Position numbers and translations under genes: made by a program
From: Guillardia theta CCMP2712
Taxonomy: Eukaryota; Protista; Cryptophyta
Assembly (NCBI RefSeq): GCF_000315625.1
Contig: NW_005434672.1
Coordinates: 1-64,000 of the forward strand
Direction of reading: 5' to 3'
Length of the DNA stretch: 64,000 nt
The notes under the pieces: generated by a model
Seen by the model: only the letters and a program-made list of their open reading frames with translations
Told to the model about the DNA's origin: nothing
Databases searched by the model: none
Part shown: in pieces, positions 1 through 64,000 of the stretch
Layout of the letters: the number at the start of each line of letters is the position of its first letter
How positions within the stretch are numbered: the first letter of the stretch is position 1

Positions 1-98
1 CGCTGCCTGAAATAACCGGCGCTGCCTGAATAACCGGCGCTGCCTGAAATAACCGGCGCTGCCTGAAATAACCGGCGCTGCCTGAAATAACCGGCGCT
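1..98. repeat. Tandem 19-bp repeat CGCTGCCTGAAATAACCGG (5 copies, one of 18 bp), distal to the telomeric tract
   Basis: Directly visible; runs to the window start; degenerate single copy at 2602-2624. Confidence 0.97.
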
Positions 99-192
99 CC
101 TAAACCCTAAACCCTAAACCCTAAACCCTAAACCCTAAACCCTAAACCCTAAACCCTAAACCCTAAACCCTAAACCCTAAACCCTAAACCCT
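99..192. repeat. Telomeric repeat tract (CCCTAAA)n, ~13 copies
   Basis: Perfect TTTAGGG-type repeats with the C-rich strand on +, as expected at a left chromosome end. Confidence 0.95.
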
Positions 193-320
193 CCTCAGCC
201 TCAGTCAGAAGAGTTGCCTCTCCTCACCTTGGCCTTCGGTCGCCACCTACTCGTCCTCCATTCAGCTTCCTCAGCTTCAGTCAGGAGAGTTGCCTCTCCT
301 CACCTTGGCCTTCGGTCGCC
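193..320. repeat. 52-bp direct repeat with 76-bp period (193-244 and 269-320)
   Basis: cctcagcYtcagtcagRagagttgcctctcctcaccttggccttcggtcgcc occurs twice. Confidence 0.9.
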
Positions 321-351
321 TCCTACCTTCTCTCCTTACCTTGGGCTCAGC

Positions 352-2593
352 TCAAGCTCGGTACGGGCTCGCCCCGTCTTCTTCCTCGCCCTCGCCTTGC
401 TCTTCCTCCATGTCTTCCTCTTCTTCGTCATCTTCCCTCATCTCCACTCGCAGTCGGTCCTTCTTGTCCAGCTTCAGCGAGCAGGCCAGCACATGCATCT
501 CTGCGAATTTACTCAGTGCTATGAACAGGAGGCTAAGAGATCGACGCTCTATGTCGTCGCTCTCCGCCTCCTGCTCAAGCTCAGCAGCTGCCGTTGCCCG
601 TGGCGAGAACGCGCTGCCCCTCCTTGCCTTCTTGCTCTCTCCTTGCACGCGAGTCCAGCGCTTGCTCTGCAGCCACTTCCCCAGCTTCTCCTTGAGAACG
701 TTGCGCCCAACTCCCTGCTCCTCTGGCATCTTCGCCCACTCTCCCAGCGACATGAACTCCAGGCTCCCCGGAGAGTAGAACGTGTCGTGGAGGTTGCCAA
801 CGGCCTTGTCCAGGACCAGCTTGATCGGCTCGCTCGTCCCCGCCTCGTTCAAAGAAGTTGCATCTTCGATGACTGCTGACAGCTCGCTGACGAGCTGCAT
901 GTCCTCTTGGCTTGACGGAGATGCTGCCTCCATTGTGATCCTCTCCAGGTCTGTAAACTCCAGCCACTCTCCCTCGCTCTCCTCCTGTCGCTGCGCTGCG
1001 TCGCTGGTGCCCCGCTGACCAGCCGCCTCAGAGTCAGGCTCCTTGTCGAAGCCGACTGCTTCGAGCTTGGTTGCTGCGCCTTCGAGATAGAAGGGCAGCT
1101 CCTTCATCATGCGTCGAGCATCCTCCGTGGAGCCGAGGAGGATGCATAGCTTGGACCCGTTCCAGGACTTGGTGTTCAAATCCTCCTCCATGTCGATGCC
1201 TTCAACGTTGATCTCGAGCCTGTTAGCGATCTCCAACAAGACTCTCTTGACTCTTGCGATGGACGTGTTGCCGCCGTTGCACAGCCCCTCCATCTTCTTC
1301 CTCGTGAAGCGACCAGATGCCGCCGTCGACTTGATGATGATCTTGATCTCCTTGCCGTCCTTGCCGCCTGCCTTCTTCTGCATCCTTGATGCCTTCTTCA
1401 ACTTATTTCTGGACACAAAGCGATCGGCTGTCAACGGCGCGACTGCGAGCGCCTCTCTGATCTTCGGGTCCTCGCTGAACAGAGTCAGGTGTACTCCCTC
1501 CATCGCTTCGCTCTCTCGGAAAGCTCGAAATGCTGTATCATTCGCCTCTGGGCAGCTCGAGGAGACGATCCACTCCACCTCCCTCTGTCTCCAGATGACG
1601 TTGGCCCCTACAGCGATGAAGCCTTTCTGACCTAAGCCTTTGTGGACTTGCTGTCCTGGCGCCGCCCAGCGACCAGCATGCCTGCCAGCGGCTGGAGTTG
1701 GACCGCTGCAAGGGACTGGCGCAGCAGCTGATAGCGATAGACGGCAGCTATCTCAGCCGTTGTCATGCCGCCCAAGGTTAGCAGGTGGGTCAGCTCTGCC
1801 AAGCTGCCCCCTTTGCCCCAGGGTCCTCTCTTGGCTCGAATCTTGAAAGATCGATCGTGCACGATGCTCACATGTACAGCTGTGAACTTGCGACCATCGA
1901 TCGCGAAGTCCTCTCTTCCCTGCCAGAGCTTCTCCGCTTGTGCATTGCGGAGGAAGGAAACAGTCACCGGGGATCTCCTCAGCACTCGCTATCTCGGGTC
2001 TATACGGAGCCTTCCACATGATTGCTTTACTCTCTTGCACTGAGTCTACGATCTGAGTCCGATCTCTTCGAATTTCTTCTTCAGCTTTTCTTGATGGTTG
2101 ACATACACCGAGGAGATGCCCAGGAGAGTCATGGAGATGAAGGAAGTCACCTCGTTGCCTGCTGAGGCGGTGTATGTCTCGACCTTCTCCTTCTTGGCTT
2201 CTTCAATCTGCTGCATAAACCACTCTCTGGATGCGTCACTCCATCCAGTCATCGCTTCTTGCAGAAGCTCACGTCGTGCCTGCTGACATGTCGAGCGCCG
2301 ATCATGGCTTCTGCGATAGCGTCGGGGGTGCATCCCTCCACAGCCTTGCAAGCCTGGGCTGTCCTGCTGTTCGGATAACGCTTCGCGAAGCTCTTCACCC
2401 TCTCGACGAGATCAGCTTCGAGGACAGAGGCATCCACAAGTCCGCTCTGCGTGTATTGGCATGATCTCCGATACAGCAGGTTGCGAACATTTTCATCATA
2501 CTGAAGAACCATACTTAGAAAGCTATTTGAAGTATACAAACCTCTCGCTTGCAGCTTCCTTGGCGCCCTGGCGGCTTCCCCTACACCTGGCAA
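352..2593 (-). pseudogene. Intronless, frameshifted long ORF (~750 codons) of a telomere-associated element; product unknown
   Basis: Protein-like segments in ORFs 2249-2593, 2046-2351, 1753-2040, 1632-1985 and 352-1578 (this frame is open up to 1752) join through small frameshifts; no introns; bounded by telomeric tracts. Confidence 0.6.
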
Positions 2594-2601
2594 GGAGCCA
2601 T

Positions 2602-2656
2602 GCTGCCGAAAATAACGGCGCCTGCCTAAACCCTAAACCCTAAACCCTAAACCCTA
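2602..2656. repeat. Degenerate 19-mer followed by an internal (CCCTAAA)4 tract; shorter telomere-like tracts at 2763-2780, 2875-2885 and 3340-3360
   Basis: gctgccgaaaataacggcgcctg-cctaaaccctaaaccctaaaccctaaaccct. Confidence 0.9.
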
Positions 2657-2969
2657 CAGCTCCCGTGAATTTTTGATGCCTCCGCGTTCGTGCTCTCCTC
2701 CCTTGTCTTGCGTGCTGTATCTTATTGACATTGATCGACCCTTCCAGTTTCGTGATATGTCACCTAAACCCTAAACCCTAGAGCCACCCATGGAGCACAA
2801 GAAGGGAATCGGAAAACAAGCCTGGCATCAAGGAGGCAGGCGCGGCTCAAGGTCATGGGCCGCATGAAGGGAAAACCCTAAACCGTTCCTAACGCCTCAG
2901 TTCAACCGGCGTGCCACGGTGCCACGGTGCCTACGGTGCCACGTGCCGCATTGACACTAAAGCCACTAA

Positions 2970-3341
2970 GGGCCGTTTCCCGCCGGCTCCCAGATTCCAG
3001 ATTTTTGACTTTATTCAAAATGATTTGAAATTTACCCCGAAATATTCACCGGTGCTTTCAATACATACTGACACGGGGTGGGGTCCACTGCCTGTTCATA
3101 TTTGATGCTCCCAGCGTACCCTGCCTACCTTCTAACAATTTTTCTCGATTGAGCTAATAGTATATTTCCATATAGTGCCTGCCCATTCGAAAAGCAAAAT
3201 CTGGGAAAGTCAACCGCATCGTTTCATTCTCAAATTAAAATGACTTATAGTTGAGTTCTCCAAAACATTTGGAGGAGAAAAAAAGAAATTGACTTATATT
3301 TGTATGAAAAAATCTGGAATCTGGAATCTGGGAAACGGGCC
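2970..3341. mobile_element. Tourist-like (PIF/Harbinger) MITE, 372 bp
   Basis: Left end GGGCCGTTTCCC..CAGATTCCAGATTTTT matches the reverse complement of right end AAAAATCTGGAATCTGGAATCTGGGAAACGGGCC; TAA on both sides (2967-2969, 3342-3344); AT-rich non-coding interior. Confidence 0.85.
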
Positions 3342-3507
3342 TAAACCCTCAAACTAAACCTGGTTTAGGTTTCCTGTTTGGGGTTCGTGATGGGTATGTC
3401 GTGATATTCCTGTGGCATACTGCCGCATATGTATGCCGAAGTAGATGGGAACTTTGATCTTTTCCATGCAACTATCGCTCGCTCATAAGTGATAAGGGTT
3501 TATTGAT

Positions 3508-5256
3508 ATGCGATTCTCAGTAATGCTTTCATTCCTTGCATGGCTACACATACTTGTTGGCAGCTCTACAGAGCCTGCTCATTTCAAGCCGTCACATTGC
3601 ACTGCATGCTTGAGGCTGTGGGGAGGGGGGCCAAAAGAAGACGTGAATAAGAAAGATTCTGCTGCGAAGAAGGAAGGCATGTCTGATGCCCAACGACGAA
3701 TCATGGACATCGAGGTCGAGATGGCAAGGACACAGAAGAACAAAGGTGACAGCCTATCCTCCTTTGTTCAGTTGACTGAATTGCTCCACAGCAACTATGA
3801 GTCACCTGTGTGCATTGAAGGCAAGATTAGCAGCTTTGAAGCGTCAAGTTATAGAGCAGCAAAATAAGAAATCAGGAGGGCCAGGAGAAGGCTTCGAAGT
3901 TCGTGCTACAGGAGACGCTCGAGTGGGATTCATCGGGTTCCCATCAGTGGGGAAATCAACTTTACTCACAGCTCTGACGGGTGTTTACTCTGAAGCTGCG
4001 GACTATGAGTTTACCACCCTCACATGCGTTCCCGGAGTGATGACGCATGATGGTGCTCGCATCCAAATCCTTGATCTGCCAGGTCCATTGCTTGCTCCTT
4101 GCGAGCTTGATATGAACTGAATGAAAATACATCCAGGAATTATTGAAGGCGCGAAGGATGGAAAAGGACGAGGACGTCAGGTCATTGGGTGTGCTCGAAC
4201 ATGCGATTTGATCCTGCTTGTGTTGGACGCCACGAAGCCTGTAACGCACAAGATCTTAATCGAGAAAGAGCTCCATGGGTTCGGGATCAGGTTGAATCAG
4301 AAACCACCAGAAATTTATTTCAAGAAAAGAGATCGCGGAGGATTGAACTTTCAGGTTTGGCAGAAAGTTATCAGTGCGATGTAGTACAAGTGATGACTGC
4401 AAAGGCTCTTGTGAAGCAATCTGTGCTGAACAAAGATCTTGTTGCGACCATTCTTCGCGAGTATAAGATTACTCATGCTGAGGCGAGACAATAGCACACT
4501 GTTTTACTATCCTGTTTTGACAGTGTGATAGATCATACTTCGTCAAGATTGTACAGAAGATCAGCTTATAGATGTTATCGAGGGAAACCGTGTTTATATC
4601 CCTTGCCTTCATGTTTTCAACAAGATCGACAAAGTTTTCGTTGTCTTATGCACTTCGATCACTCTGAAATCATCGTCCAGGTCAGTCGTCAGGAAATGGA
4701 GATATTTGCTTCGAAGCTTCCACATTTTCTCCCTATTTCTGGAGCTCTCGGATGGAATATCGGTAAGGATAAATCTATGATGGAGTGGATAGAGGCTTGA
4801 CATCTCAATCGTCTCATACTTATCTCACATTCAGATGTCTTAAAAAACAAGATATGGGAATACATGCACTTGACTCGCATTTATACGAAACCTAAGGGAG
4901 ACATGCCGGACTTCACACAGCCAGTGATTCTAAGAAACTATAAGTGGGTCACTTTGATTGACTCGGTTTCGTGTTTCCCTTGAATGAGCTGATGTCATTC
5001 TTAGGACTTCAGTGAAAGACTTTTGTCGACGAATCCACAAACGCCTCATGTAAGTACAATCAATCCCTTTTGAAAGTCTTTGACGGATTGCAGGGATGAA
5101 TTCAAACACGCTCTTGTATGGGGTTCAAGTGCTAAGCATTTTCCCCAGATAGTAGGAAGGTAATTTCCTTGAATTTGAAAGCTGGGAAAATGACCAGAGC
5201 ACAGTGGGCATATGCTGGAAGATGAAGATGTCATACAAGTTGTTAAAAGAATTTAA
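3508..5256 (+). CDS. DRG: Developmentally regulated GTP-binding protein (DRG/RBG, OBG family), multi-exon, with N-terminal signal peptide and leader
   Basis: [19 protein letters not shown] (G1), YEFTTLT (G2), DLPG (G3), NKID (G4), TGS tail [14 protein letters not shown]; ~46-55 bp introns (e.g. 3746-3791). Confidence 0.95.
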
Positions 5257-5289
5257 TTTCACAAGTTTGATCTGGAATACCAACATGCT

Positions 5290-7937
5290 TTAACCATTCG
5301 CAATCTGGCCATACGTACCATCATTGAAGCTGTTTGCTGGATATGCTGGGACAGGATTGATGTAACTTTGCTCTGGTGTTTGAAAGATATCTACATGCAC
5401 ATTAGATGAATGCCGATGATGTTCTTCGTGATGCGGCAGAGAGCGATTGGTCCAGTCTTCAACCAATCTGTAGAAAATATTACAAGGTGAAAGTTCATAG
5501 AAGATAGTTACTGATGAATGTTGCTTTGTAAGATTGCTGATTCCTGCAACTCCTCTCAACAACTTGTTTCATGATCTTTCTACTTACTGGAGTGGTTTGA
5601 GATTTTGCAGTTGCAACTGCTCGTAAAAGAAGAACTTTGAGGTCGATTCCCTCTCGCTTTGCCTTTCTTCTCGCTCGAAGCCCATTGCGTTGCCACAAAT
5701 AAAAACCCAAGGAAATGCGTCCTGTACGCGAACCCTCGACCTCATGTCTTCCTGGACGAAGACGGCAAATGCCCTGCAGAGCATAGTGAGAACAAAGAAC
5801 ACAATGAAAAAGAATTGCTTCTGCCTGCAAACCAAAGAAAATGTCGATGAAATCTTTGTCGTTGTCGACCGAAAAATCATACGTTCGTTTTGTTGTGACG
5901 AGGGAAAAACATCTTGAAATATCTAGTTCTGTACCTCGAGAGAATGCTGCACGAGCTTTCTGATACTTTCGAAAATTTCTAGATTTTGCGCCATAAGTGA
6001 TTTGCTGCACAGAGTCCAACAGAAGCTTTGGGCTTGACCCTCGTTTCAAAGATATCTGAAAACAAATCAGTGAGTACAGCAATGACAAACTCCTTCAGAC
6101 TTGTGGAGAAGCTGCAAGTAGCGAGCCTGAGCTCCATTCAATCCCGAGCTGCAAGTTTCCATAAGGGTCTGATCCTTCGTTAGTCAGTCTGAAGATGTTA
6201 TGTTTGCATCCTTTGCCACTCAAGGAATATTTGACAACCTTCAAGCGATTCTTAGGTCGTTGACATTCACAGCAACCTCAAACCTACCGGAATTCCCAAC
6301 CACAATCTTGAGATAGCATCTTTCCTGCTATACTTCCTCTGTTCTCTGCGGATTCTGGCTTGTTCGCGTCTTTCATAGCAAACATTATGCACGGGTTAAG
6401 CTATGCCTATCAGTACCGCAAAACATTTTCAAATATCTTCATAGAATAAGTGTGTTCAGTTTTATTCTCTTCAGAGGTTTCTTGGATCAAATTCATCTTG
6501 AAGAAATTCAGTTTACACGATGCAAAATCTGATTTTTCACCTCAAATTTCATTTTCTCATGCTCATTCATCATGGCACTCATTGCTTGATTGAGTTTTTC
6601 ATTTTTCTAACAGAATTGTGTCAAGAACTTGCTTTTCCAACACACAAGACTATCGACCCTGTGGAGCTGTTCATTCTCAAGCAAGATAATTTGAACTTGA
6701 TGATTCTGCAGCTGTCAGAGAATATAAAATTCAAAGTTGACGCTTACATGCTGCTCACTGTGAGAGTCTGACATCATTTGAAAGGACTTTGATAGTATCT
6801 GTGCAGCGAGGCATTTTACGAAATTTGAACCTACATGTTGCAATCACCTCATTCTCAAGTTCTCCTAACAAACAAGTACGGTTATGGAGTGTGCTTTTGA
6901 TGTGATTAAGCTGAAATCATTTCCAAATATCAATACCGCGAGGCAAACATGTAGGAGAAACCTCTGATGTTAACTCGTGATTCTGCTTTCTGATCATCTG
7001 AACATCGGCGTCGGTAGACGCGACAAGCTCTGACAGAGCATCAAGCTGCTCAGCATGCCTGGGACTCTGAATGAGAAGCTCCTGGCTTGGAGACTGTTCA
7101 CCTTTGTGCTTGCCGTTCGCATTCCTGCAGATTCTGTTCGTCCCTTTGCTGCGATACAGATCAGAAGTCTTCATGTCACGTTGGAGTAAACAACACCTTC
7201 ATATACATTCTTAGCTTTTGGAGTTCATGATGGAGTTCATCAATCTCATCTCTGCTCTTTGCTAGCTGCCTCTCTCTCTCAAAGAGAGATGACTGAAGAA
7301 CAACTACTTCTGCTGCAGCTGTTCTCGCTTTTGACAGGTTGCGTTCCGATTGTAAGATTGTTGTCTCTGCCTTTTGAGCTCTCTCCTCTGCATCAGAAAG
7401 TTTCTTCTTAGTGATTGAAAGGGCTCTAGATAGTGTCTCAATCTCTGCTTCCCAATCTCGATGAGAAGCTCCGTCTGTCGCGGGAAATCTGCATAAAGAG
7501 ATCAATCGGGCCGGAGGAATGTCAACACTTCTTCTCATTCCTGCTCATACTACTGTTCCCAATCCTGGCTGGTTCTACACGTAGTGCAACAAGTTCAACG
7601 TTGACTCTACCTGTCGACTAGACGTGTGGCAACTTGAGGCTTGGGTGTCAGGAGAAGGCTTCCACTGTTAGCAGACGCCCCATGAAACGTCTCGTCAAGA
7701 CCTATTTCATTGACTTGAGGAACTTGAACAGCAGCATCAATCCCCTGATGATGCTCTTGACGCTTCTCGGCCTTGGATATCTTCTTTTCGAGCATTCGGA
7801 TATGCCTGATGTATCATCCAGTGAGTGCAAGAGACAAGATGAGGAAGCAAGCAGCAGCGCATGACCTGTCTTTTTCTCTCAGAGTTGCGTGAAGCTCCTC
7901 GATCTCCTGCTTCAGTCTTCTTACAGACATCGTCATG
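5290..7937 (-). CDS. Multi-exon coiled-coil protein with C-terminal PH-like domain (PLC/Mcp5-type); 5' end unresolved and may extend past 8900
   Basis: Heptad-rich exons (7176-7490, 7865-7937); LDSVQQITYG...CFSLVTTKRTYDF..FFGLQ PH signature at ~5830-6030. Confidence 0.6.
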
Positions 7938-8723
7938 TCTGTCTCCAGCTGAGGGTCCAACTGAGGTTCTAGCTAAGGGTCCAGCTGAGGGTCCAGCTGA
8001 GGGTCCAGCTGAGGATCTCAGAGTCGTCAGACGCTTCTCGTCGCCTTCGTTGGACGTTGACGCACATGCAGGCGTGCCTGTCGCATTTCAAAAATTGGAC
8101 CAGAGACATCAAGAATGACAAGCGGTTGATTTTTTTTAGAGACTTTGTTGTGGACATGGCGAAAGCAACAAGCAAAAAAAAAGAGAAGCTTTGCGGCAGA
8201 CAGTGATGATATGATGGAATTCAAGATTCAGAAAAGTTTCGGAAACAAAAATAAAAGAGGCGCCGAATATGAAAAGTCAAGGTCACGAGGGCAGAACTCA
8301 ATGTCGTTCAAGAGAGTGATCTCTCCCTTTCTCATCTGCTTTGAATCAGTGAACTGTGTCTGCACAAGGTCTTGATAGAGCTGTCTCGTTGATAGAATGA
8401 GTGCGGTGGGGGGGGCGGTAATTAGAACATTAGTAACAGGCTGCATGAATAGTGTATCCGTTGTTGTCTTTTGTTTGCTGGACTCTGAGATCCTTCGTGA
8501 ATTCAATGATCCATGTTTAGGAAATCTTCTGCCAACATCTCATCTTTGCTTTGATGTTAAAAGCAATTTGTTATGTTTTAGAGAGAATCGGAGGGATGGA
8601 AGCACGAAGTTTTCAAGATTGAGAGAAGAAAACGAAACGATATTCAGAGGTCAAGAGGAGAAACGAATGATATTTACAGCGCTTGTTGTGTTTGCAACAA
8701 AATTAAAATAAACCTGCCTGCGC

Positions 8724-8867
<144 letters not shown>

Positions 8868-9611
8868 GCTTATTAGAATGCTAGATAGGATTTCAAGGCT
8901 TGTTATCACCTTCCTGCGCTCTAAAGAAAATAATTTGCCATGTCTTGACCAACACGCGACCGCTTCCTTTCATGACTGCAGACCGAATCATAAATGCGTA
9001 AAATTTGTGTCCACCAAAGAACATCTATAACTCCAGAGCAGGAGAGTATGCAAAAAAACATATCAGTCTATGATAAGGTGAAAGCAATGAAGTGATGGAA
9101 AATGCTTTGGGGAGAGGCACAGAGATGGCGAAGTAGAAATTTAAGCAATGAATGAAAATGCACAATTGAATAAGTACTGAGATGTGATGCACACGAATGC
9201 CCCTTGTTTGTTCAGCAGAATGCTTTCATACAGTTTCTACGCACCCTGCTCCATTCAGCGTTTTGAACGGCAGCCTCTTTACTTCGCGATAGAAGTAGTT
9301 AAAATTTCATACAACATTCAAACCAGGAAGACAACATTCTTAGGTCACTGATCAAAATCTTTGAGAAGCCGTGCGATTCCTCTGAATCTTCTGGTGTTCG
9401 CGTGTTCAATCAAAGGCAAGGAGACTGTCCTGCTTTCACTCGAAATGTTGTTTGCCACAGCTTTGAGAACTTGCTGGTCGGGATCAGCAGACTGACATTG
9501 AATTTTTTATTCCAATAGGTAAGCCCTCCTTTCTTGAGAGTCAAATCGTTGAAATCGCATTCCCTCCGCCCTGTCCTTCACATCTTGAGAGTAGTCATTC
9601 TTGGCTTGTCC

Positions 9612-10310
9612 TCAATGTAGCATCAAAGATTGAGTTGTTTGACTATCTTGTGCCTCTGCTTGATTTTCATCTTTACAATCTTTGCAACGATACTTCCTTT
9701 TTTTATGTTTGCAAATGCCCGATCCACCGCAATCTTTGCAACGATATCTCACCTTGTTATGTTCACATATTCCTGCACCACCGCAATCTCTGCATTGGGA
9801 TTTTTGCTTGTTGTGGAGACATATACTAGATCCTCTGCAATCCTTACAGTGTGACCTACGTCGCATGTGTTGGCATATGGCTGATCCTTTGCAGTCTTTG
9901 CACTGAGACTTCACTCTGTTATGGTCACAGATAGCAGATCCCTTGCACTCTTTGCAACGAGTTCGCTGTCGATTGTGTAAACATATCCCGGAGCCTTTGC
10001 ATTCCTTGCATTGCGCCCTGATTTTGTTGTGTTCACATATGCTTGATCCTTTGCAATCTTTGCACTGTGATTTGATACGGTCATGTGCACATATGCTCGA
10101 ACCCTTGCAAGCTCTACATCTGGATCTTTGCCTGTGATGTTCACACATTCTGATTTTGTTTCGTCCCCTTTTCATTTCCTTCATGAGATTTTTCTCTTGA
10201 TTGTTCGCTTCGTTGGTTTCATGTTTATCACTGTGGTCTTCATTCTCACCCATCTTGCATTGCAGTTCATCTTGTACATTCATGGTATCAATTCCTGTGT
10301 GCCGAAGCAT
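9612..10310 (-). CDS. Single-exon Cys/His 18-aa repeat protein (putative Zn-binding array)
   Basis: About 9 tandem CxHx6CxxCxGSxI units in a 232-aa ORF. Confidence 0.88.
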   Translation of the reverse strand: MLRHTGIDTMNVQDELQCKMGENEDHSDKHETNEANNQEKNLMKEMKRGRNKIRMCEHHRQRSRCRACKGSSICAHDRIKSQCKDCKGSSICEHNKIRAQCKECKGSGICLHNRQRTRCKECKGSAICDHNRVKSQCKDCKGSAICQHMRRRSHCKDCRGSSICLHNKQKSQCRDCGGAGICEHNKVRYRCKDCGGSGICKHKKRKYRCKDCKDENQAEAQDSQTTQSLMLH

Positions 10311-10874
10311 ATGTCACGTGAAACACCGCAAGCAGATGCTACAACTCCTGATTGCACATCGCCGGACAGGCAAGGTGAGGGTGACCCCTTCTATTCCACC
10401 TACTACCCCTCCCTCACATAGTCAAGAACCCCTCCCTCAACCTAAAACATATCAGGCTACGCAGCGACCAGCCATGACCAGCGCCATGGTCCAGGCTCCT
10501 TCCTCCTCATCCTCTCGCTGCAAGAGGTGCCAGCTATCTTTCTTCCATGCGACCACAGATCCTGCTTGTGGCTAAGGCTGACTAGGACGACTACCAAAGC
10601 TTCAATATATTTGACTCCCCCCAAAGGTCCATTACGAAATCTTTGTAGTTCAGGAGACATGAACTTGGAAAGTCAAGGCGATAGGACAAAGACGCCAAAC
10701 GTACACTTGTATCAAAATGATGGCATTGTCTCACCACATGAAAGGTGGAAAGAATTCACACCGTTGCAAATCATCCGGGGAAAGGGGGGGGGGGGGGGGG
10801 GGGGGACTGGAGTCAATCAATACTGATGATACAAACGACAAACTTTCAAAAGTTTTCAGATTTCACTGATATCT

Positions 10875-11565
10875 GGCACACTGGTCTACACATAGACCGT
10901 ACCGGTTTTAGGTACCGGGCCGTACCGTACGGACTGCATGGACCGTGACATAGACATAGACATGGACATACTGCGGACATAGATGTAGACCGTACCGGGT
11001 GCCCACCGACGGTCCGTGACAAACGGGGCCGGTGACCCGGTGAGAACTTCGGAATGTACGCAGCGCCGGCGGCACGCACACGCCCGGCCGCACGGTGACG
11101 GCAGTGAGTGGCACGCACGCGGCACGCACCGTACGGTACTACCGGTACTAGCCACCGTGACTCTGTGACACGCACCGTCAGACTCAGAAATGACAGTGTC
11201 GTTGTACTACCCGGTCACCATACCGTGAGAGAGTCGACTCGATGATAGCTTCGGACAGACAGCCTCGGGTACTACCATAGCACTGCATAACAGTGAGTCA
11301 AACCAGACTTTCTGGCCGCGCCATTCGGGCCGGAGTAAAAGGCGAAATTACTAAGTTAGTACCGTACCGTGACGCCGTGAGGTTCCAAACTGAAAGTTCC
11401 GGCCATGAGTAGCGGCCAGAGTCCAAGCGGCACTGAAGATGGCCACTGAGGGCCGTGCCCCGGCCCGGCCCCCGGCCCGCCGCCGCCGCGCCGCCGCCGG
11501 GGCCCGGCGTCCCGGCCCGCTACCTATAGTAGAAACGTGACTCTGCCGCTGATGGACCGTGCGGT
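10875..11565. repeat. GC-rich intergenic island of short palindromic words (island 1)
   Basis: Dense CCGG, GGCC, GTAC, GTSAC, GASTC, CASTG, CTSAG; no credible ORF. Confidence 0.75.
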
Positions 11566-11573
11566 TTTAAAAC

Positions 11574-11630
11574 TTGACCATTTGACCATTTCACCATTTG
11601 ACCATTTGACCTTTGACCTTGAATTTGACC
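11574..11630. repeat. Short tandem repeat (TTTGACCA)n, ~7 degenerate copies
   Basis: Directly visible. Confidence 0.85.
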
Positions 11631-12385
11631 ACGAACATCCATAGAAGGGCGCGTCTCGCGTTAGCCGCGCCTTTTATGGTTTTAGGCACCTTCTCCAAGA
11701 AGTGCAGGGGTGAGAACTCTGTGAATCGATGCAAAAATTCAGCTATTCATTTCGCTCAAAGTTTGAACACCTATGGTAAATGTTCAATTTTACATATCAT
11801 ACGTTTTCAAAACAGGAATAAATTAGCTCGAGAAAAAAGGACTCAAGCTTGTAGCCCAAAGAAACCATAAGTGGAATGATTGTTCCTGAAAGGGTGGTGG
11901 GTGATCTTAGAATGAGGTAGGGGTTCGGAAAATTGGTGGCCACCTTGATACTCTGAGTGTTGGAGACAGGTTCCATGTATGATCCTGTAATTTACATATA
12001 CTCTTTATTAAGAAAAAGGCTTGGTATAAAGCCTTCCAAAAGGAGAAGAAAAACTGAATAATCCTCCATCAACAAGGCGAGTGGGGTAGTAGTGTGGAAG
12101 GAGTAGGGTAGGGGTCAGGTGTCATGGACCCTGTACCTGACTTGAGCCGAAAGGCCTCAAGTGCGTCTCCCTTGAGCCCCCGGCTTCTTCACACTCCTCT
12201 ACATCAGCTCCTCTGACCTCAACCTTCTCGAACCATCCTTCCCTATCTCACCTGCACGTTCACTTCAGCTGCTCTTCTACAATTCCTTGACATAGCCTCC
12301 TTCCTTCTCGTCTACACACTGTTGGCTATCTCGATTATACATTGAAGGCATTGATCTTTCTTGTCAAGCAACGTTGTACGGTACA

Positions 12386-12940
12386 ATGGGGAACTCGACT
12401 TCTCGTCGGAACTACGTCATTGCAGAGATTCAATCTGACATCAAGCTTTTGATGGACACTTGTCCAGAGCATACACACTTGGACTGGAATGATGTGGATT
12501 GCATTTCTCATCACAGTGCTGTGAATGCTCTACAAAACTACGCGCTCTTCGAGAAGCTCAGAGTGACAAAGCCAAAGCTCTGGTCGAAGAAAGATCGTAG
12601 ATGCAGTAGAAACTGTGCCAGAAGAGGAACAAGTGTAAGGTTCTCAGATTCAATTTGCAACATTCCCAGGAAACACGATAACTCTGAATGCTCGGCAGAG
12701 ACTCGCGAAACCACCGAATCTTGGTATATATCGTGTGGTCTAGGCGCTGATACATTGGAACGAAGTCCAGAGGAACTTAGCATTTCAAACTCAATGGATA
12801 GCGCTGCAACGACAGTCCTCGCGCTCGAAGATTTTTTCTCCGACAGTGCTCGAAACATTAACGGAAGCTTTCTTGCGCTGCACAAGGCATCGTCCGACCT
12901 TGAAGCAAACAATGTACTATACCCTGTTCCATGTTCATAA
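12386..12940 (+). CDS. Hypothetical protein (184 aa) with possible N-myristoylation start MGNSTS
   Basis: Intronless ORF with ATG at 12386; MGxxxS motif; pyrimidine-rich leader upstream. Confidence 0.55.
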   Translation: MGNSTSRRNYVIAEIQSDIKLLMDTCPEHTHLDWNDVDCISHHSAVNALQNYALFEKLRVTKPKLWSKKDRRCSRNCARRGTSVRFSDSICNIPRKHDNSECSAETRETTESWYISCGLGADTLERSPEELSISNSMDSAATTVLALEDFFSDSARNINGSFLALHKASSDLEANNVLYPVPCS

Positions 12941-13447
12941 TTTGCAATTGTTGTAATAAATAGGATATACATGTGATTCTCTGGGCCTGACACGTGGAGA
13001 GGTATTTTAGGTTTTAAAAAAAAATGTTTGTCTTCAACAAACACTCTCACCATTATGGTCACTATGACTGTTTTCCCATCGAAATCAAGCACTAGATTAT
13101 TTCTCGAGTTGACAGTGAATGTCGCAAGAGAGTATCATTCTGGCGGGCCGAAATCATCGGATCAACACCTGCCGTTTGATGCTTGAACCATCACTGTTAC
13201 CGTACAGATCTATTGACAAAGCGATTTAGTCAAACAGCAAAGAGATTATGGCAGCTACTGTGACAAATGAAAGTTGAAAAAATGGTGTGTATCAGTTGAA
13301 TGTATTGACCGTGTTGTATGAGAAGTTTGTTTGAATGTTACTCGTCATGTAAGTTGAAAATGCAGGCATGCTCTCGTCATGTAAGTTGAAATTGCAGGCA
13401 GGTTCTGCATTCACAAGAAGATGGAGTCTATCGGAGATAAAAACAAT

Positions 13448-13519
13448 TGACGCGAGAGGGAATCGAACCCCCAACCTTTCGATCTGGAGTCGAACGCGCT
13501 ACCATTGCGCCACCACGTC
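13448..13519 (-). tRNA. trnW: tRNA-Trp (CCA)
   Basis: GACGTGG/TCGCGTC acceptor stem, D loop TGGCGCAATGGTAGCGCG, anticodon arm TTCGA-CTCCAGA-TCGAA, GGTTCGATTCC T arm, T5 terminator just downstream. Confidence 0.97.
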
Positions 13520-13592
13520 ACGTGCCGAGTAGTGTAATTTGGGCGAGATATTCCCTGCTTTGCTTGTCATGTCTCGACTTGCCTGCTCGCAT

Positions 13593-13920
<328 letters not shown>

Positions 13921-14599
13921 CCCTTATAGACCAACCACCTCCCCATTTCCCTCTCCCTCTCCCTCTCTCCTTGCCTACCTCCTTCTCTCACTCTTTCTAT
14001 CCTACCTGCCTCACGTACTGATTCCTTCCACTCTCCCTCGAAATATCCTCCTCCCTCATCTCTCTTTCTCTCGTCCTTTCTCTCTCTACTGCGAAGCTTT
14101 CTCATGTTTCGCCATACTCCATAACAATTGGGGTGACGTATGATTGAAGGTGAAGAAGTGATCTCATGGGATAGAAGCAACCTCAGATGTGATGAGCTAC
14201 CTGAGATTCCGGCAGACAGCAACAGCAAGAAAGGGAGAAGTCATTCAGGACTACTCTCTGTATCATTACAGTCAATGGCACTTACTTTCCCGTGTATCAA
14301 TACTCGTGCAAGGCTACTGAACAGGATGGATGACCAGAAGAGTGGAAGCTTCTGGGCGGAGCAGAACTATGGAGTGGGGAGAGGAGGAAAATCAAGAGAA
14401 ATGGAAATGGATTTGGTGATTGCAGTTGCCTAGCCGATGCAAAGAATCTTAGCCAAATGGAGGATTGCAACATCTGTAGGTTGGATGATAGCGAGACCAA
14501 GCAAGAGAGTGATGCGTTTCAGGCTCAGCAAAAACGAGACAGAAAACAGAGTAGAAACAAAATCGAGAAATGTATGCAGAATGTATGAGTTCAAGAAGG

Positions 14600-16640
14600 A
14601 GCGCAAAAATTGAACTTCTATTCTTGTTGGTATCGTCATGTATGGCTTTGAATTCAGCGGCAACCCCTTGCGGAAGTTTTTACTGTTGTTGAGCTGAATG
14701 AGAAAATCTTGTAGAATGCATTCTACTCCTGCTGAACTAAGGTAGATTACATTCTATGCTTCATCTTCATCAGGGCGGAAAATCTGAAGGATTAAACGTA
14801 TCGCTAATTGATCGGCGCATACGTGGAATCATCATGGCAGAGGGAGTTGATGTGCTGGGTTTCTTGTTGTCCCTCTTCCCCAAATATGTGCTTTTACGGT
14901 TGGACTGTATGAACTTCAGCTCGTTATCACCAAATCAGGAGGAGAAAGGTACCTGAGAGGAGTGGTGCAAGTTTGGTTGTGTTTTGAATTGTCGAAGTTC
15001 GAACACGGAACCACGTCGACGAGGAGGTGCAGTCCCTTGGCCATAGTTCTGGGAGAATATCAGGCACAAGAAGACGGCAACGCGCTCCTTACCCCATCAT
15101 TGTTTCCCTTTGCAACTGGCGTGTCCTCTAACACCCTTTTGACTGCCGGCTCTTGTCGAGATAACAAAGATTCAAGCTTGTACGAGCAGTTGTGTTCTTT
15201 CTGCAACCATTGAATTTCAAGAGCTTCTGCAACTGAAAACCGTGTGTCAGGATTGATGTCGAGAAGTCCTTGCAGGATGATTAGCCAGTTGTTACACACG
15301 ACCGAAGTGGATACTTCTTTGTCTGTATCTGGATCGTTGTTACATATTCGTTCGACTGTACAGTATTTGGATAAGATCCTCTCCAAGCAAGATTCGTAGA
15401 TTGGCCAATCTTTGAAGTGACAGAAACAGTCCATTCGCCTCAAAAAATGAGAATCAATTGGAGTTCCACACACTTGAAAGATTTGGTGCAGCTGATCGCC
15501 ATTATAATTAAGATGGGTAACACGACGACATTGACAGATGTCATCAACATTGCCTTTGAAGATGCTGTTTCCAATTAACATCTCCATTACCAGACAGCCG
15601 ACAGCCCAAACGTCAATCTTGGGACAATACTTCGCTGCCCCCATCAGCAATTCTGGTGCTCTGTACCACAATGTACATATTTCTCTACCGACTGCCATCT
15701 TTTCGTGACTAACAAACTCCCTGGACATGCCAAAATCCCCCAACTTTGCGACCATACTATCAAATATTAAGATATTTCCCGGCTTGACATCTCGATGAAC
15801 AATATTCACACTGTGCAGGTAATGAAGAGCTTCTAAAACATCTCTGGTCCATTTCGAAATCATGGAAAGATGAAGACTCCCGGCCTGATTCTTAATCACG
15901 GTATGTAAATCCGACAGAGCTTCTTCTAGAACAATCACTCTTGAATCATGGGTCGCTCCCAGCAACTTAACAATCTTGGGATGAGATCCAGCAAGCTCCA
16001 TCATTTCAATTTCTCGCCTAAAGGCTTCCAGCCGCTCCTCCGTTGCCTCTCCATGCTCCTTTACATCATCCGGGTCCAAGTCAAAGTCTGGCCAGACAAC
16101 TTTCACAACAACATCCTCCATTGACTCGATAATCGTGGCTTGCCACACACAACCATACGCCCCATTTCCTATCTTGTTAGCAACCTGTTGTGACAATATT
16201 AGCCTCGTTATTCATAAAAGCACTCTTACAAAAAGTCACCTCCAGTTCATGACGACGAAACACTTTTACTTTGATTGGGCTTCGATTCGTGCTGAATGGG
16301 CAGTACTTTTCTTTCAACCCAAGATTTTTTGTCTGTGTTGTTAATTCCTCCAAAATTTCGTTTCTAGACCCTTCGTGAAGTTGATCATCGCTCCAAGGAT
16401 TATGTTTGCAAGCTGGAACAATGATTATCAAAAGATGGGAAAGTCATTCCTTAGGCTTACGTTCGCGAGTAGGAGAATTGACGTCATTGGAGTTTTGAGC
16501 CGTTATAGTTTCATTATACATTTCAACTTCAGTCAGCCTACAAAGGATCAAACCAGCTTTAGTATTACAAAAAACAGGGACGTTATGAATCAATTGTTTC
16601 AGTCTACGCGTCGTCCTAACAATCGCGTGCAATTGTACAA
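14600..16640 (-). CDS. CDK-like (CMGC) Ser/Thr kinase, paralog A; kinase exon ~15060-16196, outer ends approximate
   Basis: GNGAYG, VVVK, HRDVKPGN, DFG, TLWYRAPELLMG, DVWAVGC. Confidence 0.9.
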
Positions 16641-17494
16641 CAAGTTTGCGAAACTAGTAGAAACCATGTGTGATTCTGCTTGCTATGACCATATTCTTGC
16701 CTTAATTACAGCATTATTTTTGAATTTCTTTCCAACAAAGAATGTCGCGTACCTCTTCTCACATTCAAGTCATTTCATGTTGTTGACAATGCGGAAGAGT
16801 TTTGATCGTGGGATTACAACAAGACAGCGGAGTGATACATGATCAGTTGAGCGCTTGTGCACTCTACTCCCATCCACTTTCCTCAGATCAACATTCTTGC
16901 ATCACACCCACCAATAGCATCCACATGCTCGACCTCCTGCTCTAGCCTCGTCTTCTCGCCGCCTCCTTCCCCGCACTCTCGGATGACATGTCTCAAGTCA
17001 ACGACGGCCAAGATGTCCGAGAATGCCACGGGTGGTTGCCTAGAACGAGGGGGTGGGGGTCCTCAGAGATTGAAATGACCTTCGGCTTCCGTGTAAATAT
17101 TTTAATAATAACAGGTGTGGTGGGGGCCTAGGGGACTTTTGATTTTAGTCAATGACTCAATGACCATGCAGTTTCCGAAAGGACCATGGGTGGGTCCATT
17201 GAATGGAGGGGTAGGGGTCCTAGCGAACCAGAAAAGGGAGTGCAAGCTTTACTACTACATCCCCCGCCTCCTGTGCCAGCTTTACTACCTATTCTCCTCA
17301 TTGTCCTCGTACAGATTTTTACCTTAACTTTGAGTAAAGAATTGAACCCCCACCTCCTGTGCTTCATGACCCCTACCTCTGTAAATTTACAACCATGCCC
17401 AAACGACCCTCACCGAATTTTTTTTAAGTAAAAAGGTTATAGGCACACAAGCCCAGCAAGACATGTAAAACTAGTTTTATTTGTGACCTCCATC

Positions 17495-18385
17495 TCACGT
17501 CACGGTCCGTGTCCGTGAGTCAGCAAATCTCGCGTGCGGTCTGACGGTCGGACCGGGCCGCTTGACTGAGCGCGGCGGCCGGTGGCCGGGCGCAAGTGAA
17601 GTCATGCAGCCGCCGCAGCACTGATCTCACCCTTTACTCAAAGTTAAGCCTTAAAAATCAGTACGAGGACAATCAGGATAGTCGAGGAGGCTTGACCCTG
17701 ACACTGTCGCACAGGCCAAACGGCGAGAAGAGAAAACCGACAGCGAGAACCAAACTTGCCCTAATCCTCAGCCAACTGCTGTCCCCTCAAGTTTAACTGA
17801 AAGACAGCACTTAATTTTGAGTAAAGAGCACTTTACCATACGCCCCCCGGCCGCCACTGAGTGACTGCTCAGCGGGTGTCTTGCCGCAGGCTTGCGCAGC
17901 GGCCCCGGGCCCGGCCCGCCGCGGCTACGCCCATCATGCCCCGGACCGTACACTGTGACAGGAACTCACCGTGGCACTGAAGTCGAGCGGAGGCGAGCCT
18001 GGCCTGACGGGGGGCTGACACTGAGTCACTTGTTTCAAGTTTGGCAAGGCCCTAAGCAGGCTCAGTTCAGGCCGAGTCACGGCCGAGCGGCCCGGCCGCG
18101 CCGCACATTCAGTGCGCGGCCACTGACGGACCGTACCGGCGGGCCGGACTCAGCGGTCCGTCCGGCGGCCTGAGGCCCGCGGCCGGCCCGCCGGGCCGGG
18201 CCGGCTTCAATCAAACTTGACGCGGCTGAAGCTAGTACCGTACGCCGGTACTGCGGTCGCCGCCGGGACCGGAGGCTAGTACCAGCCTCTTTACTCAAAG
18301 TTAAGTCACAGTAAAACTAGCATCCGGTCTCCGTCTCTTTACTCAACTTCAGTCAAGTTAAAAATCAGTACGAGGACAATCAGGA
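17495..18385. repeat. GC-rich palindromic-word island 2, with a direct repeat at 17632-17678 and 18289-18385
   Basis: Same word composition as island 1; ttaaaaatcagtacgaggacaatcagga is exact in both copies. Confidence 0.75.
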
Positions 18386-19599
18386 GAGCAGACCTGCCAT
18401 TCTTTACACTACGAGAAAAAAAAACATCGTCATTCTTTAGTGAAAATTGTTATAAAGTACGAAATGGGCAAAAGAGAGAAATCAGGGTGGGGGTCCTCAA
18501 AGTAGATGTGCGAGGATTAAAAGGCTGGGTACTTTCAGTACAGAGAGGGGGTACTAGAAGTTCATGAAGTACTTATCTCTCAGGCTGTTAGGCGGGACAA
18601 CCGATTGCAACCTTATCTGGAGGTGCTAGAACACAAGGGGTAGGGTACCATGATAGATGTATGAGTGGGTAGGGTTGGAAACGGGAAAGGGGAGGTCGTC
18701 AGCCATATTGTCACCCCACCTACTGCTATCAGTTACTACTGAGAACGTTCGGAACCTCCGGTCCATTGTATGCTCAACCTGAACCACCTGGAGCGACACG
18801 TATCACCCCACCCCTCTCCCCTCCCTGAGTACCCAACCAACACAACCAGAAAGTCACCAACCCAGTCCTCTTAATCCCTACCCACCCCAAATTAATCTGC
18901 AATCTGGTACTGCCAAGTACCCCCTCCACCACCCTTCGGGCAATTGGTTTCCAGTTCCATGTCAGGGCAGAAATCGGCTTTGTCCGTGATGAACATTCGA
19001 CAGCCATGTTGAGGAGGGAAACGAGACAAAGAAAAATGTCGGATATCACGAGTTTGAATGTTGATGGGAGTGGGAACTGGTGGAGTGCCTTTAACCATGC
19101 CTAGATGTAGATTCAGCCGAAACTTTGACGATAGGAGCCTTGTAGAGTTCACAGCTTGGTTGTCTCGTGCGCAAGACCTTTGCAAACACAAATCTTGTGA
19201 ATAGTTTATCCTGAACAGTCGAGAAAAAATAACAAGAAATTCTGGATGATGAAGAAAACGATATGTAAAAACATTTGCTGGTTCTGATGAAAACTGATGC
19301 AGGTGGCGTGAAATCAACGGCAATTAATTGGCATGCGGTGCGTCGATGGGGCAATGCTGCCACATGCTCAGTCCTCCTTGATAACTGCGTGGCCATCGAA
19401 GTCAAACAGAGCTCCAGAAAATATTCGTTCAAGTCATTCGAATGGTATGAAATGTGCCTTGTGATTTTCCGCGATACGGAAGGAATGGAAGTCTGAAACA
19501 GTTTTCTTATAGGATCTGGTAAATTCAGAATTTCAAACCTTCAAAATTTCAAGAAATTCAGAAGGTCTGAGCTAGAGGTCTGCAGTACTCTTGCTATGC

Positions 19600-21328
19600 T
19601 CAGTATTGAAGAAACATTCAGGTTTTCGACAAGATAGGAAAAGGTGCCTATGGGTGTGTGTGGCAGGCTAAAATCCTGGAATCAAGCAAAGAAGTGGTGG
19701 TGAAGGTGGTGTGGCCCGATGCCGACTTGGATCCAGAGGACTCTCAAGGTGCTTCGCCTGGAAATCATAGACGTGAAGCGTTCAAGAAGGAAATTCAGAT
19801 GATGCAACGTGTGGGGCAGCACTCCAACGTAGTTGAGTTCTATGGTGCAACGTCGGATTGCACAGTGATTGTGTTTGAGCAAGCTCTTGCAGACCTTCAT
19901 GATATCATAAGGAAGCAGAAAAAGAGTCTGGTGCTCCCAATGATTGCGCGATGCTGCAGAGATGTTCTCAAAGGGGTCGAGTACTTGCATTCCATCCGAG
20001 TGATGCATAGAGACATAAAGCCAGCAAACTTGTTGGTTTTCAAGGACATGGTGGTCAAGATCTGTGATTTTGGTCTCGCACGTGAATATTCAGAAGGCGA
20101 GAACCGTGTGAAGAGCGAGATGACAACCTTGTGGTACCGAGCCCCTGAACTTCTCATGGGATCCGAGACCTACAACTGCAGGATCGACGAGTGGTCTGTG
20201 GGATGCATCATCCTAGAGATGCTTGCTGGGTCATGTCAGACCAAAGGAAAGGTCGAGGATGTTTGTAAGTGTCCTCTGCCGACTCATTTCAACTACAATG
20301 GGGATCAGTTGGCAAAAATCTTCATGCTGGTGGGAACTCCAAGAGATGAAAAGTTGTTGTCTCAAATGCAATGTCGAAACCATTTTTCTTCTTGGCCAAA
20401 ATATGAAAGTTCCCTTGAATCTGTGGTGAAGAAGGCTCTCACGGAAGGAAGAGAAATTCCAGAGCATCCTCAACAAGACCAAAAGTTTTATGTGAGAAAT
20501 GAGTCAGCCTCCATTCTGTTACATCCTGACCTATTGCTTAGAACATCAAGAGTTGGTTCGAAGTAATTCGGTCTTTGCTTATGCTGGATTCCTCCCATAG
20601 AAAGAGTGCCCTTGAGGTATTTCGCTACGTACCTTTGTCCTTGTTGAATGTTTGGCAGGTATTGCAGTTGCCGCTGTTTATCGACAACGTCATCACTCAG
20701 GACGAAAGAAATCTTGATGAACGAATGATGGACTCGTTTGCAAGATCCAAGTCCTTGCCGAAAGGAATGATTTCCAAAGTATGAAAATGTTTAAATTTTG
20801 TGTTGATCTGAAGTCTTTCACAAGATGAACAAGAGCTACGCTTCACTTCCAGTAAGACGGCTCTCGACAGGGCAAGATCTCCGCAGAAGGTGTGAGGTTT
20901 ACTTATTGGAAATTACAATCTAACTCTAGGAGGAAACAGCAATTTAATGGTAGGATACTGTGTACAAGACGCAAGCTTCTCGTTGCAAAGATCGCAATCT
21001 TACAACAATGTGGAACAGCTCGACCAGGACTTGAAACCGCTGTAAGTTTGCTTTCCCTCTGTTTTGACTTCTTGTGTGTAGTGAGCCTGTCACCAAGGGC
21101 TCGGAAGTCATCAGATCTCACACCAGTGAGCAAAGGGTCCGGAAGAAACTTATACAGGAAGAACAGTACAAGCTCAATCTTGCGGCCGATGATGCATCCT
21201 CTTAGAAACGTGAGATCTGGTCTGTTCCGTCTTCAAAGTTTGACTTTCTCTGCAGGTTCAACGGCTTGAACTTCCTTTGGCGTCCACAGTGAATTATGAC
21301 CCTGTGTACTCAAAGAACAAGATATGAT
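19600..21328 (+). CDS. CDK-like (CMGC) Ser/Thr kinase, paralog B; further 5' exons probable back to ~19000
   Basis: GKGAYG, VVVK, HRDIKPAN, DFG, TTLWYRAPELLMG; short-intron C-terminal exons. Confidence 0.9.
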
Positions 21329-21485
21329 CCTTCCGACTCTCTTCGTTGCTGCATTGCCTGGATCTCCGATCTTCTCAGACCAACCTCTCTCATCAAATGT
21401 CAATGAGTAATATATTTCGTGAACGAAAACAGCTGACACTTTGTCTTTTTGTAAAACTATGGAAAACGTATAACATTAACGAATG

Positions 21486-22043
21486 TCAACTGACAGTTGA
21501 GTTGACCGAGAACCAGAGCCTATCATATTCTCCTTTGCGCATCTTGACGACGAAATAATTAGCATCCTTCTTGTAACCAAAGTGCCAAGTGCGAAACCAA
21601 TTTGTAGCTTTCTTCGAGCTGAGCTCAATGACATACGAGTCGACGAGAGGAGACAGGGAAGGCATTGACTGCTCAGATCTATATATCTTGGTCATCATGC
21701 ATCGGTGGGCACTAGAGCTTTGCTGCAAAGTTGAGCTGCGATGCTCGAAAGCAGCTGCTGTGACTTTGTGATGGTTCTTGTCAAACTTCTTGTCAATGTT
21801 GAAATTGAATCTAATGTTCGGGGACATGTCCAGGAGTTGAATGTCGACTACATTGCTCATGCACACAAAAATGTATCGCGAGATTATTGAGATTCGCAGA
21901 GCTGTGTCATATGAATATGAAGAGAACGTGTCGACCGGAAGAAGCATTTTCAAGATATAAAGCAGAAAAATATGCAAGCACAGAAATCGTTGTGCAGTTC
22001 GAACCCGAACTCGAAAGTCTTCGGCATCATCTTCCACTGGCAT
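21486..22043 (-). CDS. Hypothetical protein
   Basis: 185-codon ORF with ATG start; no recognisable motif. Confidence 0.35.
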   Translation of the reverse strand: MPVEDDAEDFRVRVRTAQRFLCLHIFLLYILKMLLPVDTFSSYSYDTALRISIISRYIFVCMSNVVDIQLLDMSPNIRFNFNIDKKFDKNHHKVTAAAFEHRSSTLQQSSSAHRCMMTKIYRSEQSMPSLSPLVDSYVIELSSKKATNWFRTWHFGYKKDANYFVVKMRKGEYDRLWFSVNSTVS

Positions 22044-23014
22044 GGATGAAAGAAATTTGTGTTCCAGTTGTCTTATCTACGCGAGATATTTTGATCTCCA
22101 AACAATCCGTTTTCAAATTTACACCAAAAGATCAAGAAAGTTATGAATGTTGCTTAGTGGTTTGTGCTCAAACTTCACAGAGATGGATATTTAAGATCGC
22201 AGGTTGACAACTCGTTCCGAGAAATTAGCGGAGCAGATAAGGAATACGACCATTCTCTCTCATCTTTCACATCAATCGCCTCGGCCCTCTCTCTCCCTCT
22301 CTCTACCTTCCTCCCCCTCTGGTCGGAACCATAGCCGAAGCTTTGCCCTCTTTGAGGGGGTACAGACCCCCAGTGGTGAAGCAGAAGAAATTGCCTGACT
22401 GGGTAGGGGTTAAAAGCCGGGGGTAGGGTCAGTGAGAAGGGCGGTCAAGCTCTATCTCCTTTTCCTACGATTCCTGGTAGGATGTACCCGTGGCGTTGTA
22501 GGGGGGACTAAAGCACCGGTACTAGAGAAGTGAATCTTATGAAATGGTGGGGTTGCCCATCTCAATCTGTGCAACATCAATCGTATTGTGTCCTCAAACC
22601 CGGGGGTGGGGGTGGGGTCTCCAATCGTAAGCTGGGGTAGGGTTACTTCTTTTTTGTTTTTTTTGGCCCCACCTTTCATACTCGGAGACAGAGCGGGCCC
22701 GGGACGTTCCGACCTCCGGTGCCAGAAACCGTTACGAGTCGTTATGAGGGGCCATGGACGGGGCACAGAGAGAGGAATGAAGAGATCTTGCGATGCAACG
22801 GCGAGGAGGAGAGGGAAGGAGAGGGAAGGAGAGGGAAGGAGAGGGAGAGCAGCTGCATGAACAAGGAAAGTTGGATACCTTCTGAGTGAAGAGCTGAAAA
22901 GACTTAAAGCCTCTGATTTCCTTCCAAGCGGATCTTTGCAATGCCGTGAACCAGGTCTCTACTTGTATTACTCAACCAATGGTGGGCATGGCGCGCTTGT
23001 CTTCTCCCCTCACC

Positions 23015-26000
23015 ATGCGAGGCTTGCTCTTGCTCGTGCTCGTCTCTTGCACTCATTGCTTGAACTTTGACTCCTTCACGACAACGCCTCAAGTGCGTGG
23101 TGAACGTGGAAGGCTGAGAGGTGGTTCGCGACCGGATCGCCTGGTGAACCAGGAAACATGCATGGTCGAGTTTGAAGTTCAGACGACGTCGCTACAATCA
23201 GATGAGAGCGTCCGGATATGCGGCAGTCATGCGATGATCGGATCATGGCTGCCCGAGAAAGGGCTGCAGATGCACAAAGTGAAGGTAAGAAAAGACTTGA
23301 GATTTTGTTAGAACGACCTCGTATGGCAGGGAGGAGTTCACGGCGAGCCATGCGTGTGGGGAGCGAGAATGCAAGTGCCCGTGGGCGAGGAGCTGGAGTA
23401 CAAGTATGTCATCATGAAGGGCTATGCTGAACAAGCGCGTGCCCTTTCCATCCCCAAGGGTGAATGTGCGGTGAGGGGTGGAGGAGTTTCTTGCTATCTG
23501 GCAAGATATACTGGTGCTCATTGTCGCTCCTGGCAGGTTGAGTGGGAGTGCGACATTCCGAATCGTCTCTTGCTGATCAACAAGCTCGAAGAAAGAGTCT
23601 TCGTGCTGCAAGAAAGCTTCGATGTGGTTGGAAGAGAAATTTTCTTTGTTGAGAACCAGAATTATGTAATAGCGACGGGATTGTTAGAGTGCTACTGATC
23701 AGTACGTAAAGGTTCCTCTCGCCTTTGTTGAGCAAGTGTCAAGAGGCTCACCTGCTGATGAAGCTGGATTAGTTCCAGGTACTCGTGAGGACGCTGATGG
23801 CGTTGAGGGCGGGTTGCTGGCGGCAGTTTTCGCAGACTTGGTGGCGAATGCGACTTGTACTTGTTGAAGTTGTCTGTATGCTGTCTAATGTAGCATGTGT
23901 GATATCAATCCTGTACTCTCTTTCAGCACAAGAAGCAGACGTGTCATAAGAAAGTGTTGTGATCTGTCTGTTTGACCTTGAAGTCCCGCTCAGGTCAAAA
24001 CATCCTTTCGATTGGCAATCTGAATGCAAAGATGTTGAACGAAGTGAATCAAGAAGATACCATGTCAGCGATCTTCAAGGAGGTGGAGAAGTTTCCGCAA
24101 GTTTGCTCGGGTGATAGCCTGAGTATTGACATGTGGCGTGTCAGGTTCGAGAACATCAAGGGAAAGAATTGTCTGTTGTGGTGGCCGATCGGATGGGAAT
24201 GCAGTCTCATCTTGTAGTCTTTCCGAGGCAGGTATCGTTCTTGATTCTTGTTGTGCAAGAGCATGTCAAGGAGGAGAATGACGGGGAGAGAAAGAAGAAA
24301 CGCAACGGGGGGGGGGGAGAGGGGAAGGGAAAGGGGGACTGCCAACTGGCAGGAGGCAGGGGGCAGGGGCAAGGAGATAGGAAGGGAGGGGTGAGGGGGA
24401 GGGGGACAGGGCCGTGACTTACAGTGACAGTGGAGCGGAGAGGGACTCTTTGGCTGTCGACTTTCTCTTTCCTCCCGCTGCTCTGCCATCATCCGCCCAG
24501 TCAGCTCTCGGACCAAGTCAGAGTTGAGCTCGCCCAGAGGTCTCAGCCAGCAGGCAAACTTGATGAGGTTGGGAAACGGCGAGACATTGCTGACACGCTG
24601 TTGACCTGTGATGAGAACATGTGCCTGTTACGTTGTTACAAGATGTAGTTGATATCTTGTCGTGCCATCTGTAATCAGTAAGCTGATGTAGGTCAGACAT
24701 AGTCCATGTATCTTGTGACCATATGCATAGTGTTAGGGGTTATCGATTTCTCGATGGCATCATATCTTAGCATACATGATTCACATGTTTTTGACTCATG
24801 GCAGATGTTCGACGTTACCCTGATGTTCCTTTGTTCGCAGTTGTGCCATTGGCATCACCAACATTCTCCTCCAGCGTTCTCATAAGATTGTTTCCTTCAG
24901 CACTTATTTATCTCTCGTTCTTCCTCTTCAATCCGGTCTCTCTGCTACTCCTCCTCCTACTCTTTCTTCTTCTTTCCCCAGCTCTTGCCCTCCTCCTCCA
25001 CCACCACCACCACCACCACCACCACCACCACCACCACCACCACCACCACTTCCTTTCTCCTGGTTGATGGACTGTACAGCCTTTGCCGTGTCCTCGTTCG
25101 TGCAGCAACTTCTTTTCAAGCTGATTGGTGCTACTATATGCTCCCTGCTCCTTCATCCTCTGACTCCCCACACAGGCGCTTCCTCTCTCTTTCTCTCGAC
25201 CATCCTCCTCCTCCCCGCCCCTCTCGCTAGGAAGGTTCTTTCCCTCCTCGCCCCCGTCCTCGGAGCTGCACTTCTGCCCTTGAGGTAGAGCCCAAGGAGC
25301 TATGGAGGAGTCTGACAAGCAGAGCAGGGTGGTTTGGAATTTCCTGGTCCGTCCTGGAATTTCTCTCTTCCTCCTTGTTGTTTGCAGGATTTGGCAACCT
25401 GCAGTCTCGGTGGGCCATGCTGCTCCTGCTACCTGCTCTCCTCTCCCCCCTCCCCCTTCTCTTCCTGCTTCTCCCTTTTGATCTCCCCTACCTCCCACTC
25501 CTCCCCTACCTGGTTCTCCTCTCCTCTCCTCTCCTCTCCTCTCCTCTCCACTCCACTCCTCTCCTCTCCTCCCTCTCCTCCCCACTCCACTCTCTCTCTT
25601 TCAAATCTCCTTCGCCCCCTTCTGCTTCACCTCTTCTGTGCGTGTCATGAATTCAGCGGCTCGCATCTCGTTGAGCAAGCAGCAGGTCTTGCAGGGGCTT
25701 CGCGGGCTCCTCCTCCTCCTCCTGTCCTCGCACGATCGCCTCATCTCGCTCCTGCTTCTTCCTGTGCGAGCAGGAGGAGCAGCAGGACGAGGAGGAGCCA
25801 GTGCAATCAAGAGCATGCGCCCGCTTCCAGCAGCCTGTTTGAAGATGACAGCAGGTGATGGCAGAAGAGAACCATGAGGAGGGAGTTCGACTTGTTCATG
25901 TTCTTGTCCTGGTTCTACTTCTTGATGACGATGACGACGACAATGATGTTTAGGTGGAGCGGGTGGGAGGGGTGGAGTGAGATGTGTCCATCTTCAAGCA

Positions 26001-26291
26001 TTATTATGATACCTGAACTTGTTGAACTCATTTGTTGCACTCTTGTAGTTGTCATTGTTTGTTTCAACATCTCTGCTGTTTTCCTGACTTGTCGAACTTT
26101 CAGACACGATTGTCTTTGCTGCTTCTTTCTCTACCGAGTTGATCAGTAGACCTTTCCGCTTCATCTTGTCTCTCTCTCATCGCGGACTCACTGTTCTTGC
26201 CCCACCCTTGCCGCAGCAGGAGAGGAGCAGGGGGAACAACGTGAGAGGAACAGAGCGAAAGAGCCTGCGATCTGTCAGTGCATCGAGGAGG

Positions 26292-26327
<36 letters not shown>

Positions 26328-26963
26328 CATATGGTGCAGCAAGAGAATGAAAAAGGAGCGAAGGAGGATGTGGCGGAACAAAAGGTGGAGAGAAAAGTTC
26401 GTTTCGAGGTGGACGGGCTGGCTGTGGAGGAGGGGCAGAAGGTTGGCATCGTTGGTGACCTGCCGGGTATGGGGAACTGGAATCCTTGCCAGGTAAGGGG
26501 GAGGAGGAAGGGGAGGAGGGGGGGGGGGAGGAGGAGGGCAGCAGAAGCAAGAGGAGTAGGAGGAGACGAGGTTTCAGTTGACGATGAGGAGAGAAATTTC
26601 ATTCTTCTGACATTGGAGGAGGCGGCCATCATGCAGCCGGCATACAACGTAAGGGAAAAGAAGCGCGTGTGGTCGGTATGAGATCCTACATTCCTCTTCA
26701 TTCTTCCTCCTCCTATCGCTCTTGTTCTCATCTCACTCTTCCTCTATCCTCCTTCTTCCCTCCCCCTTACCCGTATGACGTGGCTTCAGATAACGCTCTC
26801 TGTCCCCGCGGACTCGACGGTGAGCTACAAGTATGTGGTGCTTCCAAGAGAAGAAGAGGAGAGGAAGACGAAGACTCTCTGGGAAACTGGGCAAAATCGC
26901 ATCTTCTCTCCTGATAGCCATGATGTTGTCTGTGAGATTTTTAATCAACACTCCGTCCCTTGA
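23015..26963 (+). CDS. Starch-binding protein with two CBM20 domains and a signal peptide (multi-exon)
   Basis: VEFEV..VRICGSHAMIGSW..LEYKYVI..VEWE..NR (23160-23640) and VRFEV..VGIVGDLPGMGNW..VSYKYVV..WETGQNR (26390-26940); MRGLLLLVLVSCTHC signal peptide; linking exons only partly resolved. Confidence 0.8.
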
Positions 26964-27008
26964 ACCCCTGGGCCTCCTCCTCTCCTTCCCGCTCCCTACT
27001 ACCTCTCG

Positions 27009-28139
27009 CTATCCTTCCAACTTCCGGTCCTCCTTGGATGTCCCAATTGTCGCATGCTCGTGCTCTTCTCTGCTAGCTGTCTCGTCCCCCATGGCGCCCG
27101 AACTCACAAGCTCTGCCTGTTGCTGCACGAGCTTCAGAAACGTCTCACGAACACTGCGACAAGTACAAGCAGAAAAATCATAGCAGCAGCACCAGCACCA
27201 CCAGCAGTACAACCAGCACCACCAGCAGCAGCAGTAGCACCACCAGCAGCAGCAGCAGCAGCAGCAGCAGTAGCCGCAGCAGCAGCAGCAGCAGCAGTAG
27301 CCGCAGGAGAAGCAAATTTACCTTCAGCCACAGCGCAAGATCGTTTTCAGAATGAACTCGAGTTTGATTCCTCTTGGAAGATGCTTTCTTGCCAACTGAT
27401 ATTCCGTCAGATCCTCGCTCCTCCTCAACTCTCCTCCATACTCTCTCCTCGTCACTCCTCCCTCCTACTCCCTCTCACATCTCCTCCTCTTCTCCCCTCC
27501 TCTCTTCCCTTCCTCTTCCTCCTCCCTCCCTGACCTGCCATAGCAGATGGAAGAGGAAACAGTCGATCCTTCTCCTGCTCTTCCCCTGCCTTATCCACCT
27601 GCTCCTCAATGCTAAGATTCTGAGACTTGAAGGATAACAAGAGGCGGGACAAGGAGAAAGGCAGGTGGAGAGATGGGGAACGGGAGAGAGTAGGGGAAGG
27701 AGGAAGGAGGAAAGGGGAACAGAAAAGAGGGGAAGGATAGAGGAGCGAGAAAGGGAAGGGGAGAGGAAGAGGGGGAGGATGGAAAGAGAAGCGGGAGGAG
27801 AATGGAGAGAGCAGTGGGAAAGGAGAGAGGGGAGAGGTAAGGGAGAAGAAAGGAGAGAGGAGAGAGGAGCGAGAAAGGCAGAAGAGAGGAGAGAGGAGCG
27901 AGGAGCGAGGAGCGAGAAAGGGAGGAGAGAGGAGAGCAGGAGTCATTAGGTTCACCATCTCTCGCTTCTTAGTCTCCTCGGGAAGCTCAAACTTCCTTCG
28001 CGCGGCGTCTGCTTCCAACTCCGCCTGTAGGAGATAAGAAGGAGAAACAGAGTCGGGAGGAAGGTGACGAAGAGGAGGACATCAAAAACATGGCTCAGGA
28101 TCGACAGCAGGAGCCAGACGAAATCAGGAGCGGGAGCAA

Positions 28140-28179
<40 letters not shown>

Positions 28180-29371
28180 CAGCAGCAGCAGCGAACCTGT
28201 TGAGCTGCGAGCTCCTTCACCACCGCTTGGGCCTCGAAGTCGAAGGCATCAAGAGCTCCACCTGACCCTCGTGAGCCCTGAAGACCCAGAAGTCAAAAAT
28301 TCCTCATCCCCTTCGGTTCTCCCCTAGTACACTCCTTCCAGCCTCCCCTTCCTGCCTCCTCCTCCTGCCTTGTCTCTCCTCCGGCTCCTCCTGCCCCTGC
28401 TCCTTCCGCTCCCACTCCTTCACTCTGTCCTGCCACTTCATTCAGACCTGGGATGACGTGCGGATACGGGCATGTCCTGACGACACTCGGCTCCTTTCGC
28501 CATCGGATGAGTTGGCGGAGAGGAGGAGAGGAAAGGAGTAGGAGTGGCGCTTCCCCGCGATAATGAGCATGAACTTGTTGAAGGCGGTGTTAAGCTCCTC
28601 CAGCCGCTTCTGCTGCTTCATCACCGAAGGCATTCCCTTGGGCGTGAAACATTCCTGTAGGAGCAGATGAGAAGAAAAGAGGTGGGGGGGAGGGGGGGCT
28701 GAACGAGGAGGAGGGGAGAGAGGGGAGGAGACAACAAAACTACAATGCAAGGATGAGAAAGCAGCAGGATCGAAGGATGGAGGAGGAGAGCGGGAGGGGA
28801 GTGGGAAGAGAATGAAAGAGTGAGAATGGGAGGAAGGGAAGCGAGGGGGTATGCGAGGGAGGGGAGGGGAGGGAGGAAGAAGCAGAAGGAGGGGAGGGAA
28901 GTGACCTCGATACTGTCTCGCTGAGCTATGGCGTCGCAGAGTAGTTTGGACAAGAGCTTCATGTCCCACTTGCAGTTGGAGCAGAGACGCGAGGCGAGGG
29001 CAACGCTGCTGCTGAAAGCTGGGTCGGACTCATTCTTGTTGCGCAGAAGCTGCAGAGTCTTGTTCCTCTGGTCTTACAGTCAGTTGAGGGAAGAGGGAGG
29101 GGAGGAGGGAGGAGAGGAGGAGGTGAGCAGCCACACGGAGAGGGGAGGAGTAGCTGAGCACGAGTTGATGGCCAGGAGGACAGAAAGAGGAGATGGACAG
29201 GAGGAGAGGAGATGGACAGGAGAAGATGGAGAGGAGGGGGGCATTAGTAGAGACTGAAAGCACCTGTTCAAGCTTGCTGAGCTTCTCCGACACAGACCTT
29301 GGAACCTCGGCCATGGCCTGCACGATGCTTACAATAAGATCGAGCAGCAGGAGCAGCAGGAAAGCAGAAGG

Positions 29372-29413
<42 letters not shown>

Positions 29414-32400
29414 CAGAAAAAGGGTAACCTCTCTGCCAGTTGAGAGCTGACAGAAGTGAACATCTTCTTTGTTGTCGTCCTTGTCAGTTCGCAGGAGCAG
29501 CGCTTCCTTCACCGAGGTCTTCTCTTCTTCCTTCTCAAGAACGTGAACATTCCCACGAAACTGTACAGCCGCCTGCCCGATGTCAAGTTTCGGCGGCCTG
29601 CGATGATCCAAAGCTCGCTTGCTTGTCTCCTGCTCCCCCACTCCCCTCTGCTCATCTCCTTCCAAAAACTTTTCCCCTTCCTTCACAGTCGGGGTCGTCT
29701 GCCATTTCAAGTTCAACGCAAGCAGTACTCGAATTGCATCCTTCTCCTCCCTCTTTTGCTTGTTTCCCGCCTGCCCATCCTCCCCCTAACCTCCTTCCCT
29801 CCCTCTATTTCACTCTCAGCTACTCCATCTCTCCCTTCCTCACCTTCTTCGATGGTGTTCCTTCTGTCGTGAGCATGGACCAAACAGGAGCAACGTATTG
29901 GAAGTCGGAAAAAATATCTTGTTTGCTCCCTGCCCCTCGTCATTTCGCTCCCCCCCACTTCTTCCTCTACCTCCACTGGCATCCTCGTCACTCCGCAGGT
30001 AGTCCATCACTTCCGACTGGTCTCATCAAATCAGAGCACCACCACCACCACCACCACCAGGAATAAAAAGAAAGGGAACAAGAATAAGGGCAAGAAGGGG
30101 AAGGAGAGTAGACGACAAGAGGGAAAGCAGCAACAAAGTTGATTTTTCGTGTGCGAACACAAGGCAGGAGGTACCGTAAAGTTTGAGGAAAAATTACTGA
30201 TGTCGTAGATATCACGGACCCGAGGCTTGAAAGGAGGATCCTCCTGTCTTCCGGTCATCTCCCTTTCCATATCACATCACGCTGCTCAGCTTGGACCCAC
30301 TCCCTCCTCTCAATCTCCTCATCCAACCCGAACTGCTTTCACCCAACTGCTTCGCGCATTCTCTCTCCCTACTCCCCTCCCAAAATTTCCTCTTTCTGTC
30401 ACAATCCCCTCCTCCTCTCCCTCCCTCCCTCCCCTCCCTCTCTCTCCTCTCCTGCCTACTCCCTCACTCCTCTCCTCGCTCCATCTTCCTTGGTTTTCAC
30501 CTCCATGCTCAGCAGTCGCTGCCATCTGACAGGCTTCAGCCATTCGACGTCCTTCCACTTCATTGCGATCCGGGTCGCCTCGTCTCCCTGATGTAGACTA
30601 TCAGTCACTTCATAGGTCAACCAGCAGGTTGCTACCGCATTGATGTCTTTGTCCAGCTGTCCTATGCCAAGTCTTTTGCTACTATCAACATGCAGCTGAA
30701 ACAAACATCAATCTTCAGCTCTCCAACCCCCCCCCCCCCACACACACACACACACACCTCCTCCTCCACACCCCCCTCCCCCCATCTTTCATCCTCTTCC
30801 CTCCCTCCATCTATCCATCCATCCATCCCTCCTCTCACCAGGCCCCTTATCATGCTCTTCGCCTCCCTCGAGATATTCTCGGGGAACTCGAGCGGTTTGG
30901 TCAGCAGCGCCTCATAAGCTTTCTTTGTGTTCTCCTGGTAAAAGGGCGGCAGCCCCACCAGCATCTCGTAGACGAGGATCCCCAACGACCACCAGTCTGC
31001 CTCCTTCCCGTGCCCCTTGTTCAGCAGGATCTCTGGTGCCATGTAGTAGGGCGACCCGACCATGCTGAATGCACGATCGTTCCTGCTGTGCTCATCCTTG
31101 CTGTGTCCGAAGTCAGTGAGGCGGATGTGGCCCTTGTCGTCGAGCAGGATGTTCTCAGGCTTCAGGTCTCGGTAGATGATGCTCATCTCATGAAGATACT
31201 CCAGCGCCAGGATTATCTCAGCAGCATAGAAGCGAGCGCGAGGCTCCGAGAAGACTTTCTCCCGTGCGATGTAGGAGAACAGCTCCCCCCCGTTGATGAA
31301 GTCCATCACAAGGCACAGCCTGTCGGCTGTCTGGAATGCGTAATGAAGCTTGACGATGAAAGGATGGTTCACAACTTCAAGTACCCGCCTCTCAGCCTTG
31401 GTGGACTGAACGAGCCAACGTTTGTAGACCGACTTGTCGACGTTTATGATTCCTCGCAGGTTCTCGCGCTCCTGAAGCTCTCGCTCAAACTCGGCTCGGT
31501 TCCTCTCCTTGCTCTTGAGGGAATCTTTCGTGATGATCTTCATCGCATAAATCTTTCCGGTATCAACCTTTCTCACCTGCACGAGAGATACGCATGTCAG
31601 AGTGAAAAACAACATGTCAGAATAAACGGGTTCGAGACCTGCAGGACTTTTCCATAGGCTCCTTTCCCGACGATGCTCAAGCACTCAAAGTCGGAGATGG
31701 CAACTCCTTCTTCTCCAACCCCAAGGAAGCCCTCGATTCTCTTCACCCATTCTAGGAGCTACACGATTCATCGTATAAGCCCTTTGGACCAAAGCAGAAG
31801 CACAAGAACGAGGACAATGGAAACATTACCACTGGTCGACTTGGTGCCTCTAAAAAGTATTCCCTTCTCTGAGGATGGAAAATACCTGTTCCGCAACAGT
31901 TCCAAGTCAAGCACCACACATGTGCGCAGCTATCACAGCACGGCAATGCGGAATCATTTATGACGACACAGATGTTAGTCATTCACACAAAGATCATCAC
32001 CAATCGTGTTCAGTCTCCTTGTATGCTGGGAGGGCAGGTGAGAAGGCAACTGAATTCAACGGCATTCTAATTCACCTGCTCCGCTGTAGCTAGAGAACAC
32101 TCAGCGAGCTCGATAACTCCCTTGGGCCTGACAAACACACAAAACTGTCAATAAACGACGATCCCAGGATAAGTGGCTACCGCCTCTTGTTGATGAAGTC
32201 TTTCTCATCTGCCCAGTAAACCAAGAGACCCTCGTAAAGAACAAAATATCGCTGTAGCACAACTAAGAATGGACAATCACGATTCCAATGAGACGCACTT
32301 GCTGCCATCGCTTCATGATTCTGATAGCAACACTCAAAATCAGATTTCAGACATTCAAACAAGTTTACAACAACCTGTTCTTGCCAAGTTTGGACAAATA

Positions 32401-33350
32401 TCCCCTGTCACCAAATGCAGTAAGCAGATCTACACAAGAACAAAAGATAGCAAATTCTGACTTAAAGAGAGCTGGACGATCTCGCGGAAACTCGTTGGAA
32501 TGCGACCCTCCAGACGCGCTGGTTAACTGCTCGAGAGAATTTTCAAGGAGTTGGTTAAATTTGGCTCCGAGTAGAAACGCGAAAACTGAGAACGATGGAG
32601 GGTGGAGAGAGGAAGAGTTTGTGGGAGGAGGGGAGCACGATGCTAGGAGAAAGGAGAGAGCATCTACCTTGGGCGAGGACATCATCTTGGTTAGCGGACT
32701 TGTAGTTTGTGTTCCCTGTCATATTCAAACGCTTACATCACACAAAACAATCTTCGTCGCTCCCAACCTCCTCCTGACTTCTCCTCCCTTCATTTGATCT
32801 GCGGTTCCTCGGGTCGAACCCTCCCCATCCTGGCATCGGAGGTAAGTCCCAAAGAAATAGATCTGAGTTTCGTCCTTACCAACGTGGAAGTCCATGCTGT
32901 CCCGCTAGTTGCAGCAAGCACTCCTACATTGGTAGACGTCAGAGAGGTGTCAAAGTACTTCAGACTGTGCAGTATCCATGCAAGCTGACCCCCTGACAAA
33001 GGATCCATCATAGCACACTGATTCAGTAGCCACACAAACAATCAATACCAAAGATCTGGACAGGTACAAAAGCCAATACATGCGATTCCGGTGTTTTGCA
33101 TACCAAACGTCATTGTTGAATTTTCTCCCTTGGCCAGAAAAACAAAAATTGCACTAATACAGGTTTGAATACATTCTATCATCCACAATTTGTTTGCCAT
33201 TTATCCAGGATTCTCTTCATGACAATATTTCTGTCCGTCTCCTACATCTATATTCTTCGATCCTTGTTTTGGTGTTTGAATATCCTTCCTTGTTGATCTA
33301 CCCGCTGGCTTCCACATCTTTTCAACTGGCATTTGTTCTCGTGCTTTCAG
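27009..33350 (-). CDS. PH-domain AGC kinase (PKB/Akt/S6K-like) with long C-terminal extension; 5' start approximate
   Basis: PH exons RYFVLYEGLLVYW and PKGVIELAEC; GKGAYGKV, YAMK, YRDLKPEN, DFG, GSPYYMAPE; AGC tail PPFKPRV..DISNF and hydrophobic motif FSDFQY; frame continues by splicing into coiled-coil exons. Confidence 0.85.
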
Positions 33351-33484
33351 CATGATCAAAACTTCTCATCTCCTGATCTCTTCATCCACTCGTCGCCTAT
33401 CACCACATCTTCGGTCCTTCGCAACTGCACCATCGCTTTCTTCAAGCTCAGCAGATCGAGAACAAATCCGTTCATCCCCCTCAT

Positions 33485-34029
33485 ACCCGGCCCATACCAA
33501 GTTCCGAACTGCGCCGGGCCCGGGCCCGGGTCACCCGCTCCGAGTCGGACTGATGATCGGATGATCGGAGTTCAGCCGCGCGGCCGGGCCGGGCTGAACC
33601 AAACCCTGGTCAAGTTGATTGAAAGTGCCGACTACCGCACAGTGCCGGCGGTTCAGTGACGGTCAGACTGGTCGGACTCCCGCCGGATCGTCGAGCCCGG
33701 CCGACGGTCGTCACTGAGGCTGCCCGGGCTGGCGCGGCCGCAAGTTGGGCGCCCGCGGCCCCCGCCGGGCCGCCGCGAAGCGAACGGAAACTACGGTACT
33801 CACTGCGGCTTCGGGAGCCTGAACGGTCCCGGCGCCCGCGGCGGCGCCTCCGAGGCGGCCCGGGGGCGGCCGCCGCCGCCGGCCGGGGGGCCCGGCCGCA
33901 CCCGGCGGCCCGGACCGGGACTGCCAGGGGAGGCTCAGTGAGTCAGTGACTCAGCGCCCTGCGGGGGCTGCCGCACTGCGGCCTGCGGCGCGGAAAGCGG
34001 CCGCAGGGTGAACCGGGGGCCGCCCTCTG
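33485..34029. repeat. GC-rich palindromic-word island 3
   Basis: Same composition; abuts the left TIR of element copy 1. Confidence 0.75.
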
Positions 34030-35331
34030 CATTCCATGGCATTTACTAATGCCCAATTATAAATTAATATCCTTTTAACAAACACTTGTACCTGTTAATT
34101 TGATCATAAGCATACAGTTTTTAGTCAATTTTGTACCAGGATGATTTGTACCACTCAGTACTCTTTTATATTTGTTTTAAGCATTTGAGTTCCGGCTTAC
34201 ACGCCTCTTGGCTGCTCTCTACCCTGTGTACCGGTATGTTTGTCTGATGTGGAGGGGGTAGGGTTATTCGTATATTTCGATACACGCTCATGAAATCTTA
34301 TTAGTGTCAGCCATTGACGAGTGTAGTAAATCCAGCCAATAAGTATTTTTGTTTTCAAATCAAGGAGTCGTATGCCAGCTAGCAACGGCAATCTTTTTTT
34401 TCTACACCGGTTGTTTTATATGGATACCTACCCTATGTCTATAGGGTGCCACCGAAACACAGGTCCCCTTGCCCCCGATCAAAGAGCAAATAATTTTCAT
34501 TAAAAATCCTGAGATCTCCATTGCAAGTATCCCTCCCCTCCTCCTTCCATGCTCTTCTCCCTCCCTCCCTCCCCCCTGCTCCCCTCCCTTCCTCCCTGCT
34601 CCCTCCCTCCCCCCTGGTCCCCTCTCTCCCCGTTGCTTCCCTTTCCCTTGCGCTCCAGTTATAGACACCAACAAATGAATCTTCACCGTCGTGTATCAGC
34701 AACAAATGGAATTCAGAGAAGGCGAAGGCAGGAAGATTTCGATACATTCTTGGAGCAGGAAGAGACTTGTGATGAGTCAAAGACACCTCAAGATTTGAAG
34801 CTTCGAATGATCCTGCATACGTCAGTTGATGATCGAGACTTGCCCAGGATGAACTGGAAAAAGCCAAGCAGTAATNNNNNNNNNNNNNNNNNNNNNNNNN
34901 NNNNNNNNNNNNNNNNNNNNNNNNNNNNNNNNNNNNNNNNNNNNNNNNNNNNNNNNNNNNNNNNNNNNNNNNNNNTTATTCTTGAGCCTGGCACAGGGGT
35001 TCAATATCAGTGTGAAGATCACAGGGGCGTTGAAGTGAATCGACTGGGCATGATCAAATCGCTGCACTCAGATGCACAGGTTGTCGAAGTGTACATCATG
35101 TACAATGGAGTCCTCTTGGAACATGTAGACGAAACCATTATAACTAATCGAGTGCCCTGTGTGGCCCTGAAAAGAATTTTGAACAAGGTTGGAAACCGTG
35201 ATTGTTATCAATCAATTTACAAGGATACGGATGAAATGAATGCTATACCAAAAATGTGTTTCTTCAGCTTTCCTTGCATGTTGGAGCATGCCAACGATGA
35301 TCTCCACGATAATTTCAGAGTGCATGGGTAT
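34030..35331 (+). mobile_element. TIR element copy 1 (left part only, interrupted by N gaps); ORF starts at 34675
   Basis: Near-identical to 37766-38971, starting exactly at CATTCCATGGCATTTACTAATGC. Confidence 0.85.
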
Positions 35332-35431
35332 NNNNNNNNNNNNNNNNNNNNNNNNNNNNNNNNNNNNNNNNNNNNNNNNNNNNNNNNNNNNNNNNNNNNN
35401 NNNNNNNNNNNNNNNNNNNNNNNNNNNNNNN
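34876..35431. other. Two ~100-N assembly gaps (34876-34975, 35332-35431)
   Basis: N runs; comparison with copy 2 suggests the first gap replaces only ~7 bp (ttgaata). Confidence 0.95.
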
Positions 35432-37504
35432 GTTCGTTGCCGTCTAGGAGGATCAGAGTGGGAAAGAAACCTCGGATGACGCCATGAAAGCCTGTTTTGT
35501 CTGCAAGGCTGTCAGCAACGGGGTAGGAGGAAGGAGCAGCCAACGTGAACAGAGAGCTACTCAAGGAAGACGGCGACGGGAGGGGAGAAGTTCAAGAGGG
35601 AGGCCAGGAAGGAGGAGGAGTGAGCGAAGTTAGAGAAGGAGTAGGAGGAACAGGAGTAGGTAACGCAGGAGGATGAGCAGGAACGGCTAAGGGCTCACCC
35701 GCTCCCTCAGTCTTGATGAAGGGATTTCCCTCCAGTCGGAGTTCTCTCAGTTGCAGACCCTTGGCAGGCGGTGAGGAGGATGGAGATCGGCCGTGACCTC
35801 TCACCTGCAACGACTGCAACTCCTCCGAGCTCTCCAGGAAGTTGTTGGCAAGGCTGGAGAGAGAGCAGCTCTGTCAGGAGAGGAGAAGGAGAGGAGGGGA
35901 GACGAGCCAAGATGAAGGCAAGACGGTGAAGGGGAGGAGGTGAAGGAAGGGATGGAGGAGTCAAAGGGAGTGGATGGAATGAAGATTGTTTCACCTGAGG
36001 TTGCGAATGGACGGACAGAGAGTCGACAAAGTGGAGAATGTCTGCTGGTGACGTCAGAGTTTTTCTTGTGCTGTGAAATTCGTTGTGTAAAGAAAAGGAG
36101 GAGGAGGAGGAGGAGGAGCAGCAGCAGCAGCGGAAGAAGGAGGACAGTGGCATTCCTGCAAGCTCTGGAGACTGTTATTGTCTAGACTCAAGGTTTCCAA
36201 CTGCTGGAAGTTCTCTTGAATGACGTGCTGTCGGAAGAAGCCAAGTCACGTGAGGGGAGGAACAAGTCAGAGGACAACCATGATGGTGTTGACGAACTTG
36301 AAGTTAGTCCATTCTACTCTCAAGCTTGCTGTTTGGAGAAGACATGTCACGTTTCTGTCCCCGCCTCCTCCTCGCCTACTAGCCTCACCTGTCTGTTCGC
36401 TCGCTTGCCATCGACCTGCTAGGTTTTCACATAGCAGCATCTTCGCCTCGGCCTGCAGTCCACGAGCCGTCAGAAGAAGAGGAGGAGTGGGATGAGCATG
36501 AGGAGGAGGAGGAGGAGGAGGAGGAGGAGGAGGAGGAGGAGGGAGGGGGGGGGGCGATGACCCGAAAGAGGGGAAGAAGGCCTTGATGGATCTGCTGCTT
36601 CAAGTGATCCGGGAGAACAGGACCTCCCACCTTGCCGCCATGGGTCAGACATCAGCCTCTCCACCAGCACAGCACAGGTTACCTGAGTGCCCGTGCTCGC
36701 TTCGTTGCAGGTGATCTCGAGCTTCTGTCCTCGGAATCGGATACCTGACAGCCTCAGTATGCTCTTTGCTGCCTCGAAGTCGTTCATCTTCATCGTGTAG
36801 CTATCCCTACACCGGGATCAAAGGACGCAGGTTCGGTCTTCAACAGGACGTACCGTCGGAAGGAGCTTCCCGCCTCGATCTCGAAAGGAACTTCAGACTT
36901 GTTCTTGAGGAACTCCTCCAGGTCTCCTTGATTCGTCGCCGGGTCGAATCCTCCGACTTGGAAGGTGTACGGCCCCTGCCTCGGCAGCATCGGCCTTCCC
37001 CTTCCCCTTCCCCGCCCCCCCCCCCGCCTATCAGCAACTTGAGCTCTTGAGAGCAGAGCCACACATGACATCAGCACCTGTATGGGGCAAACCCCGAAGC
37101 ATGGTGTCCTCCTCCTCCTCCTCCTCCTTCGTCTTCGTACATCATGGAATCGTGACCTCCACGCCCTCCATGGAAGCCTCCGCCTCCTCGTCCTCGTCCT
37201 CTATAACCCCCGGCTGTGCCATAAGAAATGTCAGACGGGAGGAAGTGAATCAAATGAGGTGTGAACTTCTGGGTCCCCTCATGATCCGGCCACACAACAA
37301 GCACAACTATCTCCACAACTCTCCCCGGCCCCTGGGCCTCAAACTTGCGATCCTCTCCCAGGGGCTAACTCTCATCAAGTTCATCTCCAAACACGCACAG
37401 CATCTCAGTCGGACATCCTCTTTGACATGTCTGCATGCCAGTCACTTACGTCCTCGCATGTCCATCTCCCTCCCGCCGTATCCGCCGCGTCCCCGTGCTG
37501 CCAT
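35432..37504 (-). CDS. NXF1: Nuclear mRNA export factor NXF1/TAP/Mex67-like; 3' part lost in the assembly gap
   Basis: RGG-rich N-terminus (MAARGRGGYGG), RRM-like exon (AAKSILRLSGIRFRGQKLEI), LRRs (LETLSLDNNSL, LRELRLEGNPF) and LRR cap IRGFFPTLILLDG. Confidence 0.75.
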
Positions 37505-37765
37505 CGTGCCTTGCCTGTCTTCCCTCGCTTACCCCTCATCCCCCTCATTCCCTTTCACTCATCCCCCTCATTCCCCCTCTAAATCACTGAGTCCCGGCTG
37601 GAGTCCCGGCAGCTGAGTCCGGTGACCGGCACGGCGGGCCGCCAGGCTCTGCGCCCGCCTTACTGGAATAATAAACAAATTCATGTATTTGAAATTCAAG
37701 GGGCTTTTGCTATGAGTACAGTACGGTTTCGGACTACTGACCGTGTCATGGACGGCGGTGACAGA

Positions 37766-40381
37766 CATTCCATGGCATTTACTAATGCCCAATTATAAAT
37801 TAATATCCTTTTAACAAACACTTGTACCTGTTAATTTGATCATAAGCATACAGTTTTTAGTCAATTTTGTACCAGAATGATTTGTACCACTCAGTACTCT
37901 TTTATATTTGTTTTAAGCATTTGAGTTCCGGCTTACACGCCTCTTGGCTGCTCTCTTCCCTGTGTACCGGTATGTTTGTCTGATATGGAGGGGGTAGGGT
38001 TATTCGTATATTTCGATACACGCTCATGAAATCTTATTAGTGTCAGCCATTGACGAGTGTAGTAAATCTAGCCAATAAGTATTTTTGTTTTCAAATCAAG
38101 GAGTCGTATGCCAGCTAGCAACGGCAATCTTTTTTTTCTACACGAGTTGTTAGAGATTGATAAATATCCCATGTCTATAGGGTGCCACCGAAACACAGGT
38201 CCCCTTGCCCCCGATCAAAAGGCAAATAATTTTCATTAAAATCCTGAGATCTCCATTGCAAGTATCCCTCCCCTCCTCGTTCAATGCTGTTCTCCCTCCC
38301 TCCCTCCCCCCTGCTCCCCTCCCTTCCTCCCTGCTCCCTCCCTCCCCCCTGCTCCCCTCTCTCCCCGTTGCTTCCCTTTCCCTTGCGCTCCAGTTATAGA
38401 CACCAACAAATGAATCTTCACCGTCGTGTATCAGCAACAAATGGAATTCAGAGAAGGCGAAGGCAGGAAGATTTCGATACATTCTTGGAGCAGGAAGAGA
38501 CTTGTGATGAGTCAAAGACACCTCAAGATTTGAAGCTTCGAATGATCCTGCATACGTCAGTTGATGATCGAGACTTGCCCAGGATGTACTGGAAAAAGCC
38601 AAGCAGTAATTTGAATATTATTCTTGAGCCTGGCACAGGGGTTCAATATCAGTGTGAAGATCACAGGGGCGTTGAAGTGAATCGACTGGGCATGATCAAA
38701 TCGCTGCACTCAGATGCACAGGTTGTCGAAGTGTACATCATGTACAATGGAGTCCTCTTGGAACATGTAGACGAAACCATTATAACTAATCGAGTGCCCT
38801 GTGTGGCCCTGAAAAGAATTTTGAACAAGGTTGGAAACCGTGATTGTTATCAATCAATTTACAAGGATACGGATGAAATGAATGCTATACCAAAAATGTG
38901 TTTCTTCAGCTTTCCTTGCATGTTGGAGCATGCCAACGATGATCTCCACGATAATTTCAGAGTGCATGGGTATATATTTTTTCATGAAGACGACATCGAA
39001 AATAATAAATACTGTGAAATCTCTCACTTCTCGATTGCAAACCCGGCACCACTCGTTGAAAAGATGGCGCAAACAACTTTCTGTTCAGCGGCGGAGTACA
39101 ATCGGATTTGTCGAGATATGACCGAGGTCAAAATGATGTTCAATCAGTGGTTGAAGTCAAGGAGTAAGACGTTTGAGAAGAATTTTGTTTGTTGTTTTCA
39201 ATTGATTTTCGTTGCTTTCGATTGCTTTACAATTTTTGTTTGTTGTTTTCCATCGCTTTACGTGTGACATGCTCGTCACAAGCCATGTTTATGAACTCCG
39301 AAAACCTCAGCATCTTTTCGCTGCCTGTTTCACAACCTCGGAATCATCGCCGTCTTTGTCCAAACCTACATCCGCAAGATGTTCCTATTCGCTTGGGCAC
39401 CCGCTTGTCTCCATGCTTCTCTTCCCCACAACTGATAAAAACATTACATTCGCAGGAATGATATTCAATGGAGACTCTACCTTATGTCTTAGCTCGCTGG
39501 TTCTGATACTGAGAAGTCCTGAGGGAAGTTCATTCACATCCGGCATTCATGGCGTTGAATAGTTCATAGATCTTACACTTGCGATCTATTTGCAATCAAG
39601 TTGCCTACACGACTGACATGCCTTATGCTTATGTGCTTGGTTGACACAGAGAGGAGGAAGTATGGGTCTTGTAGAATGCCAACCAAAACAACAATCAATT
39701 GCCTAATCAGAGAGATCCTTTACGAGAAACAATCTAGACACCAAACAACTCTACAGTCAGAGATGTGCTCGAAGCTCAAGCATACGAAAGAGGGTTGTGG
39801 ATGCTTGATCACCAAAAACGAGCAATTCTCCATCTTGCAATGAGCATCAAAAGGATTCGAAAACAGCCCTAGGCTCTGGAATCCATGGCGATGCTGATTC
39901 CTACAGCTTCCTTTGAAAAACAAGCTCGAGCTGTTTGAAACGTCGTCTTGCAGTATGCCGCAAAAGTACAAACATTCACACATGATCCAACCTTGGATGG
40001 CCTGGAGCTTGAATAAGATGAAAGAGCCATTGGCTGAGAGCCATCTGGGATTCAAACAAACGCCGCCTGCGCCGGCGGGTGCGGATGCAGAGCAATGGGG
40101 GAAGGGTAGGGCAGGCGATTTGGTTGTATATGCACCCCCCAGGCGTGTAAAAGCGTGTAAGGTCAAAAATAGTTTTAATGTTTGAAACCTTGTTGTTTGG
40201 AGGAAGCAAGAATACTTGTAAACCTAAAACTGCTCGACACGGTCCCCGATTCAAACATACTTTCAACCATTATCGAAGTTTCTGGTACAAATTTTCAGTG
40301 CGCCGACCATTCAAAAATCCTGGGCTGAAGTACCCCGCTCGAAAATGATCAAAAGCGAGCATTAGAAAATGCCATGGAATG
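37766..40381 (+). mobile_element. TIR element copy 2, complete (2616 bp), 23-bp TIRs, CA...TG ends, no obvious target-site duplication
   Basis: CATTCCATGGCATTTACTAATGC (37766-37788) vs GCATTAGAAAATGCCATGGAATG (40359-40381), 1 mismatch; second copy at 34030. Confidence 0.9.
38410..40185 (+). CDS. Element-borne protein of unknown function (first exon ~260 codons; downstream exons approximate)
   Basis: ATG at 38410; ORF nearly identical in both element copies; no clear DDE motif recognised. Confidence 0.6.
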
Positions 40382-40790
40382 GCGCCCGCCACGGTCGGTC
40401 ACGGTCTCGGGAGTCTCGGATGCCGCCGACTAGCAGGCTCCCCGGCGACCGTCACACCGGTACGGTCACCGGGTGACGGTCGCCGCTCCGCCGCCGGCCC
40501 GCCGGGCTGAACTTTCCGACGGAGTTGCAGTGCCCGGGCCAGGGGTCGGACTCGGACCGTCCGATCTCTCTCCAGCGGACCCCGGGCTGAGTGGCAGTGA
40601 ACGGTGCCGCATGACCCGACGGTGACTCTGTGACTGAGTTGACTGAGCCTGTCACCGCAAGCTCAGGTATCGGACAATCGGACTCAGTCCCAGTGGGCCG
40701 CCGGGTGACACTAGGCCGTCACCGTCCGAACAGCGAACAGTCATGGTTTAGGTTCGTCGTCGGACTCCGACGAACCTGAAGACATGTAGC
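40382..40790. repeat. GC-rich palindromic-word island 4, right part (left part 37585-37765; split by the TIR element)
   Basis: Same composition on both sides of the element. Confidence 0.7.
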
Positions 40791-40904
40791 CGATCACATC
40801 AATGGCGAGGGGCAACGATCGACTCCGATGAGAACAATTTATGACGGCGCAAACAAGTAAATATGTACACAAGGAACATAGGAACAGCTGATTAGCGTAG
40901 ACAC

Positions 40905-41457
40905 TCATCGATCCTGTTCCAGACTTGCTTTTTGCCCGGCCTCTTCATCATTGGCATCTGCTGAGCGTGTACTTTGAAAGAGCTTTCGACCTCTCTTCCT
41001 CGCTGAGTTTGCATTTCCTTTCGAAGATCCCATCTTCGCTTCGGACGGTTGATCCTCGAGACCGTCATCACGCCTGAAGTAAGAGCTTATCCTGCTTTCA
41101 CGCAGTGTGGGAGACGACAAGACGAGTCTGCGTTTGCTACAAGAGTTGACCGATTCCCTCCTGAAAGGATGTCAACAACACTCAAGAAGGGCATTTCTAC
41201 CACCTTCGCTTCTGTTTAGAGTTTGATCTCGAATTTAGTTCAGGGCTTGTTGAGAAGTGTCTTAGTCTTCGAAGTTGTAGGCTTCTAGCGAGAATGTTGG
41301 TTTTGTCAGTTGTGATGATTTGCACTTCGGCATTGCTTGCATCATTTGTCTGGACATGGTTTTCGCACATGTTGTGCAACCTGAGATTGGAACCGATTTC
41401 TGGGAGATTCACCATCAGACCTTTTGACGGCAAGTTGGCAAGGAAGAGGTTGGCCAT
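40905..41457 (-). CDS. DDA1: DET1- and DDB1-associated protein 1 (DDA1)-like
   Basis: MANLFLANLPS and QIITTDKTNILARSL resemble the two conserved DDA1 blocks (FLxxLP; QIIxTEKTNILxR); recognised from memory. Confidence 0.55.
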
Positions 41458-42139
41458 CGCGGGTTCTGCAAGCAACAGTCATTCGTACATGAATAATCTT
41501 TACAGAGTGATAGAAAATGAGGACTTTTTCCTTCTTTCACAAATTAAGTCGATCTAAGATTGCAATCAATCAACCCCAGCTTCGACCAACTTTTGAATCT
41601 TTGAAATGTTCCGCATCTCGGAAATCATTGATCGAAGTTTGGCAAACTACTTGCTTAAGCTAAGCTCCAACGATGATACTGATTCGTCTATTACCTGGTG
41701 ATGGTTAAGGGTATATTGTATCGCTAACTACCACAAAACACGTTTAATACTGCGCAGCATGCTTCGCTTGTCGCTGAGAAGATATACCTTCTAATCTTGA
41801 CCCCTTCTACCATGCTCTTATATCTTTGACAAATCTTCTTCTCTTCTCATCGTCTGCATCATTGGCTGGCCCACCGCCCCTGCCGGCGCTAACACACGCA
41901 TACTGCATGTCGACCATCACGCTTCAAATTTGAGAAAACTGGGTGAATTGATGTGGTGGGGGTACACTACCTGGTATCTGCACCCGTCTTTTACAGATAT
42001 AAATAATGTCAAAATGTGGGTAGGGTGCTAAAGGCAACCGGTCATAGGGCATCTGGACATGGGGTAGGTAGGAGAGGCTTGTTGGAGGGACAACGTAACG
42101 ATCATAAACGGTTCGTGGTTCCGAAGAAATTTAACGGAT

Positions 42140-42360
42140 CATGGGCCGGGCGCCGGCCGGGCCGCGGCCGCACTCAGCGGTGAATCAGTGAGCCTGAGAG
42201 TACCGGGTCACCCGGCCCGGCCGGCGTCACCGAGCCGCCTGCACGGAACCCTAGCCACCCTAGTATCGCATCCTTTATATGAGACTGGGCCTTTGACAAG
42301 ACCAACCGTAACTTAGTAGTCGTAACCGGACGGTTCAACTTGGCAACGCCGAGTCGGATT
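42140..42360. repeat. GC-rich palindromic-word island 5 (short)
   Basis: gggccgggcgccggccgggccgcggccg, gtaccgggtcacccggcccggccgg. Confidence 0.65.
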
Positions 42361-42364
42361 GAAC

Positions 42365-43876
42365 TCAATCATCATCTCTCCGTCTCTTTCTTCCATCACG
42401 ACCAGGATTGACTCCAGCACTTTGTCTCCTTGCCCTGAAAAGATGGTTCGGCATCAGTCGCAGTTTTTCATCCTTTTTTTTGCTTCAGAGTACCTGGGTG
42501 CCCTAGTGGCAGACTGTGGAGTGTCGTGCTCTGCGTCGTGATCCTCCTGCTCCACCTTGGGCGCGCTGAAAAAGAGGTCAGCGATGATTAAGCAGCTTGC
42601 ATGAGATTCACCGCCCTCTCCCTCTTGGCGGCTTCTTGATGGTATTCTCCTCCTCTTCCTCTTCGTGATTCGCCTCCACTCCTTTCTTGCTCGCTGATCC
42701 GCGACCTGCTGGTGGCCGCTGCGGTGTAGGAGTTTCCATGGCCGAAATGTGCTCACCGAGAATCGCTGTCTCCTCTTTCTTCAAAACCACCTGCAGCTCC
42801 TTGGCCCAAGCAAATATTTCTGATCCTTTCTGATTGTACTGCATCGCATTAATGAAAATAAGCGCCATGTCCGACATGAACTCTCTAACATTTCCTTCAT
42901 ATTCGTTCTTGTCAAGCTTCTTTTTAACATCATTGAGGCATATGGGCTTTTTGATAATCGCGTGATAATCAGGAGCTTCTCGCTTTGTGACAGGCTTCTT
43001 GAAGGGCTCAGACTTTTCATGGCCGAAGATTGCCTTCCATAGTTTCATCATGGCTTCATTCCGTTTTCTCGCGACGCCCAAGGGAAGATCTTCCGAAGCA
43101 ACGCTCGAAACATCTTCTGAATTGTCTTGTGCATGAGAAACAGGCGGAGTGCTTGTATTGGTGGAGAGCTTTGATCCTGGAGTTGTGTGCTTGCCTACTG
43201 GTGTGGGTTTGGTGCTGGAAGGCGTCGTCTTCTCGTCCTTGACCTGCACGGGAGTTTTGGTCTCACTCGTAGAGGCTGCGGGTGTTGTAGCTGGTTGCGC
43301 TTCAGCCGAGGACGCAGGGCGTGATGGAGTGAGAGGCGCCTCGGCAGCTTGAATCTCCTTCTTGGTCTCAGACTTGTCGCCTTCTGCCTGCCCTGCACTA
43401 GCAGGTTTCGCAGGGGTCGGCTGATCGAGAACATTCAAGTCAGGGTTATTAGAACATTCTTTCACCCATCGCTCGAGAGTATCTTGATCTGCACTCGCTG
43501 AATTGTTGATATCCTTCTCTGTTTCTTCTATCTGCATTTGAACCCTAGACAGCTCAGCTTTGATGTCTGCTTTTCTTTGCTCCCTCAGGCGTTCGATCAT
43601 CTCTCCTGCTCGCTCAGATGGTGTTGGGTCCATGACTTTCCGCTGCGTCCTCCCTGCAGAACCTTTCCTCGAGTCCTCTGCCAGGACCATTTCTCTCCAC
43701 TTGTTCTCACACTTGCGGGGAGTGAAGAACTCAGTGTCTCTCCGCATGGATCCCGGGTACTGCAGTGCCTGTCGAACCAGCTTGCCGATCATGGAGAAGT
43801 CTGGCACCATGCTTCCTCCATGTCGCTGCACAGCCTCGGCCAGCACCAGCTGTTCTCCTGCCGTCCACTCCGACAT
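42365..43876 (-). CDS. BRD8-like protein: SANT/Myb-like N-terminus, coiled coil, bromodomain
   Basis: WTAGEQLVLAEAVQRHG..FFTPRKCENKW; bromodomain SEPFKKPVTKREAPDYHAIIKKPICL..IFINAMQYN; two short 3' introns inferred. Confidence 0.88.
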
Positions 43877-43973
43877 ACCTGCCGCGCGCGAGCCTTGCTC
43901 TGAGGCGAAGTCCTTAGTCGTTACGAACCGTTACCAAAGAAAACTCCCCAGTTACAGATGTAACGCCCTTGAG

Positions 43974-45401
43974 ATGAGGCTGACTTTGAGGAAGGGATCC
44001 GATATGCTTGTGCTGGCGGCGTTTGCGCTCTTATGCTGCGAGGGCAGCGCAGCATTCATGGCGTCTTCCTTCATTCAACGACTTCGAACCTCTTCTGTCC
44101 GTCCAATCCAGCTACTGAGGACTCAGATGCATCCTCATCGGCTGTCAACATGGCGTTCAAGCTCAAGAAGAGCCCACATCACTAGCATGGCAAGGACGTT
44201 TGAGTTCGTGCCATATGGACAGAAGTTTGAGTCCGACAAGAAGAGTATCTGTGTGGATGGTCTTGTCCCTGGCACGAGGTTCCGTCATCTCTCACGTTTT
44301 CTTTGCTCCTTCTAACTGTTGGGTCGCAGCTTGCAGCTCACACACTGGAACGGCAATGAGACACCCAAGGAATACAAGGCCGATCTCTCTACGGATATTG
44401 TCTTGAAATTCATCCATGCAGAGTTGGGCTCAGAGAAAAACAAGTGGAATGATGCCGTGGTCTTGAACAACCACTTCGACACAGACGGGCTCCTTTCGGT
44501 TTGGATTATGCTGAATCCAGAGGCAGCGATGAAGTACGAGCGAAGAATGGTGGATGCAGCAGCGGCTGGAGATTTTGACGAATGGGGATTGTCAGATTGG
44601 GGCCTGCAGCTTGATCTTGCTTTCTCGAAGCTTGCATCACAATGCGATGGTGACAAACAGGCATATGAGAAGCTTTTACCCATGGTTGAGGACATATTGG
44701 TCAACGTTGACGATCGTGAGGAGCTTTGGAAGGAAGAGCTTGATGAGGTCGACGGCAGGAGTCTGTGAACCAAATCTGTCTTATTTAACAAAATCCCCCC
44801 AGATGTACAAGATCTTTGACATGGTTTGCGATGACAAGATCGTGACTACCCGAGTTTTCGACGAGAGGTCCAAATACACCAAGAACGCAGGAAAGATCGG
44901 AGATGTGGGCGTAGTGGTCCATCCTCCCGGTAGTCCCAAAGTTAACGGGAAAGTCTTGTCAAGGACCTTTCCTATCGGCCAAGCGACCGACGCTCAGGTG
45001 ATAGCGAGGTACTTGATGGCTTACGAACAACCCGATGGAAAGTTTCATTATGAATATGAACGGCCGCATCATGCATGGGCAGAGACGGTGAAACGAGCCA
45101 ATCTGAGTAAACCCAACGCTCCTTTGATTTTGGAGAACCTCGGGAGTGAGTGGACAACCGCCGGGTTGAACGGCATGACAGCAATATGCAGTATGATCTA
45201 CTATTTATCAAAAATCTTTTCTTGACCCCTCACGATTTTGCAGAAACGCAAATACCCATTTCCAAAGGTCCAATGGAGGTATTTGTGACGTCATGGTGAC
45301 TCCCATCTGAGATGTTGTGGATTACTTTCTACCAGGTTGCTGGAGAGCTTTTGGATCTTGAACGCTCTCTTCTTCCAGTATTTATACAGAAGGGTGAATG
45401 A
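43974..45401 (+). CDS. DHH-like/DUF6687-type protein with bipartite plastid-stroma leader
   Basis: VDG..LTHWNGNETP..ADLST..NNHFDTDGLLSVW..AGDF motifs; leader MLVLAAFALLCCEGSAA-F followed by an S/R-rich transit peptide. Confidence 0.75.
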
Positions 45402-45512
45402 GGAAATGATCAGCTGCACTCGAATGAAATTCACAGACTAAGCCTTTTACTGTGTACATCTCGTGCCACAAACTCAGCGTAAGGGTCAAACCTATCCTAC
45501 AGTTTCAAATAT

Positions 45513-46855
45513 TTATCCAAGGGCGTTCACGCAATGGAGATCCTTGAAGGCCTCCTGTTAAAGGAAACATCAGGGAACTAAGAGGCACAAGATTGCGTCT
45601 TACCCCGAGGCGCTCCACAGCGGACTCCTCAGCCTTGCGCAGCCAAACACGGGGATCGTAGAACTTCTTGTTGGGCTTGTCAGCTCCCTCAGGATTTCCA
45701 ATCTGGCCCTGCAAGTAATCGTGCTTCTCCTTCTCAAACTTGCGGATTCCGTCCCAGCAGGCCCACTGGTCTAAGAGTGAGACAAGCATCGTTTCAGCAA
45801 TACCACTTCACCTGAATGTCGGTATCGATGTTCATCTTGATGACTCCATGATTCACAGCAGTGTCAATCTTGTCCTTCTCGGATCCCGATCCACCGTGGA
45901 ACACAAAGTTGACAGGCTTGTCCTCCTTGCACTTCAACTGCTCCTTGATATACTTCTGGGCGTTGCCAAGAATGTCGGGCCTGAGCTGAACGTTTCCAGG
46001 CTTGTACACACCGTGGACGTTACCGAAGGCGGCAGCGATAGTGAACATGGAGTTGGGGACGGCAGCAAGGGCCTTGTACACCTGCCACACCTCATCTGGC
46101 TGGGAGTAGAGGGAGGCGTTGTCCACATTCTCGTTGTTCACACCGTCCTCCTCTCCACCAGTGATACCGAGCTCCATCTCCAACAAGCAGTTAATCTTAG
46201 CCATACGGTTCATGTACTTGACACACAGATCAATGTTTTCCTGGAGAGGCTCCTCAGACAAATCGATCATGTGGGAGCTGAAGAGAGGCTCTCCGTGCTC
46301 CTTGAAGTACTTCTCGTCAGCGTCCAACATGCCATCGAACCAGGGAAGAAGCTTCTTCGCGCAGTGATCAGAGTGGAGAACCACGGGGACGCCATAGTGC
46401 TCGGCCATCAAGCGGACATGGTGAGCACCCTGTTTGTGATAAATTCAGCAAAATCTGAAGCAAATCTACCACACGACAAATACCGCAATGGATCCAAGGA
46501 CGCAAGCCTTCAAGGTCTCCTTGGGGTTGTCGAGGGCCTTTCCGGCGTAGAACTGAGCTCCTCCGTTGGAGAACTGGATCATAACAGGGCAGTTGTACTT
46601 CTTGGCAGCCTCCAAGACCTGGTTGACGCTGCTAGAGGAAACACAGTTGACTGCGGGGATGGCGAATCCCTTGTCCTTGGCGGTCTGAAGGAGATCCTTG
46701 AGGGCCTGACCAGTGACAACTCCAGGCTTCACAGAGTCTGGGAGGTTGGGGAAGTGCTTGCCGCCTCCTCTCATGCGGAGAGTTGGGGCATGTAGAAGAG
46801 TCGCTGCATCAACGGCGGCGAACGCGACAGCCGCACAGAGGATGGCTCGTAGCAT
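45513..46855 (-). CDS. FBA: Fructose-1,6-bisphosphate aldolase class II (type A) with signal peptide
   Basis: VKPGVVTG, FAIPAVN, LHSDHC, SSHMIDLSEE, GITGGEEDG, FGNVHGVY, VFHGGSG, KMNIDTD, PNKKFYDPRVWLR. Confidence 0.97.
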
Positions 46856-47969
46856 GGCGGTCGATGGCCTCAGGCGTAGGGTCCTTGGGGTTATAGAGGA
46901 GGCCTCCGGTCCGCCATCAACCCCTGAAATCGTCTCAATGTTTAGCCAATATGTCAATTCACGTACCAATTTATTCACTTAATGACGTGTCATCACTGAA
47001 GGATTTGGGGTGGTCGGGTTGAAGGGTATCACTTTGGACCCCCGCCGGGAACTTTAGTTGACCCGACGAAGCGCCCCAGGGACAGAAGGTTGACCCTGGG
47101 TATCAGTCCTCTGCAGATCCTTTTTTTTAATTCGATACCCCGCAGAATTCGTGAAAGGATGGGCACCAAGGCCCGATGGGTGTAGGGCAGGGTTGAAGCC
47201 CGCAGAGGAGCGCGACCCCTATGAAACTTGAAACGTTTTCGTCGGGGGTTAGGGGTGGGTGACAGATCTCAACATGGGGGTGGTGATAAGCACTGGATGG
47301 TGGTACGGTAGTCATTTGGTCGTATGGGTGGGTCAATTAGCTAGGTTTGGTAGGGTACTAAAGGGGTTTCAAGGGAGAATTAAGGGGTGTGGATACAACC
47401 ACTTGCCAAGGTGGGTAGTTCCTAAGGGACTCATCTCTTGGCGTGGATGATTGGATGGGGGACCAATCGTCTGAATGTGAAGCAGCAGGCATGGTGAAAT
47501 TTACTTATTGCAAGACATAGAAACGTTTCAATCTATGAAGGTAGAAAAGAATACCCCCCCTCAGATACATCGAGAATTAGGAGTCGCTGGGGTGGGGTGT
47601 TTAAACGGCAAAGAATCTTCGGCGTAGAAGGAACCACCCTACCCTCCTCTCACACAGGCAAGAAGAAGACACCCCCTTACACCTTGTAGATTTTCCAAGT
47701 TGAATGATAGTGAAATTTATAAGAGGTACAATCCCCTCGTCACAGGAAGTACCCCACACCTATTCAAGAAGTATCTCCTCAATCTCTGTCACGGGTAGGG
47801 TACATCTAAAACGAAAGGACCGGTGCAACCTCTCCATGGGCAGATTCTCCTGGGGTGGGGTCCTGTATGGAACCGACCAGGGGTGGCCGTCAGCTACACC
47901 CACAGGATGCCTTGTGCTTCCGTTGCCTGGAAGTTGTGGCCGTTTATTCACGGTTGATTTAAAACTATT

Positions 47970-48325
47970 GAGTCCCGGAAGGAGTCCGGCGCCGCGCCGG
48001 GCCGGGCCGACGCTTCGCCGGGCGCGGCGAGTGACTCCGGGCCGACGCCAGCGGCCTGGGCGACCGGGCGCAGCGACGGTCCGACGCCTCGGAGTCACCG
48101 CCGAGGTCGTCGGGGCCCCCCGCCGGCCCGAGTCAAGTTTCCGACGCCGGGCCAAGTTCACCCGTGGGGGGGGGGGGCGCCGCAGCCTCGTTGGGCCGGG
48201 GGGGCGGCTGGCGCGGCGGACTCGGACTCCCGGAGTTACTCAGTTACCCGAGTGACGCCGTCACTGTGCCATGCCTCGGGCACACGGAGCGCCTGAGTGA
48301 CCCGGCCGGCCGGCCCGGCGAAATG
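47970..48325. repeat. GC-rich palindromic-word island 6
   Basis: Dense GAGTC/GACTC and CCGG words. Confidence 0.75.
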
Positions 48326-48914
48326 GCCCGGCCCGGCCCGAAGGCGGGGGCCCGGCGGAGTCCGTCGGCGGTAAAAACTAGCAGCTTCAAACTACTATCA
48401 TTATATATATCAACTACCCGCCTTGTCATATGGCGAGTCAAAACGGCCAACGGCCTGTCACCGGGCGTGTGCCAAATGATGAAAGAACTTGGTCGCAGAA
48501 CTTCGGAAAGTGTGAACTCAGTTGCAGTGACTCATGATGGCCCGGCCCGAAGGCGGGGGCCCGGCTTCCCGGCGTCGGCGGTACGGTAAAAACAGCTTCA
48601 AACTAGTACGGTCGCCTTGTCAGATGGCGAGTCAAAACGGCCAACGGCCTGTCACCGGGCGTGTGCCAAATGATGAAAGAACTTGGTCGCAGAACTTCGG
48701 AAAGTGTGAACTCAGTTGCAGTGACTCATGATGGCCCGGCGGCCCGAAGGCGGGGGCCCGGGCCGGCTTCCGTCGGCGACGGTAAAAACAGCGTCAAACT
48801 AGCCGCCTTGTCAGATGGCGAGTCAAAACGGCCAACGGCCTGTCACGGCGTGTGCCAAAATGATGAAAGAACTTGGTCGCAGAAAGTGTGAACTCAGTTG
48901 CAGTGACCTCATGA
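48325..48914. repeat. Three tandem copies of a ~190-bp unit
   Basis: Core cgccttgtca.atggcgagtcaaaacggccaacggcctgtca..gtgtgccaaatgatgaaagaacttggtcgcagaa..gtgtgaactcagttgcagtga repeated at ~48420, 48614 and 48804. Confidence 0.92.
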
Positions 48915-49013
48915 AAAGGATGATGAGGCCAACAAGACAAGCAAGTGAAGTGTGAAGACAACAAGAACAACTTCCTCTCTTGTACCTTGCTCCCTCCTCC
49001 CGTCATCTCAGTC

Positions 49014-50800
49014 ATGCCCACGGTAGGCGAGCAATATCCAACAGGAGCCACACACGATCTGTCCGGTTGGAAACATGCAAAGGAGAAGAAAGTGGTTCCA
49101 GATGCCAAACCAGTGCTGCAGGAGGTGAACGAGGCTGAATGGCAACACACGATGATGTTCCTAAGATCGGGCAGCCATGGCAAGAAAGAGGAGGAGAAGC
49201 AGCTGGAAATCAAGGGGTCATGGAAGTCCATCCACGACTATGCCCGGGACAACGACGGCAAGCGCCTTGCAGACGCTGTGGAAGGAAGAAACGGCGCGAT
49301 CCTTTCCTCCATAGACGCCCAGACAGACACGGGATGGAGTGCACTGCACGTGGCGGCCATGCACAAAAGCGCGCTAGCAACGGCGTCAGCCATCGAGCTG
49401 CGGGGAGATATCTTCCTGCAGGACTGCACCGGGCGATCGCCCCTGCATGACGCCGCGGCAAACAATGCAGTCGAGGTCTTGTCGCATCTCGTCGCTAAGG
49501 CGAAGAGAGGAAACCTTCAGGCTCGGGACAAGCTTGGTAACACCCCCCTGCATGCAGCTGCGAGAGCAGGGGCGTGGGATGCTTGCAGGTATCTGCTCGC
49601 TGCAGGAGCAGACAGCAAGGTAGCCAACGCAAGAGGACACACTCCACAAGACAGCGCGACCACTCCGAAATTTGCAGCAGCCAACGAGATCGTGGTAAGG
49701 GGAGAGAAGACTATAAGAAGAGGAGTAACGGGGTTAACAGACGTCGTCACTGCAGATCTTTCAGACTTTCAATCGCCGACAGGTTCCCCTGCAGTACATC
49801 CCTCTAGTAGTTCGAGCTGATGTCCTCCTTTCAGACTCGGCCGAGGTTAGCTCGCATGCTCTGCAGCATGAAGCCGACCTTTGGCACTTACCCCATGAAG
49901 TTGGAACATCACATTCAGCTATCTTTGAATTTCGATCTGAACTTTCAAATGGGTAGTTGCATGCCGTGATGGTCATGCAGCGCTGAGTCAGAACTTGTTT
50001 CCTCTCAGGCCCCAACACGTGCATGGCAAACGCAAAGTGGGATGAGACTTTGCGATCGCCACAGCACATGGGCAAGTATGGGTTACGGGGGAACGAAGAC
50101 AAAGTCAAGCTCCAGCAATGTGTAAGAACTTAGCGCTGTTGTGACTTGCCTGCTTGCCTGTGAGCTTCGATGGTCCTCTCTTGACTGCTGCTAAAGGTTG
50201 TTGTCTCAAGAAATCAGTTTCCTTCCCTCGCAGAGATGGGATTGAAGAATTCTACACCCCAACAGCGCCGACGAGTCATCAAGGAGACCTTTGGCTCGGA
50301 TGGTGAAAATAATGCAACTCTGGATGCAAACTCCGTGAAAATGCTGTTGAAAACATGCAAGATCGAGGTATGAGAGCTAGTCGCTTGTGAGAGCGAGCCT
50401 GGCCGAAGCTGTTCGCTCATGACGAGACTCAAAAACCAGGTCGATGACATGTCAAGAAAATTTGCGTCAATGGTGTGGAACAAAGTTTGGTCAGAGAAAA
50501 AGAATCAGGTGCTGCAGATGTTTGCATCTCATTTGCTACCCCCAACATCATCTCCTTCACCATCACATGCTACTCTTTTCTTCGTCATCTCCACCTTTAC
50601 TCGATTTCAAAGTTAGAATCATGCACCTTTTTTGGTTTCGTCTGGCACAGCACATTTGATAGTTGCATTCATATGTATTGACAATTGTTGCTCGCTATTC
50701 TGACATGTCTGTCTCTGATCTCTCTTCTGACATGCCTCTTCTTTTCTGTCGTCGATGCATCAGGTCCCTTCGCTAGACTTCGCACCAGACGCGCGAGAGA
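49014..50800 (+). CDS. Ankyrin-repeat protein (3-4 repeats in the first exon; 3' exons and end uncertain)
   Basis: GWSALHVAA, GRSPLHDAA, GNTPLHAAA, GHTP; donor GTAAGG at ~49695. Confidence 0.8.
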
Positions 50801-50989
50801 TGTAAGCGAATCGCCAGTCTGATGCGTTTCTGACCATGCTTTCGAAGGGAATGGCGAAATGCGCTAGTCAGATTTGAACTGCTTACATAAAATAGCTGGT
50901 TGTTTTGACATGGGATCCAGCTTGATTGCATCGAAGATTTGCACTTTCTGGATTGCAACTGGGCCATAAAGATGCAAGAAGAGGAAGGC

Positions 50990-51850
50990 AGTGAAGGTCA
51001 GAAACGTTTCTGATCAGGGGTGAAGCAGTAATGCTCTAATCAGGCAGAAATCGTTTGAGTTATCCTCGCTTCGAGCTTGCTGCGCCCGCACTCAAACAAG
51101 TTTTCTCCTGTGTTTCTTCATATCTCACCTGAGCATTCCTCCTTCAGTTCATCATGTTGAGAAAGCATGGTGAAGAACCTCCGGCAGGTAAACCTGTATC
51201 CTCTTCATTCATGGTTTGATATGTCGCTCGTACAAGACATCTCTGCCATTCCCCTCTGGGAGCTCGGTTTGACAGACATCGAGGTATCTTGAAGATGATG
51301 TTGCTGCTGCGAGCTTGACTCTTGTTGTTGAGGATCTTCTTGACCACTTGGAGCTCCGCGATCTTGATGAGAACAAGTACATGAACATGTTCCCGACGAG
51401 TCTTGACCTGCGTCAAGTTCGATTGAAGGTGTTGTGACCTGTCTCGTGCTCCCTCACAAACATCACTGTCATTCTCTCTTGTCTTTTCGTGCTTCTCCTC
51501 AGCAGCTGCATCATTTTCTTTGTTTCAACCCAGTCGATCGTGATGGTCAATAGCACTTTCCATATGAGAAGGGCGAAGACGATGTGATGATAGTGACAGG
51601 CGATGGACGGACAGTACAGAGACATTCAACAATTCATGACTGACGTCCTCAAGGTTTGAAAGTTTTGTGATCAGTGCTTGTCCTGTTGCGCTTGGCATCA
51701 GCGATATCCTGTTGCTGCTATTGACAACAAATTCTCTATTCAGGTTGGTTTTGAGAGAATGGCGTTTGAGTGGGAAGTACGAAGTGACTGCAGGGAGACG
51801 TATGAGGTGAGCAGAAGAAATGACTGACATGTTTAATTTCTCCATGTGAC
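50990..51850 (-). CDS. Probable multi-exon hypothetical gene
   Basis: Coding-like fragments in ORFs 51144-51416, 51413-51625 and 51525-51845; structure unresolved. Confidence 0.3.
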
Positions 51851-52079
51851 TTCTGACATGTATTCGTGTGTTTGATTTCTCTTGTTCTTTCTATACAACT
51901 TCATGCAAAGTGGTGCACTTCTGATCTATCTCTTTCCCACCCTTGTGAAACACCACACACTTTGAGTTGTTCATTCAATCATCTCAAACAGCAATATCAT
52001 CATAGCTGCTGCACCATCTGAATTGTTGAGCTTCCACCTTTCAGGCGTCTTTCAAGTTTTGCTCTTCCGTCGTTCATTA

Positions 52080-55000
52080 CATGGTATGATAACCCTGCAA
52101 GCATGATTGAACTCACTCCCCTTCTCTCGCAAGATTCACAAGCATGATCACCTACAAAAAGTCTTCACAGCAGCGTTTGACGCGGAGGAGCAGGTGAAGA
52201 GAGCGTTTTCATCGTCATGTTTTCTCATCTCATCATCTTCAGGCTGTCAAAGACACCATCATGCTGCAGGTGGAAGGAGAAACCATTGTCCTCAAACCTC
52301 GTTGACCTCGTGTCTCCCTCGTCCTTGCCCTGATTTCTTCCTTGGTCTTCATCTCCTCCTCTGAAACGATTCTCTCCCTTCGTCTCCCCCCCCCTCCCCT
52401 TCTTCCCTTCCCTCCACTTTCTTCCCCCTCCTCCCTCCTCCTCCTCTCTCCCCTCCTCCCTCCTCTTCCTCCCTCCTCCTCCTCTCTCCTGTCTTGCCCG
52501 CAGGCGGAGGAAGGGCTCAAGGCTCTCGTCGGCTCGCAGCTGCGGCCTGGCAAGAAGCTCGAGGCCTTCACTGAAAGAGCTGCCAAGAGTCCTGGGCTAA
52601 TCGACCAGCTCATACAGGTGAGAGAAGGATAGGAAAGAGAACGCGAGAGAGGAAGGGAGGAGGAGGAGGAGGAGGAGAAGAAGAAAAGGTAAGTCAGGCA
52701 GAGGAGGAGGAACAGGAAGAAGCAGGAGAGGTAATGATGCTGGTGCTGGTATTGGAGGAAGAGGACTGCACACACTGAAGAGGAACTGAGAGGAATGAAG
52801 AGGAGGATGTAAGTGTGGGTACGGTGCTGCAGGCGGGGGAGCGATGGAACATCGAAGAGCAGGAGCTGGGAGAGCTTGAGGTTTACGCTGCTGCAATCGG
52901 AGACCGAGCATACACTATGATCCCTGTAACTGTTCTTCTCCTCGTCCTCCTCGTCCTCTTCATGTTCGACCATCACTTGGCTGACCTGCTCTTGCCATTC
53001 TCGCGCTTCTTTCTTTTCCGCTTTCCTGTCCAGTCCTGTCCTGTCCTGTTCTCTGCCTCCTCTCCCTTGCTCTCCCCTTTCTCCCTCCTCTCCCTCTGTC
53101 GTCACCCCCTCCCTGAATTGCCTTCAGAGCGATGAAGCTGATCCTTCGAGCCCGAAAGTTCGCGGGCCCATGCTCATCCCCTCCAAGATTGAAGCGCTTC
53201 GAGTGCAGGTGACCTCCCTTCTCTCTTTCTTCCCTCTCCACCTCTCCATCTCCTCCTGTTCCTCTCCCGCTCTCTCCTCTCTCCTTTCTTCCTCTCTCAT
53301 CCTCTCCTCTCTCCTCATCTCTCCTCTCCTCCTCCGCATCTCTCCTCTCCTCCTCCTCATCTCTCCTCTCCTCCTCCTCATCTCTCCTCTCCTCCTCCAC
53401 CTCCTCTTTCCTCCTCTCTCCTCCTCTCTCCTCCTTTCCTCCTCTTCTAGCCGCCCCTTCTCTTGTTCTCTCTCACTCTTCGTTCAGGACCTGATCCTTG
53501 TCCTTCGATCCGTGGCTGCTGGTCGGACTTGCCGTCTCAACTTTCAAGAAGGAACGATCGAGTAATCTCCTCCTTACCATTTCTGCTTTCTCCCTGCTTC
53601 TCTCACTCCGTCTTCACGTCCTCCCCCCGTCGACTGATTAAAGAAGCAGCAGCGTTGAATCAGCAGCGAGCTCCGACTTGCAGGAGCTGCTGCTGGCAGC
53701 CCGAGGACAGCGCCTGCTGCTCTTTCAGCACCTGATGCCTGACGGGAGGAAGCGAACGGAGTGGCAGGAGGCGCTGAGCGAGCTCTATGTCCTTGTGCAG
53801 GTGAAGGAGCTCAAAGTTTGGAGGAGAGGAGGGGAGGAGGAGAGGAGGGGAGGAGGAGAGGAGGAGAGGGTGAGTTCTTGAAAGGAGGAGAGGAGGAGAG
53901 GAGGAGAGGAGGAGAGGAGGAGAGGAGGAGAGGAGAGGAGGAGAGGAGAGGAGGAGAGGAGGAGGGGAGGGGAGGAGGAGGAGCAGAGTCAAGAGGACTG
54001 AAGACTGAGGGTGGAGAGAGAAGGAGGTTGTTGGAAGGAGCAGGAAAGAGTACAGGAGAGAGACAGTAGGAGGAAGACTGTAGAAGTTCAGATGAACCTC
54101 TGAAATCATGACAAGGAGGGGAGGGGGGATGTTGGAGAGTGCGAGGAGGAGGAGGAGGAGGAGGAGGAGGAGGAAGTGGCCTTTGAAGACGCTGGCAGAT
54201 GAAAGACTCTAAGAGATTGTTCATGAGCAACGTTGACTTCGATAGATACGGTAGAATCAAGAAGGTTGTCTTGTCGTTCTTTTCCATCAACGTCTTCTGA
54301 ATTTCTCCTGCTCTTGCCCTCATCTTTCTCTTCCTCGATTTCATCATCCTCCTCCTCCTCCTTTCTGACGTTTCAGTCGCCTGTCGCTCCTCCTGTCTTT
54401 GAGGAGCCTCTGAGCATTCGAGTGCCAAGCAAGCACAAAAATTTCGATCGCAGGTGACTTCCCTCGTACCAGCATCCTTTCTTCTCCTCGCTCTTTCCTT
54501 CTACTGCCATCTCCCTCTCCCTCTTTCTGTCCTTCTGGTTCCCTCTCCTCCTCTTCCTCTTCCTCCTCCTTCTGTTCCCCCTCCTCCCTCTCCTCCTTCA
54601 TCCTCTTTCATCCTCCTTCTTCCTCTTCCTTCTCTCGCCTCTCAGACCTCTCAGGGATCGTGCGACTTCTCGGGTGGCTGGAGGGGAGGAGCGACTTCTT
54701 GCTCCAGCTGGCGTCGCTTCATGGCCAAGGGACATGTCAAAGATCGAGGAGAAAATCACGCAAGAACTCTATCCTATAATAGATGGCATGCAGCTAGACG
54801 TGTTTCTCATCGTTCTGAATGCGTTGCTAAGGTCTGTCTTGTCTTGTCTTGTCTTGTCTTGTCTTGTCTTGTCTTGTCTTGTCTTGTCTTGTCTTGTCTT
54901 GTCTTGTCTTGTCTTGTCTTGTCTTGTCTTGTCTTGTCTTGTCTTGTCTTGTCTTGTCTTGTCTTGTCACGAACTCTCTTCTGCTTCTTCGCTCAAAGCT

Positions 55001-58000
55001 AACGGGCCAGCAGTGAAAGGAGTGGGAGGGACGCCATGAAGTCGATCTGCGACGCGAGAGGACGAGACTTCGGGGGGCAGGTCAGCCAGCAAGGCTTTTG
55101 TCACCTCTGTGAGCCTTCAGCAGGAGCCCGAGCTGCTTCCTCCTGCCATGCCTGCTCGGCTCTGGATGGAGGAGGAGGGTCGGATCGGCGTCGGGCTGCG
55201 AGCTCTAGCATGGATCAAGCTCTGTTGGACCCCCTCGAACTTCCTCGGTAAGAGCCCAGCTGGCATTGAGCTGCACCCTGCTGGTCACCACCTGCTGACG
55301 TCATCACAGGCGGGTGGAGTAGCGTGACAGACCGGAGGAAGAGTTTGCGGCCCATGAGCGCTCCGAGCATGGAGTATGAGCTTAAGATCCAGCCCCTCCC
55401 CTTCCCCAAGCCCTTCGAGGTCCTCTCATCCCTACGACAACCCCAGCTGTGACCCAGCTCGCAGGGATGTCACTGCAGGTGTGACGACCACTCTTCCTTC
55501 CTTCTGCAGACTACTGGGGTTGAGAAGAAACCAGGTCCAGCAGCCCCTAGCGGCTTCGATTTGACCCTGGAGCAGGTGCCAGCGGGTCGGTCAAGATGGA
55601 GACTGTCAACGTCTGTCTTGTTGGCAACTTTGCGGGGAGTCTGACGGCTGACCAGCTCACGAAGTGCGCGAAGCTAATCCAGAACCTCCAGCCGGCGCAC
55701 CAGTACGAGGTCAAAATCCGCTCCTTCATCAGGCGACCCAAGAGCGGCGAGAAGGTCTGAGCTGAGAAATCTTCCGCCCCTGCTCCTCCCCCCCCTTTGC
55801 AGCTGGACTTCTTCCATTCTGCCCTCCAACTGCTCTCGTCTTTGATCGCTTCTCAGCTTCATGGGACTTGGAGTGAGGGCGTCAAGCTCAGCACCCGCCC
55901 AGCTCCTCCCGCCGCCCCGTCCAACCTGCGATGCTCGAGAGTGACTGAGGAGGTGGCGGAGCTGCAGTGGGAGGAGCCGCGGCTGAAGCACGGAGCTGAT
56001 CTCATCGACTTCGAGGTCTGTCTGCTGGCTGCCAGCTGGTCTAATCCCGTTGTCCTGGTGTCTCGCGGTGTCAACTAGTTTGCGGCCTCCTGTGACTCTT
56101 GAGCCGAGCAGGTGGTGTACAGAGTGATTTCGATCGAAGACAACCCGATCCCAGCTCGGGGTGAGCTGGAAGGATCGAGCTTCATGAAGCGCCTGCAGGT
56201 TCTTGTCACCACCTCCTGCTCTCCTCTCTCCCCCGCAGTGACTCCCCAGCAGCAAACCTACCAAGACGCGAAGCTCTGGTCGAGCAGCAGCAGGAAGGGC
56301 TCGATGTGGTCGGAGGCCTTCGTCCTCGGCCCCTTCCTCCCTTCCTCGGAGATTCAGTGCAAAGTTCGCGCCAGGAGCTCCAGCGGGTGGGGAGAGTTCA
56401 CCGAGACCCTCTGCTTCATCACTAGCGACGCTCTTCCTAGTCCTCCGCTGAATGTCAGCATGGAAGCGACGGCAGCGGAGAGGGAGGAAGAGGGCAGGCG
56501 CTCGCGACCGCTCGTGAGCTGCAGGATACGCTGGTCCCCTCCTGCGTTCCTGCACTGCCGCTCGGGGATCAGCAAGTATGAGGTAGCAAGAGGAGAGAGC
56601 AGGAGAGGGAAGGGGAGGTGGGGAGAGGAGAATGAGGGGGGAGGGGAAGAGGAGCGGGGAGAGGAGAATGAAGGGGGAGGGGAAGAGGAGCGGGGAGAGG
56701 AAGGGAGCAGGTCTGAGAAGCAGCTGCAGGTCAAAGTTTGTGAGCGCTACAAGAATCGATGCGAGGAGGAGTCAAGCTCCCTGCAGACCCGCGAGTGGGT
56801 GCACGAGATTCAGCTCCAGCCTCCTCCGCAGGACCAGGAGAACTCTCTTCCCCCTCCCCCTCCCCCTCCTCTTCCTCGCGACTACGAGTTCGAGGAGCTG
56901 TTCCGTACCCAATGCATGACCCAAGAGGAGAGAAACGCTTTGGCGTTGGCAGAAGCGAACGAGGAGGAGGAGGAGGAGAAGGGGAAACAAACGGATGACA
57001 GCAAGTGTGAAGCTTCGTCCCCGATTTCCAGAGGTTTCAAAGGAGCTGAGGGGGAGCAACAGCTGCTACTCGAAGGGTTCAAACCTGGTTCAAAGATTAC
57101 TGCGAAAGTTCGATGCTTCAATGTGGTAATGCTCCCTCTCTCTCCCTCTCCCCCTCCGCCCCCCCCTCCTCCCTCTCTCTCTCCCCCCCGCCCCCCTCTC
57201 TCCCCCTCTCCCTCTCCCTCCCCCACACCCCCCCTCTCTCTCCCTCTGTCCCTGTCTCCCTGTCTCTTCGTTGTTCACATGAATGCAGGTAGGAGCCAGC
57301 GACTGGTCGGAGGAGGTGGAGGTTTACCTTGCGTCATCCTTTCCTGCTCCTCCTCTCAATGTTCGCGCCATGGCTCCAACTTTCAATACTCTGGTGGTGG
57401 GTTGGGATGTGCCTCGGACAGACCATGGCAGCTCCATCACCTTCTATGAGGTCTCTTTCTCCTGCTCGCGTCCTCCTCCTGATCCCGCTCCTCCCGCTCC
57501 TGCTCCTTCCTATCCTGCTCTCTTCGGTACATCGTTTCCTGCTTTCCCCTTCTCTGCCTCCCCTCCTCCTTCACTTCTCCTCCTAGTGGCCTTGGCGTCA
57601 TCTCAGCTCGGCTCTCATACCTCCTGGTCAGGTTTGCCTCCTCCTAGACGGTCGGCAAGTGATCAAACGTGTCAACGGACGCATCAACGGCGTCAAGATC
57701 GCAGGGCTCGCGACATCTCGACAGATCACAGAGGTCTTCTTTCCCTGCTTCCTCCTCCTCTGCTTCTTCCTCCTTTTTCCTCCTCCTCTGCTTCTTCCTC
57801 CTTTTTCCTCCTCCTCTGCTTCTTCCTCCTTTTCCTCCTCCTCTGCTTCTTCCTCCTTTTCCCTCCTCCTCTGCTTCTTCCTCCTTTTTCCTCCTCCGAT
57901 GCCTTCTCCCCTCTTCCTTACTTCCATCACCAGTCCTCCTCCCTCCTCTTCTTGTATCCTCCTCTTCTTGTATCCTGCTTGTCTCCTCTCCTTGTTCCTT

Positions 58001-58122
58001 CTCGTTCCTCACACGGACTTGCGCAGCTTGTGGTCTACAGCATTAATGCTGTCGGCATTTCGCTTCCCAGTCATCCACCCCTCTCCCTCACTCTCCCCCC
58101 TGTTCCTAAATCTGCTTCCTGA
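52080..58122 (+). CDS. Large multi-exon fibronectin type III repeat protein (5' end approximate)
   Basis: NLQPAHQYEVKIRSF, PAAPSNLRC..LQWEEP, VRARSSSGWGEF, PSPPLNV..IRWSPP, PAPPLNVRA..VGWDVP, VYSINAVGIS. Confidence 0.8.
54833..54967. repeat. (GTCTT)n microsatellite, intronic
   Basis: Directly visible. Confidence 0.95.
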
Positions 58123-58260
58123 TCCTCCCTGACGCTCCAACTCCCTCCCTCACGCCTTGATGCTCCTGCTCCTGCTCCTGCTCCTGTTCCTGTTCCGTCC
58201 TGAAATTCTCAAATCCCGTCTCTTATCGCACATGTCAACTATGTTTCATTCTTCGAGTGA

Positions 58261-60984
58261 TTAAAGGAAAAACATATCCCAGCTTGTGACATCTCCGGAA
58301 GCATTCTGTCGCTTCAGCAAATCCCCACCCCCTCGCAAACAGCAGCGCTGCCTTCTGCTATCTGAAACCTGCTCCTCCTCCAAAGCGGCTTCTCGCCACC
58401 TAGACGAGGGTGAGAAAGCAACGAGAGGCGACGGTGCTGTTAGCAAGGAGTGCTAGCGAGAGAGAGGGCAATAGATAGAGGAACAGGGGAGGGGATGAGT
58501 CAGGAGGGAGGACGGGAGTGACCTCCGTGGTATGAGAGGTGAATCTCTTGATGTACTTCTTCAACCAGTTTCCAGGCCTTTTCATGCCATCAGCAGGAGG
58601 AGGCGGAGGCAGAGAGGAGGGCGACTTACCTGAAGACCGTCCACCACCAGTAGAGGCCCGTGAAAACAGCTCCTGTCAACAGCACTCCGAAGCACGTGAT
58701 GGTCGTGATCTGCTCTTCGTTGTCATCATCCTTGCCTTCACCCTTACCTCCTTTTTCTCCTCCTCGATCTTCTCCCCTTATCATTGGTACCTCTTCATTT
58801 TCTTCCTCCTTGTCCTTCTTAGCCACTGCCTTCTCATACTGTGCCTTCCTCCTCTCTCCTCTCCATCATTTTCTCTCTCACTCCTCAACATCCTTGTCTC
58901 CCTCCTCCATTTTTCACACACTCACCATGATCGCCTGCACCGCACTCGACGCGACGAGAGAGGGAGCGACGCCGACGGCGCTGATGGCCGCGTTCTTCTG
59001 TACCCAAGAAGTTGCCATGGGGACAATGTCTTTGACCACTTCGATGAGGATCTCAACAGTGATGAGGAAGATGATGATTTCCTCCAGTCTGCTCGCATGC
59101 TTGTTCTGCAACTCGTCCGAGAGAAGGCTGCAAAGGCGATCAATATCAAAATGGTCTTGTTTTTGACATGATTCAATACATCATCATCATCATCGTCTTC
59201 GTCATCATCTCCATCATCATCGTCATCATCACCATGATCGTCATCGCAACAAACCAGCAAACTCATCAGACCTCAGCAGCTCTCTCACGACATCGACGCG
59301 GCTGTTCAGAAGCTCGACGCGCGGGCTGAGCTCGAGGTACTTGTTAACGAGCCGGTAGAGGGGATCCAGGTCTGGATTCTCCCAGCACACGTCGGGAGTG
59401 TCAAGAACGTCAGCGTACAGGTAGATAGTGTGGCGGTCGAGGATGAGGCGACCGTAGGTGCGGGCAATGTCCCTCTGACAGAAACAGCGTGAGTCAATGC
59501 TGTTAGGAGAATGGGGATGAAGAGGAGGAGGAGGAGGAGGAGGAGGAGCTGACCTGACTCTGGCTGACAATGTCGCCCTTGGCTGCCAGCTCTGCTGCAA
59601 GGCCTCGTGTGTCTTCGATGGACTGCTGCACAGACTCTGCGAACGCGGCGAGCCGGGAAGACTGAGCGAAGCCGTGGGAAGCTGCCAACTTCTCGAGAAC
59701 AGATCGCTCGAGATCTTCGGTCCTGCCAAGAAAGCGATGAGAAAACTTCACAAGGTGTTTACAACATCATCTCATTCATCTCTTACAGCATCATCTCATT
59801 CATCTCTTACAACATCATCTCATTCATCTCTTACAACATCATCTCGTTCATCTCTTACACCATCATCTCATTCATCTCTTACAACATCGTCTCATTCATC
59901 TCTTACAACATCGTCTCATTCATCTCTTACAACATCATCTCGTTCATCTCTTACAACATCATCTCATTCATCTCTTACAACATCATCTCATTCATCTCTT
60001 ACAACATCATCTCATTCATCTCTTACAACATCATCTCATTCATCTCTTACAACATCATCTCATTCATCTCTTACACCATCATCTAGCTCATCTCTCACAG
60101 TATCTCTGGCAACATCGACCCCTTGCCTCTTACCGTTTGCTGGGCCGTGTGGTCAGGATCAGTTGGTCCTCGCTGAAAACGTAATCGAAACCCTCCCCAT
60201 AGGTGTAGGAGAAGTGATCTTCTTCAGGCTCTACGTATCCCTGTACCTCACAGAACCTCAGCACAGTGAGCAGCTCGAGCTCCTGCTCCTCGTCCAGCCC
60301 CCAGCACACCACAACGCCATACGGAAATATGAACGCGTCCCCCTCCCCTTCGTACGTTGACTCCCCGCTGTCCTGATCGAAGCGGGAGCCCGTTCGCACG
60401 TGCAGCACCTTCCCTTCCTCCATGAACTTGGCGTTGCCTCTGCTCCACACACGCAGACGTCGAAATGCGTGCGGCATGTCGAACTCCTCGGCAGTGCAGA
60501 AGGTGTTGATTGTTCCCACGAAGTCCTCGTACTCAGCCTTTGCTTGGTTCAACGCTCTGTACTTCTTCAGCAACGTCTTCCTCCGGCGCAGGGTGGCCAT
60601 CATCTTCTTGTTGATGTCTTGCAGCTCGTCTTTGATGTTCGCCAGCTTCATGTCGCTCTCTGCTTGGTCTAGATCCAGGGAGGCAGCAGCTTCAAGCGAG
60701 GTGGGCTTCCTTGACGGCTCAGCATCCTGATTTTTGACCATTCTTTCACCATCTTGATCTTTCATCTTCACACAGGTTTGAGGCAGTATGGCTGGTCTGC
60801 TGTAAGCAGGTGCGCTCCACGACACTCGTTGGTTTTTGTACAATGCCCTGAGACTCGGCCGCCACGAAGGAATCATGCTCATGGTTGGGAAAAGAGAGGG
60901 AGCGAAACACACAACATTCTCAAAAAACAGAATTAGAAAAACGCAAGCGCGGAAGGTAAAGCCGAATAGCTGATGAGAAGTCAT
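58261..60984 (-). CDS. DUF155 / RMD1-RMND1-Sif2 family membrane protein with bipartite plastid leader
   Basis: FCTAEEFD, FIFPYGVVVCWG, KLAASHGFAQSSRL, LDTPDVCWE..LY..YLEL..RVELLNSR, HASRLEEIIIFLITVEI; leader ..FLILFFENVVC-FAP. Confidence 0.88.
59760..60083. repeat. 24-bp minisatellite (TACAACATCATCTCATTCATCTCT) x ~13, intronic
   Basis: Directly visible. Confidence 0.95.
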
Positions 60985-62285
60985 CTCCTCGATGCAGAAA
61001 GTCCTTCCTGACCAAGGAAACTCAGTCATTTCAGCACCCCCTGCATACCCTCGAGATGGTGGGCACGGCAGTGCGACCTCTTTTTCAGCTCAGCATGCGA
61101 GTTTTTGCAATCGTGCCTACCTTTCCACATCCAATCTACAAGAGGCGATGCTCTTCTCACCTCATACCTATCCTCTCCCGACTCTGCTCCCGCATGAAAA
61201 AAAACTTGTTTCCCTTTTTGGGTTCAACCATGCTAGACGCTCGCATCTCGAGCATCCATGACCGGATCCTCAAACCCAAGGGATTACATTCGGTTCTTAT
61301 CTCCTGTCCTCCTTCACTTTGTCTGTTTCCTTTCTTCATCGCCCCCCTGCCTCGCGCTCCCTTGGACCACCTCGGCCGCTGCCTGCATTGCTAACCTTTG
61401 CCGACCACCCCACCATGTAGGATAGAGATCTTCAATATCACCCCACCCTATCAAAAGCATTCTATGCTGTCTCACCCTCCTGTAAATACAGTACAGTACG
61501 GTTTCTGATACTAATTAACAGTACTACCCTACCCACTTTGCGGGTTCTGTGGTACCCCACCCCTCGTGTTGACGCTACCAACCCCCCTTCCATTCCCTAA
61601 TAGGTAGCAGGGGAATCAATGGGGGATTTCTTTGTGAACTTTGAGACTTTGAGACTTTGAGACTCTGGGCGTTACCAGAAACTTCAGACTGAAACTTTTA
61701 TATTAACTGAAAGTGTCGTACTGTTGCGGTGGCATGCAGGAAGCGGCGGCTATAGGGGAAGTAGTGCATCTCAGACGGAGGAGGAGGAGGAGGAGGAGGT
61801 CGGAAAGAGAAGAAACATCAAGGAAGGAGCTTTCCAAGAAGAAGCTAGAAGCTGTCTGTATCAACTCTTCTAGTGCAGCTCCTAGTGGTGAATTTGCAGC
61901 CGTTTGATATCGAATACTGGTTGTCAGAACTAGTTCTTGGATATAGAGACGACGTGCGTGTAGCATAATCTTTGTCCGGCATCTTTGTTTTGGTATTCAG
62001 CGTCTTTTATTGTTGCAGTTTTTAGCTCTCTTGAGGTGGTTTCTTACGCCATGACAAACTGCAACGCCACTGAATGACTAGGGGTCAATCATACTTTGGT
62101 TGAATCACACGCACACGACTGAAGGTCCAAACTTTTAAATGGCAGCTTGTTGTCTTGTTTAGAGCTCAGATGAGATCTCGAATACTGTGCTGTCACTTGA
62201 GGGAGAGGAGCTTGAAGAAGAGAATTCATTTCTGCGAATTTGAAAGCGAATCTGCATGAATTTGATTTTATTCTTTTGGAACAGG

Positions 62286-63435
62286 ATGAAGATCCATGCA
62301 CTTTCAATCTCTAGGTGGAAGCATGCGGACGCATCGATCAAGGAACCCGTGCATCTCTGTGAGCTACAACTTCTCTTCATGATTCTCCAATAACAAGTGT
62401 CACAGGTTATGCGGTGGACGTCAGCCAGCTGAGTTTCTTTCAAGTATCATCTTCATTGACTCCTCAACGTCTCTCACGCTGAATATGTCAGAGAGGCACT
62501 GTGAAGGAGATCACAGCTCTTGTGCTTCGGACATGTGTAGCAAAGACTAACCCCGGAGATTACCAGAGGCTGGAGCATGAAGGCGAGTCTAGGGAGATTC
62601 CCAGGTTTCGTTGACTGACTGGCATGGCAGGAAACTATATTTACATCATTTGTCGTCACAATGGCATCTCCGGTCGGTCTAACCTGTGTGGAGGTTGTTT
62701 GCATGATAACAAGGCTATTCTTGCAAACAGGTGTCTGCATCACTGACTCGGAGTACCCTCAACGGGTTTACTGTCATGTTTGTTGATTTACAGTCTGACA
62801 AATTGACAGGTCGCCTTTGCGATCATCACGAAGCTCTTAGATGACTTCACTGAAGCAAACAATGGAAAGGTGACTCGCTCGTTTTCTCTGCTGGACAGTC
62901 CTGACTGTCGACAAGTGGTCGGAAGACAAGAACGACAATTGTATGTCCTTTCCAGACCTTGAGCAGGTCAAGTCACAGAGTTTGACATCGCCGACCTGAC
63001 GCTTTGCTCGCAAAGGCTCTTGTCAAGTACCAGGACCCTGCGGAAGCCGACAAGATCACCAAGATCCAGAGGTGAGAAGTCTGTTAGAGCGAGCAAGCAC
63101 CTGATGGACTTTGAATCAGAGAACTGGAGGAGACGAAACAGGTTCGTTGCACTCGGGATGGTGAGAATGCAAGTGTAAAGCACCTGGTGCAGGTGTTGTA
63201 CAACACTATCGATGCTGTGCTGGCGCGTGGGTGAGAGTCGTCGGACGTTGGACTAGGTTTGAGTCTCACGGTTGTGCAGGGAGAAGCTCGATGATCTCAT
63301 CGACAAGAGTGACTCGCTGTCACTTCAGGTGAGGGTTGAGCATCGGGCAAGATGGTAGCGTGACATGAACTCCGGTAGAGCAAGAAGTTCTACAAGACGG
63401 CGAAAAAGCATAACCAATGCTGTGAGATTATGTGA
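62286..63435 (+). CDS. YKT6: R-SNARE YKT6 (longin + SNARE + CCAAX), many micro-exons
   Basis: MKIHAL.., DVSQLSFFQ, CITDSEYPQR, KYQDPAEADKITKIQRELEETK, RGEKLDDLIDKS, KKFYKTAKKHNQCCEIM*. Confidence 0.93.
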
Positions 63436-63529
63436 AAATATCTGACGTGTTCAATGAACCTGTACAAACGGCAACTTAAATACTTGAAAAGTGTGCCAAA
63501 TAGTCCGAGGCTAATCTGATCGGACGCTA

Positions 63530-64000
63530 ATCACCACGAGTCCGATGATCTGTGGCCGGGCCGGCGGCGAGCGGCATGCGGAATCGGAACACGGTGACTG
63601 CTCAGCCTGACGCTGAGTGCTGAGTCACGGTTGCTTTCGCCGGGGAGAGCCCGGCGCCTGCGCCGCCGGCCGGCCCCGCCGGCCCGGTACCCGGCTGGGC
63701 GGGCCCGGGGCACGTTGATTGAATGCCGCTATCCGATCGCGCCGTCAGCCTTGCAAGTCGCCCCCGGGGCAGGCTGCCGTGTCGGACACTCTGCGGCCCG
63801 ACACGACTCGGCGAGTCGGGCCTCGGAAGCTGCGGCAGTGCGGCCCGGCTGACGCTGGTGGTCGGAGCCTGGAAGTTCGGGTGACAGTACTACGGTAAGT
63901 TGGCCGGGCCGGGTCTGGTCTACCATCATTGCAGGTTCTGCAGTCTATTTCCGGCGGAGCGTCACTATGGGCGAAGGTGGCTGTCGTGCCGGTGGTGAGG
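63530..64000. repeat. GC-rich palindromic-word island 7
   Basis: Same composition; begins ~100 bp after the YKT6 stop. Confidence 0.75.

Follow-up and report, generated by a model that had tools for sequence, protein, structure and literature searches.

Related cleavage motifs and periplastid targeting signals

Ubiquitin and NEDD8 precursors, such as polyubiquitin, Ub-L40 and Ub-S27a, are processed by enzymes of the UCH and USP types after the sequence L-R/A-L-R-G-G. The motif described here, [LI]-x-[LM]-R-G-G, is the same as the tails of ubiquitin (LRLRGG) and NEDD8 (LALRGG), its variable second position covering both R and A, and as in those precursors the hexapeptide stands directly N-terminal of the protein to be released. 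Unlike in the ubiquitin precursors, no beta-grasp fold precedes the tail, and the piece that would be discarded is a signal-peptide-derived leader used in organelle import. A second parallel is provided by coronavirus PLpro, a papain-like protease that cuts polyproteins at LXGG and is also a deubiquitinase. Viral papain-like proteases illustrate that a short linear site resembling the ubiquitin tail in an unrelated chain suffices for cleavage after GG, but there a viral enzyme acts on a viral substrate.

A matching architecture, in which 10-30 residues separate a signal peptide from a short conserved motif, is found in the PEXEL/TEXEL element of Apicomplexa (RxLxE/Q/D), which is cut by plasmepsin V or ASP5 and licenses onward transport. 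PEXEL/TEXEL differs in sequence, in the aspartic class of its proteases and in destination, and its consensus is not present in the leaders described below.

The bipartite periplastid signals of cryptophytes and diatoms were reportedly defined by Gould in 2006, and are treated in ASAFind 2.0, as a signal peptide followed by a transit-like peptide without an aromatic residue at position +1. Published descriptions of these signals give only the absence of Phe at +1 and the pattern of charges over the first 25 residues, and no C-terminal motif. Proteins of the periplastid compartment (PPC) have so far been recognised by a negative criterion only, the lack of Phe+1, and only 25% of them are recovered by the most recent predictor (PMC12136025). 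In diatoms, the ubiquitin-specific periplastid protease ptDUP of SELMA is sited where imported chains emerge, but it is proposed to remove ubiquitin rather than leaders, and a phylogeny from 2025 finds its clade absent from cryptophytes (PMC12412216).

Three leaders with near copies of the ubiquitin tail

The window, that is, the whole stretch of 64,000 nucleotides of Guillardia theta DNA that was analysed, contains genes for a class II fructose-bisphosphate aldolase, a DRG-type GTPase and a CBM20 starch-binding protein. As a preliminary description had pointed out, each begins with a signal peptide, a spacer (8-16 residues) and a hexapeptide identical to LRLRGG in five of six positions, followed after 8-20 residues by the conserved domain, and the three leader sequences quoted there are all present as given. 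Only eight six-frame matches to LRLRGG with at most one mismatch occur in the window, three of which are these sites.

The aldolase leader is encoded on the minus strand (46763..46855) and comprises the initiator Met at 46855, a signal peptide of 17 residues (46805-46855), the spacer ATLLHAPT and LRMRGG (46763-46780), the last directly followed by GKHFPNLPDSVKPGVV. About eight residues past the GG the class II aldolase fold begins (PF01116, E 2.2e-55). Exons 1-2 span 45797..46855 on the same strand, with exon 1 at 46484-46855 and, after an intron, exon 2 extending to about 45797.

The DRG leader lies on the plus strand (3508..3627, from sequence and translation), where a signal peptide at about 3508-3567 and a 14-residue spacer lead to LRLWGG at 3610-3627, which has Trp where the aldolase set has an invariant Arg. 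An in-frame stop (3493-3495) is found directly upstream of the Met at 3508, and the ancestral DRG start, MSDAQRRI, lies 20 residues past the GG. Exons 1-2 (3508..4078, plus strand) consist of exon 1 (3508-3745), a GT..AG intron (3746-3791) whose removal rejoins the conserved QKNK-A-TMSH, and exon 2 (3792-4078). The splice joint 3743>3790 (cut +2) is present in RNA contigs of three runs, and the leader is covered by spliced RNA contigs of three runs that start at 3380-3449. The product matches Pfam MMR_HSR1 (E 1.6e-14) and is the third DRG paralogue of the genome. A search with exon 1 returned no homologue within the length range searched, and the 80 loci found in a metagenome scan with exon 2 are all leaderless cytosolic DRGs from other eukaryotes.

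In the CBM20 gene the leader (23015..23125, plus strand) starts at the Met at 23015, Mets at 22979 and 22988 being in the same frame, and its signal peptide is separated by 16 residues from GRLRGG (23108-23125). The start of the CBM_20 domain (PF00686, E 2.7e-6, above the curated cut-off; exon residues 49-88) at 23159..23284 of the plus strand follows 12 residues after the GG, in the exon shared with the leader. The motif sits exactly at the predicted junction between leader and mature protein. The two gaps in the assembly, at 34876-34975 and 35332-35431, are both over 11 kb away from the three leaders and irrelevant to the finding, since one unbroken frame spans leader, motif and first conserved residues.

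Leader class and association with the periplastid compartment

All three leaders show the features of signal peptides, as called by a hydropathy heuristic: a basic n-region, an uncharged hydrophobic core and small residues at -3 and -1. The likely cleavage sites, assigned by eye, are VDA|A, GSS|T and THC|L, with no aromatic residue at +1. [quoted passage not shown]

The two leaders with Phe+1 that had been offered as internal controls proved to be real and free of the motif when their AA|F and VC|F sequences were checked. One, ..EGSAA|FMASS (43974..44057, plus strand, Phe codon 44055-44057), continues into a transit peptide without the motif, and the other, ..NVVC|FAPS (60904..61029, minus strand, Phe codon 60904-60906), belongs to a DUF155/RMND1 protein and also lacks it. 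Among leaders found independently of the motif, it is present in 6/6 of those without Phe and in 0/4 of those with Phe+1. The view that the motif is a real, selected feature of non-Phe (periplastid) signal-peptide leaders and is absent from Phe+1 leaders is supported.

An indirect link to the compartment itself is provided by aminoacyl-tRNA synthetases. The leader of TyrRS1 gave the 'blob' pattern of the PPC in Phaeodactylum (PMC4494062), and the locus matching the Gt_TyrRS1 primer (L033) has a leader that ends in KLRGG. Similarly, VRLRGG closes the leader of the predicted PPC TrpRS and LPLRGG that of the predicted PPC ProRS, the public ProRS model (GUITHDRAFT_81499) being without leader. In an EF-1alpha-like gene LRLRGG abuts GKEKHH, so that a cut after GG would leave the canonical EF-1alpha N-terminus. 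The localisation of the TyrRS1 leader, the predicted PPC TrpRS and ProRS and the motif-free Phe+1 leaders together support a tie between the motif and PPC cargo. The preliminary description had proposed the motif both as a PPC marker and as a deubiquitinase cut site; the first part is borne out as a feature of PPC-class leaders by the three synthetases, the position at the junction and the orthologues described below, while cleavage is what we infer from it. No description of the motif was found in the searchable literature. A positive, conserved motif would be a direct marker for the cryptophyte periplastid and nucleomorph proteome, and would help to mend truncated gene models such as the leaderless one of ProRS.

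Conservation in orthologues

All 22 environmental aldolase orthologues retain [LI]-x-[LM]-R-G-G at the same position. In the alignment with them R, G and G are each found in 23/23 sequences, as are L/I and L/M at their positions, whereas the spacer columns reach a conservation of only 0.24-0.57. Three of the sequences carry an indel right after the GG, and outgroup aldolases with Phe+1 leaders are without the motif. The records are metagenomes, and we infer that the orthologues come from cryptophytes. For TyrRS1, exon 1 searched against 1.84 billion representatives gave the self hit and weak hits at residues 99-205, past the leader, and a full-length search with ProRS returned no leader-bearing orthologues.

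A possible maturation signal and the enzyme that may read it

Taken at their most probable reading, which we consider fairly likely, the aldolase, DRG and CBM20 genes would be extra, endosymbiont-compartment copies of cytosolic-type proteins, with periplastid leaders that end in [LI]-x-[LM]-R-G-G and are cleaved after GG. The proteins, of which the aldolase is gluconeogenic, the DRG GTPase ribosome-associated and the CBM20 protein starch-binding, would enter the periplastid compartment in a SELMA-dependent manner and would then lose the leader; that the cut falls after GG is probable, as judged from the position of the motif. More speculatively, the cutting enzyme may be a deubiquitinase, a periplastid cysteine protease specific for ubiquitin tails. 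Maturation of ubiquitin precursors and removal of ubiquitin from SELMA cargo must already take place in the periplastid compartment. Deubiquitinases normally bind the ubiquitin fold too, and the leaders have only 8-40 residues from signal peptide to motif, with no ubiquitin similarity or fold; with 8-16 such residues, the predicted window leaders are not ubiquitin fusions. A UfSP/ZUFSP-like peptidase (nucleomorph Gt2_270), a type reported to be retained in all four sequenced nucleomorphs, is a possible candidate for the transit peptidase, as a lead from the literature only. A wider proposal, put forward tentatively and with somewhat less than even confidence, is that in cryptophytes the ubiquitin-tail mimic would be the general signal for maturation of nucleus-encoded proteins of the periplastid compartment and the nucleomorph, that a co-opted ubiquitin or UBL protease would serve as transit peptidase, and that SELMA-coupled cutting would fix the cargo in the compartment. 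The motif makes two questions testable, namely which enzyme matures PPC-resident proteins and what replaces ptDUP in cryptophytes, and if deubiquitinase and peptidase were indeed one, a ubiquitin-dependent translocon would be coupled to presequence removal in a new way.

A different enzyme could read the same site. The mitochondrial processing peptidase MPP reads Arg at -2/-3, and a dedicated non-ubiquitin peptidase, for example of the M16 type, might likewise recognise Arg, which never varies at position -3 relative to the putative cut in the aldolase set, the likeness to ubiquitin being convergent. Enzymes of the MPP/SPP type recognise short motifs in which the residues at -2/-3 are fixed (PMC3774753), and a search of USP loci (12 inspected; 47 USP exon matches in the genome) found no PPC-directed deubiquitinase, none of the 12 having a signal peptide or the motif within 1.5 kb, in keeping with the lack of a cryptophyte ptDUP. 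Against this, four to six positions match ubiquitin/NEDD8, with L/I at -6, L/M at -4 and R, G and G all kept, the exact ubiquitin hexapeptide is over-represented in the genome, and diatoms have a different stromal motif (A/S, L, small residue; PMC3774753). We regard a non-ubiquitin peptidase as unlikely.

Still less probable is that the motif stays uncut and is read by a PPC or SELMA factor for recognition or retention, as in the decoy idea of the preliminary description, or that it blocks engagement of the next translocon. This would agree with its strict association with non-Phe leaders and with SELMA being ubiquitin-based (PMC12412216), but the motif invariably closes the leader, directly abutting the ancestral N-terminus as in the EF-1alpha case, a placement required for cutting but unnecessary for a binding tag. 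Moreover, it is established that the ubiquitin receptors known so far contact the fold, through its Ile44 patch, rather than the tail.

Frequency of the motif in the genome

The enrichment of the motif behind signal peptides that the preliminary description had led one to expect was found in a sample of 264 kb of the G. theta genome. An in-frame signal-peptide-like Met 12-90 residues upstream is present for 10/17 sites with exact LRLRGG, against a background of 3.5% over all positions (p = 5e-11), for 4/18 sites with one mismatch (p = 0.003) and for 1/18 sites with independent permuted hexapeptides. Among unrelated eukaryotic contigs (166 kb), none of 18 [LM]RGG sites lies behind a signal peptide. 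The LRLRGG codon pattern occurs 353 times in the genome, compared with about 130 for permuted patterns (140 for RLRLGG and, after discounting one repeat, about 120 for GGLRLR). The exact ubiquitin hexapeptide is 2.5-fold over-represented. An accidental origin in leaders rich in Arg, Leu and Gly, although each of the three window copies has one mismatch and signal peptides were called by a heuristic whose background is 3.5%, is very improbable and indeed refuted by this enrichment, by the far lower permuted counts, by the invariance across the 22 aldolase orthologues and by the unrelated contigs. Synonymous codons vary freely among the LRLRGG hits, which shows that selection is at the amino-acid level. 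Genome-wide, the exact hexapeptide is found on about 200 genes, and on more if variants are included.

Leaders Ending in a Ubiquitin-Tail-Like Motif

The three motif sites quoted in the preliminary description are present in the window exactly as reported, each at the end of a signal-peptide leader and closely resembling the ubiquitin tail LRLRGG. The class II aldolase leader starts at Met 46855 on the minus strand and comprises a signal peptide of 17 residues, a spacer of 8 and LRMRGG (46763–46780), the conserved aldolase residues beginning about 8 residues past the motif. The leader of the DRG GTPase (plus strand) starts at Met 3508, which is preceded by an in-frame stop, and carries LRLWGG (3610–3627), separated from the ancestral start by a 20-residue Lys-rich linker. 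In the CBM20 starch-binding protein (Met 23015, plus strand), Pfam CBM_20 begins 12 residues after GRLRGG (23108–23125), with leader and domain in one exon. The two control leaders of the window with Phe directly after the signal peptide (Phe+1) proved genuine and lack the motif. Both assembly gaps are over 11 kb away from every leader site, and neither falls within any of the genes concerned.

RNA contigs from three independent runs start at 3380–3449 and continue through the DRG leader, which the splice 3745|3792 (a GT..AG intron) joins in frame to the GTPase; downstream of this first intron follow three more GT..AG joints and one aligned as AG..AT (4480>4530). The genome holds three DRG paralogues, the window copy being the additional one among them. 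The aldolase exon structure was read from the sequence, and its exon 1 recurs as one unit in 22 related contigs.

A second CBM_20 match (26394–26489, ORF 26139–26678) follows 3 kb after the first on the plus strand, with low-complexity sequence in between, and may represent a second module of the first CBM20 gene or a separate gene. A Lys-rich stretch such as GGAKKNAKGG often directly follows the GG (window 3628–3687 and 46727–46762, the latter on the minus strand; further loci L040, L007 and L017), whereas the spacer before the motif is often free of Lys. This distribution may be relevant if the ubiquitin-based translocon SELMA requires N-terminal lysines for ubiquitination.

Enrichment Behind Signal Peptides

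Just 8 six-frame hexapeptides of the window lie within one mismatch of LRLRGG, and three of them are the aldolase, DRG and CBM20 sites. The LRLRGG codon pattern has 353 matches in the 87 Mb assembly; when 10 kb around each of the first 20 were sampled, the exact hexapeptide was encoded at 17. A signal-peptide-like start, heuristically an in-frame Met 12–90 residues upstream with a hydrophobic core free of charges, precedes 10 of these 17 sites, as compared to 3.5% of the positions in all six frames (p = 5e-11). Among permuted hexapeptides, none overlapping a central match, 1/18 has such a start, and of 18 [LM]RGG sites in unrelated eukaryotic contigs (166 kb) none stands behind a signal peptide. 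Codon patterns of equal composition match 140 (RLRLGG) and 323 (GGLRLR) times, but the latter count is inflated by one repeated 17-mer, GGAGGTCTCCGACTCCG, accounting for about 60% of the first 100 matches listed, so that same-composition patterns are much rarer than LRLRGG. The sampled sites and the comparison of codon patterns each point to some 200 genes carrying the exact hexapeptide. Since synonymous codons vary freely among the LRLRGG matches, the constraint lies on the peptide rather than on DNA or RNA. One LRLRGG locus, L010, is a methyltransferase gene.

The 17-mer GGAGGTCTCCGACTCCG occurs on both strands of most large contigs in clusters of 2–6 copies within a few kb (e.g., C5:692914-707104 and C10:557397-571346) and resembles a gene family or a dispersed repeat with clustered copies. 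On the minus strand of L015 (G000:C3:1060284-1070283), near 3883, another signal-peptide-like start, MIAIAVVALSALSGAHP.., precedes LGGLRR, a permuted motif that may reflect chance or a different leader type.

Conservation in Aldolase Orthologues

Searching metagenome and SRA assemblies with aldolase exon 1 yielded 22 exon-1 open frames of 60–76% identity with a common intron position, presumably from cryptophytes. All 22 keep [LI]-x-[LM]-R-G-G, and together with the window copy R, G and G are each found in 23/23, while the second residue of the motif can be R, N, A, C or S and conservation of the spacer columns is merely 0.24–0.57. The variants include LALRGG, the tail of NEDD8, and three of the sequences carry a three-residue insertion immediately after GG. 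More distant aldolase homologues with Phe+1 leaders show no such element.

Association with the Periplastid Compartment

Starch and 80S ribosomes are located in the periplastid compartment (PPC), where turning exported triose phosphate into hexose would require an aldolase; the functions of the CBM20, DRG and aldolase proteins fit a periplastid role. The proposal that the motif marks PPC cargo is supported by aminoacyl-tRNA synthetases. Locus L033 opens with a perfect match to the Gt_TyrRS1 forward primer (Gile et al., 2015, PMC4494062), and KLRGG closes its leader, which when fused to GFP produced the periplastid "blob" in Phaeodactylum (PMC4494062). The TrpRS and ProRS copies whose signal leaders lack Phe+1, predicted to be the PPC copies (PMC4494062), end their leaders in VRLRGG and LPLRGG, respectively, and the motif is absent from the Phe+1 (plastid/mitochondrion) copies of these synthetase genes. 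Counting solely leaders found independently of the motif (non-Phe: three window genes and three synthetase genes), it is present in 6/6 non-Phe versus 0/4 Phe+1 leaders.

In specialist papers from 2015 and 2025 the missing Phe+1 is the sole feature that defines periplastid leaders (2025: PMC12136025), and the diatom stromal cleavage motif (PMC3774753) differs from the motif of these G. theta leaders. In the open literature searched, LRLRGG, RLRGG or LRGG is nowhere combined with cryptophyte, periplastid or transit-peptide in this sense. The ProRS locus (L040:1003-2697, G000:C179) is a single-exon frame of 564 residues; the public model GUITHDRAFT_81499 (481 aa) begins 83 residues into it and thus lacks signal peptide and LPLRGG leader. 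Truncated gene models may have helped to conceal the motif.

Possible Removal of the Leader

The motif always forms the last part of the leader and is identical to the cleavage site of ubiquitin and NEDD8 precursors, which makes a maturation site the best reading. Judged by sequence, the leader is likely cleaved at the motif, and the cut would fall after GG. In an EF-1alpha-like gene LRLRGG adjoins GKEKHH, so that such a cut would restore the canonical EF-1alpha N-terminus. A deubiquitinase might be the cutting enzyme, as some UCH, USP and viral enzymes accept short LRGG peptides as substrates, although we know of no periplastid deubiquitinase in cryptophytes. Against this enzyme class stand the lack of a ubiquitin fold before the motif, 12 USP loci of the genome, at which a leader was looked for and none found, and the absence of the diatom periplastid deubiquitinase ptDUP from cryptophytes (PMC12412216). 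The literature offers a lead in the UfSP/ZUFSP-like "putative deubiquitinating enzyme" encoded in all four sequenced nucleomorphs (PMC6559170).

Further Features of the Window

A 422-residue open frame (42608–43876, minus strand), without leader and unrelated to the motif, looks by eye SANT/Myb-like at its N-terminus and bromodomain-like at its C-terminus. Of two simple-sequence tracts, at 24985–25070 and 59700–60080, one would be translated as poly-His, poly-Thr or poly-Trp according to the reading frame, and in the other a unit of about 24 nt (IISFISYN) is repeated in tandem.
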